Shown: piece by piece, positions 1-64,000 of the stretch
How positions within the stretch are numbered: position 1 is the stretch's first letter
Layout of the letters: the number at the start of each line of letters is the position of its first letter
Virus record (IMG/VR): IMGVR_UViG_3300028920_000001
Location: 124,001 to 188,000 of that record
Reading direction: 5' to 3' (one strand)
DNA: 64,000 bases
Position numbers and translations under genes: made by a program
Notes under the pieces: model-generated
What the model saw: the letters and a program-made list of their open reading frames with translations, nothing else
What the model was told of the DNA's origin: nothing
The model's database searches: none

Positions 1-287
1 CCACAAATAGGTGAGCATATTTTGTCCAACACAATCCAATTGAAATTGTATATGGATCTAATCGACAGTATGAAATAAATAAACAACCATTTTTCTTATT
101 TAACTTCAAAAGAGCTCTGGCTACGTTCAAAATTAAGCTTGATTCTTCCCATGGCGTCATAAGTGATCGAAATCGTTTTCCATTTGGAGCAATGGTTACG
201 TCAATCCATTTATTTTCATCCCAACTAAAACCAATAATTGATTTTCCCTCTTCCCAATCATAAATGGCAGACCCAGGCCCAATACAA

Positions 288-815
288 TCAGTCCACAGCT
301 TCATCTAAAATTCTCCGAGCCCAACGCTGCATCCATTCAGGATAGAGATTCTCATCACCTTTCTCAAGGGGCATTATACCATCTTTACAATACGGACAAT
401 CAATGTACTTAGGCGTTCCTTTAGGGGGAGCTAAATGTTTGCATTGATCAACAGCTTTTTGCAGAGCTTTATCAAGTTTAGCTCTGTCTTCTAAGTCAAC
501 TATTGGCTCTTCCCAAAATTTAGTAGCATCAGGATTGACAATTTTGGCTGAGACTCTAACACAACCATCAATCTTGTCTTTCACACCTAGTTCTACTTGA
601 AATTGTTCTTCTAATCTAAAAACTTCATCCAACCATGGCTTCCATGCAGGATTGAGAGGCTGAGCCGGAATTTTGTACATATCACCTTCAGGCTTAACAC
701 TAAATCTGTGATCAACAGGAGCCTCACCTGGTTCCACTTGCGGGCTAAAATTACAATGAGGACATGGTTTTTCAAAAACAAATCGGGCTTCTCTAATAAC
801 TTGATCCATAATCAA
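288..815 (-). CDS. hypothetical protein with two CxxC motifs
   Basis: 175-aa ORF; CPHC and CPYC motifs. Confidence 0.7.
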   Translation of the reverse strand: MIMDQVIREARFVFEKPCPHCNFSPQVEPGEAPVDHRFSVKPEGDMYKIPAQPLNPAWKPWLDEVFRLEEQFQVELGVKDKIDGCVRVSAKIVNPDATKFWEEPIVDLEDRAKLDKALQKAVDQCKHLAPPKGTPKYIDCPYCKDGIMPLEKGDENLYPEWMQRWARRILDEAVD

Positions 816-841
816 ATCTACACTTAAATTTGTTAAAAATC

Positions 842-917
842 TGGGGTGACCGACGAGAATCGAACTCGCTTACCCTGAGTCACAGTCAGGTACATTTACC
901 AATATGATACGGTCACC
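842..917 (-). tRNA. tRNA-His(GTG)
   Basis: Cloverleaf; anticodon arm CCTGA-CTGTGAC-TCAGG; G-1; encoded CCA. Confidence 0.92.
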
Positions 918-952
918 ATAAATTTGCCTGAATTTGACTAAATTGTTGGCGG

Positions 953-1024
953 TCGGGATGGTGAGACTCGAACCCACATAGTCTCCGCCCCAAACGGAGT
1001 GGCTTGCCATTCACCCACACCCCG
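953..1024 (-). tRNA. tRNA-Pro(TGG)
   Basis: Cloverleaf; CTCCG-TTTGGGG-CGGAG; 3' end reads A-CCG. Confidence 0.9.
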
Positions 1025-1028
1025 AATT

Positions 1029-1050
1029 CTGACAGATAACGCCCTGTCAG
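1029..1050. terminator. small hairpin between tuf and tRNA-Pro
   Basis: CTGACAG-N8-CTGTCAG inverted repeat; no clear U-tract. Confidence 0.3.
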
Positions 1051-1068
1051 CACGGCGGGGCCAGTAGG

Positions 1069-2247
1069 CTAGGCTACTTCAGTTACGATTCCGGCACCAA
1101 CGGTGTGTCCACCCTCTCGAATGGCGAACCGCATGCCAGACTCGATCCCGACAGCCTTTTGCAGGTTGAAGCTTACCTGAGAGTTATCGCCAGGCTTCAC
1201 CATTTGGTTATTCTCGACGGTAATCTCACCAGTCACATCAGTTGTTCCGAAGAAAAACTGCGGACTGTAACCGCTGAAGAATGGAGTGTGACGTCCACCT
1301 TCTTTGGCTTTCAGGATGTAGACCTCAGCTTTGCCTTGAAGATGAGGCTTTACGCTGTTGGGGGCAGTGATGACTTGCCCACGTACAACCTCATCTTTTG
1401 CGACACCACGAAGCAGCAAACCAACATTTAAGCCAGCCTTCGCTTCGGGGATATCCTTGTGGAACATTTGGACTCCGGTGACGACAACCTGGCGAGGCTT
1501 CTGGTCCTCGTCCACCAGTCCCACAATTTCGACCGACTCTCCTTTAGTGAGTGTACCTCGCGATACCCGACCGGTGACCACAGTCCCCCGGCCCGGAATG
1601 CTGTGAGTGTCCTCGATCGGCATGAAGAAGGGAGCAGTGTAGTCCCGTGGAGGCTCAACGATATGCTCGTCGAGGGCCTTCACGAGCTCTACGATGCACT
1701 CTGTGTCTGCACCTAGTGCACCCGCTTCGATGGTCCGAAGCGCCAAGAGGGCGGACCCCTTGACCATGGGAGTACCCTCGTAGCCTTGACTCTCGAGCAT
1801 CTCCTTGGTTTCCATCTCGACCAGCTCCACCAACTCAGCATCAGGAGCTGCATCGATCTTGTTGAGGAAGACCACCATCTGGCTGACCCCAACTTGGCGG
1901 GCCAATAGGATATGCTCTCGAGTCTGTTGCTGCGGACCTTGTGATGCATCCACGAGAAGAATGGCACCATCCATTTGAGAGGCGCCAGTAATCATGTTCT
2001 TCACGTAGTCCGCATGCCCAGGACAATCGATATGGGCGTAGTGGCGCGTTGCAGAGTTATACTCCACATGGGCGGTGTTGATGGTTACGCCCCGCAGTTT
2101 CTCCTCCGGGGCTTTATCGATTTGGTCGAAGTCTACAGGTCTACCGCCGTGAATCGCTGCCATCACCTTCGTGATGGCCGCAGTCAAGGTAGTTTTCCCA
2201 TGATCGACGTGGCCAATCGTTCCGATATTGATGTGCACCGTATTCAT
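1069..2247 (-). CDS. tuf: elongation factor Tu (divergent)
   Basis: [27 protein letters not shown] motifs and domain II/III signatures; start set at MNTVH (2247) after AGGAGA RBS. Confidence 0.97.
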
Positions 2248-2314
2248 GACGGTATCTCCTGTTATCACCTATCCACCATGGATGGGCAAGTCTGTATTTG
2301 ATTGTTGTATTTGA

Positions 2315-2680
2315 TTGAGAATGCCTTATGTACAACAATCAGACATCGAAATCACTGAAATAAATGACACTATTTTTAAAGTAAATTATCTAAATAAATT
2401 TGATGTCTTCCTTTTAAAAAATGTGATGTTTGAAATCAACCCGACTGATGCAATACTGGATTGCATCTTAGAACATAAAAACAATATAGCTTCACTTTAT
2501 GATATTTTCGATGATTATTTCTGGAGCGGTGATGATTCCTATCCTGCTTGGGGAACTAAACCAAAATCTGCATTTTTATATGAATACCTGAGAGAAGTAG
2601 CAGATATAATCGTGACTATGACTAAGTCACAGCCTTGGTATCTAGAATGGAAATTAATTAAAAATATCATGGAATCATAA
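2315..2680 (+). CDS. hypothetical protein, C-terminal motif
   Basis: 121 aa; ends LIKNIMES*; start may be ATG at 2321. Confidence 0.75.
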   Translation: MRMPYVQQSDIEITEINDTIFKVNYLNKFDVFLLKNVMFEINPTDAILDCILEHKNNIASLYDIFDDYFWSGDDSYPAWGTKPKSAFLYEYLREVADIIVTMTKSQPWYLEWKLIKNIMES

Positions 2681-2687
2681 AAAGATC

Positions 2688-3098
2688 TTATGATTCCATA
2701 ATTTCAGATACGATTACATAATCCGGTATGCAATTTGTTGGTCGTAATTGAGGGTCTTTGCTAGGATCATTCCGATGTGGACACATCGGATAAAGTTCAG
2801 TTGAGCGAAAATCGCAATCATGAAGAAAACAATAATCATACATCCAATCTGAAGCATCTGGATCTTCTTCAACTTCTAAAGTAACAATATCTAATTTACC
2901 GGATGACCAGATTTTCTTCAGGCAACGTTCAGCAGATCGTCTGGTTTCATAAACTCGAGCTCGAGCATAACGTTTGGTGAACACAGGAACAGAAACAAAT
3001 GTCTCATCATCTCCATCCCATTGAGGAGCAAATTGTGCAGCCCAATGACTAAAGTATTCATTTCTATCATTAATGATTATGGATAATTTTCGCATCAA
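2688..3098 (-). CDS. hypothetical protein, C-terminal motif
   Basis: 136 aa; ends IVSEIMES*. Confidence 0.8.
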   Translation of the reverse strand: MMRKLSIIINDRNEYFSHWAAQFAPQWDGDDETFVSVPVFTKRYARARVYETRRSAERCLKKIWSSGKLDIVTLEVEEDPDASDWMYDYCFLHDCDFRSTELYPMCPHRNDPSKDPQLRPTNCIPDYVIVSEIMES

Positions 3099-3126
3099 TC
3101 TTCCATAATATTATAACACTTAAATT

Positions 3127-3315
3127 TTATCTTTCCATTATCTCAGCTACCATAAATTCCTCTTTAGAAACTATTCTTTCTTGAGAAACGAAATTAGTAA
3201 ATTTATAGCATGTTTTACACATGACATGATATTTATCTCCAATGCATATGTAATAATCAGGTGTTCCTTCACAATTAGGAAAACCTTGTCCATAGTTGGT
3301 ACACCTAATTGACAT
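3127..3315 (-). CDS. small Cys-rich protein, C-terminal motif
   Basis: 62 aa; CxxC; ends MVAEIMER*. Confidence 0.75.
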   Translation of the reverse strand: MSIRCTNYGQGFPNCEGTPDYYICIGDKYHVMCKTCYKFTNFVSQERIVSKEEFMVAEIMER

Positions 3316-3316
3316 A

Positions 3317-4558
3317 CTACCCTTTTACACAGATGATTTGCCGAAGTTCATGCTTAATCTCTACTAAATCCTTTTGGGCTTCCATCACTGCATCAATATC
3401 TTTGTACGCACCCGGAGTTTCGTCCAATACATCCTTGTCCTTACGACATTCAATGCCTTCAGTCGCCTGACGATGATCCTTGAGAGTGAATTGCTGTCGT
3501 GCTTGAGTGCGGCTCATCAAACGACCAGCGCCATGTGAAGCACTGGTGAAAGATTCCGGATTCCCAAGACCGCTAACAATGTAACTTCGTGCGCCCATCG
3601 ATCCTGGAATTATGCCGAGCTGTCCCTTTCGAGCTGAAATTGCGCCCTTCCGAGTGACCCAGATATTATGCTTGAAGTGATTTTCTCGAGTCACGTAATT
3701 ATGATGGCAGTTCACCTCTGTAACATCAGCATCAAATTTTGGAACCAGCTTTGATTTCCGAAGAGTTTTGACGATCGTCTCCATCATGAGTTCACGATTG
3801 ACCTGAGCGTAGCGTTGAGCCCATTGAACCGCTTTCATATATTGATCGAAATGCGGCGTTCCTTCCGGAAAGAACGATAAATCCATGTTAGGCAAATCAA
3901 CATAATATTTCTTCATAACATCCTTAGCTAGGCGAATAAAATAAGTACCAATTCGATTCCCGATTCCGCGAGATCCAGAGTGAAGCACAAGCCACACCTG
4001 ATCATTCTTGTCCAGGCACACTTCGATGAAATGATTGCCTGTGCCAAGCGTTCCAAGCTGCTTTTCTGGTCCTTTATGTTCACATGCTGGATTCGATTCT
4101 TTAATCTTTGTGTAACCAGGCTTAAGTTCCTCCCAAGCCACTTCAACTGCTACTGGCGGATTCTCCCATGAACCCGGATCACGTCCTTTAGCAAATCCGT
4201 GTGGAACCGCCTTTTCGATCAAAGCTCGAATTTTAGCCAAATCCTTGAGCATGGGAGCTCGAAGAGTAGTCTGCACGGCCATCATCCCACAACCTATATC
4301 GACCCCGACCGCCGAAGGAACCACTGCATCTTGGGTTGCAATCACGGTGCCGACTGTAGCACCAATCCCAGCATGCACATCCGGCATCACGGCAACATGT
4401 TTGTAAATGAAGGGAAGATCGGCTACGTAAGCAAGTTGGGCCTCAGCATAGTGCTCTACTGGAACACCAACTGTCCATCGCTTGATGAGATGCTTGTATC
4501 CCTTGGTGATTTCAATATTTCCATCGCGGAAAGTGTGTGGAACATTTTGATCAGTCAT
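3317..4558 (-). CDS. rtcB: RtcB family RNA ligase
   Basis: MPDVHAG, VGVDIGCG, LGTLGTGNHFIE, HSGSRG, HN, IIPGSMG, SHGAGR, DETPGAYK motifs. Confidence 0.97.
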   Translation of the reverse strand: MTDQNVPHTFRDGNIEITKGYKHLIKRWTVGVPVEHYAEAQLAYVADLPFIYKHVAVMPDVHAGIGATVGTVIATQDAVVPSAVGVDIGCGMMAVQTTLRAPMLKDLAKIRALIEKAVPHGFAKGRDPGSWENPPVAVEVAWEELKPGYTKIKESNPACEHKGPEKQLGTLGTGNHFIEVCLDKNDQVWLVLHSGSRGIGNRIGTYFIRLAKDVMKKYYVDLPNMDLSFFPEGTPHFDQYMKAVQWAQRYAQVNRELMMETIVKTLRKSKLVPKFDADVTEVNCHHNYVTRENHFKHNIWVTRKGAISARKGQLGIIPGSMGARSYIVSGLGNPESFTSASHGAGRLMSRTQARQQFTLKDHRQATEGIECRKDKDVLDETPGAYKDIDAVMEAQKDLVEIKHELRQIICVKG

Positions 4559-4566
4559 GGTATCCT

Positions 4567-4866
4567 CTATGAAAATTGTGCTCTATATACCTCAAATTCA
4601 TTCCGATTAAGAACTCTGTATTCAATTACGTCATCCCAGTTATGAATTTCATCTTCGCAGCATAATAAGAGATGATATTCTTTCATGTCATTATAAGTGA
4701 TGCAAAAGATTGGAATAGGACTATTACAAGCTTTAAAATCTACATCTATCATGCTGCAAAATGGGCATTCACGATTCAAATCAAATTTAGCAAGATCCTC
4801 ATCAGTAGGATGTATTAATACATCCTCACCAACCGGAATAATTAATTGTTGATTCTTAGTTGCCAT
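4567..4866 (-). CDS. hypothetical protein
   Basis: 99-aa ORF in coupled minus-strand run; CPFC. Confidence 0.7.
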   Translation of the reverse strand: MATKNQQLIIPVGEDVLIHPTDEDLAKFDLNRECPFCSMIDVDFKACNSPIPIFCITYNDMKEYHLLLCCEDEIHNWDDVIEYRVLNRNEFEVYRAQFS

Positions 4867-5056
4867 TGTTCCAAACGCAGTAATACTTTTTACATCGACC
4901 TTCAGTACACCTTATCCATTTCAATCCAAGAAACCAAGCCAGAGCATCGGAAATCCAACTAACTCGGGTTTCTAATCCTCCAGCTCCGCAATATGGACAA
5001 CGATAAGTCATCGCTTTTCCGAATGTTTTAATATTAGATGTAATGGACCGGAACAT
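4856..5056 (-). CDS. small zinc-finger/membrane protein
   Basis: CPYCG, hydrophobic segment, CxxxxC; true start likely MTYRC (~5011). Confidence 0.6.
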   Translation of the reverse strand: MFRSITSNIKTFGKAMTYRCPYCGAGGLETRVSWISDALAWFLGLKWIRCTEGRCKKYYCVWNNGN

Positions 5057-5250
5057 ACAAATTTATCATTATGATATACCGTAACTCGATCAATCCATCC
5101 CCACTTAAAAGGTTTTTCAGATAATTTCTTGGCTTTATTGACTGCACTTCTTACATGTAAAGCCTGTACTTCATAAGTATGGGTGTCAAATAAGTCATGG
5201 CCTTTAAAGCTCTCGTGCCCTTTTCTGATTTCCACTTTAAAAGTCTTCAT
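5008..5250 (-). CDS. hypothetical protein
   Basis: 80-aa ORF, coupled to neighbours. Confidence 0.7.
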   Translation of the reverse strand: MKTFKVEIRKGHESFKGHDLFDTHTYEVQALHVRSAVNKAKKLSEKPFKWGWIDRVTVYHNDKFVCSGPLHLILKHSEKR

Positions 5251-5416
5251 TGTCTTCTTCTTGAGCTTCCTGTCTTACCATTTCTACTCGGCTTGACATA
5301 ATATCTAGTATACCCTCAAGAGTCTCGAGCCATTCTTGTTTTGATTGGTCTTTAAGAAGACTGAGTTCCTCCAATTCAGTATAAAATTGTTCAAATTTTG
5401 ACTGAGCTTCTTCCAT
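5237..5416 (-). CDS. small acidic protein (59 aa, below ORF-track cutoff)
   Basis: MEEAQSKFEQF...EEDNEDF*; fills the gap and is coupled to both neighbours. Confidence 0.6.
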   Translation of the reverse strand: MEEAQSKFEQFYTELEELSLLKDQSKQEWLETLEGILDIMSSRVEMVRQEAQEEDNEDF

Positions 5417-5769
5417 TACTCCGGAAAATCCTTAGGAAGTGTTTCAAACAAATCATTCAACGCGATGGTTGCTTTTTCAAACAGCTTTTCCATAGTTGAT
5501 TCACGGATGGTCATTGAAATTTCAATGCCCGGTTGAAGCCTTAAGTCGAATTCCCAGTTGATAGAAAGCGAATAGGCGTCCCGGTCTCCATCTTTTGAAT
5601 TTAACCAACGCATGAGATGAAGAGTAATGCGTTCATCTCGAAAATACCAATTGGCCCATTGGGCATCATCATGACGGGCCAACTTGAGTTTATGTCCTTG
5701 CCATTCAACAACTTCAGGAAGCCGAATCTTAGTTCGAGCCCATTTAACAGTGCGGTATTTCATGATCAC
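5416..5769 (-). CDS. hypothetical protein, paralog of 5766..6134
   Basis: Ends KATIALNDLFETLPKDFPE*. Confidence 0.75.
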   Translation of the reverse strand: MIMKYRTVKWARTKIRLPEVVEWQGHKLKLARHDDAQWANWYFRDERITLHLMRWLNSKDGDRDAYSLSINWEFDLRLQPGIEISMTIRESTMEKLFEKATIALNDLFETLPKDFPE

Positions 5770-6134
5770 TCCGGAAAATGTCTGGCCAATGAATTATAAA
5801 GTTTATTCAAACCCTTGGTTGCTACTTCAACTAGTTCTTCTAGAGAGTCTGCCGAATATTGAATGGGCCAATCTAAAAAATTAAATTCAATTAAAATACT
5901 CCAATCTTTCCTGTCTTTTTTATTCACGTATAAACTTGTCGGCCAATAATGTATTGATCTTTTTGGCCAAAAACGAATTGCAATTTTTAGTTGTTTAGAT
6001 CTGTCTTCCACATCTGAAAGCCATACAGCATTTAGATTAGGCCATGGTTGCAATTTTAGAATATGTCCTTGAAAATTAATTTTGGATGGGACTTTATATT
6101 TTTCTTTGTTGATGACGATGGTACGAAGTCTCAT
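5766..6134 (-). CDS. hypothetical protein, paralog of 5416..5769
   Basis: Ends VATKGLNKLYNSLARHFPE*; leaderless start after promoter motif. Confidence 0.75.
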   Translation of the reverse strand: MRLRTIVINKEKYKVPSKINFQGHILKLQPWPNLNAVWLSDVEDRSKQLKIAIRFWPKRSIHYWPTSLYVNKKDRKDWSILIEFNFLDWPIQYSADSLEELVEVATKGLNKLYNSLARHFPE

Positions 6135-6140
6135 ATTTTA

Positions 6141-6168
6141 ATATACAAACCGCACTCAGTTATTTACT
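6141..6168 (-). promoter_or_regulatory. phage promoter-like motif
   Basis: AGTAAA-N13-TTTGTATAT, ATG 6 nt downstream. Confidence 0.6.
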
Positions 6169-6172
6169 TGTT

Positions 6173-6395
6173 GGGTGAGACAGTTTAGTCTCACCCGGAA
6201 ATTCGATATCTACAGAAGAACCTAAGCTGATCTGTAAAAACCGAACTCCAGGTGTCTTGAGGGCCAATAACTTGATTGGCCCTCGGCTACCCGGCATTTA
6301 CAGAGAAAGATAAATTTATCTGCAAAAGCCGAGGCCGAGAGATGGTTCCACCACCCTAGCATCTACTGACTAACCATAACCAGTAGAAGCTAGGG
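6173..6395 (-). ncRNA. structured non-coding RNA candidate (five hairpins)
   Basis: Stems at 6173-6196, 6204-6243, 6259-6284, 6292-6331, 6354-6395 directly 3' of tRNA-Phe. Confidence 0.55.
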
Positions 6396-6404
6396 TAGGT
6401 GTAG

Positions 6405-6477
6405 TGCTCCCGGCCGGAATCGAACCAGCGACGCCGAGCTCTTCAGGCTCGCGCTCTACCAACTGAGCTACAGGAGC
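6405..6477 (-). tRNA. tRNA-Phe(GAA)
   Basis: Cloverleaf; CGAGC-CTGAAGA-GCTCG; 3' A-CTA. Confidence 0.92.
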
Positions 6478-6494
6478 TGGAAAACCTTGACGGG

Positions 6495-6534
6495 CGGTGT
6501 CTATGGAAGAACCGAAGCTGATCCATAGAAACCG
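6495..6534 (-). repeat. 40-nt hairpin motif copy C
   Basis: CGGTTTCTATGGA-N14-TCCATAGACACCG with C(TTCG)G tetraloop; related to 6204, 6292, 13602. Confidence 0.7.
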
Positions 6535-6551
6535 CAGCTTTGCCGCCAAGG

Positions 6552-6626
6552 TGGTGACCGCAGGGGGAATTGAACCCGCCGTTGTCGGTGTGAAAAACCG
6601 ATTTCCTACCATTAGAAGATGCGGCC
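6552..6626 (-). tRNA. tRNA-Glu(TTC)
   Basis: Cloverleaf; TCGGT-TTTTCAC-ACCGA; encoded CCA. Confidence 0.92.
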
Positions 6627-6678
6627 GAACCTGTTTTTTAAAACAGATTGATTGAACCTGTTATGAAAAAGAAAATTC

Positions 6679-7230
6679 GTGAAGACTAAACGACGAATAA
6701 GAAAATGGAATACGGACTATTGGAGAAAACAATATATTATTAGAAAAGTTAAAGCAATTGAATATAAAGGAGGAAAATGTATAAAATGTGGATATAACAA
6801 ATGTTATGGAGCTTTAGAATTTCATCATAGAAATCCAAAAGAAAAAGAGTATGTGTGGTATAAATTAAGAAAAAGGAGTTGGAGAAATATTAAAGAAGAA
6901 TTAGATAAATGTGATTTAGTTTGTGCTAATTGTCATAGGGAAGCACATCATGATCCTTCTCTCTTAAAGAAAGCAAAGGAGTGGAGAGATAAAATTGATT
7001 CAAAAATCCCAATAATAGAAATAAACTGCAAAAATTGTGGAAAAGTATTTAGACCTGTGAGTCATAAAATCCAATTTTGTTCGCCTAAGTGTTCCGCTAA
7101 ATCTCAAGAAAGAGTTCAATGGCCAAAAAATTTGCCACTACTTGTAGCTAAGTTATCAAAAAGAGCGGTAGCATTCCAACTCGGTGTATCAGACAAAGCT
7201 GTAGCAAAAAGACTTCATAGCCATCATTAG
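6679..7230 (+). CDS. HNH endonuclease with Zn-finger and HTH tail
   Basis: CxxCGY..C..ALEFHH...CDLVCANCHREAH; GVSDKAVAKR HTH; GTG start. Confidence 0.88.
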   Translation: MKTKRRIRKWNTDYWRKQYIIRKVKAIEYKGGKCIKCGYNKCYGALEFHHRNPKEKEYVWYKLRKRSWRNIKEELDKCDLVCANCHREAHHDPSLLKKAKEWRDKIDSKIPIIEINCKNCGKVFRPVSHKIQFCSPKCSAKSQERVQWPKNLPLLVAKLSKRAVAFQLGVSDKAVAKRLHSHH

Positions 7231-7848
7231 TGTCCCGGGCGGGATTCGAATCCGCGCGTAAAGCAAAGGTCTCGTTTAGGAAACGCGCTTCCCGCTACGT
7301 AAATTTCACAACCTGCCATGGCGACTCCCGCCCACCCCTAGTTGTTACCAGTTAGCGTCTGGTGTAGAGTTGGAGGGTGAGCCAGATCGTCAAGAAGCTT
7401 GGCAATGGCGGGTCGAGGATCGCCTACCTGCTCAAGTCCGGGTACGTCTTGAAGGTCCACCGTTACAGAGCGACGAGGGATAACCAAGTCGAAGCCAGGA
7501 TTTACTATCTGGCTCAGAAGATGGGGGTCGGACACCACTTCGCTCGATGTCGGCTGAGTCCTCGTGGGCTCGTGATGGAGTACGTTGACACGTCGATACG
7601 AGACGACCCAGGGCGGGGCTTTCCTTGGTGGGTTCGTCTCATTGACAAGTATCAGGTGGGGCTCACCCGGGACGGTCGGCTGGTGGCCTACGACTACGCC
7701 AACCTGTGGCCCCAAGAGCCTACTATCTGGTACGACGGGTTGCGCTACTTCCTACTGAAAGAGGACTCGACGAAAGGACCCCTGGCGGACACTCTGCGCC
7801 TCTTTCCTGGTGTGAGTTTGAAGTGAGGTTCCTTTGAGCCACCGGGAC
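7231..7848 (-). ncRNA. tmRNA-like RNA with non-Ala acceptor stem
   Basis: Acceptor GTCCCGG/CCGGGAC-A; T-loop TTCGAAT; long discontinuous 5'/3' helix; pk1-like pseudoknot; GC-rich. Confidence 0.55.
7377..7826 (+). CDS. protein kinase-like protein (minimal/degenerate)
   Basis: GNGGSRIAY, VLKV, E, VMEYV, GRLVAYDYA motifs; GC3-rich codons; catalytic-loop region atypical. Confidence 0.55.
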   Translation: MSQIVKKLGNGGSRIAYLLKSGYVLKVHRYRATRDNQVEARIYYLAQKMGVGHHFARCRLSPRGLVMEYVDTSIRDDPGRGFPWWVRLIDKYQVGLTRDGRLVAYDYANLWPQEPTIWYDGLRYFLLKEDSTKGPLADTLRLFPGVSLK

Positions 7849-8085
7849 TTAACTCTCCATAATGAGAGTTACTAAAACTTCTTCGGGAGTAAGAATTATA
7901 AATCCAGACGTATAACCCGGCTTCATTTTTGCAATTCGTTCTATACACTGTTCACGGCTCGAGAAATGACAGGCATGTCTAATGCTGCTGGTATATTCAT
8001 ATTCATGCCCATCAGACCCTTTAATTAATTTTACATACCAGTTAGTCCCATATCCACCATTTTGAATCACCCATGGGTAGTTCAT
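7849..8085 (-). CDS. hypothetical protein, C-terminal motif
   Basis: Ends ILTPEEVLVTLIMES*. Confidence 0.8.
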   Translation of the reverse strand: MNYPWVIQNGGYGTNWYVKLIKGSDGHEYEYTSSIRHACHFSSREQCIERIAKMKPGYTSGFIILTPEEVLVTLIMES

Positions 8086-8828
8086 TAACCTAGCCGATTT
8101 TGAATAATGGGACGATTAAACCAATTATTATCGTCACTTTTAACTTTTTCAAATTCAGGACGTGATAATTTCATTCTACCAACCACCTTTTCATCATCCT
8201 CGATTCTGATATAAATTCCTTCCATCAAAATTGAATCATCAGTTCCTTCCAACGATTTCAAGTGTTTTTTCCAGTCGGGAGTCTTGAAATTAGAAGGACC
8301 AATGAATTGGGCGAAATTATTCACCTTGCCGAAGATTCCTTGGAAAAGAATCGGTGCAGTTGGTAATTCTGTTAAAGTAAATGCTTGACTGAGCAAAGCA
8401 TGCCGCTTTGGTGTCGAAAGAAACAAGTCATTTTCTTTATCATAAACATCATACTCGACAAAATAGCCAGGTAAAGCATCATAGAAGACACGATGCTTAG
8501 CATAGAGCCACTCACCAAATAAAAGATAACGAGTTCCAAGAATTCGCTCTAAATCAGTCTTTTTGGAATAAGACCATTGTTTGAATAAATTAAATTGGCG
8601 TTCTCTTGGTCCACCAACTAAATAATGGCCTCGACTTTGCAATACTAGCCTATCATCAACTTCGGTTTGAGGAACTTCAAAACTGATTCCAACATTAGCT
8701 CCGTCAAGCTTTTCAGTCACGTATACTTTAAGTTTACCCCATTCTTTATAAATGTCGTCTCGAAGAACTACCTCGAGCCGTTGAGTTTTCGGAAATTTAA
8801 TCATCTTCCTCCATAATATAATCAACAA
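8085..8828 (-). CDS. RNA ligase (Rnl2-like ATP-dependent nucleotidyltransferase)
   Basis: TEKLDGAN (motif I), FGEW, YDVYD, EGIYIR, RMKL; start likely MIKFPK (~8804). Confidence 0.88.
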   Translation of the reverse strand: MLIILWRKMIKFPKTQRLEVVLRDDIYKEWGKLKVYVTEKLDGANVGISFEVPQTEVDDRLVLQSRGHYLVGGPRERQFNLFKQWSYSKKTDLERILGTRYLLFGEWLYAKHRVFYDALPGYFVEYDVYDKENDLFLSTPKRHALLSQAFTLTELPTAPILFQGIFGKVNNFAQFIGPSNFKTPDWKKHLKSLEGTDDSILMEGIYIRIEDDEKVVGRMKLSRPEFEKVKSDDNNWFNRPIIQNRLG

Positions 8829-9111
8829 TTAATTCATAACCCATATGTTCAAGCTCATCATAATCATGACGTTCAGAGTCTATATACGCTCCGTCTTCAT
8901 TTATTCCAATATATTGGAAATAATTTTCATATAAACGAAGAGCTGTACGTATTTTTCCAACTTCATTATGAATTCGAACATGGCATAACACTTTAGACGG
9001 AATACTTTTAAAAATCCTTAACGCATTATCATCTGAAATTAAAACAGTTTCAGATCCGTGCTTTCTAAGCTGATCTCGAACATATTGAAATTTTGTTTCT
9101 GCAAGATTCAT
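8797..9111 (-). CDS. hypothetical protein, variant C-terminal motif
   Basis: Ends IVDYIMEEDD*. Confidence 0.75.
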   Translation of the reverse strand: MNLAETKFQYVRDQLRKHGSETVLISDDNALRIFKSIPSKVLCHVRIHNEVGKIRTALRLYENYFQYIGINEDGAYIDSERHDYDELEHMGYELIVDYIMEEDD

Positions 9112-9419
9112 TAGCTATCCATTATCAAAGCTACCATAGTTTCTTTTGGACCAAGGACTTCAAAATCTGAGAACGGATACTGTTTACTTACATCTGCTCT
9201 CCATCTTTCCAATTCAGATGTAAGAAGCATCAAAGCTTCATTTTCATCTAAGAAAAACGTAGCATTATAAATGTTACCTACAAATTTCATTCCTGTATTC
9301 GATCGTGCAAAATATACTTGCGCGCTTGGTTCATAACCACCAATTACTTTCCATTTTCCATTATATTTAATTACATAACCATAACCTTCGTCATGGGCTT
9401 TAAAATGAGCATCAGACAT
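9111..9419 (-). CDS. hypothetical protein, C-terminal motif
   Basis: Ends VLGPKETMVALIMDS*. Confidence 0.8.
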   Translation of the reverse strand: MSDAHFKAHDEGYGYVIKYNGKWKVIGGYEPSAQVYFARSNTGMKFVGNIYNATFFLDENEALMLLTSELERWRADVSKQYPFSDFEVLGPKETMVALIMDS

Positions 9420-9658
9420 TATGATTCCATCAATCTGGCTATCATAACCTCTGCTGGGTTTAAAATAGTGAAATCTGAACGTATACTATCTTCGTCAACT
9501 AACGCATCCTCAATAATTCTTTCACACACAAATTGGCTAGAAAATAAAGCTGCTTTAGCAATTTCATTTATATAATTCTCAGCAGCTCTATAACTATGTG
9601 TAAAATAACCTAGATCTTTATGCCTAATCACCCACTTATCACCCCAATTACACATCAC
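9419..9658 (-). CDS. hypothetical protein, C-terminal motif
   Basis: Ends ILNPAEVMIARLMES*. Confidence 0.8.
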   Translation of the reverse strand: MMCNWGDKWVIRHKDLGYFTHSYRAAENYINEIAKAALFSSQFVCERIIEDALVDEDSIRSDFTILNPAEVMIARLMES

Positions 9659-9921
9659 GACTCCATTACCGAAAGTAATAACACCTTTTCAGGAGCATAA
9701 ATCTCAAAATCGTTAGCAAGTAATCGTAGATTCCGTGACTTATACCATTTAATAGCTTGCTGAGCTTCTACATAGGACGAATAATGAGTAGCATCTTCAA
9801 TTCTGGGCACTAGGAAAAAAGTGCCGGTAGCATTATGACCAAAGTACCCATCATACCCATCTCCGTCAAAATAAACAATATAACCTATACCAATTTCCAT
9901 TTTATCAAATTTTAAGCCCAT
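9655..9921 (-). CDS. hypothetical protein, C-terminal motif
   Basis: Ends IYAPEKVLLLSVMES*; ORF-track start lies inside tRNA-Thr so moved to the first downstream ATG. Confidence 0.75.
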   Translation of the reverse strand: MGLKFDKMEIGIGYIVYFDGDGYDGYFGHNATGTFFLVPRIEDATHYSSYVEAQQAIKWYKSRNLRLLANDFEIYAPEKVLLLSVMES

Positions 9922-9937
9922 AGTGTAATTTACATAG

Positions 9938-10008
9938 AGCCACCCCAGAGAATCGAACTCCAATCAGTTGTTTACGAAACAACTGCTCTACCATTGAGCT
10001 ACGGTGGC
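9938..10008 (-). tRNA. tRNA-Thr(CGT)
   Basis: Cloverleaf; GTTGT-TTCGTAA-ACAAC; G7.G66 mismatch; 3' T-CTA. Confidence 0.88.
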
Positions 10009-10012
10009 ATAG

Positions 10013-10084
10013 CGCCCCTGAAGAGAATCGAACTCTCCTCGTCTGATCGACAGTCAGATAGCCTCACCAGATGCTTACAGGGGC
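10013..10084 (-). tRNA. tRNA-Asp(GTC)
   Basis: Cloverleaf; TCTGA-CTGTCGA-TCAGA; 3' G-CTA. Confidence 0.9.
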
Positions 10085-10746
10085 ATATTTAAAGCTTGTT
10101 GTTTAGCCCAGTATCCGACAGGAGGGGTTTTGATTCCTCGCTTGTCGCAACGTTTCTTAATGGCTTTGTCAGAAACGCCAAATTTCTTAGCCAACGTGGT
10201 GACAGGTGTTTTCCAAATTAATTTTGCCAATTGGACGTCAGATGGCCACTTAGTCTTTTCAGTAATATGATCAATATTGTGATTAAATTTCTTAGCCATC
10301 TTTTTATAACATTGTCTACTACAAAATGGATATTTAAGGTTTTTCTTATGAGATCTCTTAAACTGTTTTCCACAATTACTGCAAGTTAACTCTTCAGCTT
10401 CTTGCCTTCTATATTTTTCTATCTTCATACGTTGTTTTTCTATTAGTTTTTGTCGAAGCTCGTCATGAATTTCTCTATGACAATTGGCGCAAACCAATTC
10501 ACATTTATCCAATTCTTTTTTAATTCTCTCAAATGATCTAGAATCTCCTTTAGAAATCCTAAGTTCCTTCTTAGTTGGATCTCTATGATGAAAATCAAGA
10601 GCTACTAGACACTTACAATATCCACATCGTTCACATTTACCACCTTTATACTGAACTGCCCTTTCTTTAATTTTTCTTCGATGTTCAGCTACTCGTAGTC
10701 TAGCCAGTTCTTGCTTTAGTTTTAAATCCATACTAAATTTAACCAC
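10075..10746 (-). CDS. HNH endonuclease with Zn-finger and HTH tail
   Basis: Paralog of 6679..7230 (ALDFHH...CELVCANCHREIH; GVSDKAIKKR); stop overlaps tRNA-Asp 5' end. Confidence 0.88.
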   Translation of the reverse strand: MVKFSMDLKLKQELARLRVAEHRRKIKERAVQYKGGKCERCGYCKCLVALDFHHRDPTKKELRISKGDSRSFERIKKELDKCELVCANCHREIHDELRQKLIEKQRMKIEKYRRQEAEELTCSNCGKQFKRSHKKNLKYPFCSRQCYKKMAKKFNHNIDHITEKTKWPSDVQLAKLIWKTPVTTLAKKFGVSDKAIKKRCDKRGIKTPPVGYWAKQQALNMPL

Positions 10747-10779
10747 AAAATCGAACTTGTGTCAATTTTGCATTACAGG

Positions 10780-10852
10780 CCCCGAGGGAAGGATTCGAAC
10801 CCTCAATCAAACGGGTAACAACCGTCCGGCTTGCCAATTTGCCTACCTCGGG
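10780..10852 (-). tRNA. tRNA-Asn(GTT) copy 1
   Basis: Cloverleaf; GACGG-TTGTTAC-CCGTT. Confidence 0.88.
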
Positions 10853-10861
10853 AAAATTTGA

Positions 10862-10933
10862 AGGCCCCTCTCAGAATTGCACTGAGGACCCGCAGGTTAA
10901 CGGCCTGCCGCTCTGCTGCTGAGCTAAGGAGCC
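10862..10933 (-). tRNA. tRNA-Asn(GTT) copy 2, atypical T-loop
   Basis: GCAGG-CCGTTAA-CCTGC; T-loop TGCAATT; D-loop lacks GG. Confidence 0.75.
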
Positions 10934-10938
10934 ACTAT

Positions 10939-10967
10939 ATTCTTGACGTGAGTTCACGTCAAAAGAA
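10939..10967. terminator. hairpin upstream of tRNA-Asn cluster
   Basis: TTGACGTG-AGTT-CACGTCAA inverted repeat. Confidence 0.35.
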
Positions 10968-11019
10968 TCGTTTGTTTAATGATAAATTGATAAAATTATG
11001 CAGTCTTGAATGGGTTCTT

Positions 11020-11238
11020 TCATGTTTTCATCACCATATCAATAGTTATTTTTCCTTGAGTTTCTTCACAAGTTTCAGGACAAGGCTCACCGCCATGCAC
11101 TGGATGATAAGGTTCTTCTACCATGTAGCGTATTTGATTCTCATCGTCTCTGAGTTGCATAGTCAGCACACCACAATGCTCACATGTTGCAACTATAACT
11201 TTAGAAGTTCTTCTGATTGTTTTCCATTTGTGTTTCAT
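11020..11238 (-). CDS. small HxW/CxxC zinc protein, C-terminal motif
   Basis: MKHKW...CEHCG...C; ends TIDMVMKT*. Confidence 0.8.
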   Translation of the reverse strand: MKHKWKTIRRTSKVIVATCEHCGVLTMQLRDDENQIRYMVEEPYHPVHGGEPCPETCEETQGKITIDMVMKT

Positions 11239-11471
11239 AACGTCATGATTCGCTTAACTAATTCTTCGTCACAGTCAAGCGAAACTTTATATAAATCTAA
11301 TTCATCATCTGTGGGTGGAAAACAAGTATATTTCTCCCCACTGACATGATATCGACTTGTGACAAAATTACCACCACACCTATTACATCCAAATTTAATC
11401 TTCATCCAATGTGGAGCATGAGCTTCATCTGGTGGAATTTCTCGAGGCTGTCTCTTCCAATCATGGTTCAT
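11235..11471 (-). CDS. small HxW/CxxC zinc protein, C-terminal motif
   Basis: MNHDW...CNRCG...DC; ends LVKRIMTL*. Confidence 0.8.
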   Translation of the reverse strand: MNHDWKRQPREIPPDEAHAPHWMKIKFGCNRCGGNFVTSRYHVSGEKYTCFPPTDDELDLYKVSLDCDEELVKRIMTL

Positions 11472-11662
11472 TTTGTAATAATTTTCTTAGGGGTCTTTGT
11501 GGTCACTTCCGCTATCTCATCCAGTATTCTAAATATCTCCGCATCTTCATTAGCTTGGGCTTCTGCTTTAAATAAACAAGATGCACAGATTCTTTTAGAT
11601 TTATCCTGTGGATTTGAGGTAAATCTGGTAAACCCATGGATTGGACAATATTGTGAACTCAT
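11468..11662 (-). CDS. small CxxHG/CxxC protein
   Basis: YCPIHG...ICASC; paralog of 11659..11841. Confidence 0.75.
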   Translation of the reverse strand: MSSQYCPIHGFTRFTSNPQDKSKRICASCLFKAEAQANEDAEIFRILDEIAEVTTKTPKKIITK

Positions 11663-11841
11663 CGGGTCATGATTTTCTTTATAAGTGAAGTTTTGGTTTG
11701 CATTGAAACAGCCAAACAGACTACACAGATTGGATCAGTATACAGTGGCTTTTCATCAATTGATTGTGGAAGCCGAACATGCTTAGTGTTCCCATGTTTT
11801 TGACAATAACGAATACCAACAGATTTCAGTCTGGCAGTCAT
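11659..11841 (-). CDS. small CxxHG/CxxC protein, C-terminal motif
   Basis: YCQKHG...ICVVC; ends LIKKIMTR*. Confidence 0.75.
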   Translation of the reverse strand: MTARLKSVGIRYCQKHGNTKHVRLPQSIDEKPLYTDPICVVCLAVSMQTKTSLIKKIMTR

Positions 11842-12332
11842 AATTGCATAATGTCCTGAATAAACATACGCCGAAAGGCATCAAGTAAAAGCTCAGCAGT
11901 TAAATCTATCAATTGGCAATCAATCGGAACTACGGTATCTCTGAACTCCGAACTAGAACACCAATAATACCGTTTAAAAAATTCACGCTGGCGATTCAAT
12001 AAAGTTTGGCGGCAGTATTCCTCAAGAAAGAAATATGGTCCCAGTCCAATCCGGCCACGGTCATATTCGAATTGAAATTTAATTAGTCTACCATTCCAGT
12101 CATCCCCGATTATCACTCGATCTCCATCATACGACCCTGCCATCATGGCCTTCGTCTTTTCAAAAAACGGGTCACTGATGGAAAGGAAACGGATACGTTG
12201 GATGATCTTCTTTAGTCTTGGGATAGCTTCTTCCTCATGGAAGATGAGCCATTCCTCCGGGTCCGGTCGAACAATTTTTCCCATGATTGCCTCGATAAGT
12301 GAGACAAACAGGGGGACCTCGGCATAGATCAA
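11838..12332 (-). CDS. hypothetical protein, C-terminal motif
   Basis: Ends FIQDIMQL*. Confidence 0.75.
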   Translation of the reverse strand: MIYAEVPLFVSLIEAIMGKIVRPDPEEWLIFHEEEAIPRLKKIIQRIRFLSISDPFFEKTKAMMAGSYDGDRVIIGDDWNGRLIKFQFEYDRGRIGLGPYFFLEEYCRQTLLNRQREFFKRYYWCSSSEFRDTVVPIDCQLIDLTAELLLDAFRRMFIQDIMQL

Positions 12333-12353
12333 TCATCACCTTGAATTATACAA

Positions 12354-12977
12354 TCAAGCTCTAGATTTCCAGATTTCAATAATATTAGAATGATATCTCT
12401 CTAGACGATTCCCTAAAGATTCGGAATGTGGTTTTTGCTTTGGCTGAAGATGGACAGCATCTTCACCTAAATAGCAAAGATAATCTGCAATCATACTTCG
12501 ATGGCACTTCCACCATAAGCATTCACAGCACATGATTCCAAGATGCTGAGATTTGGATCGTTCAATCAATTTATCGATCCCATCCAAAAATTCTGGCAGA
12601 GTCATAAACCAACTATAGTCCCACAAGCCCTGATTCCACCAATAAGGCTGATCAGATGGTTGATTATTCTTACCTATCCGTTGTTTAGGGAATTTTCCAT
12701 TGGAATAAGCTCGAACATCAACTAGATGAGCTTCCATCTGATCAGCTAAATAAAGATGCTGATTATTCCATCCACCTAATTCAGGCCAGAATTCATAATT
12801 GATATTGGCTTCAGGAAGCCAATACTCGAGCTCCGCTTTTTTAAATTGATCCCAACGGCTAGTTGGATGTGATCTCACATCAACAATTACCTCAATCGGT
12901 TCAGCTAACTTGAGGAATTCGTCTTTTTCTAGCTTAGAATGTCCTATTGTATAAATCATATTTCCATCACCAACCAA
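12354..12977 (-). CDS. DUF488 family protein
   Basis: IYTIGHS, DVRSHP.SR, MCCECLWWKCHR motifs; start likely MIYTIG (~12959). Confidence 0.85.
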   Translation of the reverse strand: MVGDGNMIYTIGHSKLEKDEFLKLAEPIEVIVDVRSHPTSRWDQFKKAELEYWLPEANINYEFWPELGGWNNQHLYLADQMEAHLVDVRAYSNGKFPKQRIGKNNQPSDQPYWWNQGLWDYSWFMTLPEFLDGIDKLIERSKSQHLGIMCCECLWWKCHRSMIADYLCYLGEDAVHLQPKQKPHSESLGNRLERYHSNIIEIWKSRA

Positions 12978-13270
12978 ACCAAAAGATCTGGTTCTAAATC
13001 AGAATCTAATCTACTGGACCAGCCCATCAAGCGACTATCTAGATAATCTCCACCGCCTTGTTCATATACCCTAATTTTAGCTTGATAGCCTACTTTAGGT
13101 AAGTGGCTAATACGATCTCCATAGACTCGATACTGACCCTCCATAGTAATCACGTCCGCTGTAACCCAGTCAAGAGTGTCTATATCTTTGAAATTTATTA
13201 TGATCCCTCGTAATTCTTGATACCTTCCAACTCTATCAGCTGGATATTCAAGATTAGGATCAAAAATCAT
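12956..13270 (-). CDS. hypothetical protein, C-terminal motif
   Basis: Ends LVWLVMEI*. Confidence 0.75.
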   Translation of the reverse strand: MIFDPNLEYPADRVGRYQELRGIIINFKDIDTLDWVTADVITMEGQYRVYGDRISHLPKVGYQAKIRVYEQGGGDYLDSRLMGWSSRLDSDLEPDLLVWLVMEI

Positions 13271-13479
13271 TATTCCTCCATAAATCTAGCTATCTGACCA
13301 AGTATACATTCTTCTTCAGTGTGAAATCTTGAAATCACGAAACAACCACAATAAATGCATTCCGATAGATATTTAGTCGTTTCAGGTCCGAGAATTCCAT
13401 CGGGTTTAATACCAACTTTATGCTGATATCCTGCAGTTATTCCTGCTCTTACATCATCTAAATAAGTAACATAACTCAC
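13270..13479 (-). CDS. small protein with peptidoglycan-binding-like segment, C-terminal motif
   Basis: YQHKVGIKPDGILGPET resembles PG-binding repeat; CIYC; ends QIARFMEE*; start moved out of tRNA-like gene to GTG 13479. Confidence 0.6.
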   Translation of the reverse strand: MSYVTYLDDVRAGITAGYQHKVGIKPDGILGPETTKYLSECIYCGCFVISRFHTEEECILGQIARFMEE

Positions 13480-13496
13480 GATTGAATTTACATTAG

Positions 13497-13682
13497 TACC
13501 CCGGACGGGAATCGAACCCGCTCCGCACCCGTGGTAGGGCACAACCCGTGGCCTTCAAGGCGATCAACTCTCTATCTCCAGCGGGCAAAGACCACGCTAT
13601 CCGACATTTACAGGTGAACTCGAGCTCATCTGTAAAAGCCGTTTAACCTGACCTAAAGCTCTGACCGTTAAGCTACCGAGGT
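13497..13682 (-). ncRNA. tRNA-like RNA with ~125-nt structured insertion replacing the anticodon loop
   Basis: Acceptor ACCTCGG/CCGGGGT-A, D-arm GCTT-AACGGTCA-GAGC, T-arm GCGGG-TTCGATT-CCCGT; 186 nt. Confidence 0.75.
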
Positions 13683-13685
13683 ATT

Positions 13686-13761
13686 TGGCACCCCACAGGA
13701 GACTTGAACTCCTATCTTGTGATCGAGAATCACAAATCCTGAGCCATTAGACGAGTGGGGC
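13686..13761 (-). tRNA. tRNA-Glu(CTC)
   Basis: Cloverleaf; TGTGA-TTCTCGA-TCACA; encoded CCA. Confidence 0.92.
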
Positions 13762-13776
13762 ATTGTAAAATCTTGT

Positions 13777-14133
13777 ATGTATGATCTTCGTATTCAAGTA
13801 ACTTTAAAAAGAACAGGTGAAAAACCCAAAACTAGAACTTTCAAAGGAAATAGCGCTAAAAGATTAACTGAGGTTTTGAAAGAAATCGTAGATAATGAAG
13901 ATAAACTTCAATCTGATCCTGATCGACTAAAATCATGGCGAGATGGACATAAATTCAAAAAATTGAAGGAAATTGGAGAAAAAGAATACTACCAGTGTCG
14001 ACAGTGCCAAGCCGAAGTAAATTTCCCTAAGAACTTTAATGATTTCCAAAGACGATTGACTTTAGCATTTCATCATATGCGTACTTGTGCGGAGTGGATG
14101 AGTTCAACCGTAAGTAAAGTGATGGAAAGCTGA
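13777..14133 (+). CDS. hypothetical protein, C-terminal motif
   Basis: CRQC...HxxxC; ends TVSKVMES*. Confidence 0.8.
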   Translation: MYDLRIQVTLKRTGEKPKTRTFKGNSAKRLTEVLKEIVDNEDKLQSDPDRLKSWRDGHKFKKLKEIGEKEYYQCRQCQAEVNFPKNFNDFQRRLTLAFHHMRTCAEWMSSTVSKVMES

Positions 14134-14558
14134 TGTCTGAAAATTTCGATTTATGGCCCGAATTCGGGGAAACTGTTCTCAATGATGTAAATCTAGAAGT
14201 CGTTCCTAGAATGACGCTACCTTGTCCAGAATGCCTGAAATCCGTTGAATGGAAAAACATGAGAGCGATTTTGAATCGTTCTAATAATCAAACTGTCATC
14301 AGAGTGTGTTGCAAAGGATGTATCGCACAAAATCCGCCTCTTGATCAGACTGCACTTTCCGATGACATCAATTGGATTAGTAGATACCAATCTGATAATT
14401 ATCGAATTATAAATGCAGATCAAATTACCAAGCTCGCTATTTTAGCTAAGGAAAGACAAATCCGGACTTTAGCCACCGAACTTCTTCAGAAGGTTAGTCC
14501 TGATCAACTAAAATTTGTTATTGATCAAGCAATTGTTGAGTCAATCATGAAATCTTAG
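14133..14558 (+). CDS. hypothetical protein, C-terminal motif
   Basis: CPEC, CKGC; ends IVESIMKS*. Confidence 0.8.
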   Translation: MSENFDLWPEFGETVLNDVNLEVVPRMTLPCPECLKSVEWKNMRAILNRSNNQTVIRVCCKGCIAQNPPLDQTALSDDINWISRYQSDNYRIINADQITKLAILAKERQIRTLATELLQKVSPDQLKFVIDQAIVESIMKS

Positions 14559-14648
14559 CTAAACCAGTGATGGAAAGTTAATCATCCCAGGTGGCGAATA
14601 GTATTAAAAAAGCCATTACTATTAACAGAATTAACACAATCCACAATT

Positions 14649-14870
14649 TTAACTTTTCATAATACTTTCGACGATGGCTTCTTCATACACTTCATTAAAT
14701 AAATCTCGAGTTTTTTCTAATGAAAGACCTTGTTTTTTCATTTCTTTTAAAAATGCACGAACTCGAATTTTAGCAATTGAATCTAATTGATCCAGTATGG
14801 TCTTTAAATCATCACCATCCGGCAATTCTTCAGGACTGCCGTCCCAGGGAGAAAATTCTTGTATGGCCAT
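14649..14870 (-). CDS. hypothetical protein, C-terminal motif
   Basis: Ends EAIVESIMKS* (same last 9 aa as convergent 14133..14558, different codons). Confidence 0.8.
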   Translation of the reverse strand: MAIQEFSPWDGSPEELPDGDDLKTILDQLDSIAKIRVRAFLKEMKKQGLSLEKTRDLFNEVYEEAIVESIMKS

Positions 14871-15391
14871 CAGGCTTCCATGACCTTATAAACAATTACT
14901 AGATTCCGAGCTTCTGGCCATTGCATGATTTTGAATTTACGATCATCAATAATCTGCATAGCCTGTGCTAAATTATAAGTCTGCTTTTTCCCGATACAAT
15001 GGGAGGAATTACCAATCACTACTTCAAAAGTCGCGATCTGAGGAACTTCATTATGAGCCACTTCGAGTGCCTTTTCCGCATTTAAAACAAAATGAGCAGC
15101 TTGCTCAGCAGTAAAATATCCGGATTGAAGAGCTGCTTCCAAAACTTGTTGAACGAATTGTTGTTGATTACTCCATCCTAAAATATCTTCATAGTCACGT
15201 TTGTTCATGAAAATCTTTGAAGCTTTTAAATCAGAATTGTAGACCTGTTGCAAAACGGAATTTAAATCAGAAGTAATACCCATGTTGCATTTTACAGCAA
15301 AATCAACGAGAGGAGTGGATGCCCTGCTACGCACAGACCGTTTCTCTCCCCATTGAGAGGCGTATTCCAATACGAACTTTTCGGCGTACAA
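14870..15391 (-). CDS. hypothetical protein, C-terminal motif
   Basis: Ends IVYKVMEA*; start uncertain (TTG). Confidence 0.7.
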   Translation of the reverse strand: MYAEKFVLEYASQWGEKRSVRSRASTPLVDFAVKCNMGITSDLNSVLQQVYNSDLKASKIFMNKRDYEDILGWSNQQQFVQQVLEAALQSGYFTAEQAAHFVLNAEKALEVAHNEVPQIATFEVVIGNSSHCIGKKQTYNLAQAMQIIDDRKFKIMQWPEARNLVIVYKVMEA

Positions 15392-15483
15392 CCCTTAGGA
15401 GGCGGTACTTAGATGCCGTGGGCATCCACCCCAAGTCGCAGTCAAGTTGTCAATGAGCGGGCCCCCGAAGGAACCGTTCGCAG

Positions 15484-15554
15484 CACCGGGTGAAGGAATC
15501 GAACCCTCCTTTGCAGAACCAGAATCTGCCGCCTTACCACTGGGCTAACCCGGT
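15484..15554 (-). tRNA. tRNA-Gln(CTG)
   Basis: Cloverleaf; GCAGA-TTCTGGT-TCTGC. Confidence 0.88.
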
Positions 15555-15669
15555 ATGTTTGCACACTTCTCTATTGATCACCTCTCAGGTGTTGAACCAC
15601 AAACTCCCCGTAGACCGAGACCGGTCTTTGTTACTTCAGGTTGTTTTCGAGGTTACTTCATGTAACCGG

Positions 15670-15741
15670 TGGGTGAGGCGAGGATCGAACTCGCAATCGC
15701 TGGATTAAGAATCCAGAGCTTTACCATTTAGCTACTCACCC
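15670..15741 (-). tRNA. tRNA-Lys(CTT)
   Basis: Cloverleaf; CTGGA-TTCTTAA-TCCAG. Confidence 0.9.
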
Positions 15742-15750
15742 GGCCTTTAG

Positions 15751-15821
15751 TGGGTCCACCCGGATTCGAACCGAGATCTACCGGTTAAAGGCCGGCGGCT
15801 CTACCCTTGAGCTATAGACCC
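15751..15821 (-). tRNA. tRNA-Lys(TTT)
   Basis: Cloverleaf; GCCGG-CCTTTAA-CCGGT; 3' A-CTA. Confidence 0.9.
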
Positions 15822-15885
15822 TCTTTTCTCAAGCCAAGCTTGTGTTTGTGTTTTCGTTTCATTTGTTTTCCTTTTCCTTTCTTAG

Positions 15886-15972
15886 TGGTGCGCAGTGGAA
15901 TCGAACCACACAGCCAAAGGCAACGAGTTTACAGCCCGCCGGAAGCTTGCCGAGTCTCCCTAGTTACGCACC
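15886..15972 (-). tRNA. tRNA-Tyr(GTA), atypical fold
   Basis: GCGGG-CTGTAAA-CTCGT; long variable arm; possible 8-bp acceptor/4-bp T stem; 3' A-CTA. Confidence 0.8.
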
Positions 15973-16029
15973 GTGCAACAAACTGTGTGCGCGCGTGCGC
16001 TGCGGGATAGGTTATACGTTTTAGTGAGG

Positions 16030-16290
16030 TCATCGTTCTGTGTTCCAAAATGCTTGAGGCCGCCAGGAATTTCTTCCGGGCGGCCTCAGATCCTTTGCAG
16101 GTAAATCTTTTGGCCGCCCTTATGTATCCTCCTCCAGATTGGCTGCGGGCTGACGGCTTGAGGAGGTTCCTTCAATGGGATATTCGCCGCCACCCATGGC
16201 ACACAAAAACGCCGACACGACGGGCTGCTTATCCCGTTGCCAGGCTCTTGGTGTCGTATGTTTGGGGGCGAACATCGGAACTCTCTACTC
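16030..16290 (-). ncRNA. GC-rich structured RNA candidate upstream of tRNA cluster
   Basis: Several long stems, GCAA tetraloops, mutually exclusive GGCCGCC pairings; downstream of tandem promoters. Confidence 0.5.
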
Positions 16291-16334
16291 TCTTTCGATT
16301 ATTGTAGCACGTCTTTCTACTCTACGCAAGTTCA

Positions 16335-16362
16335 TTTTACACTGAAGCATAAAGAACTTACG
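16335..16362 (-). promoter_or_regulatory. phage promoter-like motif (tandem P2)
   Basis: CGTAAG-N13-AGTGTAAAA. Confidence 0.55.
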
Positions 16363-16373
16363 ATCTTACTCTA

Positions 16374-16401
16374 CCTTACAACGGACAACAGAAGACTTAC
16401 G
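16374..16401 (-). promoter_or_regulatory. phage promoter-like motif (tandem P1)
   Basis: CGTAAG-N13-GTTGTAAGG. Confidence 0.55.
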
Positions 16402-16414
16402 TTTGTTTCTATAC

Positions 16415-17059
16415 CTATGATCGTAACATTACAATCGTGCCCATTTTAGTTCCTGAATGATCCCCGGTCCCATTATACTCGTAATATTGTTCATTAAAAG
16501 GAATCCATTTCTGATAAGCCCACCAGGGAATTTTCTTTCCAAGTCTGGTAATAAAATCATCAATAGAAGAGCGATGGCTATAACAAGAGAGTACCACGTT
16601 AGCGATGAAAAGAATTGGAGTCTCTTCTACTCGAGAAAGTAATCGAAAAATCTTCGCAAATTGGTTAGCAGCTTCAGTCGGCATATTTACAGAATCGAAA
16701 TTGACTGCCGCTGGATTAAATTCTCTAGTATGCTTATGATTCAACATAACTTCATAAAAATCTCCTTGCCAGAAATGTCCTTGAGGAAGAGACATATTTT
16801 CTAAATGAATATCAGGATTGATTTCTACTCCATTAAACTGTTCAGGTTTAATCAGACCAGACTTAATTAATTGATCAAATTCAGTACCTGAACCAATTGA
16901 TCTTCCGCACAATGTCCAGTATTGACGATTCTCAGGAATTTTATTTCCAAACACCTGATGGATTGTATCAATAATAGTATCATCCCGTGTTCTAATTTTA
17001 CGAGGATGATTCCAGGTTTTATCTGGAAGCGAAATTCCTAGGCGGCTATGCGGCGACAT
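16415..17059 (-). CDS. hypothetical protein, possibly SAM-dependent methyltransferase fold
   Basis: GVEINP, GDF and VNFD segments resemble Rossmann MTase motifs; weak. Confidence 0.45.
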   Translation of the reverse strand: MSPHSRLGISLPDKTWNHPRKIRTRDDTIIDTIHQVFGNKIPENRQYWTLCGRSIGSGTEFDQLIKSGLIKPEQFNGVEINPDIHLENMSLPQGHFWQGDFYEVMLNHKHTREFNPAAVNFDSVNMPTEAANQFAKIFRLLSRVEETPILFIANVVLSCYSHRSSIDDFITRLGKKIPWWAYQKWIPFNEQYYEYNGTGDHSGTKMGTIVMLRS

Positions 17060-17552
17060 TTTCTCTACTACAAATGGGACACCACTTTTCTTTAGCTTCG
17101 TTTAGAGTTGCTTTCCATTGATGACCCTCAGAGCATTTCCATTCAAATTTTTTAGTATTAAGAAAACGTTTAAAATCAGAATTAGAAACAGTTAAACAAT
17201 TACCTTTAAAACTTTTAGCGATTTTGTGACATTCCAATAAACTAGATGCTCTATTATCACAATAAGGGCAGCATATTTTACCACTTTTAATTAGGATTTG
17301 CATATAACTATAATTTTCGGACCATTGATGACCCTCAGAGCATTTCCATTTCAAATTTTCAGTACGATTTGTATATATAGTACTTAAACATTTCCCATTA
17401 AAATTTGTCGCTAATTTCTTACAGTCTTGAATTGTTATTTTACGCCAACATATCGGACACCATGATCCCTGTTTAATACTAGAATATAGTGCTTTCCATT
17501 CGTGACCTTTAGCACAACGCCATCTGAGTTTAGTATTACTGCTTATTTTCAT
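17046..17552 (-). CDS. zinc-ribbon repeat protein (3 x WxCxxGHxW...WCPxC)
   Basis: WRCAKGHEW, WKCSEGHQW x2. Confidence 0.85.
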   Translation of the reverse strand: MKISSNTKLRWRCAKGHEWKALYSSIKQGSWCPICWRKITIQDCKKLATNFNGKCLSTIYTNRTENLKWKCSEGHQWSENYSYMQILIKSGKICCPYCDNRASSLLECHKIAKSFKGNCLTVSNSDFKRFLNTKKFEWKCSEGHQWKATLNEAKEKWCPICSRENVAA

Positions 17553-17673
17553 CAGGAGATTTTCCTACAAATATCTTTTTAGCGCAATATGGGCACCATC
17601 TTCCTCGTTTTATGCTATTGTAAGTGGCTTTCCATTCATGACCCTTATTACAACGCCATTTTTTAGTTTTCAT
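17536..17673 (-). CDS. single zinc-ribbon repeat (45 aa)
   Basis: MKTKKWRCNKGHEWKATYNSIKRGRWCPYC. Confidence 0.5.
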   Translation of the reverse strand: MKTKKWRCNKGHEWKATYNSIKRGRWCPYCAKKIFVGKSPDENKQ

Positions 17674-17704
17674 TTCTGGAAAATACAGCAAACATGACTC
17701 AATT

Positions 17705-17886
17705 TCCGTCTAGGCGACCTTCTTCCTAGAACAGATTTGACACCAGTTTCCATGACTATCCATTCATGACCTTCATCACAGCGCCTTAATAGCAGAATTT
17801 ATTTTTAATATGACTATGTGTGGCTCTCCATTCATGACCTTTGGCACAGCGCCATTTTAATTTAGTGATAGTGCTATTTATTTCAT
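17705..17886 (-). pseudogene. two frameshifted zinc-ribbon repeats
   Basis: WRCAKGHEW, RCDEGHEW and WCQICSRKKVA* readable only across frameshifts. Confidence 0.65.
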
Positions 17887-18266
17887 TAAGCGACTTTCTT
17901 TGCATTATTTCTTCCTACTTTATAGGATGGATAAATTAATCGATGGCATCTTCCACATGTACAAATCGGACACCAAACTCCGGATTTAACACTAATGTAT
18001 GATGCTCGAAATTTATGCCCTTTACTACATTCCCAAACCGTTTTATTATATCCAACGTAGTGAATTTTCTTACTCAAACATTTTCCATCATATCTTGCAG
18101 CTAATAAGTTATAATCATCAGTTGTCTTTTTCTTATTACCTGCACAAATACGGCACCACGAACCTTGCTGAATCATATTATAAGTAGCCGTCCATCTATG
18201 GCCTTTGGCACAGCGCCATTTTAATTTAGTATCACTTTTTATTTTCATTTCTTTTCCTAACTTCAT
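17886..18266 (-). CDS. zinc-ribbon repeat protein (2 repeats)
   Basis: WRCAKGHRW...WCRIC; WECSKGHKF...WCPIC. Confidence 0.8.
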   Translation of the reverse strand: MKLGKEMKIKSDTKLKWRCAKGHRWTATYNMIQQGSWCRICAGNKKKTTDDYNLLAARYDGKCLSKKIHYVGYNKTVWECSKGHKFRASYISVKSGVWCPICTCGRCHRLIYPSYKVGRNNAKKVA

Positions 18267-18377
18267 ACACTTTTTAGCAATAGAAATCTTTTTTCCATTT
18301 TCAATACGCGCACAATATCGACACCAAGTTCCTCCTTTGATGCTTGATTATTCTACCAGAATAAACAGGGCACCAAC

Positions 18378-20207
18378 TTATATAGATATTCCTAGACATT
18401 CACCACCTCGTTCTTTAGCTAACGCTTGACAATCTTCGAATGTGATACAACGATTAGGGATTACTGCACGAATATCTCTAAATGTATAACCACCAACTTT
18501 TCCAGAAGTGTAACGAAGTAAAGCTTTGAACGGATTTTGAACTTCTTCAAGTAATTCAATATTAATAGTTTTTACGTCAATACCCTTCTTCTTGATTGTT
18601 TTACGGCACCACTCATACCATAATTGATCACGAACAAGCTTAGCATACTTAATTTGAATATCCCTTTCTTTTAATTCATCAACTACAATTTCAAGAAGTA
18701 GCTTCTTTAATTGAACTTTATCCATGTTTTCAACATGATGATTCTTAATTTGATCAATAATATTCACTCGAAATGCATGTTGATCATTGGAATCAGGAAG
18801 CAAATCTTGCAATTTAGTAAGAGTTTTTACTTGTCTCCCAGTCTTTTTCCCTCGCTTAGTCTTAAAGGCAATCTTAAGTGGACAAAATACGTTTTCCAAC
18901 ATCATGGAACATAGGACTGCTTTAAGCCAGTCATTTAAATCGGATCGATGTTGCTCTTTCTTAGCCTGGTTGAAAGTAAATGGAAGTAAGTGAATTAAAC
19001 GAATCTTTTTTTTACCAGGAAAATCGCGCATTAATCTTCCCAATTTTTGAATAATTCCTGGCAAAGAATAACGAGGACCAATTACCACTGCTGTATCAGC
19101 TCGTTTCCAATTGGCTCCCTCCTCCATCATGTTCATAGTAAAGATAGCATTTACGTCTAAATTCGGATCTTCAATTAGTCGCTGTTTACGCTCCTCACGG
19201 CCTTGCTCATGTACTAAATCTAAATCAGTCCAATCTCTCCATAATTCACCACGAATCGATTCTACATCATAAGTCTTAGTGCCTAATGAAGCTGCTTGGC
19301 CAGTCTTTGGAATATAAAAAATGACTCTATTATCTTTAGTAAGTAATCCTTCTTTAATTAAATGAGCAATGGCTTTGTGATGCAGTCCATCATATAAAGC
19401 GAAATCGTATGAAAGATACTGAATTTGCAATGTATCGAAATATTTATCAAATGGATAGTCATATCGACTAAAATTATCGTATTGTTTATCCGTTAAAATT
19501 TCAACTCGATCACCTCGAGCATAAGTAGCAGTGGTCATAGTTATACCAATGCCATGCTTAATAGCATAACTGGTTAAAACGCCAAGCTGATTTTTAACTG
19601 GAATTCCATGAATAGTCTCACCATTCTGAATATGATGGGCTTCATCAATAAATAAATGAATATCACTAAATAGGTGACTCTTCTCCTGTTGTTGCAAGAT
19701 CTGAAATGCTCTAACCAAAGCTGAATGGGTACAAACCAGAGTTGGATCTTCTTCAGGCATTCTTAAAAAGTTGAGGATCTTACTAATAACTTGATTGACT
19801 TCAACATCACATAAATTATTTGAAACGTCCCAATTGTACTCTGGACAACCCGGGAGTTTTAAAGTCAATTCTTCAATAAAACCGCTGGCAATTACATCTT
19901 GTGGAACTGCTATAATTGCTCGTCTAAATTGCTTCTTTTGCAGACCATAAGCAGCCAGACAACAAACCTCAATTGTCTTTCCGCTGCCGGTCGGCATGTT
20001 GATGATTCGATACTTCTTTTTCTTCAAAGAGTCAAAACACTCACGCTGGCAATCTCGAGGGGATACCCATCCCTTTCGTTTAGGACCAAAGTCCAATTGA
20101 AGAGGATACGGGATTTTTAGTCCGGGTGCCCGTTTTGATCGAATCAAAACGACATTCGGTTTAACATCAACTTCCGTTTGCATACTTTCCCATGGTCTGA
20201 TGGGCAC
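18378..20207 (-). CDS. SF2 (DEAD/DEAH, Res-III-like) helicase
   Basis: PTGSGKT, IDEAHH, TAT, EGANW, QKLGRLMR motifs; C-terminus begins a zinc-ribbon-type repeat. Confidence 0.88.
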   Translation of the reverse strand: MPIRPWESMQTEVDVKPNVVLIRSKRAPGLKIPYPLQLDFGPKRKGWVSPRDCQRECFDSLKKKKYRIINMPTGSGKTIEVCCLAAYGLQKKQFRRAIIAVPQDVIASGFIEELTLKLPGCPEYNWDVSNNLCDVEVNQVISKILNFLRMPEEDPTLVCTHSALVRAFQILQQQEKSHLFSDIHLFIDEAHHIQNGETIHGIPVKNQLGVLTSYAIKHGIGITMTTATYARGDRVEILTDKQYDNFSRYDYPFDKYFDTLQIQYLSYDFALYDGLHHKAIAHLIKEGLLTKDNRVIFYIPKTGQAASLGTKTYDVESIRGELWRDWTDLDLVHEQGREERKQRLIEDPNLDVNAIFTMNMMEEGANWKRADTAVVIGPRYSLPGIIQKLGRLMRDFPGKKKIRLIHLLPFTFNQAKKEQHRSDLNDWLKAVLCSMMLENVFCPLKIAFKTKRGKKTGRQVKTLTKLQDLLPDSNDQHAFRVNIIDQIKNHHVENMDKVQLKKLLLEIVVDELKERDIQIKYAKLVRDQLWYEWCRKTIKKKGIDVKTINIELLEEVQNPFKALLRYTSGKVGGYTFRDIRAVIPNRCITFEDCQALAKERGGECLGISI

Positions 20208-20331
20208 GCCATGCCGCTACCGTTTGACGAGGAACTAACAGAGATTCAGCTACTTCTTCAGCAGTCAATCCCTGGTTTAGCAAACTAAGAGCCACATTAC
20301 GTAGGTATACCTTGAGCTCAGACTCTGACAT
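20167..20331 (-). CDS. small HTH DNA-binding protein
   Basis: GLTAEEVAESLLVPRQTVAAW; start MSESE after AGGAGA. Confidence 0.7.
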   Translation of the reverse strand: MSESELKVYLRNVALSLLNQGLTAEEVAESLLVPRQTVAAWRAHQTMGKYANGS

Positions 20332-20353
20332 GTTGATTCTCCTGTTGATTAGG

Positions 20354-20380
20354 ATTATGAGTTGGATTTGCAAATTTACG
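20354..20380 (-). promoter_or_regulatory. phage promoter-like motif (divergent pair, left)
   Basis: CGTAAA-N13-CTCATAAT. Confidence 0.5.
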
Positions 20381-20382
20381 AA

Positions 20383-20410
20383 TGCAAATTAGACACTCTA
20401 GAACGTACAC
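20383..20410 (+). promoter_or_regulatory. phage promoter-like motif (divergent pair, right)
   Basis: TGCAAA-N13-AACGTACAC, ATG 6 nt downstream. Confidence 0.55.
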
Positions 20411-20416
20411 TGTAGA

Positions 20417-20668
20417 ATGACAAAGGATGAATTAACTGAAGTTCTTGGATATTGTCTTTATCGAGCCAGATTCAGTCCTAAAATTGAAAGAAAAATATCT
20501 GAAAATGTATTTGAAATGGCTTGTGCAAATAACATCACTTGGCGAGACGTAAGAAAACAAGAACAGGGGATGTTTGATTTCTCAAAAGAAGTGTGGCTAG
20601 AAGCAGAAGACTTATACGAAAGATTTGCTCACGGCGATGAAATTATCGAAAGAATTATGCAGTTATGA
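20417..20668 (+). CDS. hypothetical protein, C-terminal motif
   Basis: Ends IIERIMQL*; paralog-like to 20665..20967. Confidence 0.8.
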   Translation: MTKDELTEVLGYCLYRARFSPKIERKISENVFEMACANNITWRDVRKQEQGMFDFSKEVWLEAEDLYERFAHGDEIIERIMQL

Positions 20669-20967
20669 CTAAAGAAGAGCAAGCTCAATCACTTGCTTTT
20701 TGCATGGTGCGGGCCTATCATATTTCTCCTAAAAGTAAAGATGGATGGCCAACCCATGATAATGAAATTTATTGGTATACTCGAGAATCTGCTCTCAAAA
20801 TAGCCCGAAATCTTAGTATTCCTTGGACCAAAATTATGAAGGAATATACTAATACTTGCGCTTTAACTTATGATAAATTATCCAAGGATCAAATTCAGGA
20901 ATCCGAAGCCTTTTGGCCTGATGTGGCCCATCCCGATTTAATTATCGGAGAAGTCATGGAATCGTAA
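20665..20967 (+). CDS. hypothetical protein, C-terminal motif
   Basis: Ends IIGEVMES*. Confidence 0.8.
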   Translation: MTKEEQAQSLAFCMVRAYHISPKSKDGWPTHDNEIYWYTRESALKIARNLSIPWTKIMKEYTNTCALTYDKLSKDQIQESEAFWPDVAHPDLIIGEVMES

Positions 20968-21249
20968 AAGCGGTAGAGTTGCAATGTAAAATCTTTACAG
21001 CAATTCAGCATAACTATCGAGAATGTAAGATTATAATGCTATTCAGACGACACAAAGATCTGAACACAGCAGCCCTTTTATGGGTTAAAATTAGGGAAGC
21101 AATTGGAATAAGATATGGTCCAGATATTTGAATCTAAGATGACCTATCCTACAGACAACGATTAATTCCAAAATCATATTCTCTCAGGAGAAAATATCTC
21201 CTGCCATATCAATATCCCAACCTAGAAAATTGCCACCCAAGGAAAAGAA

Positions 21250-21783
21250 ATGAACGATCAAGCTGAACAAGCCGTTGAGAATCAGAATGAATCTGCAGCA
21301 AAGGAGCCTGAAAACGAAGATCGTGCTCCGTTTGAAGATGATGTCCTTTTGGAGGAAATGGTAAGAGCATTAGTTACTTATCCAGAAGATGTTGAAGTCA
21401 AACAAACTATAGATGGTGAACGGAAAGAACTCATGGTCTATTGTAATTCCGATGATGTCGGAAAGGTCATTGGAAAACATGGACGTGTAGTCAATATGAT
21501 CAATGATTTCTTCGGAGTAATTGGATTCCGAAATGGATATCAGGTTACCGTTCAGGTCCAAGGAGATACCAACTTCTTCCGGAAGAATCCTGGAGTGCGT
21601 CCTCCCCAGCAACGCCATCCTGCACCATATCCACCGCAGCAGCAGCCTCCTTATTACCCACCTCCTCAAGCTTATGGGTATCCTCCTCCAGGTCCTCCGC
21701 CACAACGTCATTATCGCCGTCAACCCCAGGTAGAGTACCAGGGAAGACAAAATGGTGGTGGCTTCCGAAGGAATAACGACTAG
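21250..21783 (+). CDS. KhpA-like KH-domain RNA-binding protein with P/Q/Y-rich tail
   Basis: LVTYPEDVEV...DDVGKVIGKHGR (GxxG loop); low-complexity C-terminus. Confidence 0.85.
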   Translation: MNDQAEQAVENQNESAAKEPENEDRAPFEDDVLLEEMVRALVTYPEDVEVKQTIDGERKELMVYCNSDDVGKVIGKHGRVVNMINDFFGVIGFRNGYQVTVQVQGDTNFFRKNPGVRPPQQRHPAPYPPQQQPPYYPPPQAYGYPPPGPPPQRHYRRQPQVEYQGRQNGGGFRRNND

Positions 21784-22099
21784 TTACCTCCTTAAGAGGA
21801 TTCTTGGCTGGTATGCCGATTCTAGAAATTGGGTACCAGCCAAGAAACCTGAATTTAGCCTGACTAGGCCAAATCGAGTAATTCAAAAAGATAAAACTCG
21901 ATTCGCCCGATTGGCGCTCGAGACCCAATCAACTGGGCAATTGATCTCCTTAGTATGTGATGCTTATGGTATATCTTTAACCCATTTAGCTAAACGATCA
22001 AATATATCTCAACCTAGAATGTACGATATTGTAAATGGATGTGAGTTAACAGAAGCCGAATCAGTTTCAATTCGAGGAATTTTTGACATAATTGATTGA
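21752..22099 (+). CDS. XRE-like HTH protein
   Basis: GISLTHLAKRSNISQPRMYDIVNG; start uncertain. Confidence 0.65.
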   Translation: MVVASEGITTSYLLKRILGWYADSRNWVPAKKPEFSLTRPNRVIQKDKTRFARLALETQSTGQLISLVCDAYGISLTHLAKRSNISQPRMYDIVNGCELTEAESVSIRGIFDIID

Positions 22100-22111
22100 T
22101 GAATCAATTTC

Positions 22112-22309
22112 GTGTTATCATACAAGATTACGATGGAGAAAAAAGAGGGAATAGAACTCTCGCCTCTAAGTGAGGAAAGAGTCAAATTGAAGTCGCAGAT
22201 CAAAGAATTGCGTGCAGAGATTGATGCTCAAATCAATCTTCAATCAGTTCAATCCTTGATCAATTCACCTGCTTATGAATTCTTGAGTAAACCACTTAAG
22301 AATTCATAA
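22112..22309 (+). CDS. small coiled-coil protein
   Basis: 65-aa ORF; ERVKLKSQIKELRAEID. Confidence 0.6.
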   Translation: MLSYKITMEKKEGIELSPLSEERVKLKSQIKELRAEIDAQINLQSVQSLINSPAYEFLSKPLKNS

Positions 22310-22583
22310 TCTTATATACAATGAATTGATTGGGATCAAAGAATTCCCTATTAAATTTGTGTACTTCATACACGGGAGGATAATCACAGACTGTGATTCT
22401 AAGCTCCCCTTTATATACAATAACTTGATATTTATTTATATAGGCTTGATTAACTAAAGTCTCGAGTAAATGGGTTAATACAGATTCAGTTTGCCTAATG
22501 TCTTCAAAAATTTGATAGGGTTCATCATATGCTCTACACAAACATCGATATATCTCGTCTTGGAGCTCTATGAAAATAATCAT
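22296..22583 (-). CDS. hypothetical protein, C-terminal motif
   Basis: Ends IVYKIMNS*. Confidence 0.8.
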   Translation of the reverse strand: MIIFIELQDEIYRCLCRAYDEPYQIFEDIRQTESVLTHLLETLVNQAYINKYQVIVYKGELRITVCDYPPVYEVHKFNREFFDPNQFIVYKIMNS

Positions 22584-22759
22584 CTGTCAACTTCAAATTC
22601 CATTCTCCAAAGCCACTCATGAAAGGCTTTAGGCGGTGGTTGATCTTGCATCCACATTTTAGCTAACTTTAAGCAACGAACATGAAAATGAGAAGTGCCA
22701 TGTTCATCCGACACTATCTCTGTCGGCTCTTTTCCTTCACACCATGCACATTTAGGCAT
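22580..22759 (-). CDS. small zinc-finger protein (59 aa, below cutoff)
   Basis: MPKCAWCEG...FHVRC; GGAGG RBS; coupled both sides. Confidence 0.6.
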   Translation of the reverse strand: MPKCAWCEGKEPTEIVSDEHGTSHFHVRCLKLAKMWMQDQPPPKAFHEWLWRMEFEVDR

Positions 22760-22957
22760 TCATTCCTCCATGATCAGTCTAACCAAATTGTCTTCACATT
22801 CAGTTGGGTAAGTAGGAGGAAGCACATCATTGAGTTCATCTCGAATCCAATACTGTGCTTCAATCATGGATTCGATCTGGCACACACTGCATTTTACTTT
22901 GACCTGAAGCGAGCCTGGAGTCGGAGCTAAATCAAAAATCTCCCACTTATGATTCAT
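22760..22957 (-). CDS. small HxW/CxxC zinc protein, C-terminal motif
   Basis: MNHKW...CSVC...EC; ends LVRLIMEE*. Confidence 0.8.
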   Translation of the reverse strand: MNHKWEIFDLAPTPGSLQVKVKCSVCQIESMIEAQYWIRDELNDVLPPTYPTECEDNLVRLIMEE

Positions 22958-23189
22958 GAATTTCTCTAATTAACTGTAAATTACAATCCCCTTCCATATA
23001 CCAATCACAGTGAACAGTGTTATCCTCAAGCCTATTGGCTACTGTCCAAACTTCGGCACCACAATTTTCACATTGAACTTTATAAATAGTTTCTATTGCA
23101 TTTGCTTTTGGGTATTTAGGACTAATGCCACAATATGGAATTGATCCACCTTCATTTACCTGTTCTAGAATTTTCCAGTCATGTTTCAC
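22947..23189 (-). CDS. small HxW/CxxC zinc protein, variant motif
   Basis: (M)KHDW...CENCG...DC; ends LIREIHES*; start moved to GTG 23189. Confidence 0.7.
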   Translation of the reverse strand: MKHDWKILEQVNEGGSIPYCGISPKYPKANAIETIYKVQCENCGAEVWTVANRLEDNTVHCDWYMEGDCNLQLIREIHES

Positions 23190-23439
23190 GAGTTCGATTC
23201 CAGTCAAATTCTGCGTCTTCCGCTTCGATTTCTTCAATTCCTTTAATGGCAGCATCAGCAAGTGCTACTGCCGATTCAGCACAACTATAGGAATGCTCAT
23301 TAGCCAGGTCGGATCGAGCTTTACCTTGCCCCATTTGCCAACTAGCTCGATACAGACCATCGATGTCAGCTACAAAGGCGGCAGCAAAAGTGGCATTCCA
23401 GATTGCCTGTTTCCTTTGTTCATCCATGATTACCCACAA
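23179..23439 (-). CDS. Ala-rich helical protein
   Basis: 86-aa ORF; start likely MDEQRK. Confidence 0.7.
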   Translation of the reverse strand: MWVIMDEQRKQAIWNATFAAAFVADIDGLYRASWQMGQGKARSDLANEHSYSCAESAVALADAAIKGIEEIEAEDAEFDWNRTRET

Positions 23440-23998
23440 CTTCAGGATCTGAATCGTCTGGAATTAAAGTTCTTTCCACCATTCCCTCAGAGGCTAAAGC
23501 AATCATCAAAAAATCAACAACTTCTTCTAACTCATCTCCTGAATCCTCCATGAGGAGTTTGCCATCGACCCAGATTTTCTGCCTAATCAAATTGTCGATT
23601 CGAGTTTGGATTTCATCCTTTGGGGTTTTAGTAAATTCACTAATTTTATCTACATCATCTTGGAAATACATAAGCATACTAAAAAGCGTGACTAATGCGT
23701 CAAATCCCAATTCTCCAGGATTAGCTAACTCTAAAGCTAATCCATGTACGTAGCCAAGATTAGGGGAAGATTGCAAACAAGCAAAACAACGATGTTTTCC
23801 ATCAACCTTCATCATGCAATGCTCATGAGCCCACTGTTCACATCCCCGGCAGAATCTTCTATATCTAGCATAGGGTTCAGGTTGTTCAATGGTAGGATCA
23901 AGATCTGCACTATAATAAACAGTTGTTCCACATACCGGACATTCTGGATATGGAGCGACTATGATTGGTCTGCCGTCTGATCCTTTAGTATATACCAT
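23420..23998 (-). CDS. protein with PHD-like C4HC3 finger and helical C-terminal domain
   Basis: CPVC...CRGCEQWAHEHC...CFAC. Confidence 0.7.
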   Translation of the reverse strand: MVYTKGSDGRPIIVAPYPECPVCGTTVYYSADLDPTIEQPEPYARYRRFCRGCEQWAHEHCMMKVDGKHRCFACLQSSPNLGYVHGLALELANPGELGFDALVTLFSMLMYFQDDVDKISEFTKTPKDEIQTRIDNLIRQKIWVDGKLLMEDSGDELEEVVDFLMIALASEGMVERTLIPDDSDPEVVGNHG

Positions 23999-24007
23999 AT
24001 ATTTCTT

Positions 24008-24796
24008 TCATATTGTATATATACTTGAATAAATAACACCTTTTTTAGCGAAACCAAGAAATCCATCATCTTTCGCCCGTTTTTCAAATTCCTCATTCAC
24101 ATTATCTTGATAATGAGTTAACAACATCTTAGCTTTAATTTCATCTGGCAAAGTTTTAAGCTGGTCATAATGGGCATGAACACCCGATTGATAAGGAGCC
24201 GTTTCACAATCATGAATAATCAAATCAGCTTCCTGATAAAAAGCCTTCATTGAAGTCTCTGGTGCAAACTGAACATCGGTCGTAATATAAATTCGCTTAC
24301 CGCTATCCGGGTCTGTGAACATCAGTCCGTAAGAATCAACTAAGGTATATTTAGCAGTGATATGAACAGATTGCACTAAGAAGAATTCAATTCCTTCCCA
24401 AATAAAGGATTCATCTTTCCAGATCACGGGAGCATCAAAATACGTCTCGAGAGTGGCATCCACACCCTGAAGTCCTTCAAGTCCACCTTTTAAAGTGTGG
24501 TCCCATAAATCAAGTAACAATTGCCGTTCAGCAAAAAACTTCGGCTTACCCTGGTATCGAGGATCAAAATAACTCCCAAAAGCCAGCCATTCCACACCGC
24601 CACAATGATCAGCATGGGCATGGGAAATATAAACTGCGTCAATATCTAAATAAGTGAGTCCAGCTTCTTTGACAGAGAACCGAGCATCAGTGCCGCAGTC
24701 CACCATCATGTTTTTACCGTTTCGCTTAATAAGATAATTGGTCTGAAAATTATTTAAACAAAAAGCACTTCCGGTTCCAAGGGCGTAGATTTCCAT
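24008..24796 (-). CDS. metallo-beta-lactamase fold hydrolase (RNase Z-like)
   Basis: LGTGSA, VDCG, SHAHADH, TTD, IHDC, H, THY motifs. Confidence 0.9.
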   Translation of the reverse strand: MEIYALGTGSAFCLNNFQTNYLIKRNGKNMMVDCGTDARFSVKEAGLTYLDIDAVYISHAHADHCGGVEWLAFGSYFDPRYQGKPKFFAERQLLLDLWDHTLKGGLEGLQGVDATLETYFDAPVIWKDESFIWEGIEFFLVQSVHITAKYTLVDSYGLMFTDPDSGKRIYITTDVQFAPETSMKAFYQEADLIIHDCETAPYQSGVHAHYDQLKTLPDEIKAKMLLTHYQDNVNEEFEKRAKDDGFLGFAKKGVIYSSIYTI

Positions 24797-24804
24797 GATT
24801 TAGT

Positions 24805-25104
24805 TTACATCTCCATGAGCGTAGCCACTTCAACTTCATCTAAATCCACTAGTTCAAATTCATCATGATGATAAGCTGAATCACCTATCCAGTAAGGAAC
24901 AATAGCCCTGATAATAAACCAATTACAATCGCAAGTCTTGCCTTTACATTTTTTACAAACCCCATAGGTAGGACGTTTTTCAATATCAATAATCTTCCCG
25001 TATACTTGTTGCTCAAAAGCAATATTATCAAAATGTTTGCTGGGATCCTTAACTCTAACTGTTTGACGAACCCACCTTCGATACAATGGTGATACAAGTT
25101 TCAT
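24805..25104 (-). CDS. hypothetical protein, C-terminal motif
   Basis: CKKC..C.C; ends EVATLMEM*. Confidence 0.75.
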   Translation of the reverse strand: MKLVSPLYRRWVRQTVRVKDPSKHFDNIAFEQQVYGKIIDIEKRPTYGVCKKCKGKTCDCNWFIIRAIVPYWIGDSAYHHDEFELVDLDEVEVATLMEM

Positions 25105-25406
25105 TCTTCCATCACCTCAGCCACATATTGTGCATCATGCCAAGCAATCCAATTTCGAGGATTATTTATGACATCTGTTTCTTTGGTCCAAAATTCCTCC
25201 CATAATTTAGCAGCCTCAAGTAAAATGGTCCGCCGTTCTTCCCAAGTTAAGTCCTCTTTGATGCTTAAAGTTTCTTTAGGGTAAGCTTCAGGTCGATGCC
25301 TTAACACTTCATAAATACGACAAGAAGCATTCGGACTAAATTCAATTGTTACTAAGTATGACTCTAAATGTGATCTAATCCACAAGAATTTTTGAAAAAT
25401 TCTCAC
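25101..25406 (-). CDS. hypothetical protein, C-terminal motif
   Basis: Ends YVAEVMEE*. Confidence 0.75.
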   Translation of the reverse strand: MRIFQKFLWIRSHLESYLVTIEFSPNASCRIYEVLRHRPEAYPKETLSIKEDLTWEERRTILLEAAKLWEEFWTKETDVINNPRNWIAWHDAQYVAEVMEE

Positions 25407-25603
25407 GATTGCATCACCTTAGCTACTTCAACTTCTTCTTTAGAAACTATTCTGATTTCATTTTCCCCTAAATTAACAGAACTTCCATTAGAAAGAATAA
25501 CTTCATGGTAACTAATAGTATATCCACGTTCATCTGACATTACTAAGCCATATGAACCACAATCCACTCCACAGGTTACTTTGATATAATCACCCTTCTT
25601 CAT
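25403..25603 (-). CDS. small KOW/SH3-like protein, C-terminal motif
   Basis: MKKGDYIKVT.G...YGLV; ends EVAKVMQS*. Confidence 0.75.
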   Translation of the reverse strand: MKKGDYIKVTCGVDCGSYGLVMSDERGYTISYHEVILSNGSSVNLGENEIRIVSKEEVEVAKVMQS

Positions 25604-25677
25604 GATTGCATAACCTGAACAATTTTCTTGTTATTAGCATTAGCAATCGAGTTAAATAAAATAGAGGCTTCAGCATT
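25600..25677 (-). pseudogene. gene remnant ending in the C-terminal motif
   Basis: Frame reads ...NNKKIVQVMQS* but has an in-frame TAG and no start; ATG after the promoter is in another frame. Confidence 0.45.
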
Positions 25678-25685
25678 CTACGTAT

Positions 25686-25713
25686 AAATACAACAACGCT
25701 AGACCAATTTACG
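25686..25713 (-). promoter_or_regulatory. phage promoter-like motif
   Basis: CGTAAA-N13-GTTGTATTT. Confidence 0.6.
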
Positions 25714-25735
25714 AAACTAAGTCATTTATGATCAT

Positions 25736-26830
25736 TTAGTGAACCATAATTTCAAAATTATCTAATGAAAATGCATGGTTGGCGTACCTCATCGCAGCAT
25801 GATATTCTAAATCACCAATTCTCTCATAAGGATTGAAATCACCCATCACAGTTTTGAGAGCACCGATGTGTGGAAGAATATGAGCCTCTCTTTCATCATA
25901 AATTAAACCTGACTTACAAGTTTCAAAGCGTTCTTCAGAAATAATATCTTCCATTTTTTGACTGAAGAAATCATTGAAAACTTTAATCAATTCGTCTTTA
26001 GTCTGTTCACGAGTTTCTGCTCCGACTAATGGAACAATGCGATTACCCATCACGCATTCGTACGCGCCCACTCCATAAGCTAAGCCGCGCTTTTCTCGCA
26101 CTTCTTGATATAGCGGGGACTCCAGTCCTTCACTGATGCAACTGGAAATCAAACTAGTGATAGCAGCAGCACCCAATCCTAATGGCTTCCTGTGAACTAG
26201 AAATACGATTGCTTGTTCTTCTTTAGGAACAGTCTCGAGCTCTAAATCGTAGGTAGAAAATTCCACCGGATTCGGGATATCAGGTGTTTTAAATTCACCA
26301 TCAAAAGATACATCATGATTACCAACAGTGCAAATTAAACGAGGATTTTGAAATAATTCTTTAGCCAATTCAAGAGAATCTTCATAAGTGAATCCCTCAA
26401 TATCTGAACGAATTCCAATGGGTCCTCCATATTTATAATGTTTACGCATTAAATTATAATAAGTACCACCAAGTTGATGATTAAAACAAACTCCATACTC
26501 TTGCAAAACGACTTTCTTTTCGTTATCGAATTGTTCTTCAGTCCATAATTTTTCTTGTTTAGTCAATCTATCCAACATAATTTGAGAAAATTTGGACAAA
26601 CACTCATCAAGACCACGAGCCCAAAACACTACTCGATTATCAGTTGTGACAGCATTATCGACTACGTTATGCCTTCTCATTTCAGGATAAAGATCTTGAT
26701 AAGTCTTGCACATCAAATGTTCCATCAAATGACTGCAACCCCTGCGTCCAGGCTGTTCCCAGATACCGCCAGCATTGAAAACTACGCCAAAGTAACTCAT
26801 CCCGATGAAACTATCGATCTTTTTATGCAT
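25736..26830 (-). CDS. M16 (insulinase/pitrilysin family) zinc peptidase
   Basis: Inverted zinc motif HLMEH, NAVT, EKKVVLQE, LYQEVREKRGLAYGV. Confidence 0.9.
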   Translation of the reverse strand: MHKKIDSFIGMSYFGVVFNAGGIWEQPGRRGCSHLMEHLMCKTYQDLYPEMRRHNVVDNAVTTDNRVVFWARGLDECLSKFSQIMLDRLTKQEKLWTEEQFDNEKKVVLQEYGVCFNHQLGGTYYNLMRKHYKYGGPIGIRSDIEGFTYEDSLELAKELFQNPRLICTVGNHDVSFDGEFKTPDIPNPVEFSTYDLELETVPKEEQAIVFLVHRKPLGLGAAAITSLISSCISEGLESPLYQEVREKRGLAYGVGAYECVMGNRIVPLVGAETREQTKDELIKVFNDFFSQKMEDIISEERFETCKSGLIYDEREAHILPHIGALKTVMGDFNPYERIGDLEYHAAMRYANHAFSLDNFEIMVH

Positions 26831-26851
26831 GGTCTATATTACACCACCAGC

Positions 26852-27427
26852 TTATTCGTAATTTAGTGTGGCCTCATGAAAGCCACTTTCGGTTACTCGA
26901 TATTCAGTAGGACGATTATCTTCCAAGTATTCTCGATGATTCTTTTTGGCCTCATCATTCGGAAGTAAATCTGGATCAATATTATATACAATGATCTTTT
27001 CAAAATTCTCTGGAATAACTAAGATTTCATCATCTTTCAAATCTTCACTTCGAATCAATTCTAAAGGAACATAGGTGCTCCAGTGTTCAGGTCCAGGCCG
27101 TCCGTCGGAAAGCAATTGATGACGGAATCCGTCATTACATGAATCTAATTGCACTAGATCATAGACCCATGATTCAAATTCTTCTCCGAAATATTCATCG
27201 GAATAAGTTGATCCGGTAGAAGCTTCACGAGGAAACAATCCGGTACGCGTAGTTCCCAACCAGGCATTTAAGTATTCAATTAGAAGGTCGTTAGCCAGAC
27301 TCTTAACAGCCTGTTCTGGAGTCTCTGCTTCAGCTGGAACCACATCATCATAATTAGTGATCCACATTATGGATGTGATTTGTGCAGTTTCAACATACCC
27401 ACCCGTAGAAACAATGCAATAAATCAT
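26852..27427 (-). CDS. hypothetical acidic protein
   Basis: 191-aa ORF. Confidence 0.7.
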   Translation of the reverse strand: MIYCIVSTGGYVETAQITSIMWITNYDDVVPAEAETPEQAVKSLANDLLIEYLNAWLGTTRTGLFPREASTGSTYSDEYFGEEFESWVYDLVQLDSCNDGFRHQLLSDGRPGPEHWSTYVPLELIRSEDLKDDEILVIPENFEKIIVYNIDPDLLPNDEAKKNHREYLEDNRPTEYRVTESGFHEATLNYE

Positions 27428-27443
27428 ACCTAATACACTTACT

Positions 27444-27480
27444 CAATGGCCCATGGATTTTATAAATCCATGGGCCATTG
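27444..27480. terminator. perfect 17-bp inverted repeat
   Basis: CAATGGCCCATGGATTT-TAT-AAATCCATGGGCCATTG just 3' of 27504..28214. Confidence 0.6.
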
Positions 27481-27503
27481 AAAGTTCGACCGAACACTTC
27501 AAC

Positions 27504-28214
27504 TCAAGTTGGGAACTTGAGTGCTGGAGCAACTCGGACCACACTCTGAGCGAGAATAGTCTGCACGTCTTCCGTGGTCTTCTCGATCTCGGCTTCGTAA
27601 TTCTTGGTTGTCTTGACCTTGACCTTGGTCTCGAACAACTTCTCCATGCTGTTAGTGACCTCAGCATCATTCAAACCGGCAACCTCCTTTAGGAGGTTAC
27701 GAATGAGATCCTCAGCATCACCGCGCAGGGTCTTGGTCGTCTCTTCCTCGAACAGCTTGTCGTAAGTCTCCCCAAGCTCCGGCTTGAAATTGAGGACAGC
27801 CTCCTGCTCGACCGAATACTTGTTAGTGCAGACCACCTGAACTACGCGCGTTTCACGACCCGGGGTAGCCGAATCTTCGTCCTTCGGAACCTCAATCGTG
27901 TACGGCACACCGACCGTAGTCACATTGGTCTTGAACGCCTTGTTGTAGCCCTTGCGCTTGTCCGCACCGTAGTCTCGAAGCTCAGCCTGAGCCACCTTGA
28001 AATCGGCTTCGGCCTGCTCGAGTGCCGCCTTCAAATTGGCGCAATACTTGGCTCGATCGGTAATCTTGGGATCGACCCCCAAGTGAACCGTATTCTTTTC
28101 TCGCTTGGCGCCCTTCAGGGCCGGGTCATCGAGTCCCGCGATCAGGGAACCGGTGCCAGCAGGAGCGGGCTTGTCAGTAGCGAGAGCCTTAAGTGCATCG
28201 AGTGCATTTCCCAT
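27504..28214 (-). CDS. hypothetical protein, GC3-rich (likely highly expressed)
   Basis: 236 aa; strong codon bias; AGAGGA RBS; own promoter and hairpin. Confidence 0.85.
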   Translation of the reverse strand: MGNALDALKALATDKPAPAGTGSLIAGLDDPALKGAKREKNTVHLGVDPKITDRAKYCANLKAALEQAEADFKVAQAELRDYGADKRKGYNKAFKTNVTTVGVPYTIEVPKDEDSATPGRETRVVQVVCTNKYSVEQEAVLNFKPELGETYDKLFEEETTKTLRGDAEDLIRNLLKEVAGLNDAEVTNSMEKLFETKVKVKTTKNYEAEIEKTTEDVQTILAQSVVRVAPALKFPT

Positions 28215-28316
28215 TTTGTCCTCTTGTTTGGAAAGGGATCCTCGGCTTAGTCCACCCTAGCATTAGCCCCAATGCTAACGGTAGTGAAGACGAGCCCTTG
28301 ATCTTTCCACTCTGGA

Positions 28317-28344
28317 TCTTACATCCGGAGAGATTCGATTTACG
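28317..28344 (-). promoter_or_regulatory. phage promoter-like motif
   Basis: CGTAAA-N13-GATGTAAGA; upstream block overlaps stop of 28340..28924. Confidence 0.55.
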
Positions 28345-28924
28345 TGTCCATCACCTTCTGGACCTGAGTCTCGCGCCAGGTCATGAGAATATCCCCTTCA
28401 CTACATCCTAATAGATCCAAGGACTTTAGGACTTTTCGAAGCTCATTAAGCTTATGGTTTCTAGCATCATCCAATCTTGACCGAAATTCGGCGCTTTCCT
28501 TATACTTTTCCAAAGCCTGAAGACTTTTGGTTTCAATTTCATTTAATTTAGATTTTAAGGCAACCTTCATGATTGCAATTACATCATCTTTCTTTCTAAC
28601 AAAATGACCGAAATTTAAAATTAGATCACCTATGAAATCCCCATAATTTGAATCAAAATCTACATGGATTCCACCAAATTTTCCACTCTTTTCTTGATAT
28701 ATTACCTCCATGGAAAATTCGAGCCAAAACACTTCGTCATCATGAATACTGACGTAGATTCTAAATTTATCAGTAAGAATCCGATTAATTGATTGATACA
28801 GCTGAGCCAACTGACGAATATCAGCTTCAACCCGAGTAGTTGCCCACTGTGGATTTGCGAGCAAAACTTCTTCGATTCGACGTTTTGCTTCAAAGAAGTT
28901 TCTACGCTTGTGACTCCGACTCAT
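28340..28924 (-). CDS. hypothetical protein, extended C-terminal motif
   Basis: Ends WRETQVQKVMDT*. Confidence 0.8.
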   Translation of the reverse strand: MSRSHKRRNFFEAKRRIEEVLLANPQWATTRVEADIRQLAQLYQSINRILTDKFRIYVSIHDDEVFWLEFSMEVIYQEKSGKFGGIHVDFDSNYGDFIGDLILNFGHFVRKKDDVIAIMKVALKSKLNEIETKSLQALEKYKESAEFRSRLDDARNHKLNELRKVLKSLDLLGCSEGDILMTWRETQVQKVMDT

Positions 28925-29150
28925 GACCCTTCTTCCGGTCTCGATTTCGCTGGAAACGTTCCAGTTGGGACAAATCGTTCACCAGAGGAAGCCATGCCAA
29001 ATGCCACTTCTCGCCTCGGTCTTCGAGATATTGCACAGCTTGGCGAGTCTGTTGAATAGCTTCATCCAGCTCTCTATCCGTGATGTGGTCGCCTCGGCCG
29101 TACTTTTCCCAGACCTTCTTCATGTTGACTTTCGTGTTCTGATTAGCCAT
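28902..29150 (-). CDS. hypothetical helical protein
   Basis: 82 aa; leaderless after promoter motif. Confidence 0.75.
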   Translation of the reverse strand: MANQNTKVNMKKVWEKYGRGDHITDRELDEAIQQTRQAVQYLEDRGEKWHLAWLPLVNDLSQLERFQRNRDRKKGHESESQA

Positions 29151-29156
29151 ACGTTG

Positions 29157-29184
29157 AAGTACGACTCAGATTTGTAGATTTACG
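29157..29184 (-). promoter_or_regulatory. phage promoter-like motif
   Basis: CGTAAA-N13-GTCGTACTT, ATG 6 nt downstream. Confidence 0.65.
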
Positions 29185-29260
29185 AACTGGCTGTGTAATA
29201 ACCGAATGTGTTAACAGCCTGGATAATTATAATGATATTAATTGCCTTACTCGAAACTCA

Positions 29261-29581
29261 CTAATCATCCATCACTTTATAAATTTCTTTCATATGTCGA
29301 AAATCTTCAACACTAATTATTCTAAGACTCGGAGTAAAATTTCTCCAACATGCTGGACTTAATGTCTTTAAAGCCTTATCTCCGTGAAGATCACGTTCAG
29401 CATCTTCTTCAGAATCATATAAATTTGCATACATTAATTCGGCTTCATCAAATTTAGACATCATCCCCCAACTGCTTTTATCAGCTTTAAAAATCCAACC
29501 ACAACCTTCACTAGTGATTATGAACTTCTTGCTGACATCGACAACATTTTTGCTTTCGTCTTTCTTCCTTTCGAAGAGCAT
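29261..29581 (-). CDS. hypothetical protein, C-terminal motif
   Basis: Ends EIYKVMDD*; start uncertain. Confidence 0.7.
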   Translation of the reverse strand: MLFERKKDESKNVVDVSKKFIITSEGCGWIFKADKSSWGMMSKFDEAELMYANLYDSEEDAERDLHGDKALKTLSPACWRNFTPSLRIISVEDFRHMKEIYKVMDD

Positions 29582-29879
29582 CAGCTTCCCTCCGATAGCG
29601 TTGGAAATTGGACCAGTCAGGAGTTACCCAACCTAAAGGTCGTGGCCCTTCTAAAATCTTTACTTTAAACCAACGGATGCCAACAAATTCAGGATTTTTA
29701 TGTGGGATGTACTGACCTACAACCCATAAAGGTGGATATGGTTTCTCACCAGGGCGATTGGGGCGATAAGCATTCTTATTGCATTTCCACATCTTCCAGA
29801 GAGTTGTGCCTGTGGGAATAGAGCACGAATACTCTCCCATCGAATCCAACTCCCAAGGAAAAAGACGAATTTCGTTCAC
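29511..29879 (-). CDS. Trp/Pro-rich hypothetical protein
   Basis: 122 aa; GTG start coupled to upstream stop. Confidence 0.7.
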   Translation of the reverse strand: MNEIRLFPWELDSMGEYSCSIPTGTTLWKMWKCNKNAYRPNRPGEKPYPPLWVVGQYIPHKNPEFVGIRWFKVKILEGPRPLGWVTPDWSNFQRYRREADALRKEERRKQKCCRCQQEVHNH

Positions 29880-30268
29880 TTACCGTCCCAATGCTTCACC
29901 ACCACGGGCTTTCCGATATCCATCTTAAGCTTGAGTCGACGAAGTCGCTTACCAAGAGATTCCGTTCTCTTTCTAAGATTGCATACCTTAGCAAGGGAAA
30001 AGGTAGAAAGGACCAGGTGCTCTGTTCGCTGATCCCATAAATCTTGAGAGTTTAAAGGCGAAAGAACCACATAATTAGTATCAGAACAATAATTATGCTC
30101 ACATCGAGCTTTGGCGTCGATTGCGCATAAGAGTTCTTCAAATTCCCCGTCGATTCCGCTGAAATCGAAGGTCTTACCATTAAAGGTAATCTGTTCATCT
30201 TCATCTATATTCTCAGCGATTAGATGAGTAAGAAGAATGACGTATCCTACGTTTATGTTGTCGCTCAT
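29876..30268 (-). CDS. hypothetical protein
   Basis: 130 aa; leaderless after promoter motif. Confidence 0.7.
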   Translation of the reverse strand: MSDNINVGYVILLTHLIAENIDEDEQITFNGKTFDFSGIDGEFEELLCAIDAKARCEHNYCSDTNYVVLSPLNSQDLWDQRTEHLVLSTFSLAKVCNLRKRTESLGKRLRRLKLKMDIGKPVVVKHWDGK

Positions 30269-30274
30269 GTTGTT

Positions 30275-30302
30275 ATATACAAACTAATAACTAAGACTTC
30301 CA
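30275..30302 (-). promoter_or_regulatory. phage promoter-like motif
   Basis: TGGAAG-N13-TTTGTATAT, ATG 6 nt downstream. Confidence 0.5.
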
Positions 30303-30878
30303 CAGCTCCTTAGTCACAACCTCTTCTTGTACTAAACGAAATCCGATAATTTTAATTTCACAACCGAACTTATAATTCTTCCACACTTCAGTAAATTTCT
30401 TGGCTCTAGTCATTAAGAAACCAAGAGTTTCAATTGACGGACGTTCATGAAAGAACATAGCTACGCTTTGATATGATGAATGCTTACTGGGCATTGCCGT
30501 ATCAGCATCTTTGTCTTTCATACCACCAGATGTCATTTGATATTCTCTAATTGTTTCACGATATTTATCAATAGTATGCTGTTTTCCATGTTCTAAATCG
30601 GGGTACTCATTACCCATCCCATCATTCCAAAAACCGGGAGTAGGATAAATGCTAGTAGGACGATGACAACCGTGCTCATCAGGCACCTGAGCTACGATAT
30701 TATACATCAATTTCGTAAAATCAGGGAATTCTTCTTTAAAGAGCGCAGCATGCTCTTTTCCTTTTTCGCATTCACCAATAATTCCAGTACAATAAGCAGT
30801 CATTTCTCGTTCGAAATTACCTGCGTATTGCTCAGTATCAACCACAAAGATAAATAAATCTTCTTGTTCGTATCTCAT
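30291..30878 (-). CDS. hypothetical protein
   Basis: 195 aa; FVVDTEQYAGNFEREMTAYCTG. Confidence 0.8.
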   Translation of the reverse strand: MRYEQEDLFIFVVDTEQYAGNFEREMTAYCTGIIGECEKGKEHAALFKEEFPDFTKLMYNIVAQVPDEHGCHRPTSIYPTPGFWNDGMGNEYPDLEHGKQHTIDKYRETIREYQMTSGGMKDKDADTAMPSKHSSYQSVAMFFHERPSIETLGFLMTRAKKFTEVWKNYKFGCEIKIIGFRLVQEEVVTKELWKS

Positions 30879-31288
30879 TTCTTTTTCGCCCTTAATTCTG
30901 CTTTGACTTCATCGATAGTTTTGTGAATTTCGTACTGAATATTATTCACTTCATGTAATTTAGCCCAAAATCTTCCACCAGGAAATTTATCTTCCATAAT
31001 TGCTTCAACTTTTTTATCGCGAGCTTTATCTTTCTTAGATTTATAGGTCCGAAATGTGATAGAGTCATAGCTATCTTCATTAGACTTACTCTTATTGAAT
31101 TGTCTAATATAAACTCGATCAATAGTTAAAATAGTTCCTGCTTTAACCGTAACAGAAATGGGTTCCCTTCCTTGCACTCCGTATGACTTTCGAAATTCAT
31201 GATTGCGCATTTCATTATAACAGGTAAAAGTCCAATCTTCAGTTAATTTAATCTGAACTCCACATGACGGGATAAACATTTGCGACAT
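30875..31288 (-). CDS. hypothetical protein
   Basis: Start moved to MSQMFIP to remove overlap; TIDRVYIR, FWAKL. Confidence 0.75.
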   Translation of the reverse strand: MSQMFIPSCGVQIKLTEDWTFTCYNEMRNHEFRKSYGVQGREPISVTVKAGTILTIDRVYIRQFNKSKSNEDSYDSITFRTYKSKKDKARDKKVEAIMEDKFPGGRFWAKLHEVNNIQYEIHKTIDEVKAELRAKKK

Positions 31289-31289
31289 T

Positions 31290-31541
31290 TTATTTTTCCT
31301 CAGGAAAGGCGCTTCGAATGGCTCGAGAAATGAGTCTCCAAATTGAATAAGAATGACGTGGAAAATCGTACACTCGGCCACGTCGATTGACTCGACTGGT
31401 TGAGCCTCGTCTAAACACTTCTACATTATAATTACCACGACTAAAATCAGTTGAAGTACAATCATTACTAACATGCATCCGACCTAATTCTGTAATTTTA
31501 CCAGTTCGGGCACTGTGTAATTCGACTTTAACTATGATCAT
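31290..31541 (-). CDS. hypothetical protein
   Basis: 83 aa; MIIVKVELHSARTG. Confidence 0.75.
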   Translation of the reverse strand: MIIVKVELHSARTGKITELGRMHVSNDCTSTDFSRGNYNVEVFRRGSTSRVNRRGRVYDFPRHSYSIWRLISRAIRSAFPEEK

Positions 31542-31909
31542 AGATTCATCACCGATAGAACCAAGGCATGATCTCGAGCTTCATGTAGTAATTCTCTAAA
31601 ACGTTCCCACAAAGGTCCATACTGCTTAGCAACTTCCGGTCCATCGTGCTCAAAAGTGAAATCACTGGCGTATCGATTAGCTTCCTCATAATCGCCTTCA
31701 ATAATTTTTTCGATGGCACCCTCTCCTAAACCAACAGCAAATATACCATGTTGTTTGATCTTATGTAATTCCACACTAAGTTCAATTACATATTTTAATC
31801 GTAATTTACGTTCGGTTCTATCAGCTAAGAACCAAGATCTTTTGAGCGATTCTATATAGTATCGCTCAAAATTTTTCATCATAGCCGCTTTTATTTCATC
31901 CTGATTCAA
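31538..31909 (-). CDS. hypothetical protein, C-terminal motif
   Basis: Ends LVLSVMNL*. Confidence 0.75.
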   Translation of the reverse strand: MNQDEIKAAMMKNFERYYIESLKRSWFLADRTERKLRLKYVIELSVELHKIKQHGIFAVGLGEGAIEKIIEGDYEEANRYASDFTFEHDGPEVAKQYGPLWERFRELLHEARDHALVLSVMNL

Positions 31910-32276
31910 ATTCTTCCGTGCTCACTGAGCTTGCTGTTGGTTTAAATGTGTATTTGCCAACGAAGTTCTTATGTCCAGCTATGGCCTGTAGTTCATTTGA
32001 GTATCTTAATTCATCAACAGAATGACCGGATGGGAGAAAAACCTGAGTTTCAAATGGATAGCTGTCAATATCTGAATCAATGATCCCTAATTCAGCATAA
32101 GGCAAACGCACTGTAGAAACAAGATACCCATTCACCCTTGTTTTCGCAATAATTCGTTTATCCTTAGGAAGCCGGGTATCACCAAATAAGTGATTTAAAT
32201 TAGCTTGCCATTTATGCCGGTAGCGCCAGGCCAACCAAAATCCAATAAGAACAACAATACCCCAAAAGATATTCAT
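31896..32276 (-). CDS. membrane-anchored hypothetical protein
   Basis: N-terminal hydrophobic helix; VSTV...FETQVF. Confidence 0.75.
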   Translation of the reverse strand: MNIFWGIVVLIGFWLAWRYRHKWQANLNHLFGDTRLPKDKRIIAKTRVNGYLVSTVRLPYAELGIIDSDIDSYPFETQVFLPSGHSVDELRYSNELQAIAGHKNFVGKYTFKPTASSVSTEEFESG

Positions 32277-32291
32277 GTCTAACCCTATAGT

Positions 32292-32552
32292 TTACAGTCC
32301 CATCACTTCGAGCAGAGCAATTTCTTCTTTAGTTAATCGATATTTAGTAATTTTATCCCAATAATCTACAACTTGGTGTCGATGCATATTACATCGAGAG
32401 ACAATCCAGGCTGTTTCAGTTCCTGTCTGCCAGCCGTCCCCAATCATCCAGACATGCTTACATATACCGCCACAGATTTGACATTGACGGAGTGCTAATA
32501 AATCTGCGTCGGTCAATTTAAAATTCAATAAGATATTAGAAGGAATGGTCAT
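32292..32552 (-). CDS. small CxxC/CxxH zinc protein, C-terminal motif
   Basis: CQICG...RCNMH; ends ALLEVMGL*. Confidence 0.75.
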   Translation of the reverse strand: MTIPSNILLNFKLTDADLLALRQCQICGGICKHVWMIGDGWQTGTETAWIVSRCNMHRHQVVDYWDKITKYRLTKEEIALLEVMGL

Positions 32553-32803
32553 TCATTGAGAGCCCGTAATTCTTCAAGCATTTGTTGTTTTTCTTCTTCA
32601 ATTCTATTAAGATCAATCTCAAAAAAATCTGCTAACAATTTTTGAATTGATGTCCGGACCGGGGCGTAATCATTATATTTATCTGGTTCACAAAGCTGAA
32701 TCTGAGATTCACTAAGCCAATCAACAAACTCCCCAATTTTCTGACTAAACTGGCTGATAGCTTTTAGCTTAATATGCTCGGGATACCTAGTCTCTTCGTC
32801 CAT
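32549..32803 (-). CDS. hypothetical protein
   Basis: Start moved to MDEETRYPEH, 6 nt after promoter motif; FFEID...E.EK. Confidence 0.75.
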   Translation of the reverse strand: MDEETRYPEHIKLKAISQFSQKIGEFVDWLSESQIQLCEPDKYNDYAPVRTSIQKLLADFFEIDLNRIEEEKQQMLEELRALNE

Positions 32804-32809
32804 ACACAA

Positions 32810-32837
32810 ATATACAAAACTCAAGCCGGCATTTACA
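32810..32837 (-). promoter_or_regulatory. phage promoter-like motif
   Basis: TGTAAA-N13-TTTGTATAT. Confidence 0.6.
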
Positions 32838-32861
32838 ATTTTGGTAAAATTTAATTAGTAT

Positions 32862-33059
32862 ATGACCAAATCCAACACAGCCTTTTTCCTGAGAAATTTA
32901 AAAGACTGGGCTGCCGAATTACAGGCTAGGTATCAATGCCCAGTATCTATCTCTCGAGATAGAACTGGTTATGTATTTGTGATACAAACAGAATATAATA
33001 TAGATATTCCTAAAATATATAGGAATATTCCGGTTCGACGTCAACTTATTGCAGGCTAA
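32862..33059 (+). CDS. small hypothetical protein
   Basis: 65-aa ORF filling an intergenic gap. Confidence 0.5.
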   Translation: MTKSNTAFFLRNLKDWAAELQARYQCPVSISRDRTGYVFVIQTEYNIDIPKIYRNIPVRRQLIAG

Positions 33060-33465
33060 TCTTACCTATTTGATCAGGTGTAGGAGTAATAATCCCCGCT
33101 TCAGCAGCGGTTAGACGCTTCAAGATTTCTTGTCCTTCGGCAATAATTTTATAGTGTTTGCGCCGATCATTTTCATGCATGTCCTCGAAAAAGATGAGAA
33201 GCTCAGGAATCACATAAGTGGTTGCCGGATGAATGCTAACTCCATAAGGAGTTAGCTGTGGAATTCGGCCAACCTTGACCTTTCCATCCGGAGTTTCTCC
33301 TACTTGAACCACCTGAATTTGAAATTCAAAAATATCGTGAATCTCAAGTGGTTGATGATTGTTCCACTTCTTTATGGCTTCATCCTTAGATTCTGCAATT
33401 TTGCCAATCCAGCGTCCATTGGAAGTCTCAATGATTGCGTAATTACCTTTAATTTTATCTGACAT
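33046..33465 (-). CDS. hypothetical beta-rich protein
   Basis: 139 aa. Confidence 0.75.
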   Translation of the reverse strand: MSDKIKGNYAIIETSNGRWIGKIAESKDEAIKKWNNHQPLEIHDIFEFQIQVVQVGETPDGKVKVGRIPQLTPYGVSIHPATTYVIPELLIFFEDMHENDRRKHYKIIAEGQEILKRLTAAEAGIITPTPDQIGKISLQ

Positions 33466-33483
33466 AGAGGAACGATACCACGC

Positions 33484-33936
33484 TCAATCAGTCATGATTC
33501 TTTCAACAAAATAAAAATCTGTGGCCTCTTTCACATTTTTCTCGCTAATCCTAAACCAATTAAACAAATCTAGATACTTAAATACGATTCCTTTATTGAT
33601 TAATTCAGAGCCCTCCTTAACAAATGCTCTGATCTCCATCAGAGCATTGAAATCAAGTACATAATGATTATCAAGAATAGCTATAATGACTTCGACGTTA
33701 GCCTCTAAAGAAGTCGGGTCATACCTTAGACCATTGTATCCATCAAGATGATTACCATGAAAGCTAAATCCATAAAACTTTTCATCATTAGTTTTGATCA
33801 GCTCTATCCTACCTTCACTTCTTGACTTCAAATGAAGAGTTACCAACCTATTTTCAAATGCGCCACCAATACCAGTCTGTGAATAATAGGTCCGCTTAAA
33901 ACCGGTAATTTCGCGTTTTTGATGAAACGGAGTCAT
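33484..33936 (-). CDS. hypothetical protein, C-terminal motif
   Basis: Ends FVERIMTD*. Confidence 0.8.
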   Translation of the reverse strand: MTPFHQKREITGFKRTYYSQTGIGGAFENRLVTLHLKSRSEGRIELIKTNDEKFYGFSFHGNHLDGYNGLRYDPTSLEANVEVIIAILDNHYVLDFNALMEIRAFVKEGSELINKGIVFKYLDLFNWFRISEKNVKEATDFYFVERIMTD

Positions 33937-34382
33937 GATTCCATCACGTGACTCACTACATTTCTACGTTTAATCATTCTAGTGATTTCTGTCCGGTGTT
34001 GCTTCCACCACTCGGTCTGTTTAATTGCAGTCCCTACATTTTTCAGATGCAGTTTGTTAAAATAAATACTGTTAATACCGATTTCTTTAATCAGGCTGCT
34101 AACAGCTTGGTTGTCCTGTTGATCACGGAATACTACTAATACAGCAGTAAACCATTTACTATTAAATTCTTTGAATGAATTTCCCTTCGAGTCCTCAAAA
34201 TAACCAGCTTTATTAATATGAAGATCATGAAACCAAGTTCCAAGATCTAATGATGAAGAAGAAACAAGAGTTTCTATCTTCAGTCCAGCTAAGGTCTTTT
34301 CAAGAGCACGGAGAGTCTCCGGCTGCTTCAACATCCATCTTAGCATAACAGCATTTTCATTTATCATGGATATCCATTCCAT
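33933..34382 (-). CDS. hypothetical protein, C-terminal motif
   Basis: Ends VVSHVMES*; shares LKQTEWWK..H..I.R with 45210..45647. Confidence 0.8.
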   Translation of the reverse strand: MEWISMINENAVMLRWMLKQPETLRALEKTLAGLKIETLVSSSSLDLGTWFHDLHINKAGYFEDSKGNSFKEFNSKWFTAVLVVFRDQQDNQAVSSLIKEIGINSIYFNKLHLKNVGTAIKQTEWWKQHRTEITRMIKRRNVVSHVMES

Positions 34383-34824
34383 TCAATTCAGCTAGTTGCT
34401 TCATCGCATCGTAAAATGGAGATAATTTCATAAGCTCTAACGGTCTAACCGCACAATAGGATCGAGTCTTCAGCATATTAATACGAATTTCATCCACCGG
34501 TACAGCGTAGCTACGCAGGTGCTCATGCTCCCGGTCGGGATCAAGGGTCAAGTCCACCGTCTCGCCGTCCACGATAAGCCACGCGTGCTCGATCGGAATG
34601 ATGGACATCACATAACCCTCCCGATATTCGACATCGAGCGGAAGTTGATATCTGTCCACATCAATTGCAAATCGCTGACAATTGGCAAAGCATTCCTTAA
34701 TACCAGGAACTAGGCCAATTTCATCCAGAGTATCCTGAACCTTCTTAGGAAGATGGTCCGTTCGAGCCGGATAAAACCCATCCCGAAGATAAATAACAAT
34801 TTGCTCTTCAGCAGTCATCGTCAT
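34357..34824 (-). CDS. hypothetical protein (C..N...Y.EG...HAW family)
   Basis: ECFANC...YREGY...IEHAW...VDLT resembles a permuted papain/transglutaminase-like core; weak. Confidence 0.7.
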   Translation of the reverse strand: MTMTAEEQIVIYLRDGFYPARTDHLPKKVQDTLDEIGLVPGIKECFANCQRFAIDVDRYQLPLDVEYREGYVMSIIPIEHAWLIVDGETVDLTLDPDREHEHLRSYAVPVDEIRINMLKTRSYCAVRPLELMKLSPFYDAMKQLAELNGMDIHDK

Positions 34825-34931
34825 GGCTCACCGACCACAATCAGTCGGATAATGGTCATAACTAAGGCTAATGATCCGCCGACTAAAAATCCCCCGATCA
34901 TCCAGCGGATTATTTTAGTTTGGGTATCCAT
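34821..34931 (-). CDS. small membrane peptide (36 aa)
   Basis: MDTQTKIIRWMIGGFLVGGSLALVMTIIRLIVVGEP*; ATGA-coupled. Confidence 0.45.
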   Translation of the reverse strand: MDTQTKIIRWMIGGFLVGGSLALVMTIIRLIVVGEP

Positions 34932-34947
34932 ATTTTTATATATGTGA

Positions 34948-34976
34948 CCCCGGCCGGTCTTATGACCGGCTCGGGG
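34948..34976. terminator. GC-rich hairpin
   Basis: CCCCGGCCGGTC-TTAT-GACCGGCTCGGGG 3' of 34990..35796. Confidence 0.55.
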
Positions 34977-34989
34977 CTCTTGTTTAGTC

Positions 34990-35796
34990 TTAACTTCGGG
35001 CGCGGATCTTATGTGCCTCTCCGTCCTTTTTCACTACGCATCCTTCGTAGTGCTTGACCAGGAGGTCCCAGAGTGCCCGGCGATTGGTCAGAGGCTCTCC
35101 GTTGGGCCCGGGGACGGCAGAAAGACGCTGCTTCATCTTATCCCCCACATGGTCAGGATGGTAAATAGGTACGATCATACCCCGATCTTCTTTAGAATAG
35201 AATGCTCCGTTCAGATCTTGCTTCACGTCCCGGCTCCAGCTCCAAGTCCATTCACTCTTCTTGACCCAGACCTTGATGCAACCCGGATGATTCTTGGCGT
35301 CAGTAATACTCACGACTGCCAGGGTATTTCGAAGCAGGGAAGCCATCTTCCGGTGGCCCAGAGATTCCACGGCGTCACAGCATGCCGAGAAAACCTTTTC
35401 GTTTCCAGTCCGATGGTAGGCACGTCCACGTGGCCGATTCAAGGAACAAACCCGAACCAAGCCATTTACGAGCCCTCGGATACCGAGTGGCTTGTAGTGC
35501 TCCGTCAAGAACTCCACCAACTCCGGGAATTCAGCCAAGTCAATCATGGCCTGCATCTCATCGCCATCCACTGGCTCCTCGGAATAGCCCTTACGACTGC
35601 ACCGTGGCCCCAATGATCTTTGGACACTAATACTATCTGTTAATGCCATTCCGCAATGAGCACACTGAATAGCAACACCAGCCAATATTAGATTTCGGTG
35701 AGGAATTTTTACGGTAGTGAGATGATTAAGATCAGGATGGGACTCACAATCAGTTGGTTCCGAGAGTTGTTCAGCCAATGCTGTTGCTGTATTCAT
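34990..35796 (-). CDS. DUF6011-like zinc-finger domain protein
   Basis: CAHCG..LTD..S...LGP.C motif; AT-rich 5' part, GC-rich 3' part. Confidence 0.75.
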   Translation of the reverse strand: MNTATALAEQLSEPTDCESHPDLNHLTTVKIPHRNLILAGVAIQCAHCGMALTDSISVQRSLGPRCSRKGYSEEPVDGDEMQAMIDLAEFPELVEFLTEHYKPLGIRGLVNGLVRVCSLNRPRGRAYHRTGNEKVFSACCDAVESLGHRKMASLLRNTLAVVSITDAKNHPGCIKVWVKKSEWTWSWSRDVKQDLNGAFYSKEDRGMIVPIYHPDHVGDKMKQRLSAVPGPNGEPLTNRRALWDLLVKHYEGCVVKKDGEAHKIRARS

Positions 35797-35813
35797 CTGT
35801 TCACCTCGATCAG

Positions 35814-35841
35814 GAGTACGATCTGATCGGACTGATTTCCG
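35814..35841 (-). promoter_or_regulatory. phage promoter-like motif
   Basis: CGGAAA-N13-ATCGTACTC. Confidence 0.55.
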
Positions 35842-35908
35842 TATTTCATTATCTTTAAAGGAAACCTAGTCATTTAATCTTATAATTGGTTAACGTGTGT
35901 AGAATACA

Positions 35909-36994
35909 ATGATAAATTTAATAGGTCAGAAATTCAATAAACTCACTATTCTGGAAAGACATGGGAGTACTCAGCAACAAAAAGCACTCTGGAGATGTCG
36001 TTGTGATTGTGGAAATATAGTTATTACCACAACTGGAGTTCTCAAATCTGGTAAAACTAAATCATGTGGCTGTCTTCGTAAAATTACTGCACAAAGATTG
36101 GGTTTATCAAGAAGAAAAATTAATTATAATAACATTCAATGTCACATTTGTGGTAAAAGTTTATCCTATCGGTTTCTTAATTCAGACGGGTCATTAAAAA
36201 GGCCACTTTGTGAAAAGAAAATTAATAGTTTAGTTTGTAAACCATGTCACAAACTAATTTCTAAAAAGAATGGTCATAAAGTTGCAGATTTAAATTCTAA
36301 TATTCCAATCTCAAATCTTCAAATAGAAATTATATTAGGATCAATTTTAGGCGACGGACATTTAGAAAAAAGCCCAGCCGGAAAATTATCTAATTATGGC
36401 CTCTCTGTAAAACATGGACTACAACAAGAAAAATACTGTTTATGGAAAGCTTCATTACTGGGTGATTTAATCACTAAAATCGATTATCCACGCAATAGAA
36501 TTAGATTTAGAACTAAGAAACACAAATTAATTAGAAACATTGCGAAACAATTTATGGTGAATGGGAGAAAAACCATCACTTATGATGCCATTAAAAACAT
36601 CGGACCCATAGGTCTTTTGATTTGGTATTTAGATGACGGAAGCTTACTTCCATATCGAATTAGTAAAAAAGGCAAAACTCGAAAGCCTGAAATTAGATTT
36701 TCTACCAATTGTTTCACAGACGAAGAAAATCTAATTATTCGTAAGGTGCTTAAGGAAAGAATGGATATTGAATCGACCAAGTGCAGCTGGAAAGCTACCA
36801 GAAATTTTAGAGGAGAAAAATTAAAAGAGCCAAAACGCTATTATGGTATTCGACTTTATGGGAAAAATGCTGAAAAATTTATAGATTTTGTACGACCTCA
36901 TGCTGATTTAAATAAATCAGGAATGGCTTACAAATTCGACCTTACCCTTAGAGGTCCACTTGATAACAAGCACACAAGACCACGAATAAACTAG
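35909..36994 (+). mobile_element. free-standing LAGLIDADG homing endonuclease gene
   Basis: ILGSILGDGHL and LLIWYLDDGS motifs; N-terminal WRCRCDCG...SCGC module; AT-rich, opposite strand. Confidence 0.88.
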
Positions 36995-37554
36995 TCTACA
37001 TCTTCAGACATGATTTCAGATTCATCAATGCTAGGCAATTCGTTTATTTTATTTTCAATAAGATGAGCTGCTTCCACTGGGTCATCTGATTGGGCCATGC
37101 TGTCAACCACTTGAGCAGCTCCTTCCCAATTATACTCATCTAAAACCTCAGTCTTAGCCATTGATTTACAAGCATCACCAAGAGCTAAAAGAACTTCTCG
37201 AATCGATTTAGATACAGCAGGAGATTCACCTTGTTCACCTGAAGATTGAATCATTAACAATATTTGTTCTACAGTATGACCCCTATCAAGAAGATGTATC
37301 AATTCCCCTTGTAGGTTACCTGTCTTCAAGAAAGATGCAGTCACAACTCGTAAAATGTCCTTGACATTAAAATAAGCGAGTGACTTGAAAACAAATTCTG
37401 ATGCGGATTTAGGTCTAGTATCTACATTTTCAATATCATCACTATCATCAAGATCAGTGTGAGTTGATTCAGCGTCTGGATCAGGCCCTTCAGTCACACT
37501 TTCAAGCCCACACTCCTCAGCCATTTCGCTGGCCATCTTGATAAGATCCACCAT
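36991..37554 (-). CDS. acidic hypothetical protein
   Basis: 187 aa. Confidence 0.75.
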   Translation of the reverse strand: MVDLIKMASEMAEECGLESVTEGPDPDAESTHTDLDDSDDIENVDTRPKSASEFVFKSLAYFNVKDILRVVTASFLKTGNLQGELIHLLDRGHTVEQILLMIQSSGEQGESPAVSKSIREVLLALGDACKSMAKTEVLDEYNWEGAAQVVDSMAQSDDPVEAAHLIENKINELPSIDESEIMSEDVD

Positions 37555-37577
37555 ATAAAATGGTGGCTATCAATATT

Positions 37578-37793
37578 TTAAACTAGAGGTCGGAATCGAA
37601 AATAACCACTACCGCGAATACCCTTCACAGGCTTGACGTAAATTTGCACCAACTCACGTCTTCCGGAAGGGAAAAATCGCTCCCAAGCTGAGAACCCTGA
37701 TGATGCTTGACACCAAACAGCTTCGGTAGCCGTAGTGATTACGCTCTCCTGAGCATGGAGAGGAATACAGACGTTTGGAACGATATGCTCCAC
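37578..37793 (-). CDS. small hypothetical protein
   Basis: 71 aa; GGAG RBS. Confidence 0.6.
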   Translation of the reverse strand: MEHIVPNVCIPLHAQESVITTATEAVWCQASSGFSAWERFFPSGRRELVQIYVKPVKGIRGSGYFRFRPLV

Positions 37794-37800
37794 AGGTTGA

Positions 37801-38145
37801 CTAAGCCTGCATCAAGGACGCAAACTGTTCAATCAATGGCTGTAATTTATCATAGGCGTCCTGGTCGTTCGGATTCTCAAACAGGGCATCCTTGTGTTTG
37901 GCGATTTCTTGAGCGAGCTCCGTAACCTGAGTCATCTTAGCCTTTTGCTCTTCATCATCACCCGCCAGAGCTTGCCGGAATCGCTCCATGTTGGAGGCTG
38001 CGCTATCCTTCGGGAGTAGTTCATCCTTCTTGCGAAGGTACTGAGCCCTCAAGGTATCGCCTTCTCTCAAGAGATCTGGGCTTGCTTCAGGGTTCTGCTT
38101 CTGAATCTCGGACCAGGGAAGATCATGAGTTGCGGTGTCTGACAT
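37801..38145 (-). CDS. helical hypothetical protein
   Basis: 114 aa; GGAG RBS; own promoter motif. Confidence 0.8.
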   Translation of the reverse strand: MSDTATHDLPWSEIQKQNPEASPDLLREGDTLRAQYLRKKDELLPKDSAASNMERFRQALAGDDEEQKAKMTQVTELAQEIAKHKDALFENPNDQDAYDKLQPLIEQFASLMQA

Positions 38146-38175
38146 TATTTGCTCCGGTTAGAGTATACACTCAGC

Positions 38176-38203
38176 CTATACATCTAAGAATGGTGGATTT
38201 TCG
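38176..38203 (-). promoter_or_regulatory. phage promoter-like motif
   Basis: CGAAAA-N13-GATGTATAG. Confidence 0.5.
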
Positions 38204-38453
38204 CTACTTCGAGTTCTTTCTCAAGTTGGGGGATATTAAATACCCAATGGTAATATGGTTGTTCAACTATCAATTTAATCAATTTTTCACAAGCTTCCGA
38301 GAAGTCCTTTCCTTCAGCTATAGCAATATCCATATTTCGTTCACTTGCACTTGTAGTTAAAGTATTACCACTTTCAGAAAAAATATGTGCCCTAGTCATT
38401 GTAGGAGGACTTTGTTTGGTACTCCAAGTACCAACTAGATAAGCTTTTCTCAT
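38184..38453 (-). CDS. hypothetical protein
   Basis: 89 aa. Confidence 0.7.
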   Translation of the reverse strand: MRKAYLVGTWSTKQSPPTMTRAHIFSESGNTLTTSASERNMDIAIAEGKDFSEACEKLIKLIVEQPYYHWVFNIPQLEKELEVAKIHHS

Positions 38454-38454
38454 A

Positions 38455-39045
38455 TTAGCTCTTCATGATGTTTTTAGCCATGAAAAAATCGCATACCTCT
38501 TGAGTGTGACCACGACGCTTCTTGCCATGCCGACCCTTACCAGCAATCGGTGATCCACACCGTTGGCAAACGTGAGTACCCTTCTTAGCGAATTTATCGG
38601 TCGCACGCTTCTGCTGGGTAGTTAACGTGATAGTGGTGGGAACTTTATCTGGAGCAATAACTTGCCGGTTCCAGAATTGACGCTCGCGTATCTCTCCTGG
38701 GAGAGAACCATCACGATGCCATGGCAAACGCATGTGAACGAGTTTGGAATCGTAACAAAGCTTACCATCAATCTTGAATTTAATCGGCACTGACTTAGAA
38801 ATCTGAAATATGATTTTATCCTTTTTGACATAAGGATTGACAGCGAAAAACTCATAAAATTTCAAATATTTGAAAACAGCTTCGCTTTCCTTGAGTGAAG
38901 GATTAGGAACAATCTCGAGGCAAATATTGTAAATTTTGTGGATCCAATCTTTGCGATATAAGCTGTTATAGGTGTACTTACCCTGATTTCCCGTGAAACG
39001 GGAAATCACTTCATCGCAGATCTTCTTCCACCGATCGGAAATCAT
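38455..39045 (-). CDS. hypothetical protein with C-terminal CxxC, C-terminal motif
   Basis: CQRCG...H...C; ends MAKNIMKS*. Confidence 0.8.
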   Translation of the reverse strand: MISDRWKKICDEVISRFTGNQGKYTYNSLYRKDWIHKIYNICLEIVPNPSLKESEAVFKYLKFYEFFAVNPYVKKDKIIFQISKSVPIKFKIDGKLCYDSKLVHMRLPWHRDGSLPGEIRERQFWNRQVIAPDKVPTTITLTTQQKRATDKFAKKGTHVCQRCGSPIAGKGRHGKKRRGHTQEVCDFFMAKNIMKS

Positions 39046-39056
39046 CAGTTAATCAA

Positions 39057-39084
39057 ACATACAAAGAAACCGCCCGGATTTACG
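39057..39084 (-). promoter_or_regulatory. phage promoter-like motif
   Basis: CGTAAA-N13-TTTGTATGT. Confidence 0.6.
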
Positions 39085-39102
39085 GATCAATTGTTTTAGA
39101 AG

Positions 39103-40200
39103 TTATTCATCCATCACGGTACTTACCGTAAATTCATCAATCCATTCATGAATTTCATCGATGGAAAATTCCCTCACTGCCGGTTCGAGCCAATGACGAA
39201 GTTGACTTTTAACTTCTCTCCGATGTGCTTTCTTTTTTTGATCTTCAAAAATTGGTTCAATTCTAGCAATAAAGTTTGGTGCTTTAGCTCGAACGTCTCC
39301 GGCTTTCATTGTTCTATCAATAGAATGCTCTGTTAAATATTCAACCAACAAACTTAAAATATCGGGCACCAAATCTTCAAACCGTTTGTTATTGCCCGCA
39401 TTTTCTAACTTAAAAGTTTTCTTACTTAAATCAAGTCCATACATTTCTGGCCATCTAAATTCCATGTCAAAGATTGTACTGTTATCCCAATCTTTTCTCC
39501 ACGAAGTAGATTCATATTTAATACCATTAATCCATTTCCATACTTGATTCATCGCCCGATTTTGTGCTTTAGGCAACTCTCTCTGTATTGCTTTTTCATA
39601 ATTAGGTAAATGGCTCCCGAATATTTTTGGCACTTCCCAACTGTCTAGATCAGAGCCCCTCCGGAAACGCATCAATTTTTTGACGGGAATGTCCTGAAAA
39701 AGAGCTTCAAATGCATCACTAACTGATTCTTGAAGATGCTGAGCAACTATATTTACATCCCTAGTATAGGGCACACACAATTCACCAAGATAGGATAAGC
39801 CCCAGATTTTAAAGGCTAGCCAAATTAGATTCTGTCCATTAATATACCTGACTCCAACAAATCGAATCCTTTTATAGGATTCCTCGAGCTGAGTTTTGAA
39901 CGATTCAGGAGAGATATACCATTCAGTTCCATCTTTTAGAACCACATCATGACCACAGTCTTTATAGAAATGATTCGGATCATCATCGATTTTCTTAATT
40001 TGATTATATTTAGATAACTTCAATATTGGAGGATCTTCTTCGTGATTCATCAAATTAAAATAGTATCCTCCTTCGTGAAGGAGTAGACCTGAATTATTCC
40101 AATCCTTTTTGCATACACCATGCTTTCCAATAAAATCAAGGTAAGCCCGTTCACAACGAGCTTGTTGCCTTTGAAGTTTTCTACGAATTCGAGTAGTCAC
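39103..40200 (-). CDS. hypothetical protein, extended C-terminal motif
   Basis: 365 aa; ends IDEFTVSTVMDE*. Confidence 0.85.
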   Translation of the reverse strand: MTTRIRRKLQRQQARCERAYLDFIGKHGVCKKDWNNSGLLLHEGGYYFNLMNHEEDPPILKLSKYNQIKKIDDDPNHFYKDCGHDVVLKDGTEWYISPESFKTQLEESYKRIRFVGVRYINGQNLIWLAFKIWGLSYLGELCVPYTRDVNIVAQHLQESVSDAFEALFQDIPVKKLMRFRRGSDLDSWEVPKIFGSHLPNYEKAIQRELPKAQNRAMNQVWKWINGIKYESTSWRKDWDNSTIFDMEFRWPEMYGLDLSKKTFKLENAGNNKRFEDLVPDILSLLVEYLTEHSIDRTMKAGDVRAKAPNFIARIEPIFEDQKKKAHRREVKSQLRHWLEPAVREFSIDEIHEWIDEFTVSTVMDE

Positions 40201-40883
40201 TGTTCCATCGTTACTTTAACAATGCATTGATTTAGAATTTCACGCAATCGATCGGCAGAGGCACCATGTTTTAGTGCATACGTAGCCATGGTCTGAAATT
40301 TATGAGTTGCTGATTTCTTAATGTGAGTACTTTGTACCTGAGGCAGCTGATTTTGAACAATCAAATCGAATTTATCCTTATTCCTTTCCCAAATAGAGGG
40401 GATCGACTTAGCAATGGCCGCTCGAACAAATTCAATTGTAAAGATACGAACTTCAATATGCGTACTTCCATCATCTTCAATATCAGCTTGTTTCATGAAT
40501 TCTGCTAATGAAATATAAGGACGCTCGACTTTATGCATCAAAGCAAGTGCAAGTCCAACTTGTTCCATTAGTCCTTCAATAGTACGGAAAGATTCACTAA
40601 CTCCATTACTCTCAAAAGGAGGAAGAGATATATAAAACACTGGAATCCGATCAGCCCGCACACTAGCTTTTACCATACTTCCAGTCGGATTTGGTTTCAT
40701 ATTATAAAGATTAGTTTTACTTAGCAATTCATGGAAATCATTAATTTGCTCCTGCCACGGAGGAGTGCTATAAATACGACGTGTTTCTTGAACGACCTTA
40801 TTATTCAAGGTCGGATAATAGTTTCCAAGACTCCAGCGAGAATAAACCCTATGAGTAATTTCAAGTAAATTTTGCTGGGCCAT
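40197..40883 (-). CDS. hypothetical protein, extended C-terminal motif
   Basis: Ends LNQCIVKVTMEQ*. Confidence 0.8.
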   Translation of the reverse strand: MAQQNLLEITHRVYSRWSLGNYYPTLNNKVVQETRRIYSTPPWQEQINDFHELLSKTNLYNMKPNPTGSMVKASVRADRIPVFYISLPPFESNGVSESFRTIEGLMEQVGLALALMHKVERPYISLAEFMKQADIEDDGSTHIEVRIFTIEFVRAAIAKSIPSIWERNKDKFDLIVQNQLPQVQSTHIKKSATHKFQTMATYALKHGASADRLREILNQCIVKVTMEQ

Positions 40884-41131
40884 CAGTCCTCATAGTCCGC
40901 CGTATAGTCGGGGTTAGTCAGGGTGTCGGGTGCATCGTCCTCGTCTACGAAGTTGTTATACTGCTCCGTATTGCGCCGAGCTGGATCTGCGTATTGAGCC
41001 TTTTCAATCTTCTCGCAGAAACCCTCAAGGCCAACCACCCGTTGTGTCAGAAGCTCAAGCTTCTCCTCAAGTACTTTCACACGCTCTCCCAAAAGCACTA
41101 TCAAGCGTTCGTTTGCACGTTCTAGATACAT
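40883..41131 (-). CDS. coiled-coil/acidic small protein
   Basis: 82 aa; GGAG RBS. Confidence 0.7.
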   Translation of the reverse strand: MYLERANERLIVLLGERVKVLEEKLELLTQRVVGLEGFCEKIEKAQYADPARRNTEQYNNFVDEDDAPDTLTNPDYTADYED

Positions 41132-41158
41132 TTCACACTCCGACGTTTGATTTAGATA

Positions 41159-41899
41159 TTACGAATCCATGACTGTTTCAACGGTAGTGATGGACCTCGC
41201 ATGATCTAACATCTCATTAAACCACTTAAAGACATAATCTTCAGCAATCCAATCACCGAGCTTTTGTTCCAACTCAATGATTTTGGTTGGTTTATTTTCG
41301 TATGATGTACCATTTAAGATAAGATGATAAGCAACGTCCTCAGCAAACTTGAAGATTGATTCTTCGGCTAAAATTTGGTCTCGGTACAATTTATAAACTG
41401 GAACATACCTACGTTCACTTTTAAACGTAGCGGCTCCGTTTTTCTTAATCCGGACATACCCAATAATTGATTCCCGACTCCTTAAGTTTTTGACTGTAAC
41501 CTTTCCATTATTATCATCAATATAAATAATACGTGATCTTACTTTAACTGTGAATTCCCTGAATTTAGTCCCGGCATAGCTATTTTCATGAGTTGAGCCC
41601 AACACTAATTTCATATGCTTATAGCCAGGAAAGTCTTTACGAGTGACCCCTTGGCGATGAACAACTCCAGAACAAGAACCTAAACGAGCATCATGTACGC
41701 CAGTATTCTTATCCCATCCATCCCGGACCCAAATATACGGGAAGGATTTGTTAAATTCTTTTCCTTGCTCAATAGCAGCTAAAGCTCGTCTTGCCCGATC
41801 TCCAAGTCTAACCAAGATGCGAAGACCTTGGACAATCTTCTCCATCTCCTGCGGTTCAGCAGTGTCACCCAGGACTAGCTTGTCAAAATCAATCTTCAT
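41159..41899 (-). CDS. hypothetical protein, extended C-terminal motif
   Basis: Ends TVETVMDS*. Confidence 0.8.
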   Translation of the reverse strand: MKIDFDKLVLGDTAEPQEMEKIVQGLRILVRLGDRARRALAAIEQGKEFNKSFPYIWVRDGWDKNTGVHDARLGSCSGVVHRQGVTRKDFPGYKHMKLVLGSTHENSYAGTKFREFTVKVRSRIIYIDDNNGKVTVKNLRSRESIIGYVRIKKNGAATFKSERRYVPVYKLYRDQILAEESIFKFAEDVAYHLILNGTSYENKPTKIIELEQKLGDWIAEDYVFKWFNEMLDHARSITTVETVMDS

Positions 41900-42243
41900 G
41901 AATCCATTACGTCTTCAACCTTAAGTAGCTTAATACCGTCTTCTACGTCCTTCTGAGAAAGGCGGGACATAGAGGCAGTAAATTTATCCAGCAAATCAGT
42001 GTACTTCTCAAGTTTTTCAAGCTCAGATTCCTTAGGTCCAAGATAAGGATCCCAACATTCAACTTCAATAGCAATAGCTAAGCCATTCACAAAATTCAAT
42101 ATCCGTAGATAAGCTTCTGCAGTAGACTTCTCCTTATCGGAAGCCATCACCCGAGGATCAAAATCATCATCCTCAGCCACGCTTCTTCCCCAACTTAGGA
42201 AGTCTGTCTGTGATTTTATCCCAATCCTTACGGCACCTATCAA
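41896..42243 (-). CDS. hypothetical protein, C-terminal motif
   Basis: Ends KVEDVMDS*; start probably downstream of the ORF-track start. Confidence 0.75.
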   Translation of the reverse strand: MIGAVRIGIKSQTDFLSWGRSVAEDDDFDPRVMASDKEKSTAEAYLRILNFVNGLAIAIEVECWDPYLGPKESELEKLEKYTDLLDKFTASMSRLSQKDVEDGIKLLKVEDVMDS

Positions 42244-42370
42244 GAACGGTCTTATCTCCGGGCTCTAGTTGCCTAGGTCCGTCTCCTTGAGCGAAATTGT
42301 AAGCTATATTACTGAGAGCGTAACCAGCCAAAATTAGTCTTTCGTATTCAGCCTTTTTGATGTAGGGCAC
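42173..42370 (-). CDS. small hypothetical protein
   Basis: 65 aa; GTG start after AGGAGA. Confidence 0.6.
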   Translation of the reverse strand: MPYIKKAEYERLILAGYALSNIAYNFAQGDGPRQLEPGDKTVLDRCRKDWDKITDRLPKLGKKRG

Positions 42371-42394
42371 CGGATGTCTCCTAGAGGGTGAAGA

Positions 42395-42742
42395 TCAAAA
42401 ATCGGGATCGACGATGGAATCCTCGGCGTTCTGCATGATCATCTCGTAAAACTTGGCTTCACTGATGATCTTGGTGCCATTGGCCTCTGCCTTGCGAAGC
42501 TTGTTGGACTTGCCGCCCTTGACAGCACCAGCATTCCAATCCGCATTAGTAATCAAATAGTTGGTGCCATAGGTCGGCTGCTTTTCGTAAACACCGCCAC
42601 ACTCTTCGATGATCTTGACGATATCAACGCGCTTGCGGCCGAGGTGCCCTGTGATGCTGAAGCGCTTTCCCTTCAGGGCATTGCCAGGCTCCATAATCTC
42701 TATGACAGTCGCCGTGTCGGTATTGCTGTTTACTCTCGCCAT
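42395..42742 (-). CDS. stand-alone BRCT-domain protein
   Basis: LKGKRFSITG...GG...TNYLI...K..KA...GTKIISE; start moved to leaderless ATG 42742. Confidence 0.85.
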   Translation of the reverse strand: MARVNSNTDTATVIEIMEPGNALKGKRFSITGHLGRKRVDIVKIIEECGGVYEKQPTYGTNYLITNADWNAGAVKGGKSNKLRKAEANGTKIISEAKFYEMIMQNAEDSIVDPDF

Positions 42743-42748
42743 ATCGAA

Positions 42749-42776
42749 TTGTACGTCGGCCAAAGCCGGACTTACG
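42749..42776 (-). promoter_or_regulatory. phage promoter-like motif
   Basis: CGTAAG-N13-GACGTACAA; upstream block overlaps stop of 42772..42987. Confidence 0.6.
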
Positions 42777-42987
42777 TGTTCATCACTTGGGCAATTTTCT
42801 CTAAATCACAATCCGGGTTTATACCATCGTCTTCTAAATCTATTGGAAGAGGATGATATGTAACTTGTCCATTCACATCACACGAAGGAGACATGGTGCA
42901 AGCACCACAACCATCACATCTATAATGAATGGTAGTTCCTATCGCACTTTTATGCGAGCCCCAGGACTTCCATTCATGGTTTTTCAT
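42772..42987 (-). CDS. small HxW/CxxC zinc protein, C-terminal motif
   Basis: NHEW...CDGCG...DC; ends KIAQVMNT*. Confidence 0.8.
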   Translation of the reverse strand: MKNHEWKSWGSHKSAIGTTIHYRCDGCGACTMSPSCDVNGQVTYHPLPIDLEDDGINPDCDLEKIAQVMNT

Positions 42988-44430
42988 CTAATAAATTAGC
43001 CCTGGTTCTTCAATAAATCCAGCTGCAAGAAGTTGTTGTTTGATAGAATTCCAGTCCCCACGAATCTCAAAAATAGCTTCAGCAGTCTGGACTAGAGTCT
43101 GCGGTACATATTGATTTACCCAATTTGCATCAATGTCCTGTTCATATTGACATTGTTCACGTTCCCACCACATCTTAGGACACATTATTACTGTGTTGGG
43201 ATCATAATTCGAATTACCGGATAAAGTGACTCCAAATAACATATCTGATGGCTTCAACGTACTAAAGTCGATAAAAGTAGGCCCATCTGGCCCTTCCCCA
43301 AGAATTGCTGGCTCTTCGACAAAGCCAGCCGCAAGCAACTTTTGTCTAAGCGGCTCCCAGTCACAGTTAAAATGGAAAAGAGACTCACAGGCTTGATTCA
43401 TTTCAGATGGAACGTATTGCTTCACCCAATTATAATCAATATCAGTGTCATGTACACAATGCTCTCTCTCGAAGTATTCTCGAGCCACCATGTAGACGCC
43501 CTCCTCCGTATGTCGTGCAAACAGCATGTCTGATGGCTGAATCTTGCTATAATCCGGAACCCAGAACACGCCATCTACCTTCAACACACTGTTAGGGCCA
43601 GGTGCAGTTTGAGGAGGGGTGTACGGAGTGCCCTGACCGGCAGTTTTAAGCGCAGGATTGTGCACAAACCCGATTTGACTCAAATCGTGAGTAATCATTT
43701 TGATAGCGCCCTGTGGCGTAAAAGACTGGCCTGGGGCAAAATTTTCATAAGCTGCTTCAGCTATATCGGGATCAATCTCATACATAGCTTCCATTTCTTC
43801 GTACAAATAGTCAGGCCAGTGAACTTGATCACAAACGTACTCCAACAGTGGAGATTGATCATAAAGACAATGATGCTGATCGAAATGAACCCTAGGCGCT
43901 AACGCCACGCTAAGACCATCAGGAGTATTATCAACATCAAAATAGAAATCCGCTGGTTCCAATTTTGACCAGGCCACTGCTTCCACGCCAATTGGCCCTA
44001 ACTTTGCCAAATCCGGGTCTTCCAATGTCTTATCATCAATATCCCACGGCGCAGGAACCTTCTGGACGATTTCGTCGGGGACTCTTTTGGGATCGACGTC
44101 CGCACCTCCTAATTCCGGATTCGGCTCGGGCGGAGCAAAAGCTAGACCAAAACGACCATCATTGAAACTATCCTTACGACCGCTATGATCCATAACGAGC
44201 TTGTGATGCAAATTGACTTGAAGTAATGCAACCTCCCCTTCATCTGCTTCAAATCCGTTGCTCATCGCCGTAGCGTGTTCAGAACAGAATCCGAACAATT
44301 TCACTTTAGTCACGGTAGGAACCACTCGATAATTGGTGGTTTCCTTCCCGCAAACCAAACATTTCTTTGAAAGATCATAAAACTCAAGAACACGTGACCA
44401 ATCCAGATCAAAAATATTCGTCGGTTCCAT
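42988..44430 (-). CDS. acidic protein with N-terminal Zn finger and three internal repeats
   Basis: CLVCG...CSEH; repeats PxDxxF...E..C..D.D...W...YVP...E..F...LLAAGF. Confidence 0.85.
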   Translation of the reverse strand: MEPTNIFDLDWSRVLEFYDLSKKCLVCGKETTNYRVVPTVTKVKLFGFCSEHATAMSNGFEADEGEVALLQVNLHHKLVMDHSGRKDSFNDGRFGLAFAPPEPNPELGGADVDPKRVPDEIVQKVPAPWDIDDKTLEDPDLAKLGPIGVEAVAWSKLEPADFYFDVDNTPDGLSVALAPRVHFDQHHCLYDQSPLLEYVCDQVHWPDYLYEEMEAMYEIDPDIAEAAYENFAPGQSFTPQGAIKMITHDLSQIGFVHNPALKTAGQGTPYTPPQTAPGPNSVLKVDGVFWVPDYSKIQPSDMLFARHTEEGVYMVAREYFEREHCVHDTDIDYNWVKQYVPSEMNQACESLFHFNCDWEPLRQKLLAAGFVEEPAILGEGPDGPTFIDFSTLKPSDMLFGVTLSGNSNYDPNTVIMCPKMWWEREQCQYEQDIDANWVNQYVPQTLVQTAEAIFEIRGDWNSIKQQLLAAGFIEEPGLIY

Positions 44431-44436
44431 ACCTAA

Positions 44437-44464
44437 AAGTACGACAAAAGTCAGCCAATTTACG
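44437..44464 (-). promoter_or_regulatory. phage promoter-like motif
   Basis: CGTAAA-N13-GTCGTACTT, ATG 6 nt downstream. Confidence 0.65.
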
Positions 44465-44529
44465 ATCCCATAATTTCTGCGATTTGGTTCAAACGCAGAC
44501 TGATCACGACAGTAAGAATTGCGTACATA

Positions 44530-45213
44530 TCATGACTCCATGAGTTTTCTTACTTGGGCTAGGTTTAAAGCTTCTTCCACATCATCTACTGTGAGAAAAT
44601 TAAGATCACTTTCATTACGATGGATGAATTTAGCTAAAATTTCGATTTCCTTAGCTCCGATATGCATAACTTTACAAATATGAATAGCATCCATTTCAAC
44701 CAGATTTGGACAAAATTTTAGAATTTCTACAAACTTCTTGCGGAAAGCTTTTTGATATTTAGGAGCCCCTTTAACAGAAAGTGTATCCCAAATTTGTTCT
44801 TTGTTTTTATCAATTCTCTGCCACTCCGTCTCTAATTGCTCAGTAAATTCTTTTACTCGATCTAGTTCGAGATAAGCTTGTTTTAAATCATCATATTGAA
44901 CATTATCTCCATGTCCATAATAATCATCGCAAATAAAACGATAGACAAATTTAGGAAGTCCATAATTAATAAAGGTTCCGTAACTTAAATCTCCAATCAA
45001 ATACTTGGAATGAAGCATTCTGATTCTTTGTTTTCCAAACACCAAGTGCACATTCGGAACGATGTACATTTGTTTATCTTCTAAAATAGTACCCTCCTGA
45101 GCCTTCTTCATTAATCGAGGCGTACCGATCACCAACTTGGCGTTATTGACAAACTCAGTCGCCATAGAGAATGCTCTAACGGTAGCTTCTCTAGTCAAAC
45201 GTTCTTTTCTCAC
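44530..45213 (-). CDS. hypothetical protein, extended C-terminal motif
   Basis: Ends QVRKLMES*. Confidence 0.8.
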   Translation of the reverse strand: MRKERLTREATVRAFSMATEFVNNAKLVIGTPRLMKKAQEGTILEDKQMYIVPNVHLVFGKQRIRMLHSKYLIGDLSYGTFINYGLPKFVYRFICDDYYGHGDNVQYDDLKQAYLELDRVKEFTEQLETEWQRIDKNKEQIWDTLSVKGAPKYQKAFRKKFVEILKFCPNLVEMDAIHICKVMHIGAKEIEILAKFIHRNESDLNFLTVDDVEEALNLAQVRKLMES

Positions 45214-45647
45214 AATTCCATCACTTTTTTAACTTGTTTAAAACGGCGTCTTGCTCGATTAATCTGTGTAAGATGTTCTCTCCACCATTTAGTCTTTTTT
45301 AGATAAGCACCAAGTGCCTCACAAATGTCATCTTCAATCCAATATTTTTGCCATTGAAGTTGAACCGGACGAAGATTTTGAACAAATGAAATACAAGGAT
45401 CTTTGGAACAAAATTCGTTAAATTTATTAACATAATCACTATGATCATTTAAAACTTTGCCAACATTGTAATTGTGATGATCTATAAATAATCCTACGTC
45501 AATTTCATCAGCTACAGAAGTTGTTGTATTAAACACATCTTCAGTATCAATCCAATAAGCAATGAAGCATAATTGTATAGAACGAACATTCGGTAATGTA
45601 GTAGACGTAATTGCTCTCAATAAGGATATAGCTTCAAGCTTGGACAT
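45210..45647 (-). CDS. hypothetical protein, C-terminal motif
   Basis: Ends QVKKVMEL*. Confidence 0.8.
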   Translation of the reverse strand: MSKLEAISLLRAITSTTLPNVRSIQLCFIAYWIDTEDVFNTTTSVADEIDVGLFIDHHNYNVGKVLNDHSDYVNKFNEFCSKDPCISFVQNLRPVQLQWQKYWIEDDICEALGAYLKKTKWWREHLTQINRARRRFKQVKKVMEL

Positions 45648-45657
45648 TTATAAGTGA

Positions 45658-45685
45658 AGATACAAATAAGAAAAACGAATTTACG
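45658..45685 (-). promoter_or_regulatory. phage promoter-like motif
   Basis: CGTAAA-N13-TTTGTATCT; upstream block overlaps stop of 45681..45977. Confidence 0.6.
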
Positions 45686-45977
45686 CAGTCATTATGCTAT
45701 AGGCTATAGCTTCATTCCGATCAATTTCCTCTAATAACACAACCACTGATAATTGTTTTCTTACCATAATTACACAATTATCACATAATCCAATTATTTC
45801 AGTCTTGTCTGTAACTAATTTATACTGTCGATCCGGTTTCTTATTACATCCAATGTAAGAACATTCCTCAAGAGGATCAGCTTGGAAATTCTTAAGATCA
45901 TTAGAACCAAATGGTAAACTTAAATGTTCAATGCTCCAGGTCACACTTGCAAATTCTGGCAGCTGGCGCATTGGCAT
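45681..45977 (-). CDS. small zinc-finger protein, C-terminal motif
   Basis: CSYIGC...LCDNC; ends IAYSIMTA*. Confidence 0.75.
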   Translation of the reverse strand: MPMRQLPEFASVTWSIEHLSLPFGSNDLKNFQADPLEECSYIGCNKKPDRQYKLVTDKTEIIGLCDNCVIMVRKQLSVVVLLEEIDRNEAIAYSIMTA

Positions 45978-45978
45978 T

Positions 45979-46407
45979 TTATTTCCCCTTATCTCTTCTC
46001 AATTTCTTAATTTGATTTAAATTTTTCTTAATAAAATTTGATCGCTTGACCATCGCGCCCAGTTCACTAATTATTTGCTTATTTACAAAATGGCGAGTCA
46101 TATCAACTTTATCTCGAATGGTTCCCTCCTTTCGGGCTCGAGTAGCTTGTTCAATCATATGCTTTAAAGTGGAATTGTGTTTACACAAATCCCAGAAATT
46201 TTGAATGGTTTTATCAACCGGAAAGCAGGTGGCTAATGCATTACCGAGATCAAAATCTACTCGACTTGTAAAATTAGATAAATCTGCTTTTTCTAAAGAT
46301 TTATGTATATGAAACTCTAAATCAGAATGCTGATCAAACCACCAAATAACGGCCGCAACTAGGATTGCTTCCGGTCCCGTTATTCTTCGAGAGCCGATGT
46401 CACGCAT
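45979..46407 (-). CDS. hypothetical protein, paralog of 58304..58708
   Basis: EAILVAAVIWW vs EAVIIAAIQFW; shared LG..(V/M)K.S. Confidence 0.8.
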   Translation of the reverse strand: MRDIGSRRITGPEAILVAAVIWWFDQHSDLEFHIHKSLEKADLSNFTSRVDFDLGNALATCFPVDKTIQNFWDLCKHNSTLKHMIEQATRARKEGTIRDKVDMTRHFVNKQIISELGAMVKRSNFIKKNLNQIKKLRRDKGK

Positions 46408-46687
46408 TCCTGAAAATAATACAATCTACACATCCGAAGAAGGCGTCGAATTTGAAATAATGGAGGGCCGCCTTACTATTTTCCATGAAAGCTGGTCCGG
46501 AGGATTATATATTGATACAGATGTTATTCAAAAATGGGATGCTAACCTACATAATCCAGAAAACCTTGAGTATTGGTATTGGCTCGATGGTAACCGCCAA
46601 AGCATGTCTCTAGGAAAAGCACAGTTAATCGCCAATGCCTTCAAGGAATCCGGCTTAAAAGATATTATTCAGATAATGCTGAGTTAA
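46397..46687 (+). CDS. hypothetical protein, C-terminal motif
   Basis: Ends DIIQIMLS*. Confidence 0.7.
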   Translation: MSRIPENNTIYTSEEGVEFEIMEGRLTIFHESWSGGLYIDTDVIQKWDANLHNPENLEYWYWLDGNRQSMSLGKAQLIANAFKESGLKDIIQIMLS

Positions 46688-46833
46688 TCTGGCTCGCCGT
46701 CGTCCTCAACAATAATTACATCTCCACGTTTCGAATAGTCTGGAAAAGCAGTTTGACTCTTTTCCTTGGGAGGGGGTGGAGGATTTGATGGAGGATGATA
46801 AGGAGAGGTAGATTTGTTGGTTCGGTTCCCCAT
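46684..46833 (-). CDS. small Pro-rich protein (49 aa)
   Basis: MGNRTNK...HPPSNPPPPPKEK...EPD*. Confidence 0.4.
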   Translation of the reverse strand: MGNRTNKSTSPYHPPSNPPPPPKEKSQTAFPDYSKRGDVIIVEDDGEPD

Positions 46834-46927
46834 ACAAGATCTCGTTATCAAAGCTTTCTTTAAAAATAAACCCGTCGTTCGACCAGTTTCACTTGCATAT
46901 TTATCTAAGATGTGTTAAACTTTTTGT

Positions 46928-47359
46928 ATGGCTACTGCAGCCACTATCGACTTTGGCCGATACCGGATTGTAAATCTTGGAAAGGTGAGATCTGATCTAA
47001 GGACCAAAGATAGCGTAGAAGCCGGAATATCCCTTGATAAAAAACAAGGGAATATGCGGCTAATCGAATATCGTCCCGGGAATGGTCGAACCTACAATCT
47101 TTTAATTAGTCATCTTTGTGATTTGAAAGAAAATGATATTCAGCAAGCTTTAGGGATTTCTGATAATTCCATACTTGTTTACGTTTTAGGAAAGGTCGGT
47201 AATTTTACTGTCAATTTGGATCGACCAATAGATTATAAATGGGTTCAGCAAGAACTCAACTGCTCCATTATTGATGCTGTAGTGATTTCGGAGTTAGTGG
47301 GTTCCCTTTATAATCTAAAATATATTTCGAGCTTAGATTACCTGGCCGGCACCCGATAA
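46928..47359 (+). CDS. hypothetical protein
   Basis: 143 aa. Confidence 0.7.
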   Translation: MATAATIDFGRYRIVNLGKVRSDLRTKDSVEAGISLDKKQGNMRLIEYRPGNGRTYNLLISHLCDLKENDIQQALGISDNSILVYVLGKVGNFTVNLDRPIDYKWVQQELNCSIIDAVVISELVGSLYNLKYISSLDYLAGTR

Positions 47360-47385
47360 GCTTCCTTTAACCAGCCATCAATAAG

Positions 47386-47787
47386 ATGGCTGACCAACTC
47401 ACTACTGCTACTTCCATCACCTACACCCCTCCTAAGGCAGCTGCCAATTCTGGGCAGAGCACCCTAGGCACTTCAGGTGTCTACAATGCCGCTGCAGTAG
47501 GTTCAATTGATGTTCCAAATGGGACGACAGTAGGCACAGTATTTAGTATCCCATTTAATTCGGTTGATAATGCCAAGACCGTAATTGTCCGAAATGACAT
47601 GACTTCAGATATCGGAATTAGACTGAACGGAGCAGTGGCCGATAATTTTGAATTAGCGCCATCAGGAGAAATGGTCATTAGCAATCCGGTTGCTCCCGGA
47701 ACTACACCAATTACTGCAGTTGATGTAGTTACTACAGCCGACCCAACTAATCTTGAAAGGTTGTTCTATTGGATCTTCGGCGACTAA
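47386..47787 (+). CDS. T/A/P/V-rich beta protein, possibly virion-associated
   Basis: Composition typical of structural/decoration proteins; inference only. Confidence 0.65.
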   Translation: MADQLTTATSITYTPPKAAANSGQSTLGTSGVYNAAAVGSIDVPNGTTVGTVFSIPFNSVDNAKTVIVRNDMTSDIGIRLNGAVADNFELAPSGEMVISNPVAPGTTPITAVDVVTTADPTNLERLFYWIFGD

Positions 47788-47814
47788 AATAATTTCACAA
47801 ACTCGAGCTTCTTC

Positions 47815-48048
47815 TCATTCATCCATTATTTGTTGAATCATATACTCTTGAATTGTGATTCTGGACCCGTGCATGAATTTCGCATGGTCCGCACAACAGA
47901 GAAATGGTCTCATTTCCACGATAGGGATTGCATTTTTATTTATGATTTTTGTTTTCATTGAATAAACAAATATGGCTTCACCCATACAGCGATAATAACC
48001 ACCAAAACAAGATGGTTGATATTCGCACATGTACTCCGGCAGTTTCAT
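47815..48048 (-). CDS. small Cys-rich protein, C-terminal motif
   Basis: Ends MIQQIMDE*. Confidence 0.75.
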   Translation of the reverse strand: MKLPEYMCEYQPSCFGGYYRCMGEAIFVYSMKTKIINKNAIPIVEMRPFLCCADHAKFMHGSRITIQEYMIQQIMDE

Positions 48049-48281
48049 GTCTCCATGACCTGAGAAACAAGAATTAAACCTTTTGCTTTCTTAATTAATT
48101 TCCGCTTTACTTTAATAGGAAACCAACAATAACTCCATCCATCATAACTAAAATTTCCCCGTTCCTTTGTGTAGACTTCAGGTTTATTGACATTAAATAC
48201 AACTTTGCAAGGCCACCCATCCCAAATTAGGCAAACCTCTGCGTAATCTTTATTACCCAATTTTTCTCGAGGCTTACCCAT
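48045..48281 (-). CDS. hypothetical protein, C-terminal motif
   Basis: Ends LVSQVMET*. Confidence 0.75.
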   Translation of the reverse strand: MGKPREKLGNKDYAEVCLIWDGWPCKVVFNVNKPEVYTKERGNFSYDGWSYCWFPIKVKRKLIKKAKGLILVSQVMET

Positions 48282-48568
48282 TATTCATCGAAAAGCTCAC
48301 GAAGTGAGAGTATATGTTTAACTTCTAACCACGGTACAAAGGTGACCGTTTCATCTCCCTTTGCCCTAAAATGTTCAACTGACATGTTAGCTAAATCCCA
48401 ATTCTGAAAAGCAATTTTATTAAAATCACGAAGTGCACACACCCAAAAACCATTACATCCTGTTGATAGAAACTCAGGATTATCTCCAACACCTTTTCGC
48501 ATCACAGCATAATTGCTAAATGGCATGTGCCACGATGGAGGTCTAGGCGGTTTTTCCCAGTCTGTCAT
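48281..48568 (-). CDS. hypothetical protein, variant motif
   Basis: YAVMRK...PEFLS paralog of 48565..48831; ends LRELFDE*. Confidence 0.75.
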   Translation of the reverse strand: MTDWEKPPRPPSWHMPFSNYAVMRKGVGDNPEFLSTGCNGFWVCALRDFNKIAFQNWDLANMSVEHFRAKGDETVTFVPWLEVKHILSLRELFDE

Positions 48569-48831
48569 TCTGCCATTAACCGGTAGACTTGAGCAATTTC
48601 TAAAAAATTAGACCATGTGATAATTTGAATAGAAGAGTCGCTCTTACGAAGGTTAGCAGCTTTTAACCCAGCTGAAATCTTTAAATATTTAGTAACAAAA
48701 GTATTCAACCTGAAATCAAACTTATCAAGCGGAATTGACCACCACGTGTCTTCTTGCCCAAAACTGTAATGCTGTGGAACTGACAAAAATTCTGGAATTC
48801 CATGGCTAGTTCTCATGATTACATACTTCAT
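48565..48831 (-). CDS. hypothetical protein, C-terminal motif
   Basis: MKYVIMR...PEFLS; ends QVYRLMAE*. Confidence 0.8.
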   Translation of the reverse strand: MKYVIMRTSHGIPEFLSVPQHYSFGQEDTWWSIPLDKFDFRLNTFVTKYLKISAGLKAANLRKSDSSIQIITWSNFLEIAQVYRLMAE

Positions 48832-49058
48832 GAATCCATCACTTTATTTACTATTATTGATTCATATGAAACAACATCTATATATGAAAAATTATGTCCA
48901 AACACTTGCTCAACAAAAGAGTGAACTTCTTTTTGAAGAAAAGTCTTAGCCTCTTCGACAACAGAAGTCCAACCATAATCTGGGCCCCAAGGGACGCCAT
49001 CGTCTTTATCGAGGATGCACAATAAATATCCATCTTTATTTTTAATTACATACTTCAT
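48828..49058 (-). CDS. hypothetical protein, C-terminal motif
   Basis: MKYVIK; ends IVNKVMDS*. Confidence 0.8.
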   Translation of the reverse strand: MKYVIKNKDGYLLCILDKDDGVPWGPDYGWTSVVEEAKTFLQKEVHSFVEQVFGHNFSYIDVVSYESIIVNKVMDS

Positions 49059-49258
49059 GAGTTCATTATCCTATTAACTAACCAAGTATCATATTCCCCG
49101 AGGGAAAGAACTCTGATATCGGGCCGAAAATAGAAATGTTTTGACTTCCTGTTTACATGTTTAGCACAACGAGCATAAACATGTTTCTCATTAAACAATA
49201 AAAATATTCCTGCAGGTCTGTCACAGATTTCACACTTATGTCGGACTACACACTTCAT
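49055..49258 (-). CDS. small CxxC/CxxH zinc protein, C-terminal motif
   Basis: CEICDRPA...RCAKH; ends LVNRIMNS*. Confidence 0.8.
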   Translation of the reverse strand: MKCVVRHKCEICDRPAGIFLLFNEKHVYARCAKHVNRKSKHFYFRPDIRVLSLGEYDTWLVNRIMNS

Positions 49259-49800
49259 TCAAGTTTACTTAATTCCGGGATCGCTTCAAATAATGTCTTG
49301 AAAAACTCTTCTTTGACTGACTCACCTAATGGATCTTGCCCCTCCTTCACATATATGACGTAAGTATTACTACCATATTCAAATTCAGTATGTGGGGTAG
49401 ATTTTACAATTACCTTCTTAAAGTTATCAAGGTCTGCTGTCTTATAGATGGTGAAATAGAGATAATTAAATTTTAGCGCATGTTCATAGCGCTTGATTTC
49501 GTAATTATATTCTTTTATGAAGGTGTCGTGTTGCTGCTTCTTCCATTCGAGAAAACCATTCGCCAGTGAAATGCGAACAGATTCATCTTTGAGATGGTTA
49601 CGAGCTTCTTCCACCGTATCAAATCCCAAAGCCTTAGCAGCTTTTTCACCAGCCACCGAAAGTGCCTTGATCAAAGTCTTTACATCATCCTTGGTCACTG
49701 GGACTAATTTCCCATCCCTGCGCCAAAACCAATCAACTTTGCCGCGCGTCTTGGTCAGGGCTTCCTTGTCCAGGATGTTCATATAGATGCTGTAGTCCAT
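49255..49800 (-). CDS. hypothetical protein
   Basis: 181 aa. Confidence 0.75.
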   Translation of the reverse strand: MDYSIYMNILDKEALTKTRGKVDWFWRRDGKLVPVTKDDVKTLIKALSVAGEKAAKALGFDTVEEARNHLKDESVRISLANGFLEWKKQQHDTFIKEYNYEIKRYEHALKFNYLYFTIYKTADLDNFKKVIVKSTPHTEFEYGSNTYVIYVKEGQDPLGESVKEEFFKTLFEAIPELSKLE

Positions 49801-49802
49801 CT

Positions 49803-50036
49803 TTACGACCTCATGATTGAAGAAACAGAATTAAGCTTATCGCATTCTGCTTGAGCTTCTTCATAAATATTAAACATCTGATCTTCAGTGGCTAATTTAC
49901 GTGAAAGAGCGTACTTTTTAGAGGTTATCCACACGATCCAATAAGACATCTTCTTACGAGGGCCACATCCTCTTCGAGGGATCTTCTTGGTGGAAGACTG
50001 TGGGACGTACACAGTATCTTCGTAGGGATTTTTCAT
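49803..50036 (-). CDS. hypothetical protein, C-terminal motif
   Basis: Ends SVSSIMRS*. Confidence 0.75.
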   Translation of the reverse strand: MKNPYEDTVYVPQSSTKKIPRRGCGPRKKMSYWIVWITSKKYALSRKLATEDQMFNIYEEAQAECDKLNSVSSIMRS

Positions 50037-50302
50037 GCAGTCATCACCTGCAGCATCGCGATTTCATCACGTGGAATTTTGATCACTTCGTCAGCATCCG
50101 CCCACGTGACGATTTTGCGATGACGAAAGCACCTGGCATGGATTTCCGGTTCTTGTCCTTCACGGAGGACTAAGAATGCGAAATCCACAGTTCGCTCGAA
50201 CTGAGAATTGCAATAGGGGCACTTGTTGATTTCTTCCACGCGAGAATGAGTGACCTGATGGCCACACACATCATAGCGCTTCAGCGTATCAAATACTGCC
50301 AT
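50033..50302 (-). CDS. small zinc protein, C-terminal motif
   Basis: CPYC...RCFRH; ends AMLQVMTA*; GAGGTG RBS. Confidence 0.8.
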   Translation of the reverse strand: MAVFDTLKRYDVCGHQVTHSRVEEINKCPYCNSQFERTVDFAFLVLREGQEPEIHARCFRHRKIVTWADADEVIKIPRDEIAMLQVMTA

Positions 50303-50310
50303 GGCTCACC

Positions 50311-51009
50311 TCATGTATATAGACGCATTGTCTCGGATACAGCTTTCGCTACAACAACACGTGGATCGACTCTTTTAATTTTCATTTTCTGCCTAACATT
50401 CTCAGGAAAATCTTCCACGGTGGCTGTAGCGATGCCTTCCACAATGAGATAATCTGCTCCTCGGCGCATAGCTCTGGAAGGACAATCTCCGCGGGCGGGT
50501 TCTTCACCTTCCTCATCTTGCTGAGGAGTAATGCCCCTGACCATGATTGTAGACTCCAGATACTCATCCCGAAGATCACGCACATGGTCAGGGTGACAGA
50601 CAAACCCAGTGATTCCCGCAGCAGAAACATCGGCCGCATCCTTCCTCCAATCACGATTGGGATCCAGAGAGACCAACACTTCCACTTCTTCACCAGCAGC
50701 TGCGACCGCTGCTGCAAAGACCTCAGGTGGATTATCAATATGAAGGCTCACGAAGGATACCTGATGCTCCTTCGCAAATTCAATATTTTGGCGAATTGCT
50801 TCGACGCCACCCTTATATTCCATATCCAGGAAAGTGTTGAGTGCACACTCCGGGGCAAGGTTGAGAATTGATTCCCCGGCGTTTTCGTACAGAGCTGCAG
50901 TGACCTGGATGATACCGATGTCCTCATGCAGATCCGACGTAAGGTCTACAGCCTCCAGCGTATCTTCAGGCAGAGGCAAAACAATTCTGCGGTAGGGGCG
51001 CATTTCCAT
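50311..51009 (-). CDS. OMP decarboxylase (PyrF)-like TIM barrel lacking catalytic residues
   Basis: FLDMEYKG replaces FLDLKxxD; IQV replaces xKV; retains VSLH, G.VC.P, GADYLIV. Confidence 0.7.
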   Translation of the reverse strand: MEMRPYRRIVLPLPEDTLEAVDLTSDLHEDIGIIQVTAALYENAGESILNLAPECALNTFLDMEYKGGVEAIRQNIEFAKEHQVSFVSLHIDNPPEVFAAAVAAAGEEVEVLVSLDPNRDWRKDAADVSAAGITGFVCHPDHVRDLRDEYLESTIMVRGITPQQDEEGEEPARGDCPSRAMRRGADYLIVEGIATATVEDFPENVRQKMKIKRVDPRVVVAKAVSETMRLYT

Positions 51010-51028
51010 AGATCAAATCTCCATGATC

Positions 51029-51056
51029 AAATACAGCGGAGCTGTAACGATTTACG
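51029..51056 (-). promoter_or_regulatory. phage promoter-like motif
   Basis: CGTAAA-N13-GCTGTATTT; upstream block overlaps stop of 51052..51423. Confidence 0.6.
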
Positions 51057-51423
51057 CCTCCATCACTTTTCTAACCATGGTCTCTTGGATTCGATGTACA
51101 ACTTCATCTGGCGGAATACCCGATTCAAGAATCATTTCTACTATCTCATCTAAACATTCATCAACATAAATTATAGCACGCTTGATACATTCTTTCTTAT
51201 TGGGATGGAAACTAAAAGCTCGGGGACCACTTGCCTCCCATTGTCTATCTTCCTCTCGGCGCAAGATTCTTACAGACCCACTATGAACTGAAACTGTGTC
51301 TCCTCTTTTAAACAACTTACCCAGTTCCTCTTTAGCCTCCGGGCTCATAAATCCACCCGCTGCCGCCCGCCTTTTCCAGAGTTCTCTTTCTTCCCTCTCT
51401 TCTTTAAGGGTCTTATATGTCAT
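51052..51423 (-). CDS. hypothetical protein, extended C-terminal motif
   Basis: Ends IQETMVRKVMEA*. Confidence 0.8.
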   Translation of the reverse strand: MTYKTLKEEREERELWKRRAAAGGFMSPEAKEELGKLFKRGDTVSVHSGSVRILRREEDRQWEASGPRAFSFHPNKKECIKRAIIYVDECLDEIVEMILESGIPPDEVVHRIQETMVRKVMEA

Positions 51424-51770
51424 GGGTCCATCACTTCATGAATCACAATTGTAGGAAACTTGGCTAAAAGCAGATTTTTGAAGGTTTCGTAGTGCTGTAC
51501 TACAACCACAACATATGTACTGCTTTTACCTACTCTGGTCTGTCCCCAGGTTAAATCCGGGGTGGCTTTAGACACATTATGAATAAATGTGTCTGTGCGC
51601 TTCATAATTGTCCTACTAAAACGTACAGAAGCTACACTATGCTGTTCAATCCATTTGCCTGCTTTATTACGAACATCCTCACGAGAATAAACCTGCTCTA
51701 ACAAATCATTAAATGCCGGATATCCTAACGGCACGTCACCAAGATCATTCCAATTACGTACAGCAGTCAT
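51420..51770 (-). CDS. hypothetical protein, C-terminal motif
   Basis: Ends VIHEVMDP*. Confidence 0.8.
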   Translation of the reverse strand: MTAVRNWNDLGDVPLGYPAFNDLLEQVYSREDVRNKAGKWIEQHSVASVRFSRTIMKRTDTFIHNVSKATPDLTWGQTRVGKSSTYVVVVVQHYETFKNLLLAKFPTIVIHEVMDP

Positions 51771-52324
51771 TTTTCCATAGTTTCTTTAACTTGAAGAAAA
51801 TCAAATTCTTCTTTAAAGAGTTCTTCAATTCTTCCAAGAGCAACGTGACTTCGGGCTCGTTTTAAGCCATCAGCAATTACATTTCGGGCCATTTTATCAT
51901 TATGGGCTTGGATTCGATCTTGATAATTGCTATTGAAAGATTTAATTTGTTCTTTAATACGCTGAATCAAATACTTGAAATAAGGATCCTTTTTCAGGGG
52001 CGCTTCAGATAAACAATAATTTCGATCGTAATCCTCAATCAGCTCCAAAATTTCATGAATAACAAAATCCCGACCTGTTTTCAGGTCTCTCTTGGAGAAT
52101 AGAAAACTATTTTGTTTGTAAGTAGGTTTGGTTGGATCTTTAAACTCATATCTTGATGCTTCGAGTACCTCATTTGCTGGCGGCCCGAATCCAAGAATAA
52201 AAGACACTCCGAGGTTATCTATATTTATTCCTTGTACATTCATTTCGTTACAGGCTTTTTCGAACAATTTTAAATTTTGATTTAGATAAAATTCTTCATT
52301 ATCCTTCTGAATTTTAATAGCCAT
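51767..52324 (-). CDS. hypothetical protein, extended C-terminal motif
   Basis: Ends QVKETMEK*. Confidence 0.8.
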   Translation of the reverse strand: MAIKIQKDNEEFYLNQNLKLFEKACNEMNVQGINIDNLGVSFILGFGPPANEVLEASRYEFKDPTKPTYKQNSFLFSKRDLKTGRDFVIHEILELIEDYDRNYCLSEAPLKKDPYFKYLIQRIKEQIKSFNSNYQDRIQAHNDKMARNVIADGLKRARSHVALGRIEELFKEEFDFLQVKETMEK

Positions 52325-52521
52325 TACGACACCATGAGTTGTCGAATCCAGTCCTCAGCACAATTACAAGAAGCTTTAGGTTTTTGACCAGACTTCACCA
52401 CCGCCCTTACATGACATTTCTTACAAATATATCTTTCCATCCAATCTTTAGTGACCGGATTCTGATATTGGCCATCTCGACGCCATTTGTGACGACCTTG
52501 AAATCGAAAATGACTCTTCAA
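52324..52521 (-). CDS. small HxW/CxxC zinc protein, C-terminal motif
   Basis: RHKW...CKKC...C.C; ends WIRQLMVS*. Confidence 0.75.
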   Translation of the reverse strand: MKSHFRFQGRHKWRRDGQYQNPVTKDWMERYICKKCHVRAVVKSGQKPKASCNCAEDWIRQLMVS

Positions 52522-53102
52522 GATTTCATCACTCCTTCAATAGTTAATTCTCTAATCACATCTTCCATCAATTCACAAATCTCAGTAAGCGGAATTTTAT
52601 TATCAAAACTCTTAGCATTTGCTTTAATAGACGCTCGAGCTTCTTGCTTGAGAATTTGATATTGTTGATCTTTTAAATCAATCTGACTAATGATTTGTTT
52701 TACCTGTGCTCTAGTGCGATTAAATGCATCTTTAAGCTCAGGTAGTGCATAAATGCGCTCAGTAAGCGCTTCATGTTGATTCTCTCGCAAACCCTTGATT
52801 TTCTTATCACCAAATCGGTTTTTACCATTAGCTATTTTCTGATAAAGAAACCCATCTAAGATAGATCCTCCGTAGTTATTTCGATTCAGCCACACATTTT
52901 CTTTAAAGGCTTTGAATTTTTGGGAAGCAGAAAAACTCAAGCAATTACTATTCCAGTCTCCTTGTGGCTTTTCTTTACTGCGAAATGGTCCTATGTAATA
53001 ATGGAAATAAGAACTACCAGAATAAACCTTATACGCTGATATATTTACTCTGGGTAAGAGCTTTTGGATCTTCTCGACTATTTCATCTACCTTAGTTCGC
53101 AT
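52518..53102 (-). CDS. hypothetical protein, extended C-terminal motif
   Basis: Ends TIEGVMKS*. Confidence 0.8.
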   Translation of the reverse strand: MRTKVDEIVEKIQKLLPRVNISAYKVYSGSSYFHYYIGPFRSKEKPQGDWNSNCLSFSASQKFKAFKENVWLNRNNYGGSILDGFLYQKIANGKNRFGDKKIKGLRENQHEALTERIYALPELKDAFNRTRAQVKQIISQIDLKDQQYQILKQEARASIKANAKSFDNKIPLTEICELMEDVIRELTIEGVMKS

Positions 53103-53599
53103 TAGCTGACGCTGTAGGTCTGAACCACCCGAGGCTTCCCGACCTTCTTGATGCCAAGTGACTTGAGCTTATTTCCAAGCTTCTCCAGAGCTTTAGCCTG
53201 AGCCACCACAGACTGATAGGTGACAGCTCCGCCAATCCGAAGATTGTGATTGATATCAAAATCTTCTTCAATTTGCTTCAAGGCAGGACGATTGAGACCA
53301 AAAATCACCCAACTTACGTCACCACTAACGAAATCACCGTAAACATGGTAATGACAGCCAGCTCTACTAGCAATGTCCTCGAGGAGTTCTTCTTCAGTTT
53401 CATAAGTGCCATCAAATTCATAGAACACTTCTTCGTCAGAATCGATGACTTTTTCCGGCTTGATCTCTTTGCCAGTTTTCTGATCCCAACGTGGCTCCAG
53501 ATGGGATTCCTCTGGCTTGATCTTTTCGAAGGGGCGAATCAACTCATAAAGATCAAAAACATAACCGACCTTGATTTCAACGCTGTATTCGACGCCCAT
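53102..53599 (-). CDS. acidic hypothetical protein
   Basis: 165 aa; coupled both sides. Confidence 0.8.
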   Translation of the reverse strand: MGVEYSVEIKVGYVFDLYELIRPFEKIKPEESHLEPRWDQKTGKEIKPEKVIDSDEEVFYEFDGTYETEEELLEDIASRAGCHYHVYGDFVSGDVSWVIFGLNRPALKQIEEDFDINHNLRIGGAVTYQSVVAQAKALEKLGNKLKSLGIKKVGKPRVVQTYSVS

Positions 53600-53997
53600 T
53601 ATCCTTTTCCTTTATGATTCTCGTTGGGACGATTCTCAGCTACTTTGCGAAATGGAATACCAGGGTCATTCATCAAGCGACCCATTTGACAAATTGCAGC
53701 CGAAAACAACCCGGAGTTATTCTGCCAGAAATGCTTATAATTTTCGCGATCCTTCACTGAATCAAATGATAAAATCTCGCATCCACTTTGCTTACCAGCG
53801 GCATTCTGCACACCCAAATATCGAACTGTTGATTCCTCACTACAGTCTGGGCAATGAGTAATTTTGCCGCCAGCTCTTCGCTTTTCAGGGCTGTGTAGGT
53901 CGAACTCGTCTCCACATTCAATACATACACGAATCTGGCTCATATTCAGTAATACGCGGAGGTTGAGCCAATCTACGACTCCATAATTTCTTCGCAC
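53599..53997 (-). CDS. zinc-ribbon protein
   Basis: CIECG...HCPDC; start likely MSQIRVC (53943). Confidence 0.75.
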   Translation of the reverse strand: MRRNYGVVDWLNLRVLLNMSQIRVCIECGDEFDLHSPEKRRAGGKITHCPDCSEESTVRYLGVQNAAGKQSGCEILSFDSVKDRENYKHFWQNNSGLFSAAICQMGRLMNDPGIPFRKVAENRPNENHKGKG

Positions 53998-54575
53998 TGA
54001 ATTTCACGCCACAGGTTTAATACTTCTTCTTTATCCCAGGCTGACTGATACAGCTTACGATAGAGTGCTTTAAGCTCATTTGACTGACGATCACGAATAC
54101 GACCTTTGAATTTTCTAATTTTGCTTTGAATAATTTCAATCTGATCAGGATCTTGCAAATATGATTTTACTGCATTATCCATATATTGCTTAAATCGGTT
54201 ATATTCAATTTCAAACTTAGGCTCTTCTAGAAAATCACGACATAGTTGATCGATAAAAGGTGAATTAAAATGATCACTTGGAACGAACGATCTCAACAAA
54301 TTAGGAAGAAAATATCCAGGTGTAATTGTGCGTTTGACTGATTTCTTTTTAGTCTCAAATGAAGTAGGCATCATACAAGAATATGTAACTCTTACCAATG
54401 ATGCAATTTGATTATCTCCTATCTCGTATATTTTTACGCCCACCTCCTTGAGATGAGCATAATTAATGAAATAGATCAATTTTAGGGACGCTTTTTTATA
54501 TTCTCCCCGCAGATTTTCGCCAGCAATTCGATTATTAACTATCCGCTCAATTAAACCAGATGAAACAACGCTCAT
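53973..54575 (-). CDS. hypothetical protein, extended C-terminal motif
   Basis: Ends WREIQCEEIMES*. Confidence 0.8.
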   Translation of the reverse strand: MSVVSSGLIERIVNNRIAGENLRGEYKKASLKLIYFINYAHLKEVGVKIYEIGDNQIASLVRVTYSCMMPTSFETKKKSVKRTITPGYFLPNLLRSFVPSDHFNSPFIDQLCRDFLEEPKFEIEYNRFKQYMDNAVKSYLQDPDQIEIIQSKIRKFKGRIRDRQSNELKALYRKLYQSAWDKEEVLNLWREIQCEEIMES

Positions 54576-54624
54576 CTCAGGATCTACACCTGAGCAGATC
54601 TTCAGTTAATACTAAGGGAAAACA

Positions 54625-55311
54625 TTAAGTTTCGAGAATATCCCCGATGACGAAGGTCTGTACGGCTCGCTTCATCGTATCATCACCGAGCCATGAGTAC
54701 TTCATCATGAGATTCTTAATCGATTCACAAGCAAACTGAGCCTGGGCTTCCTTTCTGGCTTGAAGCAAATCCTCAGACTTGCGCAATTTGATGATTTGAT
54801 TATAGAGGCGTTCCTTAGCAGCTTGAAACTCAGGAGCTTTTCGAATGATTTCATCCCAAAGCCACACGCCGAATGAAGGGATGTTAGCTTTCCCAGATTT
54901 ATAGGAAAATTCCTTTCCTTTCAAACAAACTTCCTTCAGGCAGTTAAAAGTGGGAACACCCTTATCTTTTCCAAGGCGAGAATGAACTACAGCTGTAGCA
55001 TCACTACTATTACCATCGTCAGATTCATGAAGAAGTTTATCTCGAGCCAATGCAATATTATCAGGCTGAATATTACTCAAAGTATCATCATCAAATGATT
55101 GAGAAATGGTGAACCTATCTCCAACAAACTTGAATTTGGTATGCACCTGCATTGAGGCTTCTCCAGTGCCCCATGCACCAGCTACCTCAAAAGTATAACT
55201 AACTACATTCAAAGTCTGAAGCTGATGTAGAATCCGATCCTGCAAAGCCTGTCCATCTGCAGTCTTCAACAACCTGGGGTACACCTTATTCGTGTAACTA
55301 GATGATGCCAC
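54625..55311 (-). CDS. hypothetical protein, variant motif
   Basis: Ends VIGDILET*; start moved to GTG 55311 after GGAGG and promoter. Confidence 0.8.
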   Translation of the reverse strand: MASSSYTNKVYPRLLKTADGQALQDRILHQLQTLNVVSYTFEVAGAWGTGEASMQVHTKFKFVGDRFTISQSFDDDTLSNIQPDNIALARDKLLHESDDGNSSDATAVVHSRLGKDKGVPTFNCLKEVCLKGKEFSYKSGKANIPSFGVWLWDEIIRKAPEFQAAKERLYNQIIKLRKSEDLLQARKEAQAQFACESIKNLMMKYSWLGDDTMKRAVQTFVIGDILET

Positions 55312-55327
55312 TATTACCTCCGATCCT

Positions 55328-55355
55328 GGATACGCAGGACGGCTAGCAATTTGCG
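55328..55355 (-). promoter_or_regulatory. phage promoter-like motif with shared leader
   Basis: CGCAAA-N13-TGCGTATCC followed by AGGATCGGAGGTA. Confidence 0.6.
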
Positions 55356-55401
55356 ATCCTAATGAACTCAAATATTCATCATTTTTTCTACAAGAAATGT
55401 G

Positions 55402-56400
55402 CTACCAGCGACCGTGCCCACACATCATATACATCATCATCGGATGGTAGCCGCCACGATCTTTTCCCGAGATGAAATCCCTTGCCATCTTCTCTGGATC
55501 CAGGGTCCATGATTCTGAAAGTTTTTTGATGAACTGCTCCTTATCCACCTCCGGGAAGGCCCGAAGATATTCACGAATGGTGTATGCGTCATTAACCTTA
55601 GTCATGTACTCATGCAAAGCTGTGACAGCAGCACCACCAATTTTCTTCAGCAGCTCAATATATTCCGAAGCCTTATGTCTTCCAAGGTGCTTCTCGAACC
55701 ACTTTTCCCAAAACTCAGGACGATTAAGTGATGGGACTCGTTCCAGAATATCGGAGAGTCGCTTTGTGCTTTCGACATTATCCCAATCACAACCCAACAG
55801 ACGAGCTTCCAAAGCCCTGGTACCTCTTGAATCATACTGTAGGGGAGACGGTCTTTCATCATTGAGACGAGCATCGAGATAAAAGCAAACTGTTTCGTGT
55901 CCAGCATGTCCCAAAATGACATCGTAAATCGAATCGAGAGACGCCCAGCCAAATCGTTCAACAGCAAATCGAGTAACTTCATTGATACCAGTCCAATGAC
56001 AATTACTAGGAACACTATGAGACTGCAAACTGTGAAGCAAAATCTGAGCCGAATCCTTGGCTCCGTGTTGAACGAAAATACCCAAGAACAACCAAAAAAC
56101 GTGACGGTTTTCCGTCAGTGGATAAGTGCTAGTCGGAACAGCACCCGGGTAAGCCTTGATAAGGCTCAACATGATGTACTCGTATTGATCGCGATCCGCC
56201 TCGATTAAATCAGTAACAACTTCACAAGCCTGGTCCAGAGTCAGATCCTTAGCTGTTTCATCATTCAACTGCTGATATAGCTTAGTACGATGTTCTCGCG
56301 CTGACTTCTGAGCCTCGGAAAAGAGCGTATAAAGTTCATTAACAGAATGTTTGGTGGTTTTCTTCGAAGACTTTTCGGTCTTGGTTGATCTCGGTGACAT
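55402..56400 (-). CDS. helical repeat-like hypothetical protein
   Basis: Start moved to leaderless MSPRST (56400); Met-rich C-terminus. Confidence 0.8.
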   Translation of the reverse strand: MSPRSTKTEKSSKKTTKHSVNELYTLFSEAQKSAREHRTKLYQQLNDETAKDLTLDQACEVVTDLIEADRDQYEYIMLSLIKAYPGAVPTSTYPLTENRHVFWLFLGIFVQHGAKDSAQILLHSLQSHSVPSNCHWTGINEVTRFAVERFGWASLDSIYDVILGHAGHETVCFYLDARLNDERPSPLQYDSRGTRALEARLLGCDWDNVESTKRLSDILERVPSLNRPEFWEKWFEKHLGRHKASEYIELLKKIGGAAVTALHEYMTKVNDAYTIREYLRAFPEVDKEQFIKKLSESWTLDPEKMARDFISGKDRGGYHPMMMYMMCGHGRW

Positions 56401-56406
56401 ATGTAA

Positions 56407-56434
56407 AATTACGGCGGAGAACTGCAAATTTTCG
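56407..56434 (-). promoter_or_regulatory. phage promoter-like motif (divergent pair, left)
   Basis: CGAAAA-N13-GCCGTAATT, ATG 6 nt downstream. Confidence 0.55.
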
Positions 56435-56451
56435 CATGCTCACAGCCGGCC

Positions 56452-56479
56452 CGTAAATCAAGTTAATCCTGTCGTATCC
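56452..56479 (+). promoter_or_regulatory. phage promoter-like motif (divergent pair, right)
   Basis: CGTAAA-N13-GTCGTATCC, ATG 7 nt downstream. Confidence 0.65.
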
Positions 56480-56483
56480 TCGT

Positions 56484-57023
56484 GTGATGGCCTGTAATGT
56501 GCTCATTCATCGGCTTAAGACGATCCATAAATCCGCTTCTAAGAAAAATTATGTGGTTAAAACTAATGCGTGTGGATGCAAGACTCATCGCATTCTAGTG
56601 GTAGACATTACACGAGGATATATCTCAGAAAAAGTAGATCTCACTCTTCAATTTGAATTATGTAAAGCTCATGCTGCAAAATTGGAACGTGAAGGGATTA
56701 ACTTTTTCAATAATCCAGAAGTAACTAATCAAACTAACAATCCTCAAGCACTAAAGGAATACTTTTCGAGTCCTGGTCATCGATATCGTCGTCATGTTTT
56801 TCGAAATTGGTATCGCATTTCCAGTATCAACTCTTATGAAATGACACCCATTGAGGATACGACTATTCCATCAAAACGAATTCAAAGACGGAATGCAGTT
56901 AAGGACCGGATCAAGCGTATGATGGACCAATCCAACACGAAGCTATTGACCGACCAGGATTGGTATGATGCTATGGAACTCGCTCTTAAAGAACATATGA
57001 TCGAACAAGTTATGAAATCCTAA
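56484..57023 (+). CDS. hypothetical protein, extended C-terminal motif
   Basis: Ends HMIEQVMKS*. Confidence 0.8.
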   Translation: MMACNVLIHRLKTIHKSASKKNYVVKTNACGCKTHRILVVDITRGYISEKVDLTLQFELCKAHAAKLEREGINFFNNPEVTNQTNNPQALKEYFSSPGHRYRRHVFRNWYRISSINSYEMTPIEDTTIPSKRIQRRNAVKDRIKRMMDQSNTKLLTDQDWYDAMELALKEHMIEQVMKS

Positions 57024-57031
57024 GATCTATA

Positions 57032-57253
57032 ATGTCCGTTATAGGAGGTATAAAAAGAAAACGCTGCGTAGTGTGTGGTAAACCAGCCACCCGCTTTTAT
57101 ATAGGTAAATCTGAAAAAACTGGCATTAATGATGAGTATGTTTACTTTATGAGTCCACGATGCACAGCGCATCTTCCTCCTGCGGATAATCCAATGCAGC
57201 TGAAGGAATGCTCGAGGGAAGAAATTATAACACTTGAAGTAATGGAATCATAA
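57032..57253 (+). CDS. small CxxC/CxxH zinc protein, C-terminal motif
   Basis: CVVCGKPA...RCTAH; ends ITLEVMES*. Confidence 0.8.
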   Translation: MSVIGGIKRKRCVVCGKPATRFYIGKSEKTGINDEYVYFMSPRCTAHLPPADNPMQLKECSREEIITLEVMES

Positions 57254-57254
57254 A

Positions 57255-57482
57255 GTGTCACATTCTAAAAAATATATAGTTGTTAATTGTAATGGACGAG
57301 GATTACTTTATCTCAAAAGAATGGGAGAAGGAAACCGTGTATGGTCTTACAATTTAGAATTAGCACAAAAATATAGCCGTTCTCAGATTTATGAAATCAT
57401 GCAGCATAGATTGTGGGTACCGAATCGGTGGAAAATCATGAGTGAAAAAAGGGCTCTGATTTATACTATTATGAATACCTAA
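57255..57482 (+). CDS. hypothetical protein, C-terminal motif
   Basis: KKYIVV...LAQKY; ends LIYTIMNT*. Confidence 0.75.
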   Translation: MSHSKKYIVVNCNGRGLLYLKRMGEGNRVWSYNLELAQKYSRSQIYEIMQHRLWVPNRWKIMSEKRALIYTIMNT

Positions 57483-57488
57483 ATACGT

Positions 57489-57520
57489 CTGAACCCGGGA
57501 TCGAGGGAGCCCGGGTTCAG
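57489..57520 (+). terminator. GC-rich hairpin
   Basis: CTGAACCCGGG-N10-CCCGGGTTCAG right after the 57482 stop. Confidence 0.55.
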
Positions 57521-57578
57521 TACGTCTCACACTGGCGATAGCCAAATGTACTCATATTTTACACTAAGAATCCATCAA

Positions 57579-57606
57579 CGTAAATATTGAATTTTTACGT
57601 GTACAG
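57579..57606 (+). promoter_or_regulatory. phage promoter-like motif
   Basis: CGTAAA-N13-CGTGTACAG, ATG 8 nt downstream. Confidence 0.55.
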
Positions 57607-57614
57607 TAGACTAC

Positions 57615-58307
57615 ATGACTTCGGTAACAGATTCAGAAATAGAACAAGAGATTCAATATTTAGAACGAATTAAACGGATAGATCAACAGATAGATCAAAT
57701 TGAATGCGTAAAGGATAGAATTTATAAAGACCTCGAATCGGACATTAATCAGGCTTGTGCAGAAATAGCCAAATTGATTCGAGATGCAAAACCAACCACA
57801 GCCAGTGTCATGGCTGGAGGTTCTACCATCCAATGTAGAGTCCGGGCCCTTGGAAGAATTTATCGTACTTCAGCCTGTGACGAATGGATTCGGGATGCTG
57901 ATTTATCTGTTTGGGGTAAAAATTTATTTATTGGTACCATAATTAGATTGTTTAAATTAGACAATCATTCAATCATTGACCCTCTCAGGAAAAAGGCTCT
58001 AGATTTAGCTACTGAACGAATTCCTAAAATTTCTGGGCATTTTCAATTTACCGATCAAATCAACTCATTTTTAGAAAAACCTGAAATTTATCCTGAATGT
58101 GAAAAATTAGTTAAAGAAATCTACGCCAAATTTCGGGTTGTGCTCTATCAAGGCAATCTCGAGCAAAAGAAACAGGCACACGAATTAAGAAAAGCTCTGA
58201 AGAAACTGAAACCAATTTTACTTGATGCGCTTAGAGCTGGTCTTACAGATGAAGACCTGCAGACTTTAGTTGATGAATCTCGGGTTGAGATCGTAATGAA
58301 AAGTTAA
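57615..58307 (+). CDS. hypothetical protein, extended C-terminal motif
   Basis: Ends AGLTDEDLQTLVDESRVEIVMKS*. Confidence 0.85.
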   Translation: MTSVTDSEIEQEIQYLERIKRIDQQIDQIECVKDRIYKDLESDINQACAEIAKLIRDAKPTTASVMAGGSTIQCRVRALGRIYRTSACDEWIRDADLSVWGKNLFIGTIIRLFKLDNHSIIDPLRKKALDLATERIPKISGHFQFTDQINSFLEKPEIYPECEKLVKEIYAKFRVVLYQGNLEQKKQAHELRKALKKLKPILLDALRAGLTDEDLQTLVDESRVEIVMKS

Positions 58308-58708
58308 GCAGCGGCTTTCTTTTGTTTCTTGGACTCCAGTTTAATAGTGGTTTCATTTACAACCCACCAATCGCTAGCCTTCATTCGCTTCCCAAGATGG
58401 GTACAAATTTGGTCACTTACAAAAGTGGATGGTAATCCAGGTTTGCCTGAAGCAAATTGCCTGAGGACCCACTTCAAATAAGGATTTCCATCGGCGAACT
58501 GCTGGAATTCCGTGACATAATCGCGGGTTTCGCATAGCGCCCGGCCCACGTCGCGGTCAGAGAACGCCGGAAAGCCTGTCACGTCACGCTCCATGCCGGT
58601 TTCCTCGATTGTCAGGTCGTCAATTCCAGCTTCATTCAGCCAGAACTGGATAGCAGCAATTATCACTGCTTCAATGCTGCTAGTACTTTTCGCATAGATA
58701 TTTTTCAT
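58304..58708 (-). CDS. hypothetical protein, paralog of 45979..46407
   Basis: 134 aa. Confidence 0.75.
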   Translation of the reverse strand: MKNIYAKSTSSIEAVIIAAIQFWLNEAGIDDLTIEETGMERDVTGFPAFSDRDVGRALCETRDYVTEFQQFADGNPYLKWVLRQFASGKPGLPSTFVSDQICTHLGKRMKASDWWVVNETTIKLESKKQKKAAA

Positions 58709-58857
58709 ATCTTCGTCTTTCTAAAATTGGTTGTGGCCGGAATTGCGACTGAATCCCGCCGGCAGCGGCAAATCCCAGAATTATTCTTAAAACATCAGTC
58801 TTATAAAATTTATAATACCGATTATACCTGCCCAAATTTATTATACAACGACGGATA

Positions 58858-59157
58858 TCAGTCTGTCATCAAGGCATGAACCTTGGCCAGCGGTGTTAGG
58901 GCCTCGGCTAAAACAATGGCTTCAAGATGATCTAAATTATAATCGACAATTTCTTCTTTATGTAGAGATCCCCAATCAACCCAAACATTGAATTGATTAC
59001 CGAAGGTCATGAAATGCCAATGGTCTTTACGATCAATTATATCAACCAAATAATAACGCTCATTCAGTTTAAACTCAAATTCCCAATGTGTAACTTCCTT
59101 AGTTTCACAGAGTAGAGTGGCTCGGGTGATCATTAGCTGTAGACTGGTGACGTACAA
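58858..59157 (-). CDS. hypothetical protein, C-terminal motif
   Basis: Ends KVHALMTD*; start uncertain. Confidence 0.7.
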   Translation of the reverse strand: MYVTSLQLMITRATLLCETKEVTHWEFEFKLNERYYLVDIIDRKDHWHFMTFGNQFNVWVDWGSLHKEEIVDYNLDHLEAIVLAEALTPLAKVHALMTD

Positions 59158-59465
59158 TTATGTCCAGTTTTACCATCGTAAACAAGTTTAGTACCTTGCC
59201 AAACCTGGCAGTTGGCTGATGCAAAAGTGATTTCCGTGTATGGATTGCGACTTGCAATTATATGTCCGATCAATAGCGCCCGAATTGGCCTAAAGGGCCC
59301 AATCACATATGACTCATTACGCCGAAAAGGTGACGGCTCTATTATAATCACCACTTTGCGCTTAGGATATCGGAATGTGTGATAAATAGCAACCACACAT
59401 TCCGACAGTGGACCTGCGAAGCAGATCAGGAGAAACACGCCTAGGGCAATCGGGAAACCAATCAC
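59133..59465 (-). CDS. membrane-anchored hypothetical protein
   Basis: N-terminal hydrophobic helix; coupled to vWA gene. Confidence 0.65.
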   Translation of the reverse strand: MIGFPIALGVFLLICFAGPLSECVVAIYHTFRYPKRKVVIIIEPSPFRRNESYVIGPFRPIRALLIGHIIASRNPYTEITFASANCQVWQGTKLVYDGKTGHNCTSPVYS

Positions 59466-60934
59466 ATCTTCTGTGGTCGGAGCGGAGCAACCCGTCCGAA
59501 AGTGGGCTTGTAGTTTGCATGATACTGGGTCAGGACCCAGACCACATCACATTTCGGAGCCAGCTCCTTCGGGATCTCGCCGCAGTAACCATCCGTCAAG
59601 ACGATCACACAGTCGAATTCATTCCCTAGGTGCTGCGGGAACTCCCGGAAGAAATCGTCGAAGACGGTGCCTCCGCGACCAACGACCTTGGTTCGCTTGA
59701 GGTCTTCCATGGAGTCAATCTTGGTGACTGCATTCCAGTCCGGGCTGGCATCCACCGGGACGACGTATCCCTCTGTGTTGCCAAGGCACTTGAGCTGGCT
59801 GATGCCATACACCAGATCATCGTCACTCATGCTGCCAGAGGTATCCAGCATCGCCAACCACCGTGGCTTGTGCGTGTGACGCTTGGGAAGGTACTGACGC
59901 ATCCGACCGCGAGCCGGTGTGATCCAGCGCTTGCGATAGCGCTTGTAATCGTTTTGCATGCCAGCGTCCTGCACCTTTTTCATGCAGGCACTTCGCACCA
60001 GGTCGGTGAATTTCAAGGTCGGCTTGATCAATTCGCCGAGATAGTCTTCGATTTCAGACGGGACAGTGCCTCGCATTTGCACGGCCTGTTCGGCTGCACG
60101 CATCACATCACTCTGGACTTCCTGCTTGGAGACAGCTGCGTCCATGTGATTGTCCATAGGAGCCGGCAAGCCATCTCCATAGCCCTGTCCTGAACTAGGG
60201 TCAATCGGCGAGCCACAATGCGGGCAGCACATACCCTTATGGTCACAGTTCGGCCGGTTTTTGCACGGCCCTGGAGGATTGGGCTTACCCGTCTTGGGAT
60301 CGATGGTCAGGGCAGCGCACTCTGGGCACTTACGGGGAGAATTCTCCCAGTGCCTCATGATCTCGTCGTAAATCTGCTCCGGAGGCCGGCCATATTGAGA
60401 CACATCAGCATAGCAGCAATCGCCCTTCGGAATATCACCTTGGCCATCGATGAAGGCCAGAAGGTCCTTCAGATGCCAGGGATCCCCAATATTCCCGCCC
60501 CAAAGCTTGCCCTTGCGTTGGGTCTTGACGTGATCACTTTCGATACACGAATTGACCACGTAGTCCATCGCAATATTGCATTTGCGAGGCTCTGCCGCGC
60601 GCATTCGCTTGGGATGGAGAAAGATGATGTGATAGGACTCGTGCTGCATGATGATCGGACATTCATCCCGGGACAATTTGAACAGGAATTCCGGATTCCA
60701 GTAATATCTCTTACCGTCTGTTGCAGCAGTAGTGAGTTTCTTACCACTGGGTAGGGTATCTCGCAGCTCGTGCGGCTTCGGGGCAGCCAGGCTGAACAAG
60801 AAAGGGTTGCCTCCGTTTTCGGGCTTGCGGAACATGCGCGTCATGCACGACGCCACCTTTTCCTGCAGCTCGTACATCTTTTGAGCGTCAGACACCAGAC
60901 CGTTGGGATCTGTGAGGCGGACTCCGATTTGCAT
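59462..60934 (-). CDS. DUF2201-like metallopeptidase/vWA domain protein
   Basis: TAATDG, HESYH (HExxH), NIAMDYVVN; C-terminal MIDAS DTSGSMS and GRGGT; Cys-rich insert. Confidence 0.9.
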   Translation of the reverse strand: MQIGVRLTDPNGLVSDAQKMYELQEKVASCMTRMFRKPENGGNPFLFSLAAPKPHELRDTLPSGKKLTTAATDGKRYYWNPEFLFKLSRDECPIIMQHESYHIIFLHPKRMRAAEPRKCNIAMDYVVNSCIESDHVKTQRKGKLWGGNIGDPWHLKDLLAFIDGQGDIPKGDCCYADVSQYGRPPEQIYDEIMRHWENSPRKCPECAALTIDPKTGKPNPPGPCKNRPNCDHKGMCCPHCGSPIDPSSGQGYGDGLPAPMDNHMDAAVSKQEVQSDVMRAAEQAVQMRGTVPSEIEDYLGELIKPTLKFTDLVRSACMKKVQDAGMQNDYKRYRKRWITPARGRMRQYLPKRHTHKPRWLAMLDTSGSMSDDDLVYGISQLKCLGNTEGYVVPVDASPDWNAVTKIDSMEDLKRTKVVGRGGTVFDDFFREFPQHLGNEFDCVIVLTDGYCGEIPKELAPKCDVVWVLTQYHANYKPTFGRVAPLRPQKM

Positions 60935-60953
60935 TTATGATACCTCCGATCCT

Positions 60954-60981
60954 GGATACAACGCGCGATGCCTGATTTACG
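60954..60981 (-). promoter_or_regulatory. phage promoter-like motif with shared leader
   Basis: CGTAAA-N13-GTTGTATCC followed by AGGATCGGAGGTA. Confidence 0.65.
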
Positions 60982-61005
60982 TAGCCAACCCTTCCCTAAG
61001 ACAAG

Positions 61006-61027
61006 TGAAGGGCCAAGTGGCCCTTCA
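61006..61027. terminator. hairpin upstream of vWA promoter
   Basis: TGAAGGGCC-AAGT-GGCCCTTCA. Confidence 0.4.
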
Positions 61028-61490
61028 ACTCGGTTAGCTTTGCCGGTCCCGGTTTCACACCCTATCATTCAGGGCATTAGTGATCCAGAATCTGCCCTCT
61101 CTAAGGTCATCGGGAGCTCGCCTTAGAGCAATGCAGAAACCTATTTGGCCGAATCGGCCCATCTCTTTATGGAAACGTGTCTACCAACATCTTCCATATC
61201 TTCCGTTCTAATAATCCCGATTTCACCTTTATAATTAGCCAGGATTTATTCCCCATGATGCCGTTGGGAATTCACAACATGGTGATATAAATCCATCGTA
61301 GCCGAGTAGGCTGACTATTTAGGGAAAAGTGTCTGGTTTCATTGTTTTATCCTTTGCCACGCAGAGTTTGAGTCTGCCCACCATTTCACTAACTAACTTT
61401 TCTACTTAGGTGTTTTTCCATCTGTTGGGCCATCGTGGTTTCACCCAAAAGCGGAAAAGAACCGCAGCCTTGAAGGCATTCTAAACATGC

Positions 61491-61952
61491 TTATTGCTTC
61501 ATAATGTCCATAACCGCACGCATTCCTATTTTCTTAGCGAGAATGAGAGCGGATTTTCGCACTTTCTCCGGTCTGTTTCTTCGGAAGGTCTTCTTATACT
61601 GACAATGACCCGTCCAGTCGACCCCACCTTCCTCGTCTATAGGAAGGACATGAACACTTACTTTCTGTTTATCAAAATTTACAGTGAATAAATACCGATT
61701 TTCGTCCTTTTCAATTACGGCTCGATATCCCATCTGAATTCCACCAGGGAAAGAAGGAGGAGCCAGAACCAATTTTTCAATAATAATCACCCCGTAAGTA
61801 GGACGAGTCAGGACGCTAAGATAGGTTTGCCCAATCTCTTCCGCCCACTTGTCACCCTTTCCTGCCATATTAGATGTTACGACTCGTAGACCGAGACTTA
61901 CATTGTGTGATTCAGATACCTCAAGATTATTCCATATTTTGAGATTAACCAT
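61491..61952 (-). CDS. hypothetical protein, C-terminal motif
   Basis: Ends AVMDIMKQ*. Confidence 0.75.
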   Translation of the reverse strand: MVNLKIWNNLEVSESHNVSLGLRVVTSNMAGKGDKWAEEIGQTYLSVLTRPTYGVIIIEKLVLAPPSFPGGIQMGYRAVIEKDENRYLFTVNFDKQKVSVHVLPIDEEGGVDWTGHCQYKKTFRRNRPEKVRKSALILAKKIGMRAVMDIMKQ

Positions 61953-62374
61953 TACATACTCATAATTGCATTAACATGATCATGATTGATGAGATTTTCA
62001 ATTTCATCAGCGATTCTTAAGAGACAATCTCTTTCAAGCCAAAACCCATTTCGATCACCTTTTCTTTTGATGATCTGTAGATAGTATTCATTATAAAATA
62101 ATTCATTCTCCTGAGAATCATTTAAATGAGGAGCGTCAACTTTAATCCGAGGACCTCTGGTCTCTGAATTATCATATAGAATACCGTAAGCTTTTTTATT
62201 CACAGCAGTCCGAATTGTCGAAATAAATTCCTGAGCTCGTTCTATTTCGAAACGAAATTTATAATCAGGATGGCCAATACTAATTTGAATATAATCTCCC
62301 ATCCACAATACTTCCATTCGACCATAATCCCAGTGCTCCCAAGAAGCACCAACAGTCTTGTCGATGGAAGGCAT
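61952..62374 (-). CDS. hypothetical protein, C-terminal motif
   Basis: Ends HVNAIMSM*. Confidence 0.75.
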   Translation of the reverse strand: MPSIDKTVGASWEHWDYGRMEVLWMGDYIQISIGHPDYKFRFEIERAQEFISTIRTAVNKKAYGILYDNSETRGPRIKVDAPHLNDSQENELFYNEYYLQIIKRKGDRNGFWLERDCLLRIADEIENLINHDHVNAIMSM

Positions 62375-62405
62375 GTTTATGTACTCTTCATTCTCACAAT
62401 ACGCG

Positions 62406-63140
62406 CTAACCTTTCATATTTACATCGTCTTCGTGACAACAATGACCATAAGCACCTATAGCAAAGTTACAATTATGACAAAGAACACGGTAGCCATCAG
62501 GAAAATTTTGTTCCATTAACCAAAGCCAAAAACTATGAGTTTTCTTACCAAGCTTTCTACGGTGTTTATTTCCTCCGCCATCAATATGATCTATACAAAG
62601 AAATCCAAGATGAGATTCCCCACAACAGGCACATTTTGGTGGATCACCACCATAATATTGAAAAACCGCAGTTTTAATTACTTCCCTTCTTCTCTTGCGA
62701 GATTCACGAAATTGCTCAGCTTTTTCGGGATGAGATTCAAGATATTGTTTATTGTACTCTAAACGTTTTTCTTTATTCTCTCTACCCCAATGTCTGGCCC
62801 ATTTCCTCCTTCTATCTTTCACTTCCGGACGTTCTAAATATTCTTTATCGCATAATTTGCACTTATCCTTGTAAATAGGTTTTCCTTTATATTCAAATGC
62901 CTTTTGTTTACGAAAATCATCAGAAGTAAGTTGTCCATGTTTAGAACAAAAATATCTTGGCTTTTCTTCTAATTTCTTCCCAGTTCGCTTTCTTTCGCGT
63001 TTTCTAACATCAGACTCAGCTGCACATAATCGACAACGATAACTATAAATAGGTTCTCCTGCTGAATTCGTACGAGCAACATATTTATAGTATGCATCAA
63101 TCAACTGCTCGCCATGGCGCTTACAGGTTCGAGTCTCCAT
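62406..63140 (-). CDS. HNH endonuclease with two N-terminal CxxHG/CxxC modules
   Basis: CACCGE...LCIDHIDGGG...VLCHNCN; TCKRHG and FCSKHG modules. Confidence 0.85.
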   Translation of the reverse strand: METRTCKRHGEQLIDAYYKYVARTNSAGEPIYSYRCRLCAAESDVRKRERKRTGKKLEEKPRYFCSKHGQLTSDDFRKQKAFEYKGKPIYKDKCKLCDKEYLERPEVKDRRRKWARHWGRENKEKRLEYNKQYLESHPEKAEQFRESRKRRREVIKTAVFQYYGGDPPKCACCGESHLGFLCIDHIDGGGNKHRRKLGKKTHSFWLWLMEQNFPDGYRVLCHNCNFAIGAYGHCCHEDDVNMKG

Positions 63141-63187
63141 ATTTTAAAATACATCTGAGTTAATTTCTCTCTCATGGTCTATATAGG

Positions 63188-63222
63188 TGAGCCTTCCATG
63201 GATTAAATCCATGGAAGGCTCA
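63188..63222. terminator. perfect 15-bp inverted repeat
   Basis: TGAGCCTTCCATGGA-TTAAA-TCCATGGAAGGCTCA 3' of AAA gene. Confidence 0.6.
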
Positions 63223-63228
63223 ATGAAC

Positions 63229-63256
63229 GACTAACCGTTGGAGGTGACTAACCGTT
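63229..63256. repeat. 11-bp direct repeat, 17-bp period
   Basis: GACTAACCGTT at 63229 and 63246. Confidence 0.6.
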
Positions 63257-63264
63257 CATGGTCG

Positions 63265-63999
63265 TCAATCATCCTTCATGGCTTTGCGTATCTTCATGTA
63301 CACATCCATGAAAGGCTGGTTCTTGGTGAGTTGGAAGTCCGCGATGACCTTCATGTTGAGAGTGGACTTGACCGCTCCGATGCACACCTCACCAGACAGT
63401 TCCTTCAGCCACTTGAAGACGTTCTCGGTGGTCTGATGAACCTGCTTCTTGTGATCCACCTTCTTGTCCTTGGGAGGATTCCGGGTGGCTTCCATGACCG
63501 CATTCACGCCAGCAATGGCGCAGACGAACAGACGGTCGAGAGTCATATCCTTGGGAGGATGCGTGCCCTTCAGGACCAGCGCATCGATCGCCGGCTGGAT
63601 ATGCCGGTAATGCTCGAGCCACACCTTGAACTTGGTTGCAGCACCGGTTCCGACGCGGCCGGCAACCAACAGTTCCTGGAACTCGATGGGATCGTTTGGC
63701 GAAGTGCCGTCCAGGTCACGGGCAGCCAGAGTCCAAGCACGTGGGCTCGGGTGGCAGTATGCCGTTTCGTCACCCTCTGGTGGCTTCTGCAGCAGGAAGT
63801 TGGTATTCCGTGAGAGGAATCCAACGATGAGAGGATTGACACCAGCAGGCACTGCCCAATCTTGCCATGCCTGGAAATCGTGGGTGACTCGGTAGACACC
63901 GCACCGATTCGTCAGGGCATGAGAGACCGTCTGCGAGTAGGCACCCTCGTCCGGCAGGTTGCCTGTCGCGAGGACTGCCTTGAACTTGAGCTTAGTCCC
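63265..63999 (-). CDS. MoxR/AAA_5-type ATPase, 3' part (5' end outside window)
   Basis: Frame open to the window edge: VLATGNLPDEGA (sensor 1), HALTNR (Arg finger), PSPRAW (sensor 2). Confidence 0.88.
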   Translation of the reverse strand, partial: GTKLKFKAVLATGNLPDEGAYSQTVSHALTNRCGVYRVTHDFQAWQDWAVPAGVNPLIVGFLSRNTNFLLQKPPEGDETAYCHPSPRAWTLAARDLDGTSPNDPIEFQELLVAGRVGTGAATKFKVWLEHYRHIQPAIDALVLKGTHPPKDMTLDRLFVCAIAGVNAVMEATRNPPKDKKVDHKKQVHQTTENVFKWLKELSGEVCIGAVKSTLNMKVIADFQLTKNQPFMDVYMKIRKAMKDD

Positions 64000-64000
64000 G

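Follow-up and report, generated by a model that had tools for sequence, protein, structure and literature searches.

At least 129 otherwise unrelated small proteins of an uncultured giant phage (~427 kb) and its close relatives carry a short C-terminal tag that selection maintains at the protein level. The tag has the consensus [P/S/T/C]-x-[D/E]-E-h-h-[V/I]-x-x-[V/I/L]-M-[E/D/N/K/T]-[S]-COOH. Because it is locked to the C-terminus, occurs on different folds, is optional among paralogues, and is missing from all genes with known enzymatic domains, it is most likely an address label. We propose, with a probability of roughly 45%, that it is a C-terminus-anchored recognition tag and that one common partner is its putative reader.

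We analyzed a window of 64,000 nucleotides, in which codon-usage scoring with dynamic programming called 136 genes. Met is the third residue from the end (-3) in 64 of these, while it makes up 2.7% of all residues (binomial P ~4e-62). Chance, and not a tag, probably accounts for Met at -3 in three of these: the genes at 10075 (...ALNMPL), 25736 (an M16 peptidase, ...FEIMVH), and 62406 (an HNH endonuclease, ...VNMKG). The count in the preliminary description, 60 of about 125 CDSs, was thus essentially right. A six-frame scan of the window for stop-to-stop ORFs (60 amino acids or longer) yielded 304, of which 70 have Met at -3; the runner-up, Ser, is found in 26. The six frames contain 52 instances of [VI]xx[VILF]M[EDKNQT]x-stop, 46 of them at called gene ends, whereas 50 shuffles gave 1.5 on average and never more than 5. 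The motif is real, and its enrichment is far beyond chance. The tags in the window are as follows (coordinates, strand, tag, and gene).

2657-2680 (+), IKNIMES and stop; gene 2321-2680, 119 aa, convergent end
2688-2711 (-), VSEIMES and stop; gene 2688-3095, 135 aa, convergent end
3127-3150 (-), VAEIMER; gene 3127-3315, 62 aa
7849-7872 (-), VTLIMES; gene 7849-8085, 78 aa, A1 family, modelled
9111-9134 (-), VALIMDS; gene 9111-9419, 102 aa, A1 family
9419-9442 (-), IARLMES; gene 9419-9655, 78 aa
9655-9678 (-), LLSVMES, Leu at -7; gene 9655-9921, 88 aa
11020-11043 (-), IDMVMKT; gene 11020-11238, 72 aa, zinc-ribbon-like
11235-11258 (-), VKRIMTL; gene 11235-11471, 78 aa
11468-11491 (-), second-class tail PKKIITK and stop; gene 11468-11662, 64 aa
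11659-11682 (-), hybrid tail IKKIMTR; gene 11659-11841, 60 aa
11838-11861 (-), IQDIMQL; gene 11838-12284, 148 aa
12956-12979 (-), VWLVMEI; gene 12956-13270, 104 aa
13270-13293 (-), IARFMEE; gene 13270-13479, 69 aa
14110-14133 (+), VSKVMES; gene 13777-14133, 118 aa
14535-14558 (+), VESIMKS; gene 14133-14558, 141 aa, convergent end
14649-14672 (-), VESIMKS; gene 14649-14870, 73 aa, convergent end
14870-14893 (-), VYKVMEA; gene 14870-15391, 173 aa
20645-20668 (+), IERIMQL; gene 20417-20668, 83 aa
20944-20967 (+), IGEVMES; gene 20665-20967, 100 aa
22296-22319 (-), VYKIMNS; gene 22296-22583, 95 aa
22760-22783 (-), VRLIMEE; gene 22760-22957, 65 aa
22947-22970 (-), variant IREIHES, His for Met; gene 22947-23255, 102 aa
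24805-24828 (-), VATLMEM; gene 24805-25104, 99 aa
25101-25124 (-), VAEVMEE; gene 25101-25406, 101 aa
25403-25426 (-), VAKVMQS; gene 25403-25603, 66 aa
28340-28363 (-), VQKVMDT; gene 28340-28924, 194 aa
29261-29284 (-), IYKVMDD; gene 29261-29581, 106 aa
31538-31561 (-), VLSVMNL; gene 31538-31882, 114 aa
32292-32315 (-), weaker tag LLEVMGL; gene 32292-32552, 86 aa
33484-33507 (-), VERIMTD; gene 33484-33936, 150 aa
33933-33956 (-), VSHVMES; gene 33933-34367, 144 aa, tagged member of the A2 family
37801-37824 (-), weaker tag FASLMQA; gene 37801-38145, 114 aa
38184-38207 (-), variant VAKIHHS, His at -3; gene 38184-38453, 89 aa
38455-38478 (-), weaker tag AKNIMKS; gene 38455-39045, 196 aa
39103-39126 (-), VSTVMDE; gene 39103-40200, 365 aa
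40197-40220 (-), weaker tag VKVTMEQ; gene 40197-40883, 228 aa
41159-41182 (-), VETVMDS; gene 41159-41899, 246 aa
41896-41919 (-), VEDVMDS; gene 41896-42180, 94 aa
42772-42795 (-), IAQVMNT; gene 42772-42987, 71 aa
44530-44553 (-), VRKLMES; gene 44530-45213, 227 aa
45210-45233 (-), VKKVMEL; gene 45210-45647, 145 aa, A2 family, modelled as all-alpha
45681-45704 (-), weaker tag AYSIMTA; gene 45681-45977, 98 aa
46664-46687 (+), IIQIMLS; gene 46397-46687, 96 aa
47815-47838 (-), IQQIMDE; gene 47815-48048, 77 aa
48045-48068 (-), VSQVMET; gene 48045-48281, 78 aa
48565-48588 (-), VYRLMAE; gene 48565-48831, 88 aa
48828-48851 (-), VNKVMDS; gene 48828-49058, 76 aa
49055-49078 (-), VNRIMNS; gene 49055-49258, 67 aa
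49803-49826 (-), VSSIMRS; gene 49803-50036, 77 aa
50033-50056 (-), weaker tag MLQVMTA; gene 50033-50302, 89 aa
51052-51075 (-), VRKVMEA; gene 51052-51423, 123 aa
51420-51443 (-), IHEVMDP; gene 51420-51770, 116 aa
51767-51790 (-), weaker tag VKETMEK; gene 51767-52324, 185 aa
52324-52347 (-), IRQLMVS; gene 52324-52521, 65 aa
52518-52541 (-), IEGVMKS; gene 52518-53102, 194 aa
53973-53996 (-), weaker tag CEEIMES; gene 53973-54575, 200 aa
54625-54648 (-), variant IGDILET, Leu at -3; gene 54625-55272, 215 aa
57000-57023 (+), IEQVMKS; gene 56487-57023, 178 aa
57230-57253 (+), weaker tag TLEVMES; gene 57071-57253, 60 aa
57459-57482 (+), IYTIMNT; gene 57321-57482, 53 aa
58284-58307 (+), VEIVMKS; gene 57615-58307, 230 aa
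58858-58881 (-), VHALMTD; gene 58858-59133, 91 aa
61491-61514 (-), VMDIMKQ; gene 61491-61868, 125 aa
61952-61975 (-), VNAIMSM; gene 61952-62374, 140 aa

Among the 64 genes with Met at -3, position -7 is V in 36 and I in 17; position -4 is V in 27, I in 25, and L in 7; position -2 is E (23), D (9), K (9), T (6), N (5), or Q (4); and position -1 is S in 27. Weaker signals are a hydrophobic residue at -8, E at -10, D/E at -11, and P/C at -12. The near-variants that had been described (IHES, ILET, IMEEDD, and LFDE) are all present in the gene call. A second and rarer class of tail, PKKIITK-COOH, also exists.

The motif had been described as genome-wide, and it does reach well past the window: in 144 kb of the same contig, 129 of 329 genes (~40%) are tagged. 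"Genome-wide" goes further than the ~167 of ~427 kb of the phage that was covered, a part without the structural-gene module. The tag is absent from a 14-kb GC-rich island of the same genome and from eight loci of other large phages.

The register of the tag is exact. The strict core lies at offset 2 from the C-terminus in 105 genes and at offsets 3, 4, and 6 in one gene each; deeper inside proteins, there are 21 occurrences within 41,860 residues. Given [VI] at -7 and [VILF] at -4, the residue at -3 is M in 105 cases, H in 4, and L in 3, while internal sites with the same context have 1.8% Met.

This lock to the stop codon also fits a nascent-chain effect at termination, in which the motif would act on the release of the peptide or the recycling of the ribosome, perhaps together with phage translation factors. 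Residues -1 to -8 lie in the upper exit tunnel when the A site holds the stop codon, and the register would then reflect the distance to the stop codon and not a free carboxylate. The phage has an unusual translation toolkit (EF-Tu, 12 tRNAs, PTH2, and RtcB), a relative has a release-factor-like gene, and tagged genes use the TAG stop somewhat less often (16/124 versus 41/200, P = 0.10). However, the base after the stop shows no difference, a stall in 40% of all genes would carry a high cost, and the PKKIITK tails are quite different in chemistry. Also, the pattern of an amphipathic helix with an N-cap, which extends out to -12, is unlike known arrest peptides. We consider a nascent-chain effect very improbable.

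It is the peptide that is under selection, and not the DNA, as had been suggested: codons vary freely, convergent gene ends have the motif at full strength, and V, I, and L replace each other in orthologues. As the preliminary description stated, the terminal Ser of the window's tags uses six codons (TCA 9, TCG 7, AGT 4, AGC 3, TCT 3, and TCC 1), and all three stop codons are in use (TAA 30, TGA 29, and TAG 5 in the genes with Met at -3). At -7, at I(-4), and at -2, codons are used as in the genome at large, and the two copies of VESIMKS (14535-14558 and 14649-14672) are identical peptides with different codons.

The idea that the tag is an RNA or DNA element that is translated by accident, such as a ribosome binding site or coupling signal for the following gene, a hairpin that terminates transcription, or the boundary of a cassette or a recombination event, is largely refuted. 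Some features do point that way: 26 of the 64 genes run into the next start, with an overlap of 1 or 4 nt, ATGGA(G) bears a weak resemblance to a Shine-Dalgarno sequence, GTG is preferred at V(-4) and TCA/TCG at S(-1), and the convergent tags IKNIMES and VSEIMES form a perfect 12-bp hairpin (2669-2699). But only this one pair forms a hairpin. The TCA/TCG excess arises because of ATGA/GTGA start overlaps, and the GTG bias is a general effect for V before ATG, as it is also seen before internal ATG codons (11/27). Met is at -3 regardless of whether the overlap with the next start is 4 nt or 1 nt; the motif's position tracks the stop codon and not the next start. Third codon positions are free, V and I alternate at -7 and -4, positions 3' of the stop show no conservation, and other genes use ordinary GGAG/GAGG sites. 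Without a following gene the motif is undiminished: 11 of 11 tags at ends that face the opposite strand are strict, as are 16 of 22 that precede gaps of over 15 nt, and both genes of each convergent pair (2680/2688 and 14558/14649) carry it. We therefore reject a ribosome binding site, coupling element, or terminator.

In orthologues at 65-95% identity, the tag is kept: V, I, and L replace one another, N-T changes to E-S, and Met is never lost. VSTVMDE (gene 39103-40200) is identical in the 83%-identical orthologue P0002; the weaker tag VKVTMEQ (40197-40883) is kept in orthologues with synonymous changes; VETVMDS (41159-41899) is kept at 81-95% identity; VEDVMDS (41896-42180) has I for V at -4 in L016; IAQVMNT (42772-42987) is VKQIMES at 65% identity; and VRKLMES (44530-45213) is VRKIMES in the 81%-identical P0023. 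The A1 gene 9111-9419 has homologues at 49% and 38% identity that also carry the tag; these two and the neighbor of the 38% homologue end in ...IMES, ...IMED, and ...VMRT. Conservation of the tag can be followed to an overall identity of 38%.

Only lineage-specific orphans carry the tag; they are small (53-365 aa) and otherwise unrelated. When we compared 181 proteins with phmmer after removing the last 12 residues, only four small clusters were linked; together with the different predicted folds, this bears out the description of the bodies as unrelated. None of 20 tagged proteins matched Pfam, none of the 10 largest of these matched PHROGs, and we saw no strict tag on any Pfam-annotated gene. 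The tagged genes form tandem arrays that include recognizable small groups of paralogues, and they are interleaved with tRNAs and with RNA-repair and helicase genes, apparently in the same operons.

The tag would form an amphipathic helix of ~12 residues, often with a P/S/T/C cap and an acidic start. Its hydrophobic face would comprise -8, -7, -4, and -3, and it would end exactly two mostly polar residues past the near-invariant Met. AlphaFold2 models agree with the terminal helix that had been suggested: the tag is predicted to be the last helix both in the A1 family (a beta3-alpha-beta-alpha fold) and in the A2 family (all-alpha). Two A2 paralogues have 7-8 extra residues, the tag, that the other two lack; the tag is gained or lost between paralogues.

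These models also raise the possibility that there is no common receptor and that the tag serves as a helix for structure or self-association (for example, in capping or dimerization). It might descend from one ancestral gene by massive duplication and divergence beyond recognition, or it might be repeatedly reinvented, in which case it would stabilize young, marginally stable proteins. In the A1 model, a compact 78-aa domain (pTM 0.70), the terminal helix has high confidence (pLDDT ~88), so it may pack on its own domain and not be free for a partner. The A1 family retains this helix at 38% identity, and the tandem arrays with their paralogue groups would fit duplication. But the bodies differ in predicted fold and in length, a single family has paralogues with and without the tag, and a helix used for packing would not require, across different folds, a near-invariant Met or a C-terminus exactly two residues away. 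We think that a structural or self-association helix without a common receptor is unlikely.

If the tag is instead an address label, then a common partner, encoded by the phage or the host, would recognize the terminal carboxylate and the M/V/I face, and would handle the whole class of orphans in the same way. The preliminary description offered capsid packaging, a degron, and docking to a scaffold as options. Our leading guess, and only a guess, is timed proteolysis: the partner would pass tagged proteins to a protease or unfoldase, which would remove early or accessory proteins on schedule. The tagged genes are interspersed with genes for two metallopeptidases that appear to be active and for an AAA+ ATPase. 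Any link from these to the tag is speculative and is by proximity only.

25736-26830 (-), M16 metallopeptidase with an intact HLMEH site, untagged; speculative reader or processor
59462-60934 (-), DUF2201 putative metallopeptidase (HESYH) with a VWA-like domain, untagged; speculative reader
63265-64000 (-), AAA+ ATPase of 369 aa that extends past the window's end to ~64374, untagged; speculative reader

The alternative role for a partner is capsid loading and ejection, which was the main option in the preliminary description. The tag would dock proteins inside the procapsid (to the shell, scaffold, or prohead protease), and effectors would be packaged and injected with the DNA. The carriers look effector-like, being small, soluble, lineage-specific orphans. 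Short terminal peptides direct T4 internal proteins and encapsulin cargo into HK97-fold shells, and one injected protein, T4 IPI*, counteracts restriction; by analogy, these may be precedents for loading by a terminal peptide. Also, 48 of the 129 tags read [V/I]-M-E at the end, a sequence reminiscent of the (L/I)-x-E site for prohead proteases of the T4 type. On the other hand, at least 129 different cargo proteins is far above any described virion, the tagged genes lie among tRNA, RNA-repair, and helicase genes and not structural genes, and no capsid, scaffold, or prohead-protease gene is found in the 167 kb read (which includes no structural module). Known capsid signals also do not need an exact distance to the C-terminus. 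Capsid loading therefore seems doubtful to us.

To our knowledge, a protein address label of this kind has not been described for phages. If the tag directs proteins to a protease, it would differ from the known bacterial C-terminal degrons, such as ssrA-type tags and Tsp/PDZ ligands, in that its last two residues are polar.

Among the stop-to-stop ORFs that are 60 aa or longer in the six frames of the window, Met is the third residue from the stop in 70 of 304; the runner-up residue at this position reaches 26. If we consider the called genes of the window instead, 64 of 136 have Met at this position (−3, counting from the stop), which, given a Met background of 2.7%, corresponds to P ~4e-62. 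Three of these 64 ends (10075, 25736, and 62406) are probably due to chance. The neighboring positions are constrained as well: among the 64, −7 is V (36) or I (17), −4 is V (27), I (25), or L (7), −2 is E (23), D (9), K (9), T (6), N (5), or Q (4), and −1 is S (27). There are weaker preferences for hydrophobic residues at −8, E at −10, D or E at −11, and P or C at −12. In the six frames of the window, there are 52 matches to [VI]xx[VILF]M[EDKNQT]x-stop, as compared to a mean of 1.5 and a maximum of 5 in shuffled sequences, and 46 of the 52 matches are the ends of called genes. The motif, which we will call the tag, is real and strong. The preliminary description had reported this enrichment, far above background, from a hand count; its example motifs and its remarks on codons, stop codons, and convergent gene pairs were all correct when we checked them.

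Tag-like endings (such as IVQVMQS-stop) are also found on six ORFs of 7-25 codons, which may be chance matches, decayed remnants of tagged genes, or tiny genes:

25600, 57564, and 17756, minus strand: tag-like endings of ORFs of 7-25 codons
6817, 11009, and 22286, plus strand: tag-like endings of ORFs of 7-25 codons

The window covers positions 124,001-188,000 of a viral contig of 426,960 bp (IMGVR_UViG_3300028920_000001), and an independent assembly of this genome is an ENA contig of 428,825 bp. We read the contig at 68-235 kb, or roughly 40% of the genome, in overlapping pieces, and the overlaps all agree, with no conflicts. From 68 to 212.4 kb, where the G+C content is 35-49%, Met is at −3 in 129 of 329 called genes, and 105 of these genes have the strict core, [VI]xx[VILF]M. 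From 212.4 to ~226.5 kb, the G+C content reaches 53-58% and the tag is found in 0 of 37 genes; past ~227 kb, G+C is lower again and the tags are back. So the proposal that the motif is genome-wide holds far outside the window, but not in this 14-kb GC-rich island. The island (L024 and L108 among the loci that we read) consists of about 37 small genes, mainly on the plus strand, within sequence of 35-49% G+C, and it may have been acquired recently. For one 20-kb stretch we used the database's own gene calls, and 12 of 45 genes were tagged, so the tags are also found independently of our gene caller.

To compare with other phages, we examined helicase-linked relatives (L005-L007, 50-74% identity; L006 and L007 are 53% G+C) and five large-phage loci (L009-L013). 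Met is at −3 in 6 of their 171 genes, none of the 171 has the strict motif, and these loci contain no homologs of the tagged genes. Also, there was no near DNA match in the phage reference collection. Judging from these loci, the tag is lineage-specific. In the literature, we did not find a description of a comparable motif. As a C-terminal signal-like motif, the tag is new, and so is its setting; it comes from one uncultured lineage.

The position and the identity of the Met are both strict. In the low-GC part of the contig, the strict core is two residues away from the C-terminus in 105 genes, while offsets of 3, 4, and 6 residues are seen in one gene each, and the core is found at least 12 residues inside a protein at 21 places in 41,860 residues. 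When −7 is [VI] and −4 is [VILF], the residue at −3 is Met in 105 cases, His in 4, Leu in 3, and any other residue in 7 in all, while internal sites with the same context have Met just 1.8% of the time. Among the 129 tags, −1 is S in 76 and −2 is E, D, N, T, K, or Q in 108. The four tags with His are otherwise canonical (EIHES, KIHHS, EVHSS, and EVHDI), as are the three with Leu, and the alternation of Met and His might be a sign of a contact that is specific to a metal or a pocket:

22947-22970, minus strand: tag with His at −3
38184-38207, minus strand: tag with His at −3
contig 91192 and contig 113444: tags with His at −3

A fixed distance of two residues would suit a receptor that holds the alpha-carboxylate of the protein in a clamp, or else an event at the stop codon. 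Clamping of the alpha-carboxylate is a feature of proteases and unfoldases and of TPR or PDZ modules.

The second of these options, an effect of the nascent chain on termination, can be considered along with the phage's gene content. The window is 41% G+C, belongs to a “huge phage,” and includes 12 tRNAs. Its recognizable proteins are EF-Tu, RtcB, an RNA ligase, a superfamily-2 helicase, a KH-domain protein, an M16 metallopeptidase, a DUF2201 metallopeptidase/VWA protein, an AAA+ ATPase, and LAGLIDADG and HNH homing endonucleases. (We looked for the host by using the phage's EF-Tu, but none was indicated: it is 57-63% identical to EF-Tu from many bacterial phyla.) The tRNAs, EF-Tu, RtcB, RNA ligase, and KH-domain protein form a large translation and RNA-repair toolkit:

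842-1024, 6404-6626, 9937-10084, 10778-10933, 13686-13761, and 15483-15821: toolkit, window
1069-2247, 3317-4558, 8085-8804, and 21250-21783: toolkit, window (continued)
contig ~97.9-99.7 kb and ~84.0 kb, just outside the window: Ro60/TROVE protein and PTH2 peptidyl-tRNA hydrolase

Both this toolkit and the strict register would suit a nascent-chain effect, but the helix-like pattern of residues extends out to −12, and we consider this explanation to be very unlikely.

Selection acts on the peptide, not on the nucleic acid, as had been proposed. The codons for V or I at −7, I at −4, and E, D, or K at −2 match the usage of the genome, and V and I exchange with each other. Ser at −1 is encoded by all six codons; TCA and TCG are over-used because of ATGA and GTGA overlaps with the start of the next gene. 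Just one nucleotide bias is clear: Val at −4 is mostly GTG (18/27). But Val before internal Met codons is also often GTG (11/27), so this is a codon-pair effect. Met remains at −3 whether the next start codon overlaps by 4 nt, overlaps by 1 nt, or follows a gap of up to 364 nt, which implies that the motif tracks the stop codon and not the next start. At ends with no following gene on that strand, strict tags are present at full strength (11/11). We found no conservation beyond the stop codon at the positions that follow the tags. Tagged and untagged genes are intermixed within the same gene arrays, and the other genes have ordinary GGAG or GAGG ribosome-binding sites. We rejected a Shine-Dalgarno or translational-coupling element because the position follows the stop, the synonymous sites are free, and the motif persists where no gene follows. 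More broadly, the idea that the motif is an RNA- or DNA-level element is essentially refuted.

An intrinsic terminator was rejected as well: the sole hairpin (2669-2699) is AT-rich and is the product of two convergent tags, and the sequence after the stop codons is not conserved. At this site, the two convergent genes both end in ...IMES, written ATGGAATCATAA, and the ends pair perfectly as a hairpin with a stem of 12 bp and a loop of 7 nt (−13.5 kcal/mol, z = −3.8). This hairpin may double as a bidirectional terminator.

At genes that follow a gap, we noticed a TGTA (often TGTAAAT or TGTATAT) that starts ~13 nt before the start codon and is not accompanied by a Shine-Dalgarno sequence. It is at exactly −13 in 10 of 67 such genes. 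Examples of the starts are:

809, 6134, 9921, 13479, 30268, 32803, and 63140, minus strand: starts preceded by TGTA
2321, 13777, and 35909, plus strand: starts preceded by TGTA

A related YGTAAAT is often at or just past the preceding stop codon. The TGTA element is a candidate for a phage promoter or a short-leader signal.

The bodies of the tagged proteins are unrelated to each other, in agreement with the preliminary description. An all-against-all BLAST of the genes found only a few small groups of paralogs, and after the last 12 residues were removed, phmmer linked just four small clusters among 181 proteins. For 20 tagged proteins there was no credible match in Pfam, and the ten largest of those 20 had no match in PHROG. 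We used AlphaFold2 to predict the structures of two tagged proteins from different families. The model for a 78-aa protein is beta3-alpha-beta-alpha (pLDDT 81) with the tag as the last helix (~88 for the terminal helix); the model for a 145-aa protein is all-alpha (pLDDT 82) and the tag ends a 25-residue helix, with pLDDT down to 72 in the last block. Foldseek found no match for either model in the PDB or BFVD with E below 0.1. Given the two different predicted folds and the scarcity of homology beyond the motif, we rejected hidden paralogy, or a single family with a shared domain.

The tagged proteins are 53-365 aa long, and most of them are soluble: a membrane-like segment is found in 4 of 105. 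In the regions that we read, no gene with a recognizable domain has a strict tag. The tag-free genes include EF-Tu, RtcB, the helicase, ligases, Ro60/TROVE, PTH2, a methyltransferase, a decarboxylase, a lyase, NUDIX, phosphoesterases, homing endonucleases, the AAA+ protein, and the DUF2201 protein. The tag marks one class of genes, namely unrelated orphans.

The tag is also modular. In a four-member family of paralogs (A2), two members end with tags (...FKQVKKVMEL and ...NVVSHVMES) and the remaining two, which are shorter by 7-8 residues, end where the shared body ends. In orthologs from other samples with 83% and 93% overall identity, the tag is identical; an ortholog with 88% overall identity (from L016) has V to I at −4, and one at 81% has I in place of L at −4. 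In an ortholog with 65% overall identity, EKIAQVMNT is replaced by ERVKQIMES: positions −7, −4, −2, and −1 all changed, each within its allowed class. With just ~12-14 bits of information, the tag on its own is too short to give significant hits against 1.8 billion proteins. For the tagged family A1, a profile had only seven matches among 1.84 billion representative proteins. A homolog at 49% identity ends with ...MIALIMES; another, at 38% identity, ends with ...LVALIMED, and its neighboring gene ends with ...LVELVMRT. In the A1 homologs, the tag is the best-conserved stretch of the protein. (One hit of the A1 profile, P0020, of 1584 aa, was not confirmed: its hhalign probability was 8%.) These results show that the tag is a C-terminal motif at the level of the protein, locked in its position, portable, and conserved.

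In relatives with 81% identity, there is an extra 77-codon ORF that ends with ...CEKIMTE (L017 ~677-907 and L018 ~1198-1428). It lies between the orthologs of 42772-42987 and 42395-42694, where the window has a 77-nt gap, so a gene with Met at −3 was gained or lost.

Could the tag be a structural or self-association helix that has no receptor? The tag packs confidently in one of the models. However, the carriers have different folds, some paralogs are tagged while others are not, and neither Met nor the register should need to be specific for such a helix, so we view this as unlikely.

Instead, we favor the explanation that the tag is an address that is read by a common receptor; we put the probability of this at roughly 45%. 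The tag would be read together with the end of the chain. A second tail, [P/T/A]-[K/R]-K-I-[I/V/F/M]-[T/V]-[K/R/Q]-COOH, is found on nine genes with unrelated bodies, which suggests that C-terminal codes are a habit of this genome. The codons of the second tail are varied, and all three stop codons are used:

11468-11662, minus strand: gene with the second tail PKKIITK (tail at 11468-11491)
11659-11841, minus strand: gene with the hybrid KKIMTR, which bridges the second tail to the Met tag (tail at 11659-11682)
contig 72.8-77.6 kb (L107) and ~115.0 kb (L014): further second tails

The broader proposal is a proteome-wide C-terminal sorting code of the phage, with a receptor for h-x-x-h-M-x-x-COOH, perhaps a second receptor for PKKIITK-COOH, and a common fate; we rate this at a little less than an even chance. 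Well over a hundred orphan “effector” proteins would share this fate: a protease or unfoldase of the phage might destroy them at a set time, or they might be packed in the capsid and injected into the next host, or they might be brought to a compartment that the phage builds.

The leading mechanism for the address, although unproven, is timed proteolysis. The region encodes candidate machinery, and the carriers seem too numerous to be virion cargo. The candidates are the M16 peptidase (25736-26830, minus strand), which has an intact HLMEH site, the DUF2201 protein, which has HESYH, and the AAA+ ATPase. By sequence, the AAA+ protein has no relatives in the PDB and the M16 protein has weak ones only. 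The DUF2201/VWA and AAA+ genes are on either side of two tagged genes and an HNH endonuclease, and they form a MoxR/VWA-like pair:

59462-60934, minus strand: DUF2201 metallopeptidase/VWA protein
61491-63140, minus strand: two tagged genes and HNH endonuclease
63265-~64374, minus strand: AAA+ ATPase

There are several homing-endonuclease genes (LAGLIDADG, HNH, and GIY-YIG):

35909-36994, plus strand: homing endonuclease
62406-63140, minus strand: homing endonuclease
contig ~97.1-97.9 kb and 88.5-89.5 kb: homing endonucleases

In the 81%-identical loci L017 and L018, a relative of the HNH gene is elsewhere and on the opposite strand, which indicates mobility. Another cluster, of repeat proteins (17046-18266, minus strand), has a zinc-ribbon-like unit of about 30 aa that resembles DUF4379; it adjoins the helicase and is kept in the helicase-linked relatives L005-L007.

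Short signals at protein ends that assign unrelated proteins to one fate, such as secretion, peroxisomal, and ER retrieval signals or degrons, are central to cell biology. In phages, we know of few cases of shared terminal signals, and these are small-scale. Here, about 40% of the genes in the part that we read of a 427-kb phage are marked by a sharp and evolutionarily maintained tag, and the tagged genes are exactly those that resist annotation. If one receptor reads the tag, then it would offer a handle on over 100 orphan proteins as a class, with a common pathway whatever their individual functions. It would also offer a concrete route to the receptor, and a portable tag of 7-12 residues with simple loss-of-function controls (M to A, or an extension by two residues), perhaps usable to engineer cargo loading or conditional degradation. 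If the sorting code is true, then a linear signal system for sorting or degradation would be described for the first time in a virus of bacteria. Scans of C-termini for position-locked motifs can uncover organization in viral dark matter.

Among known systems, the capsid targeting sequence of phage T4 is also a short terminal peptide on unrelated small phage proteins. It is read by one assembly partner, and some of its cargo are injected anti-defense effectors. Also, many tags end with [V/I]-M-E, which is similar to the (L/I)-x-E protease site of the T4 system. By the earlier analogy, the tag would be a signal for capsid loading or ejection. But the number of carriers, the genomic neighborhood, and the lack of any structural gene nearby make this reading quite unlikely. 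Furthermore, the T4 signal is an N-terminal peptide of ~10 residues that is cleaved by the prohead protease and found on few carriers; the tag is at the extreme C-terminus, is locked to the last residue, and is on over 100 proteins.

The cargo-loading peptides of encapsulins are C-terminal, about 10 residues long, and on unrelated cargo, like the tag. They dock inside an HK97-fold shell, and there are usually one to few cargos, encoded beside the shell gene. Their consensus is rich in Gly, Ser, and Leu and is extended, while the tag is a helix that contains Met, and none of the called genes in the loci that we read has a shell-like match in Pfam.

The effectors of Dot/Icm (type IVB) systems are hundreds of lineage-specific proteins with unrelated bodies and a loose C-terminal signal, which lies in the last 20-30 aa, is acidic upstream and hydrophobic at −3 and −4, and is read by one coupling complex. 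The tag has similar enrichments (M at −3, V, I, or L at −4, E at −10, and D or E at −11), but this is a resemblance only. The Dot/Icm signal is degenerate, bacterial, and without a strict register, and the tag is sharp, Met-specific, helical, and phage-encoded; also, nothing points to a secretion system for the tagged proteins.

Bacterial C-terminal degrons (ssrA, ClpX C-motifs, Tsp/PDZ, and FtsH) can be moved to unrelated proteins and are read with the free alpha-carboxylate, which would explain the exact register of the tag. The PKKIITK tail is loosely similar to the basic-plus-hydrophobic C-motif 2 of ClpX. But known degrons have non-polar residues in the last one to three positions, and the tag ends with polar residues (E/D/N-S), while its hydrophobic positions are −3, −4, and −7. 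Also, the ssrA tag is added by tmRNA, while the phage's tag is encoded in the genes.

Among viruses of eukaryotes, the ankyrin/PRANC F-box-like proteins of poxviruses join variable target-binding bodies to a common C-terminal element that leads into a cellular machine. Those elements are domains of 30-50 residues on clear paralogs; the tag is 7-12 residues, on non-homologous bodies, in a phage. In the Chimalliviridae, which form a phage nucleus, the phage-encoded receptor PicA routes a subset of the jumbo phage's proteins. A linear signal was sought for this sorting, but no conserved N- or C-terminal signal was found, and a surface patch is recognized instead (PMC11087766).

Each of the nearest systems has a defining feature that is missing from the tag. 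The T4 capsid targeting sequence and the encapsulin cargo peptides are nearest in biological setting, the bacterial C-terminal degrons are nearest in their dependence on a free C-terminus, and the Dot/Icm C-terminal signal is the nearest analog in logic and scale.

What the first reader, a model, noticed from the sequence alone, without database searches (positions are those of the whole stretch)
2688..58307. The motif caps at least three distinct longer tail architectures
Seen: upstream of the motif the tails fall into classes. (a) A ~35-45 aa helix-turn-helix, K/R-rich helix then G/S-x-T/S-x-E/D-E/D helix then motif, in 14133, 14649, 28340, 39103, 40197, 51052, 52518, 53973, 56484 and 57615 (e.g. 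DALRAGLTDEDLQTLVDESRVEIVMKS; YALKHGASADRLREILNQCIVKVTMEQ). (b) A hydrophobic strand plus S/T/P-x-E-E cap (ILTPEEVLVTLIMES, IVSKEEVEVAKVMQS, ECSREEIITLEVMES). (c) A Cys-capped helix (DCDEELVKRIMTL, ECEDNLVRLIMEE). Inference: the final ~10-aa helix is the conserved unit and has been attached convergently, or by module shuffling, to different folds.
Basis: partly seen in the sequence, partly recalled or inferred. Interest (0 to 1): 0.6.

Follow-up and report, generated by a model that had tools for sequence, protein, structure and literature searches.

The report
Shared C-terminal tag of huge-phage proteins
About a quarter of the genes of this 427-kb bacteriophage, mostly small proteins with no detectable similarity to each other, end in the same 11-residue helix (V-x-x-V/I-M-E-S, then stop).

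Summary
The window lies in a complete 426,960-bp tailed-phage genome. It sits almost only at the extreme C-terminus.

It is a protein-level signal. Ser at -1 uses all six codons, all three stops occur, and residue -3 is Met in this phage but His, Gln or Leu in related phages, in a genome-wide concerted way.

The classes hold up only in part:
- **Class c (Cys at -12)** is strong, but it is one paralogous zinc-binding family (His...CxxC...Cys), not convergence.
- **Class b (Ser/Thr at -13, acidic, aromatic)** is a real extended motif.
- **Class a** fails a leave-one-out HMM test.
- **No class:** more than half of all tails.

Of 349 tailed proteins in three genomes, 308 have no BLAST relative. 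Tails are gained and lost on homologous bodies, and no two tails are near-identical in DNA. So I find no recent module shuffling.

Best reading: a C-terminal recognition tag kept by selection and read in trans by an unknown partner. The main rival is a structural relic of old paralog radiations. I found no such proteome-wide tag described for phages.

The parts
2315..2680 (+). ORF 121 aa ending in the tail; no cap class; convergent with the next ORF
2688..3098 (-). ORF 136 aa, tail, no cap class
2669..2699 (.). 12-bp perfect inverted repeat made by the last codons of the two convergent tailed ORFs
   Evidence: dG -13.5, z -3.7
3127..3315 (-). ORF 62 aa, tail class b
7849..8085 (-).
9111..9419 (-). 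ORF 102 aa, b-like tail with Pro cap
9419..9658 (-). ORF 79 aa, b-like tail; AF2 model: strand 63-66 then helix 68-78
9655..9963 (-). ORF 102 aa, b-like tail
11020..11238 (-). ORF 72 aa, tail
11235..11471 (-).
11659..11841 (-). ORF 60 aa, tail
11838..12332 (-). ORF 164 aa, tail
12956..13270 (-). ORF 104 aa, tail
13270..13542 (-). ORF 90 aa, class c
13777..14133 (+). ORF 118 aa, tail
14133..14558 (+). ORF 141 aa, class a (Ser at -20)
14649..14870 (-). ORF 73 aa, class a; BLAST kin of 56484-57023
14870..15391 (-). ORF 173 aa, tail
20417..20668 (+). ORF 83 aa, tail; paralog of the next
20665..20967 (+). ORF 100 aa, tail
22296..22583 (-). ORF 95 aa, tail
22760..22957 (-).
22947..23261 (-). ORF 104 aa, class c with His at -3
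24805..25104 (-). ORF 99 aa, tail
25101..25406 (-). ORF 101 aa, tail
25403..25603 (-).
28340..28924 (-).
29261..29581 (-). ORF 106 aa, tail
31538..31909 (-). ORF 123 aa, tail
32292..32552 (-). ORF 86 aa, class b
33484..33936 (-). ORF 150 aa, tail
33933..34382 (-). ORF 149 aa, tail; kin of 45210-45647
37801..38145 (-). ORF 114 aa, tail
38184..38453 (-). ORF 89 aa, tail with His at -3
38455..39045 (-). ORF 196 aa, class c
39103..40200 (-). ORF 365 aa, class a; the longest tailed protein in the window
40197..40883 (-).
41159..41899 (-). ORF 246 aa, tail
41896..42243 (-). ORF 115 aa, cap at -20
42772..42987 (-). ORF 71 aa, class c with N-terminal His-x-Trp
44530..45213 (-). ORF 227 aa, Thr cap at -20; member of a family with 103 representatives that nearly all end at the same point
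45210..45647 (-). ORF 145 aa, tail; two paralogs in this genome lack it
45681..45977 (-). ORF 98 aa, tail
46397..46687 (+). ORF 96 aa, tail
47815..48048 (-). ORF 77 aa, class b
48045..48281 (-). ORF 78 aa, tail
48565..48831 (-). ORF 88 aa, tail
48828..49058 (-). ORF 76 aa, class b
49055..49258 (-). ORF 67 aa, tail
49803..50036 (-). ORF 77 aa, tail
50033..50302 (-). ORF 89 aa, b-like with Pro cap
51052..51423 (-). ORF 123 aa, class a
51420..51770 (-). ORF 116 aa, tail
51767..52324 (-). ORF 185 aa, tail
52324..52521 (-). ORF 65 aa, class c
52518..53102 (-).
53973..54575 (-). ORF 200 aa, class a
56484..57023 (+).
57032..57253 (+).
57255..57482 (+). ORF 75 aa, tail
57615..58307 (+).
58858..59157 (-). 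ORF 99 aa, tail, outside the stated range
61491..61952 (-). ORF 153 aa, tail, outside the stated range
61952..62374 (-). ORF 140 aa, tail, outside the stated range
59462..60934 (-). DUF2201 protein (HExxH peptidase motif plus VWA MIDAS motif); found in all tail-bearing relatives tested, absent from the tail-free ones; candidate reader, unproven
63265..63999 (-). C-terminal part of a MoxR-type AAA_5 ATPase ORF (389 aa, runs past the window end), the usual partner of DUF2201

Best explanation
The tail is a protein-level C-terminal recognition tag. It is a short amphipathic helix with a fixed hydrophobic stripe (Val/Ile at -7, Val/Ile at -4, Met at -3), acidic flanks (-11/-10, -5, -2) and a Ser/Thr that must be the last residue.

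Selection keeps it on hundreds of small accessory proteins that show no detectable similarity to each other, in one clade of huge tailed phages. The most likely reason is that one common partner, phage- or host-encoded, reads it in trans together with the free carboxyl end. That partner would sort, dock or hand over these proteins.

The three "tail architectures" are what lies in front of that helix:
- a Ser/Thr N-cap at -20, giving a long helix;
- a Ser/Thr-x-acidic-Glu capping box at -13 after a beta-strand;
- the last Cys ligand of a small zinc-binding domain at -12.

Shown: the motif, its strict terminal position, its protein-level conservation, its lineage-specific residue at -3, and its gain and loss on homologous bodies.

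Inferred: that it is read in trans.
For: 1. Abundance: 202 ORFs against 7 in the control. The same consensus recurs in relatives G001, G005, G007 and G006, and is absent from G008, G009 and G011 of the same capsid clade.

2. Strictly terminal: at a PSSM score of 14 bits or more, 113 hits are at the last residue against 2 deep internal and 2 within 10 residues of the end, in 126,819 positions of G000. The figures are 43 against 2 in G001, 88 against 1 in G005, and none in G008.

3. Protein level, not DNA or RNA level: Ser at -1 uses all six codons and all three stops are used. Residue -3 is also His or Gln, whose codons share nothing with ATG. 40 of 141 tailed genes have a convergent downstream neighbour, so the motif is not a translational coupling signal.

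4. Concerted, lineage-specific residue at -3:
- G000: M122/H3/L1
- G005: M89/H3
- G001: M40/H14/Q6
- G007: M20/H9/Q6
- G006: Q5/M4/H4
- contig L363: H6 of 8
- contig L315: L9/I1 at GC 68%
- contig L322: L4 at GC 42%
Heterogeneity chi-square is 471, matched by 0 of 5000 permutations. The Leu type occurs at both high and low GC, so base composition does not explain it.

5. Bodies show no detectable similarity: 308 of 349 are BLAST singletons, and Pfam and PHROG are almost blank.

6. The tail is dispensable for the body. The A_54718 orthologs (55% identical) carry it in G000 and G005 but not in G001. Paralogs of 45210-45647 lack it.

7. Beta-branched Val/Ile at -7 and -4 (about 95% at -4) and a near-invariant Met are unusual for generic helix packing. 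This last point is my inference.

8. Within one family of 103 representatives, the end point and the -7/-4/-3/-1 pattern are among the best conserved columns.
Against: - No reader was found. The one complex prediction (DUF2201 with the 227-aa tailed neighbour) gave no verdict. No S41, ClpP, Lon or PDZ_2 domain is detectable in the phages.
- Both AF2 models place the terminal helix with high confidence (pLDDT about 85-91, 97-98). That fits a helix packed on its own protein at least as well as a free tag. Burial could not be measured.
- Class c is one paralogous family, so part of the tail's spread is by descent.
- Contig L362 carries the MoxR-DUF2201-family module without genome-wide tails.
- There are no expression, proteome or host data.
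Confidence: 0.55

Rival explanations
1. Structural relic of paralog radiations. A few ancestral small-protein families were duplicated many times and diverged until only their C-terminal helix, the folding nucleus, stayed recognisable. Under this reading nothing reads the tail in trans.
For: - Class c is such a family. 59 of 61 members have an upstream CxxC, and 39 of 61 have His-x-Trp/Phe near the N-terminus against about 7% background.
- Small tandem paralog groups exist, for example 7849-9963.
- The neighbours on contig L315 all start with a Cys-Pro-x-Cys knuckle.
- AF2 places the helix confidently within the fold.
Against: - Lengths run from 50 to 365 aa, and the predicted folds differ.
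- The tail is present or absent on clearly orthologous bodies, including one with a DHHA1 domain.
- A folding nucleus does not explain why the protein must stop exactly after Glu-Ser.
- It does not explain why polar residues -2 and -1 are conserved.
- It does not explain why -3 switches in concert across a whole genome.
Confidence: 0.25
2. Nascent-chain or termination signal. The last residues act inside the ribosome at the stop codon, for example to tune release or re-initiation in long overlapping operons of a phage that carries its own EF-Tu and tRNAs.
For: - The motif is tied to the stop codon position.
- 46 of the 101 tailed genes with a same-strand downstream gene overlap its start by 4 or 1 bases.
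- The window encodes EF-Tu and 12 tRNAs.
Against: - All three stops are used and there is no marked preference at the base following the stop.
- 40 of 141 tailed genes have no co-directional downstream gene.
- The hydrophobic and acidic periodicity reaches back to -18, like a folded amphipathic helix.
- EF-Tu has no reciprocal best hit in G001, yet G001 has tails.
Confidence: 0.07
3. DNA-level boundary element. Under this reading the conserved gene end would be a recombination or regulatory site, like the promoter/stem-loop cassettes that shuffle genes in T4-type phages. That would fit the reader's module shuffling.
For: - Convergent tails form perfect hairpins, at window 2669-2699. Similar overlapping convergent pairs occur in G000 and G005.
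- Tailed genes lie in the hypervariable 60-250 kb region.
Against: - Synonymous positions are free.
- The best pair of tails shares 29 of 36 bases, and the distribution has one peak near 15 of 36.
- His, Gln and Leu variants keep the amino-acid pattern, not the bases.
- The motif is frame-locked to the stop.
Confidence: 0.03

Closest known systems
Capsid targeting sequence (CTS) of T4-type internal proteins
   Same: A highly diverse set of small, fast-evolving phage proteins from hypervariable regions shares only one short terminal peptide, which a common assembly partner reads (PMC3012670).
   Different: The CTS is N-terminal, binds the scaffolding core and is cut off by the prohead protease. 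It marks a handful of proteins per phage. Here the tag is C-terminal, marks 13 to about 170 proteins per genome, shows no clear cleavage site, and virion loading is untested.
Encapsulin cargo-loading (targeting) peptides
   Same: A short C-terminal peptide on unrelated cargo proteins, read by an HK97-fold shell protein. This is from my own knowledge. The phage capsid protein here is HK97-type and unusually conserved: 90% identity between G000 and G001, against a 45% median.
   Different: The consensus differs: encapsulin peptides are Gly/Ser/Leu-rich and extended. Cargo genes sit next to the shell gene, whereas tailed genes here lie far from the capsid gene. Binding was not tested.
C-terminal translocation signals of Dot/Icm type IVB effectors
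   Same: Hundreds of unrelated proteins carry a loose C-terminal signal of about 20 residues, with Glu-rich positions and a hydrophobic residue at -3/-4. This is from my own knowledge. Acidic peaks here are at -18, -14, -11/-10, -5 and -2, and hydrophobic residues at -4/-3.
   Different: That is a bacterial secretion system of intracellular pathogens. No secretion machinery is known or was sought here, and this motif is far sharper and strictly anchored to the last residue.
C-terminal degrons (ssrA-type tags read by ClpXP, Lon, FtsH, Tsp)
   Same: The signal depends on the free C-terminus, and one reader acts on many substrates.
   Different: Known bacterial C-degrons end in non-polar residues and are unstructured (my knowledge). 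This tail ends in Glu-Ser and is predicted helical. No ClpP, Lon, S41 or PDZ_2 domain was detected in the phages.
Promoter/stem-loop shuffling cassettes of T4-type hyperplastic regions
   Same: A repeated element at the borders of small genes in a hypervariable phage region.
   Different: Those are intergenic DNA elements. Here the conservation is in amino acids, not bases.

Membership tests
T4-type capsid targeting sequence | Short peptide at the N-terminus of the cargo | tested here: not met
   The motif is at the extreme C-terminus.
T4-type capsid targeting sequence | Carried by diverse small proteins of hypervariable regions that share nothing else | tested here: met
   308 of 349 are BLAST singletons, and the genes lie in the 60-250 kb variable region.
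T4-type capsid targeting sequence | Cargo is found in the virion and the signal is removed by the prohead protease | not testable with these tools
   There is no virion proteome, and the phage is known only from metagenomes.
Encapsulin cargo-loading peptide | C-terminal location on unrelated cargo | tested here: met
Encapsulin cargo-loading peptide | Binding to the inner face of the HK97-fold shell protein | not tested
Encapsulin cargo-loading peptide | Cargo gene adjacent to the shell gene | tested here: not met
   The capsid gene is near 304 kb. Tailed genes lie mostly at 60-250 kb.
ssrA-like C-degron | Non-polar last residues with free carboxylate | tested here: not met
   The last two residues are mostly Glu/Asp and Ser/Thr.
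Dot/Icm-type C-terminal signal | Hydrophobic residue at -3/-4 and Glu-rich stretch upstream | tested here: met
   Positional profile. This is a resemblance only.
Dot/Icm-type C-terminal signal | A type IVB secretion system and its coupling complex in the same cell | not testable with these tools
   The host is unknown. The EF-Tu comparison gave no host clue.
Sortase / exosortase-type C-terminal sorting signals | Motif followed by a hydrophobic transmembrane helix and a basic tail | tested here: not met
   Nothing follows the motif. Only 9 of 141 tailed proteins have any TM-like segment.
Small zinc-binding domain (class c only) | Four metal ligands at conserved spacing | tested here: met
   His-x-Trp/Phe near the N-terminus, CxxC 11-27 residues later, and Cys at -12. 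This is a sequence pattern only; the structure was not modelled.
DNA-level gene-boundary cassette | Conserved nucleotides irrespective of reading frame | tested here: not met

The most novel reading that the evidence does not exclude
The clade runs a virus-encoded protein-sorting code. A dedicated reader recognises the C-terminal helix and its free carboxylate on up to a quarter of the phage proteome, and co-evolves with it, with residue -3 being Met, His/Gln or Leu depending on lineage. Candidates are the conserved MoxR ATPase / VWA-metallopeptidase module, whose syntenic partner protein itself ends in the tail, or the capsid for co-injection.
Probability: 0.3. Interest if true: 0.9.

Novelty: new variant of a known kind. 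Interest (0 to 1): 0.75.

Why it matters
Most genes of huge phages are small ORFans that nobody can group or assign a function. A shared, lineage-tuned C-terminal tag on 13 to about 170 of them per genome would give them a common handle:
- it defines a class of accessory proteins from sequence alone;
- it predicts one common partner that can be fished out with a peptide;
- it offers a portable tag for directing foreign proteins to whatever that partner is.

If the partner is the capsid, these phages would inject a protein arsenal far larger than the T4 internal proteins. If it is a protease or a chaperone-like ATPase, it would be a phage-wide timing or quality-control system. Either way, the function of hundreds of ORFans becomes experimentally testable.

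Tried and rejected
- Phage database (blastn, 8 kb of the window): no match.
- Relatives of the 365-aa tailed protein in IMG/VR: none.
- Relatives found through RtcB were mostly unrelated phages. Only G001 shared the motif.
- Host inference from EF-Tu: about 60% identity to bacteria of many phyla, so no clue.
- Phylogenetic profile for a reader: 79 proteins are shared by G000, G001 and G005 and absent from G008, too many to be useful.
- DUF2201 with the tailed 227-aa neighbour in complex prediction: score 0.00, no verdict, not evidence either way.
- Fold searches of both models (PDB Foldseek, a wide PDB search of the 227-aa model, BFVD for the 79-aa model): nothing significant.
- ESM Atlas look-alikes of a class-c protein: only unnamed clusters and weak zinc-finger-like structure rows.
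- Iterative HMM from the four class-b paralogs: no growth.
- Mixture model of positions -24 to -9: BIC prefers one cluster.
- Association of Cys at -12 with a non-Met residue at -3: not significant (p=0.30).
- k-mer search for a promoter upstream of tailed operons: only tRNA-like words.
- Phage-encoded S41, ClpP, Lon or PDZ_2: none detected.
- Leu-type pattern in G006-G010: at control level.
- Literature searches for such a motif: nothing relevant.
I tried no other route, so there are no read or expression data.
- The M16 peptidase at 25736-26830 ends in a motif-like string. I treat this as chance, and it has no reciprocal best hit in G001.

Full report
**What the window is.** The window is bases 124,001-188,000 of a complete 426,960-bp virus record with direct terminal repeats.
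- Its conserved genes are those of a tailed phage: HK97-type major head protein, portal, family-A DNA polymerase, ribonucleotide reductase and collagen-like fibres. These were identified on the G001 orthologs.
- The window is part of a 190-kb hypervariable stretch of short, tightly packed genes.
- It also holds 12 tRNA genes, a divergent EF-Tu, RtcB, an RNA ligase, DUF488, an Apyc1-like anti-Pycsar enzyme, a LAGLIDADG endonuclease, an M16 peptidase and a DUF2201 protein.
- All reading was done with table 11. Nothing suggested another code.

**The observation.**
- In the window, 64 of 380 ORFs of at least 40 aa end in [IVLFT]-Met-x-x.
- In the whole genome, 202 do, against 7 in the reversed-sequence control. 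Nearly all lie between 60 and 250 kb.
- In a non-overlapping gene set, 172 of 679 genes carry the motif, and none of these is 400 aa or longer.
- The consensus is acidic or Leu at -10, Ile/Leu at -8, Val at -7, Val/Ile at -4, Met at -3, Glu/Asp at -2 and Ser at -1.
- The greedy gene set misses a few true tailed ORFs, such as 11235-11471 and 22760-22957. The counts are therefore slightly low.

**Level of the signal.**
- Ser at -1 is written with all six codons, Val/Ile with many, and all three stop codons follow the motif.
- When tails are scored without position -3, that residue is Met in 122 of 127 in this phage. In relative G001 it is Met 40, His 14 and Gln 6. His and Gln codons share nothing with ATG.
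- The motif is almost only at the last residue. There are 113 terminal hits against 2 deep internal ones in 126,819 positions, and the pattern is the same in two relatives.
- 40 of 141 tailed genes face a convergent neighbour, so the motif is not a coupling signal for a downstream gene.
- No two tails are close in DNA. The best pair shares 29 of 36 bases, and the distribution has one peak.
- The signal is therefore in the protein and is anchored to the free C-terminus.

**Spread among relatives.** The capsid protein finds 476 related IMG/VR stretches.

| Genome or contig | Tails | Residue at -3 |
|---|---|---|
| G005 (436 kb, GC 50%) | about 100 | M89/H3 |
| G001 (393 kb) | about 80 | M40/H14/Q6 |
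| G007 | 37 | M20/H9/Q6 |
| G006 | 13 | Q5/M4/H4 |
| G008, G009, G011 (capsid protein 78-82% identical) | none | n/a |
| L363 | 8 | His in 6 |
| L315 (GC 68%) | 10 | Leu 9, Ile 1 |
| L322 (GC 42%) | 4 | Leu in all |
| L317 | 22 | M16/Q3/H2 |

The short contigs were found through one tailed family. The heterogeneity between genomes is extreme (chi-square 471, 0 of 5000 permutations). Because the Leu type occurs at both high and low GC, base composition does not explain it. A whole-genome preference for one residue at one position of an otherwise shared motif is what co-evolution with a single reader would produce.

**The tail classes.** I tested these on 349 tails from G000, G001 and G005.
- **Class c.** Cys peaks sharply at -12 (61 tails, p=7e-45), again at -9, and at -26 to -30. 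59 of 61 members have an upstream CxxC. 39 of 61 have His-x-Trp/Phe in the first 40 residues, against about 7% elsewhere, and the spacings are regular. Class c is therefore one paralogous family of small zinc-binding proteins, and the tail helix starts at its last ligand. That is common descent, not convergence.
- **Class b.** Ser/Thr at -13 (77 tails, p=6e-7), with acidic residues at -11/-10 and often an aromatic at -9, is a real 16-residue extended motif. It reads as a strand followed by a helix capping box. The AF2 model of 9419-9658 has strand 63-66 and helix 68-78 (pLDDT 81 overall).
- **Class a.** Ser/Thr at -20 is only mildly enriched (59 tails, p=0.012). With all ten in the model, only two further proteins are found, both in G001.
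- **Overall.** A mixture model prefers one cluster by BIC. 198 of 349 tails, and 37 of 62 in the window, fit no class. The classes are best described as three registers of helix N-cap in front of one constant unit.

**Different bodies, and gain and loss.**
- 308 of 349 tailed proteins have no BLAST relative among 1,868 proteins of three genomes. There are 12 all-tail families and 13 mixed ones.
- The mixed families show the tail is separable. A conserved 245-aa protein (55% identity) has it in G000 and G005, but ends five residues earlier without it in G001. 45210-45647 has it, while two paralogs in the same genome end in Lys-rich tails instead. A DHHA1-domain protein has it only in G001.
- Pfam and PHROGs are blank for 60 of the 61 window proteins. 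Among 75 larger tailed proteins of G001 and G005, only NUDIX, DHHA1, a weak kinase hit and a collagen hit appear.

**One deep family.** The 227-aa protein at 44530-45213 belongs to a family with 103 representatives at 50% clustering.
- Nearly all of them end at the same column, and 72 of 104 keep the strict tail. Residue -3 is Met most often, then His or Gln, then Leu, Ile and others.
- On a quick tree built without the last 12 residues, the label at -3 is clustered (32 changes against 40 for shuffles, 0 of 200). It still switched many times. Branches are long, so only the clustering is safe to read.
- Its AF2 model is confident (pLDDT 88.6). It has a beta-rich N-terminal part and an all-helical C-terminal half, and the terminal helix 209-226 is at pLDDT 97-98. 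No known fold matches.
- The gene sits beside a MoxR-type AAA_5 ATPase and the DUF2201 protein in many contigs. In three genomes DUF2201 keeps an HExxH peptidase motif and a VWA MIDAS motif.
- DUF2201 is present in all tail-bearing genomes tested and absent from G008 and G009. That also follows plain phylogeny. Contig L362 has the three-gene module without genome-wide tails.
- The complex prediction of DUF2201 with this protein gave no verdict.

**Interpretation.** I commit to a trans-read C-terminal recognition tag (confidence 0.55). The reasons are:
- the strict terminal anchoring;
- the conserved polar end;
- the beta-branched Val/Ile and Met stripe;
- the presence on bodies with no detectable similarity, with gain and loss;
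- above all, the genome-wide concerted residue at -3.

What the tag is for is not shown. The closest analogue in logic is the T4 capsid targeting sequence, which is the only thing shared by a highly diverse set of internal defence-countering proteins (PMC3012670). Encapsulin cargo peptides, Dot/Icm signals and C-degrons are other models of the same kind. The membership rows show that none of them fits as a family.

The main rival is a structural relic of paralog radiations (0.25). It is true for class c, and the confident AF2 helices favour it. It does not explain the exact end point, the polar end or the concerted switch. A nascent-chain or termination role (0.07) and a DNA-level element (0.03) are largely excluded by codon and stop usage and by the convergent gene ends.

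**Limits.**
- The gene sets are greedy longest-ORF sets, not model-based calls, and in GC-rich genomes they contain spurious ORFs.
- The host is unknown.
- The lineage-specific types Leu and His rest on short contigs with 4-10 tails each.

Noticed in passing
window 2669-2699: Two convergent tailed genes end seven bases apart. Their identical last four codons form a perfect 12-bp hairpin (dG -13.5 kcal/mol, z -3.7). Overlapping convergent pairs, where Ser-stop (TCATGA) is its own reverse complement, occur at G000 121434-121457 and G005 266511-266534.
   Followed up: partly
window 1069-2268 (-), with tRNAs at 842-1024, 6404-6626, 9937-10933, 13686-13761 and 15483-15821: The phage encodes a full-length EF-Tu that is only about 60% identical to any bacterial EF-Tu, beside 12 tRNA genes. 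EF-Tu has no reciprocal best hit in relative G001.
   Followed up: partly
window 3317-4558 (-), 8085-8828 (-), 12354-12977 (-): RtcB RNA ligase, a second RNA ligase and a DUF488 protein lie among the tailed genes. This looks like an RNA or tRNA repair set of the kind used against anticodon nucleases.
   Followed up: no
window 24008-24796 (-): A 262-aa metallo-beta-lactamase-fold protein matches the anti-Pycsar Apyc1 family (E 3e-33). This suggests the region is an anti-defence arsenal.
   Followed up: no
window 59462-60934 (-) and 63265 to beyond the window end (-); G001 346-350 kb; G005 26-31 kb; L362 7399-10780: A MoxR-type AAA_5 ATPase, a DUF2201 protein with intact HExxH and MIDAS motifs, the 227-280 aa tailed family and a small BRCT protein keep company across distant phages. 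In L362 the first three are contiguous.
   Followed up: partly
window 42772-42987, 52324-52521, 13270-13542, 22947-23261, 38455-39045 and many in G001/G005: A previously unnoticed family of 60-100 aa proteins has His-x-Trp near the N-terminus, a central CxxC and a Cys 12 residues from the end. There are 12 copies in G000, 24 in G001 and 25 in G005.
   Followed up: yes
L315 (Logan contig, GC 68%): Seven of the twelve called genes start with a Cys-Pro-x-Cys knuckle at residues 4-7, and ten of the twelve end in Val-Leu-Glu-Ser or a near variant. Each start (GTG or ATG) overlaps the previous stop.
   Followed up: partly
G000 304457-305350 and G001 246243-247211: The major head protein is 90% identical between two phages whose median ortholog identity is 45%. 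One small tailed ORF of G000 (238529-238918) and one tailed ORF in the window give weak matches to the head protein family.
   Followed up: no
window 35909-36994 (+): A LAGLIDADG homing endonuclease gene lies on the opposite strand inside the minus-strand gene array. Another lies next to the DNA ligase in L363.
   Followed up: no
window 16415-18266 (-): Several adjacent ORFs repeat a Trp-Cys-Pro-x-Cys zinc-ribbon-like unit and have no tail.
   Followed up: no
G000 169979-170407, 182304-182708, 154875-155381: Where a homolog lacks the tail, it ends instead in a Lys-rich stretch. This may be a second kind of C-terminal ending in this region.
   Followed up: no
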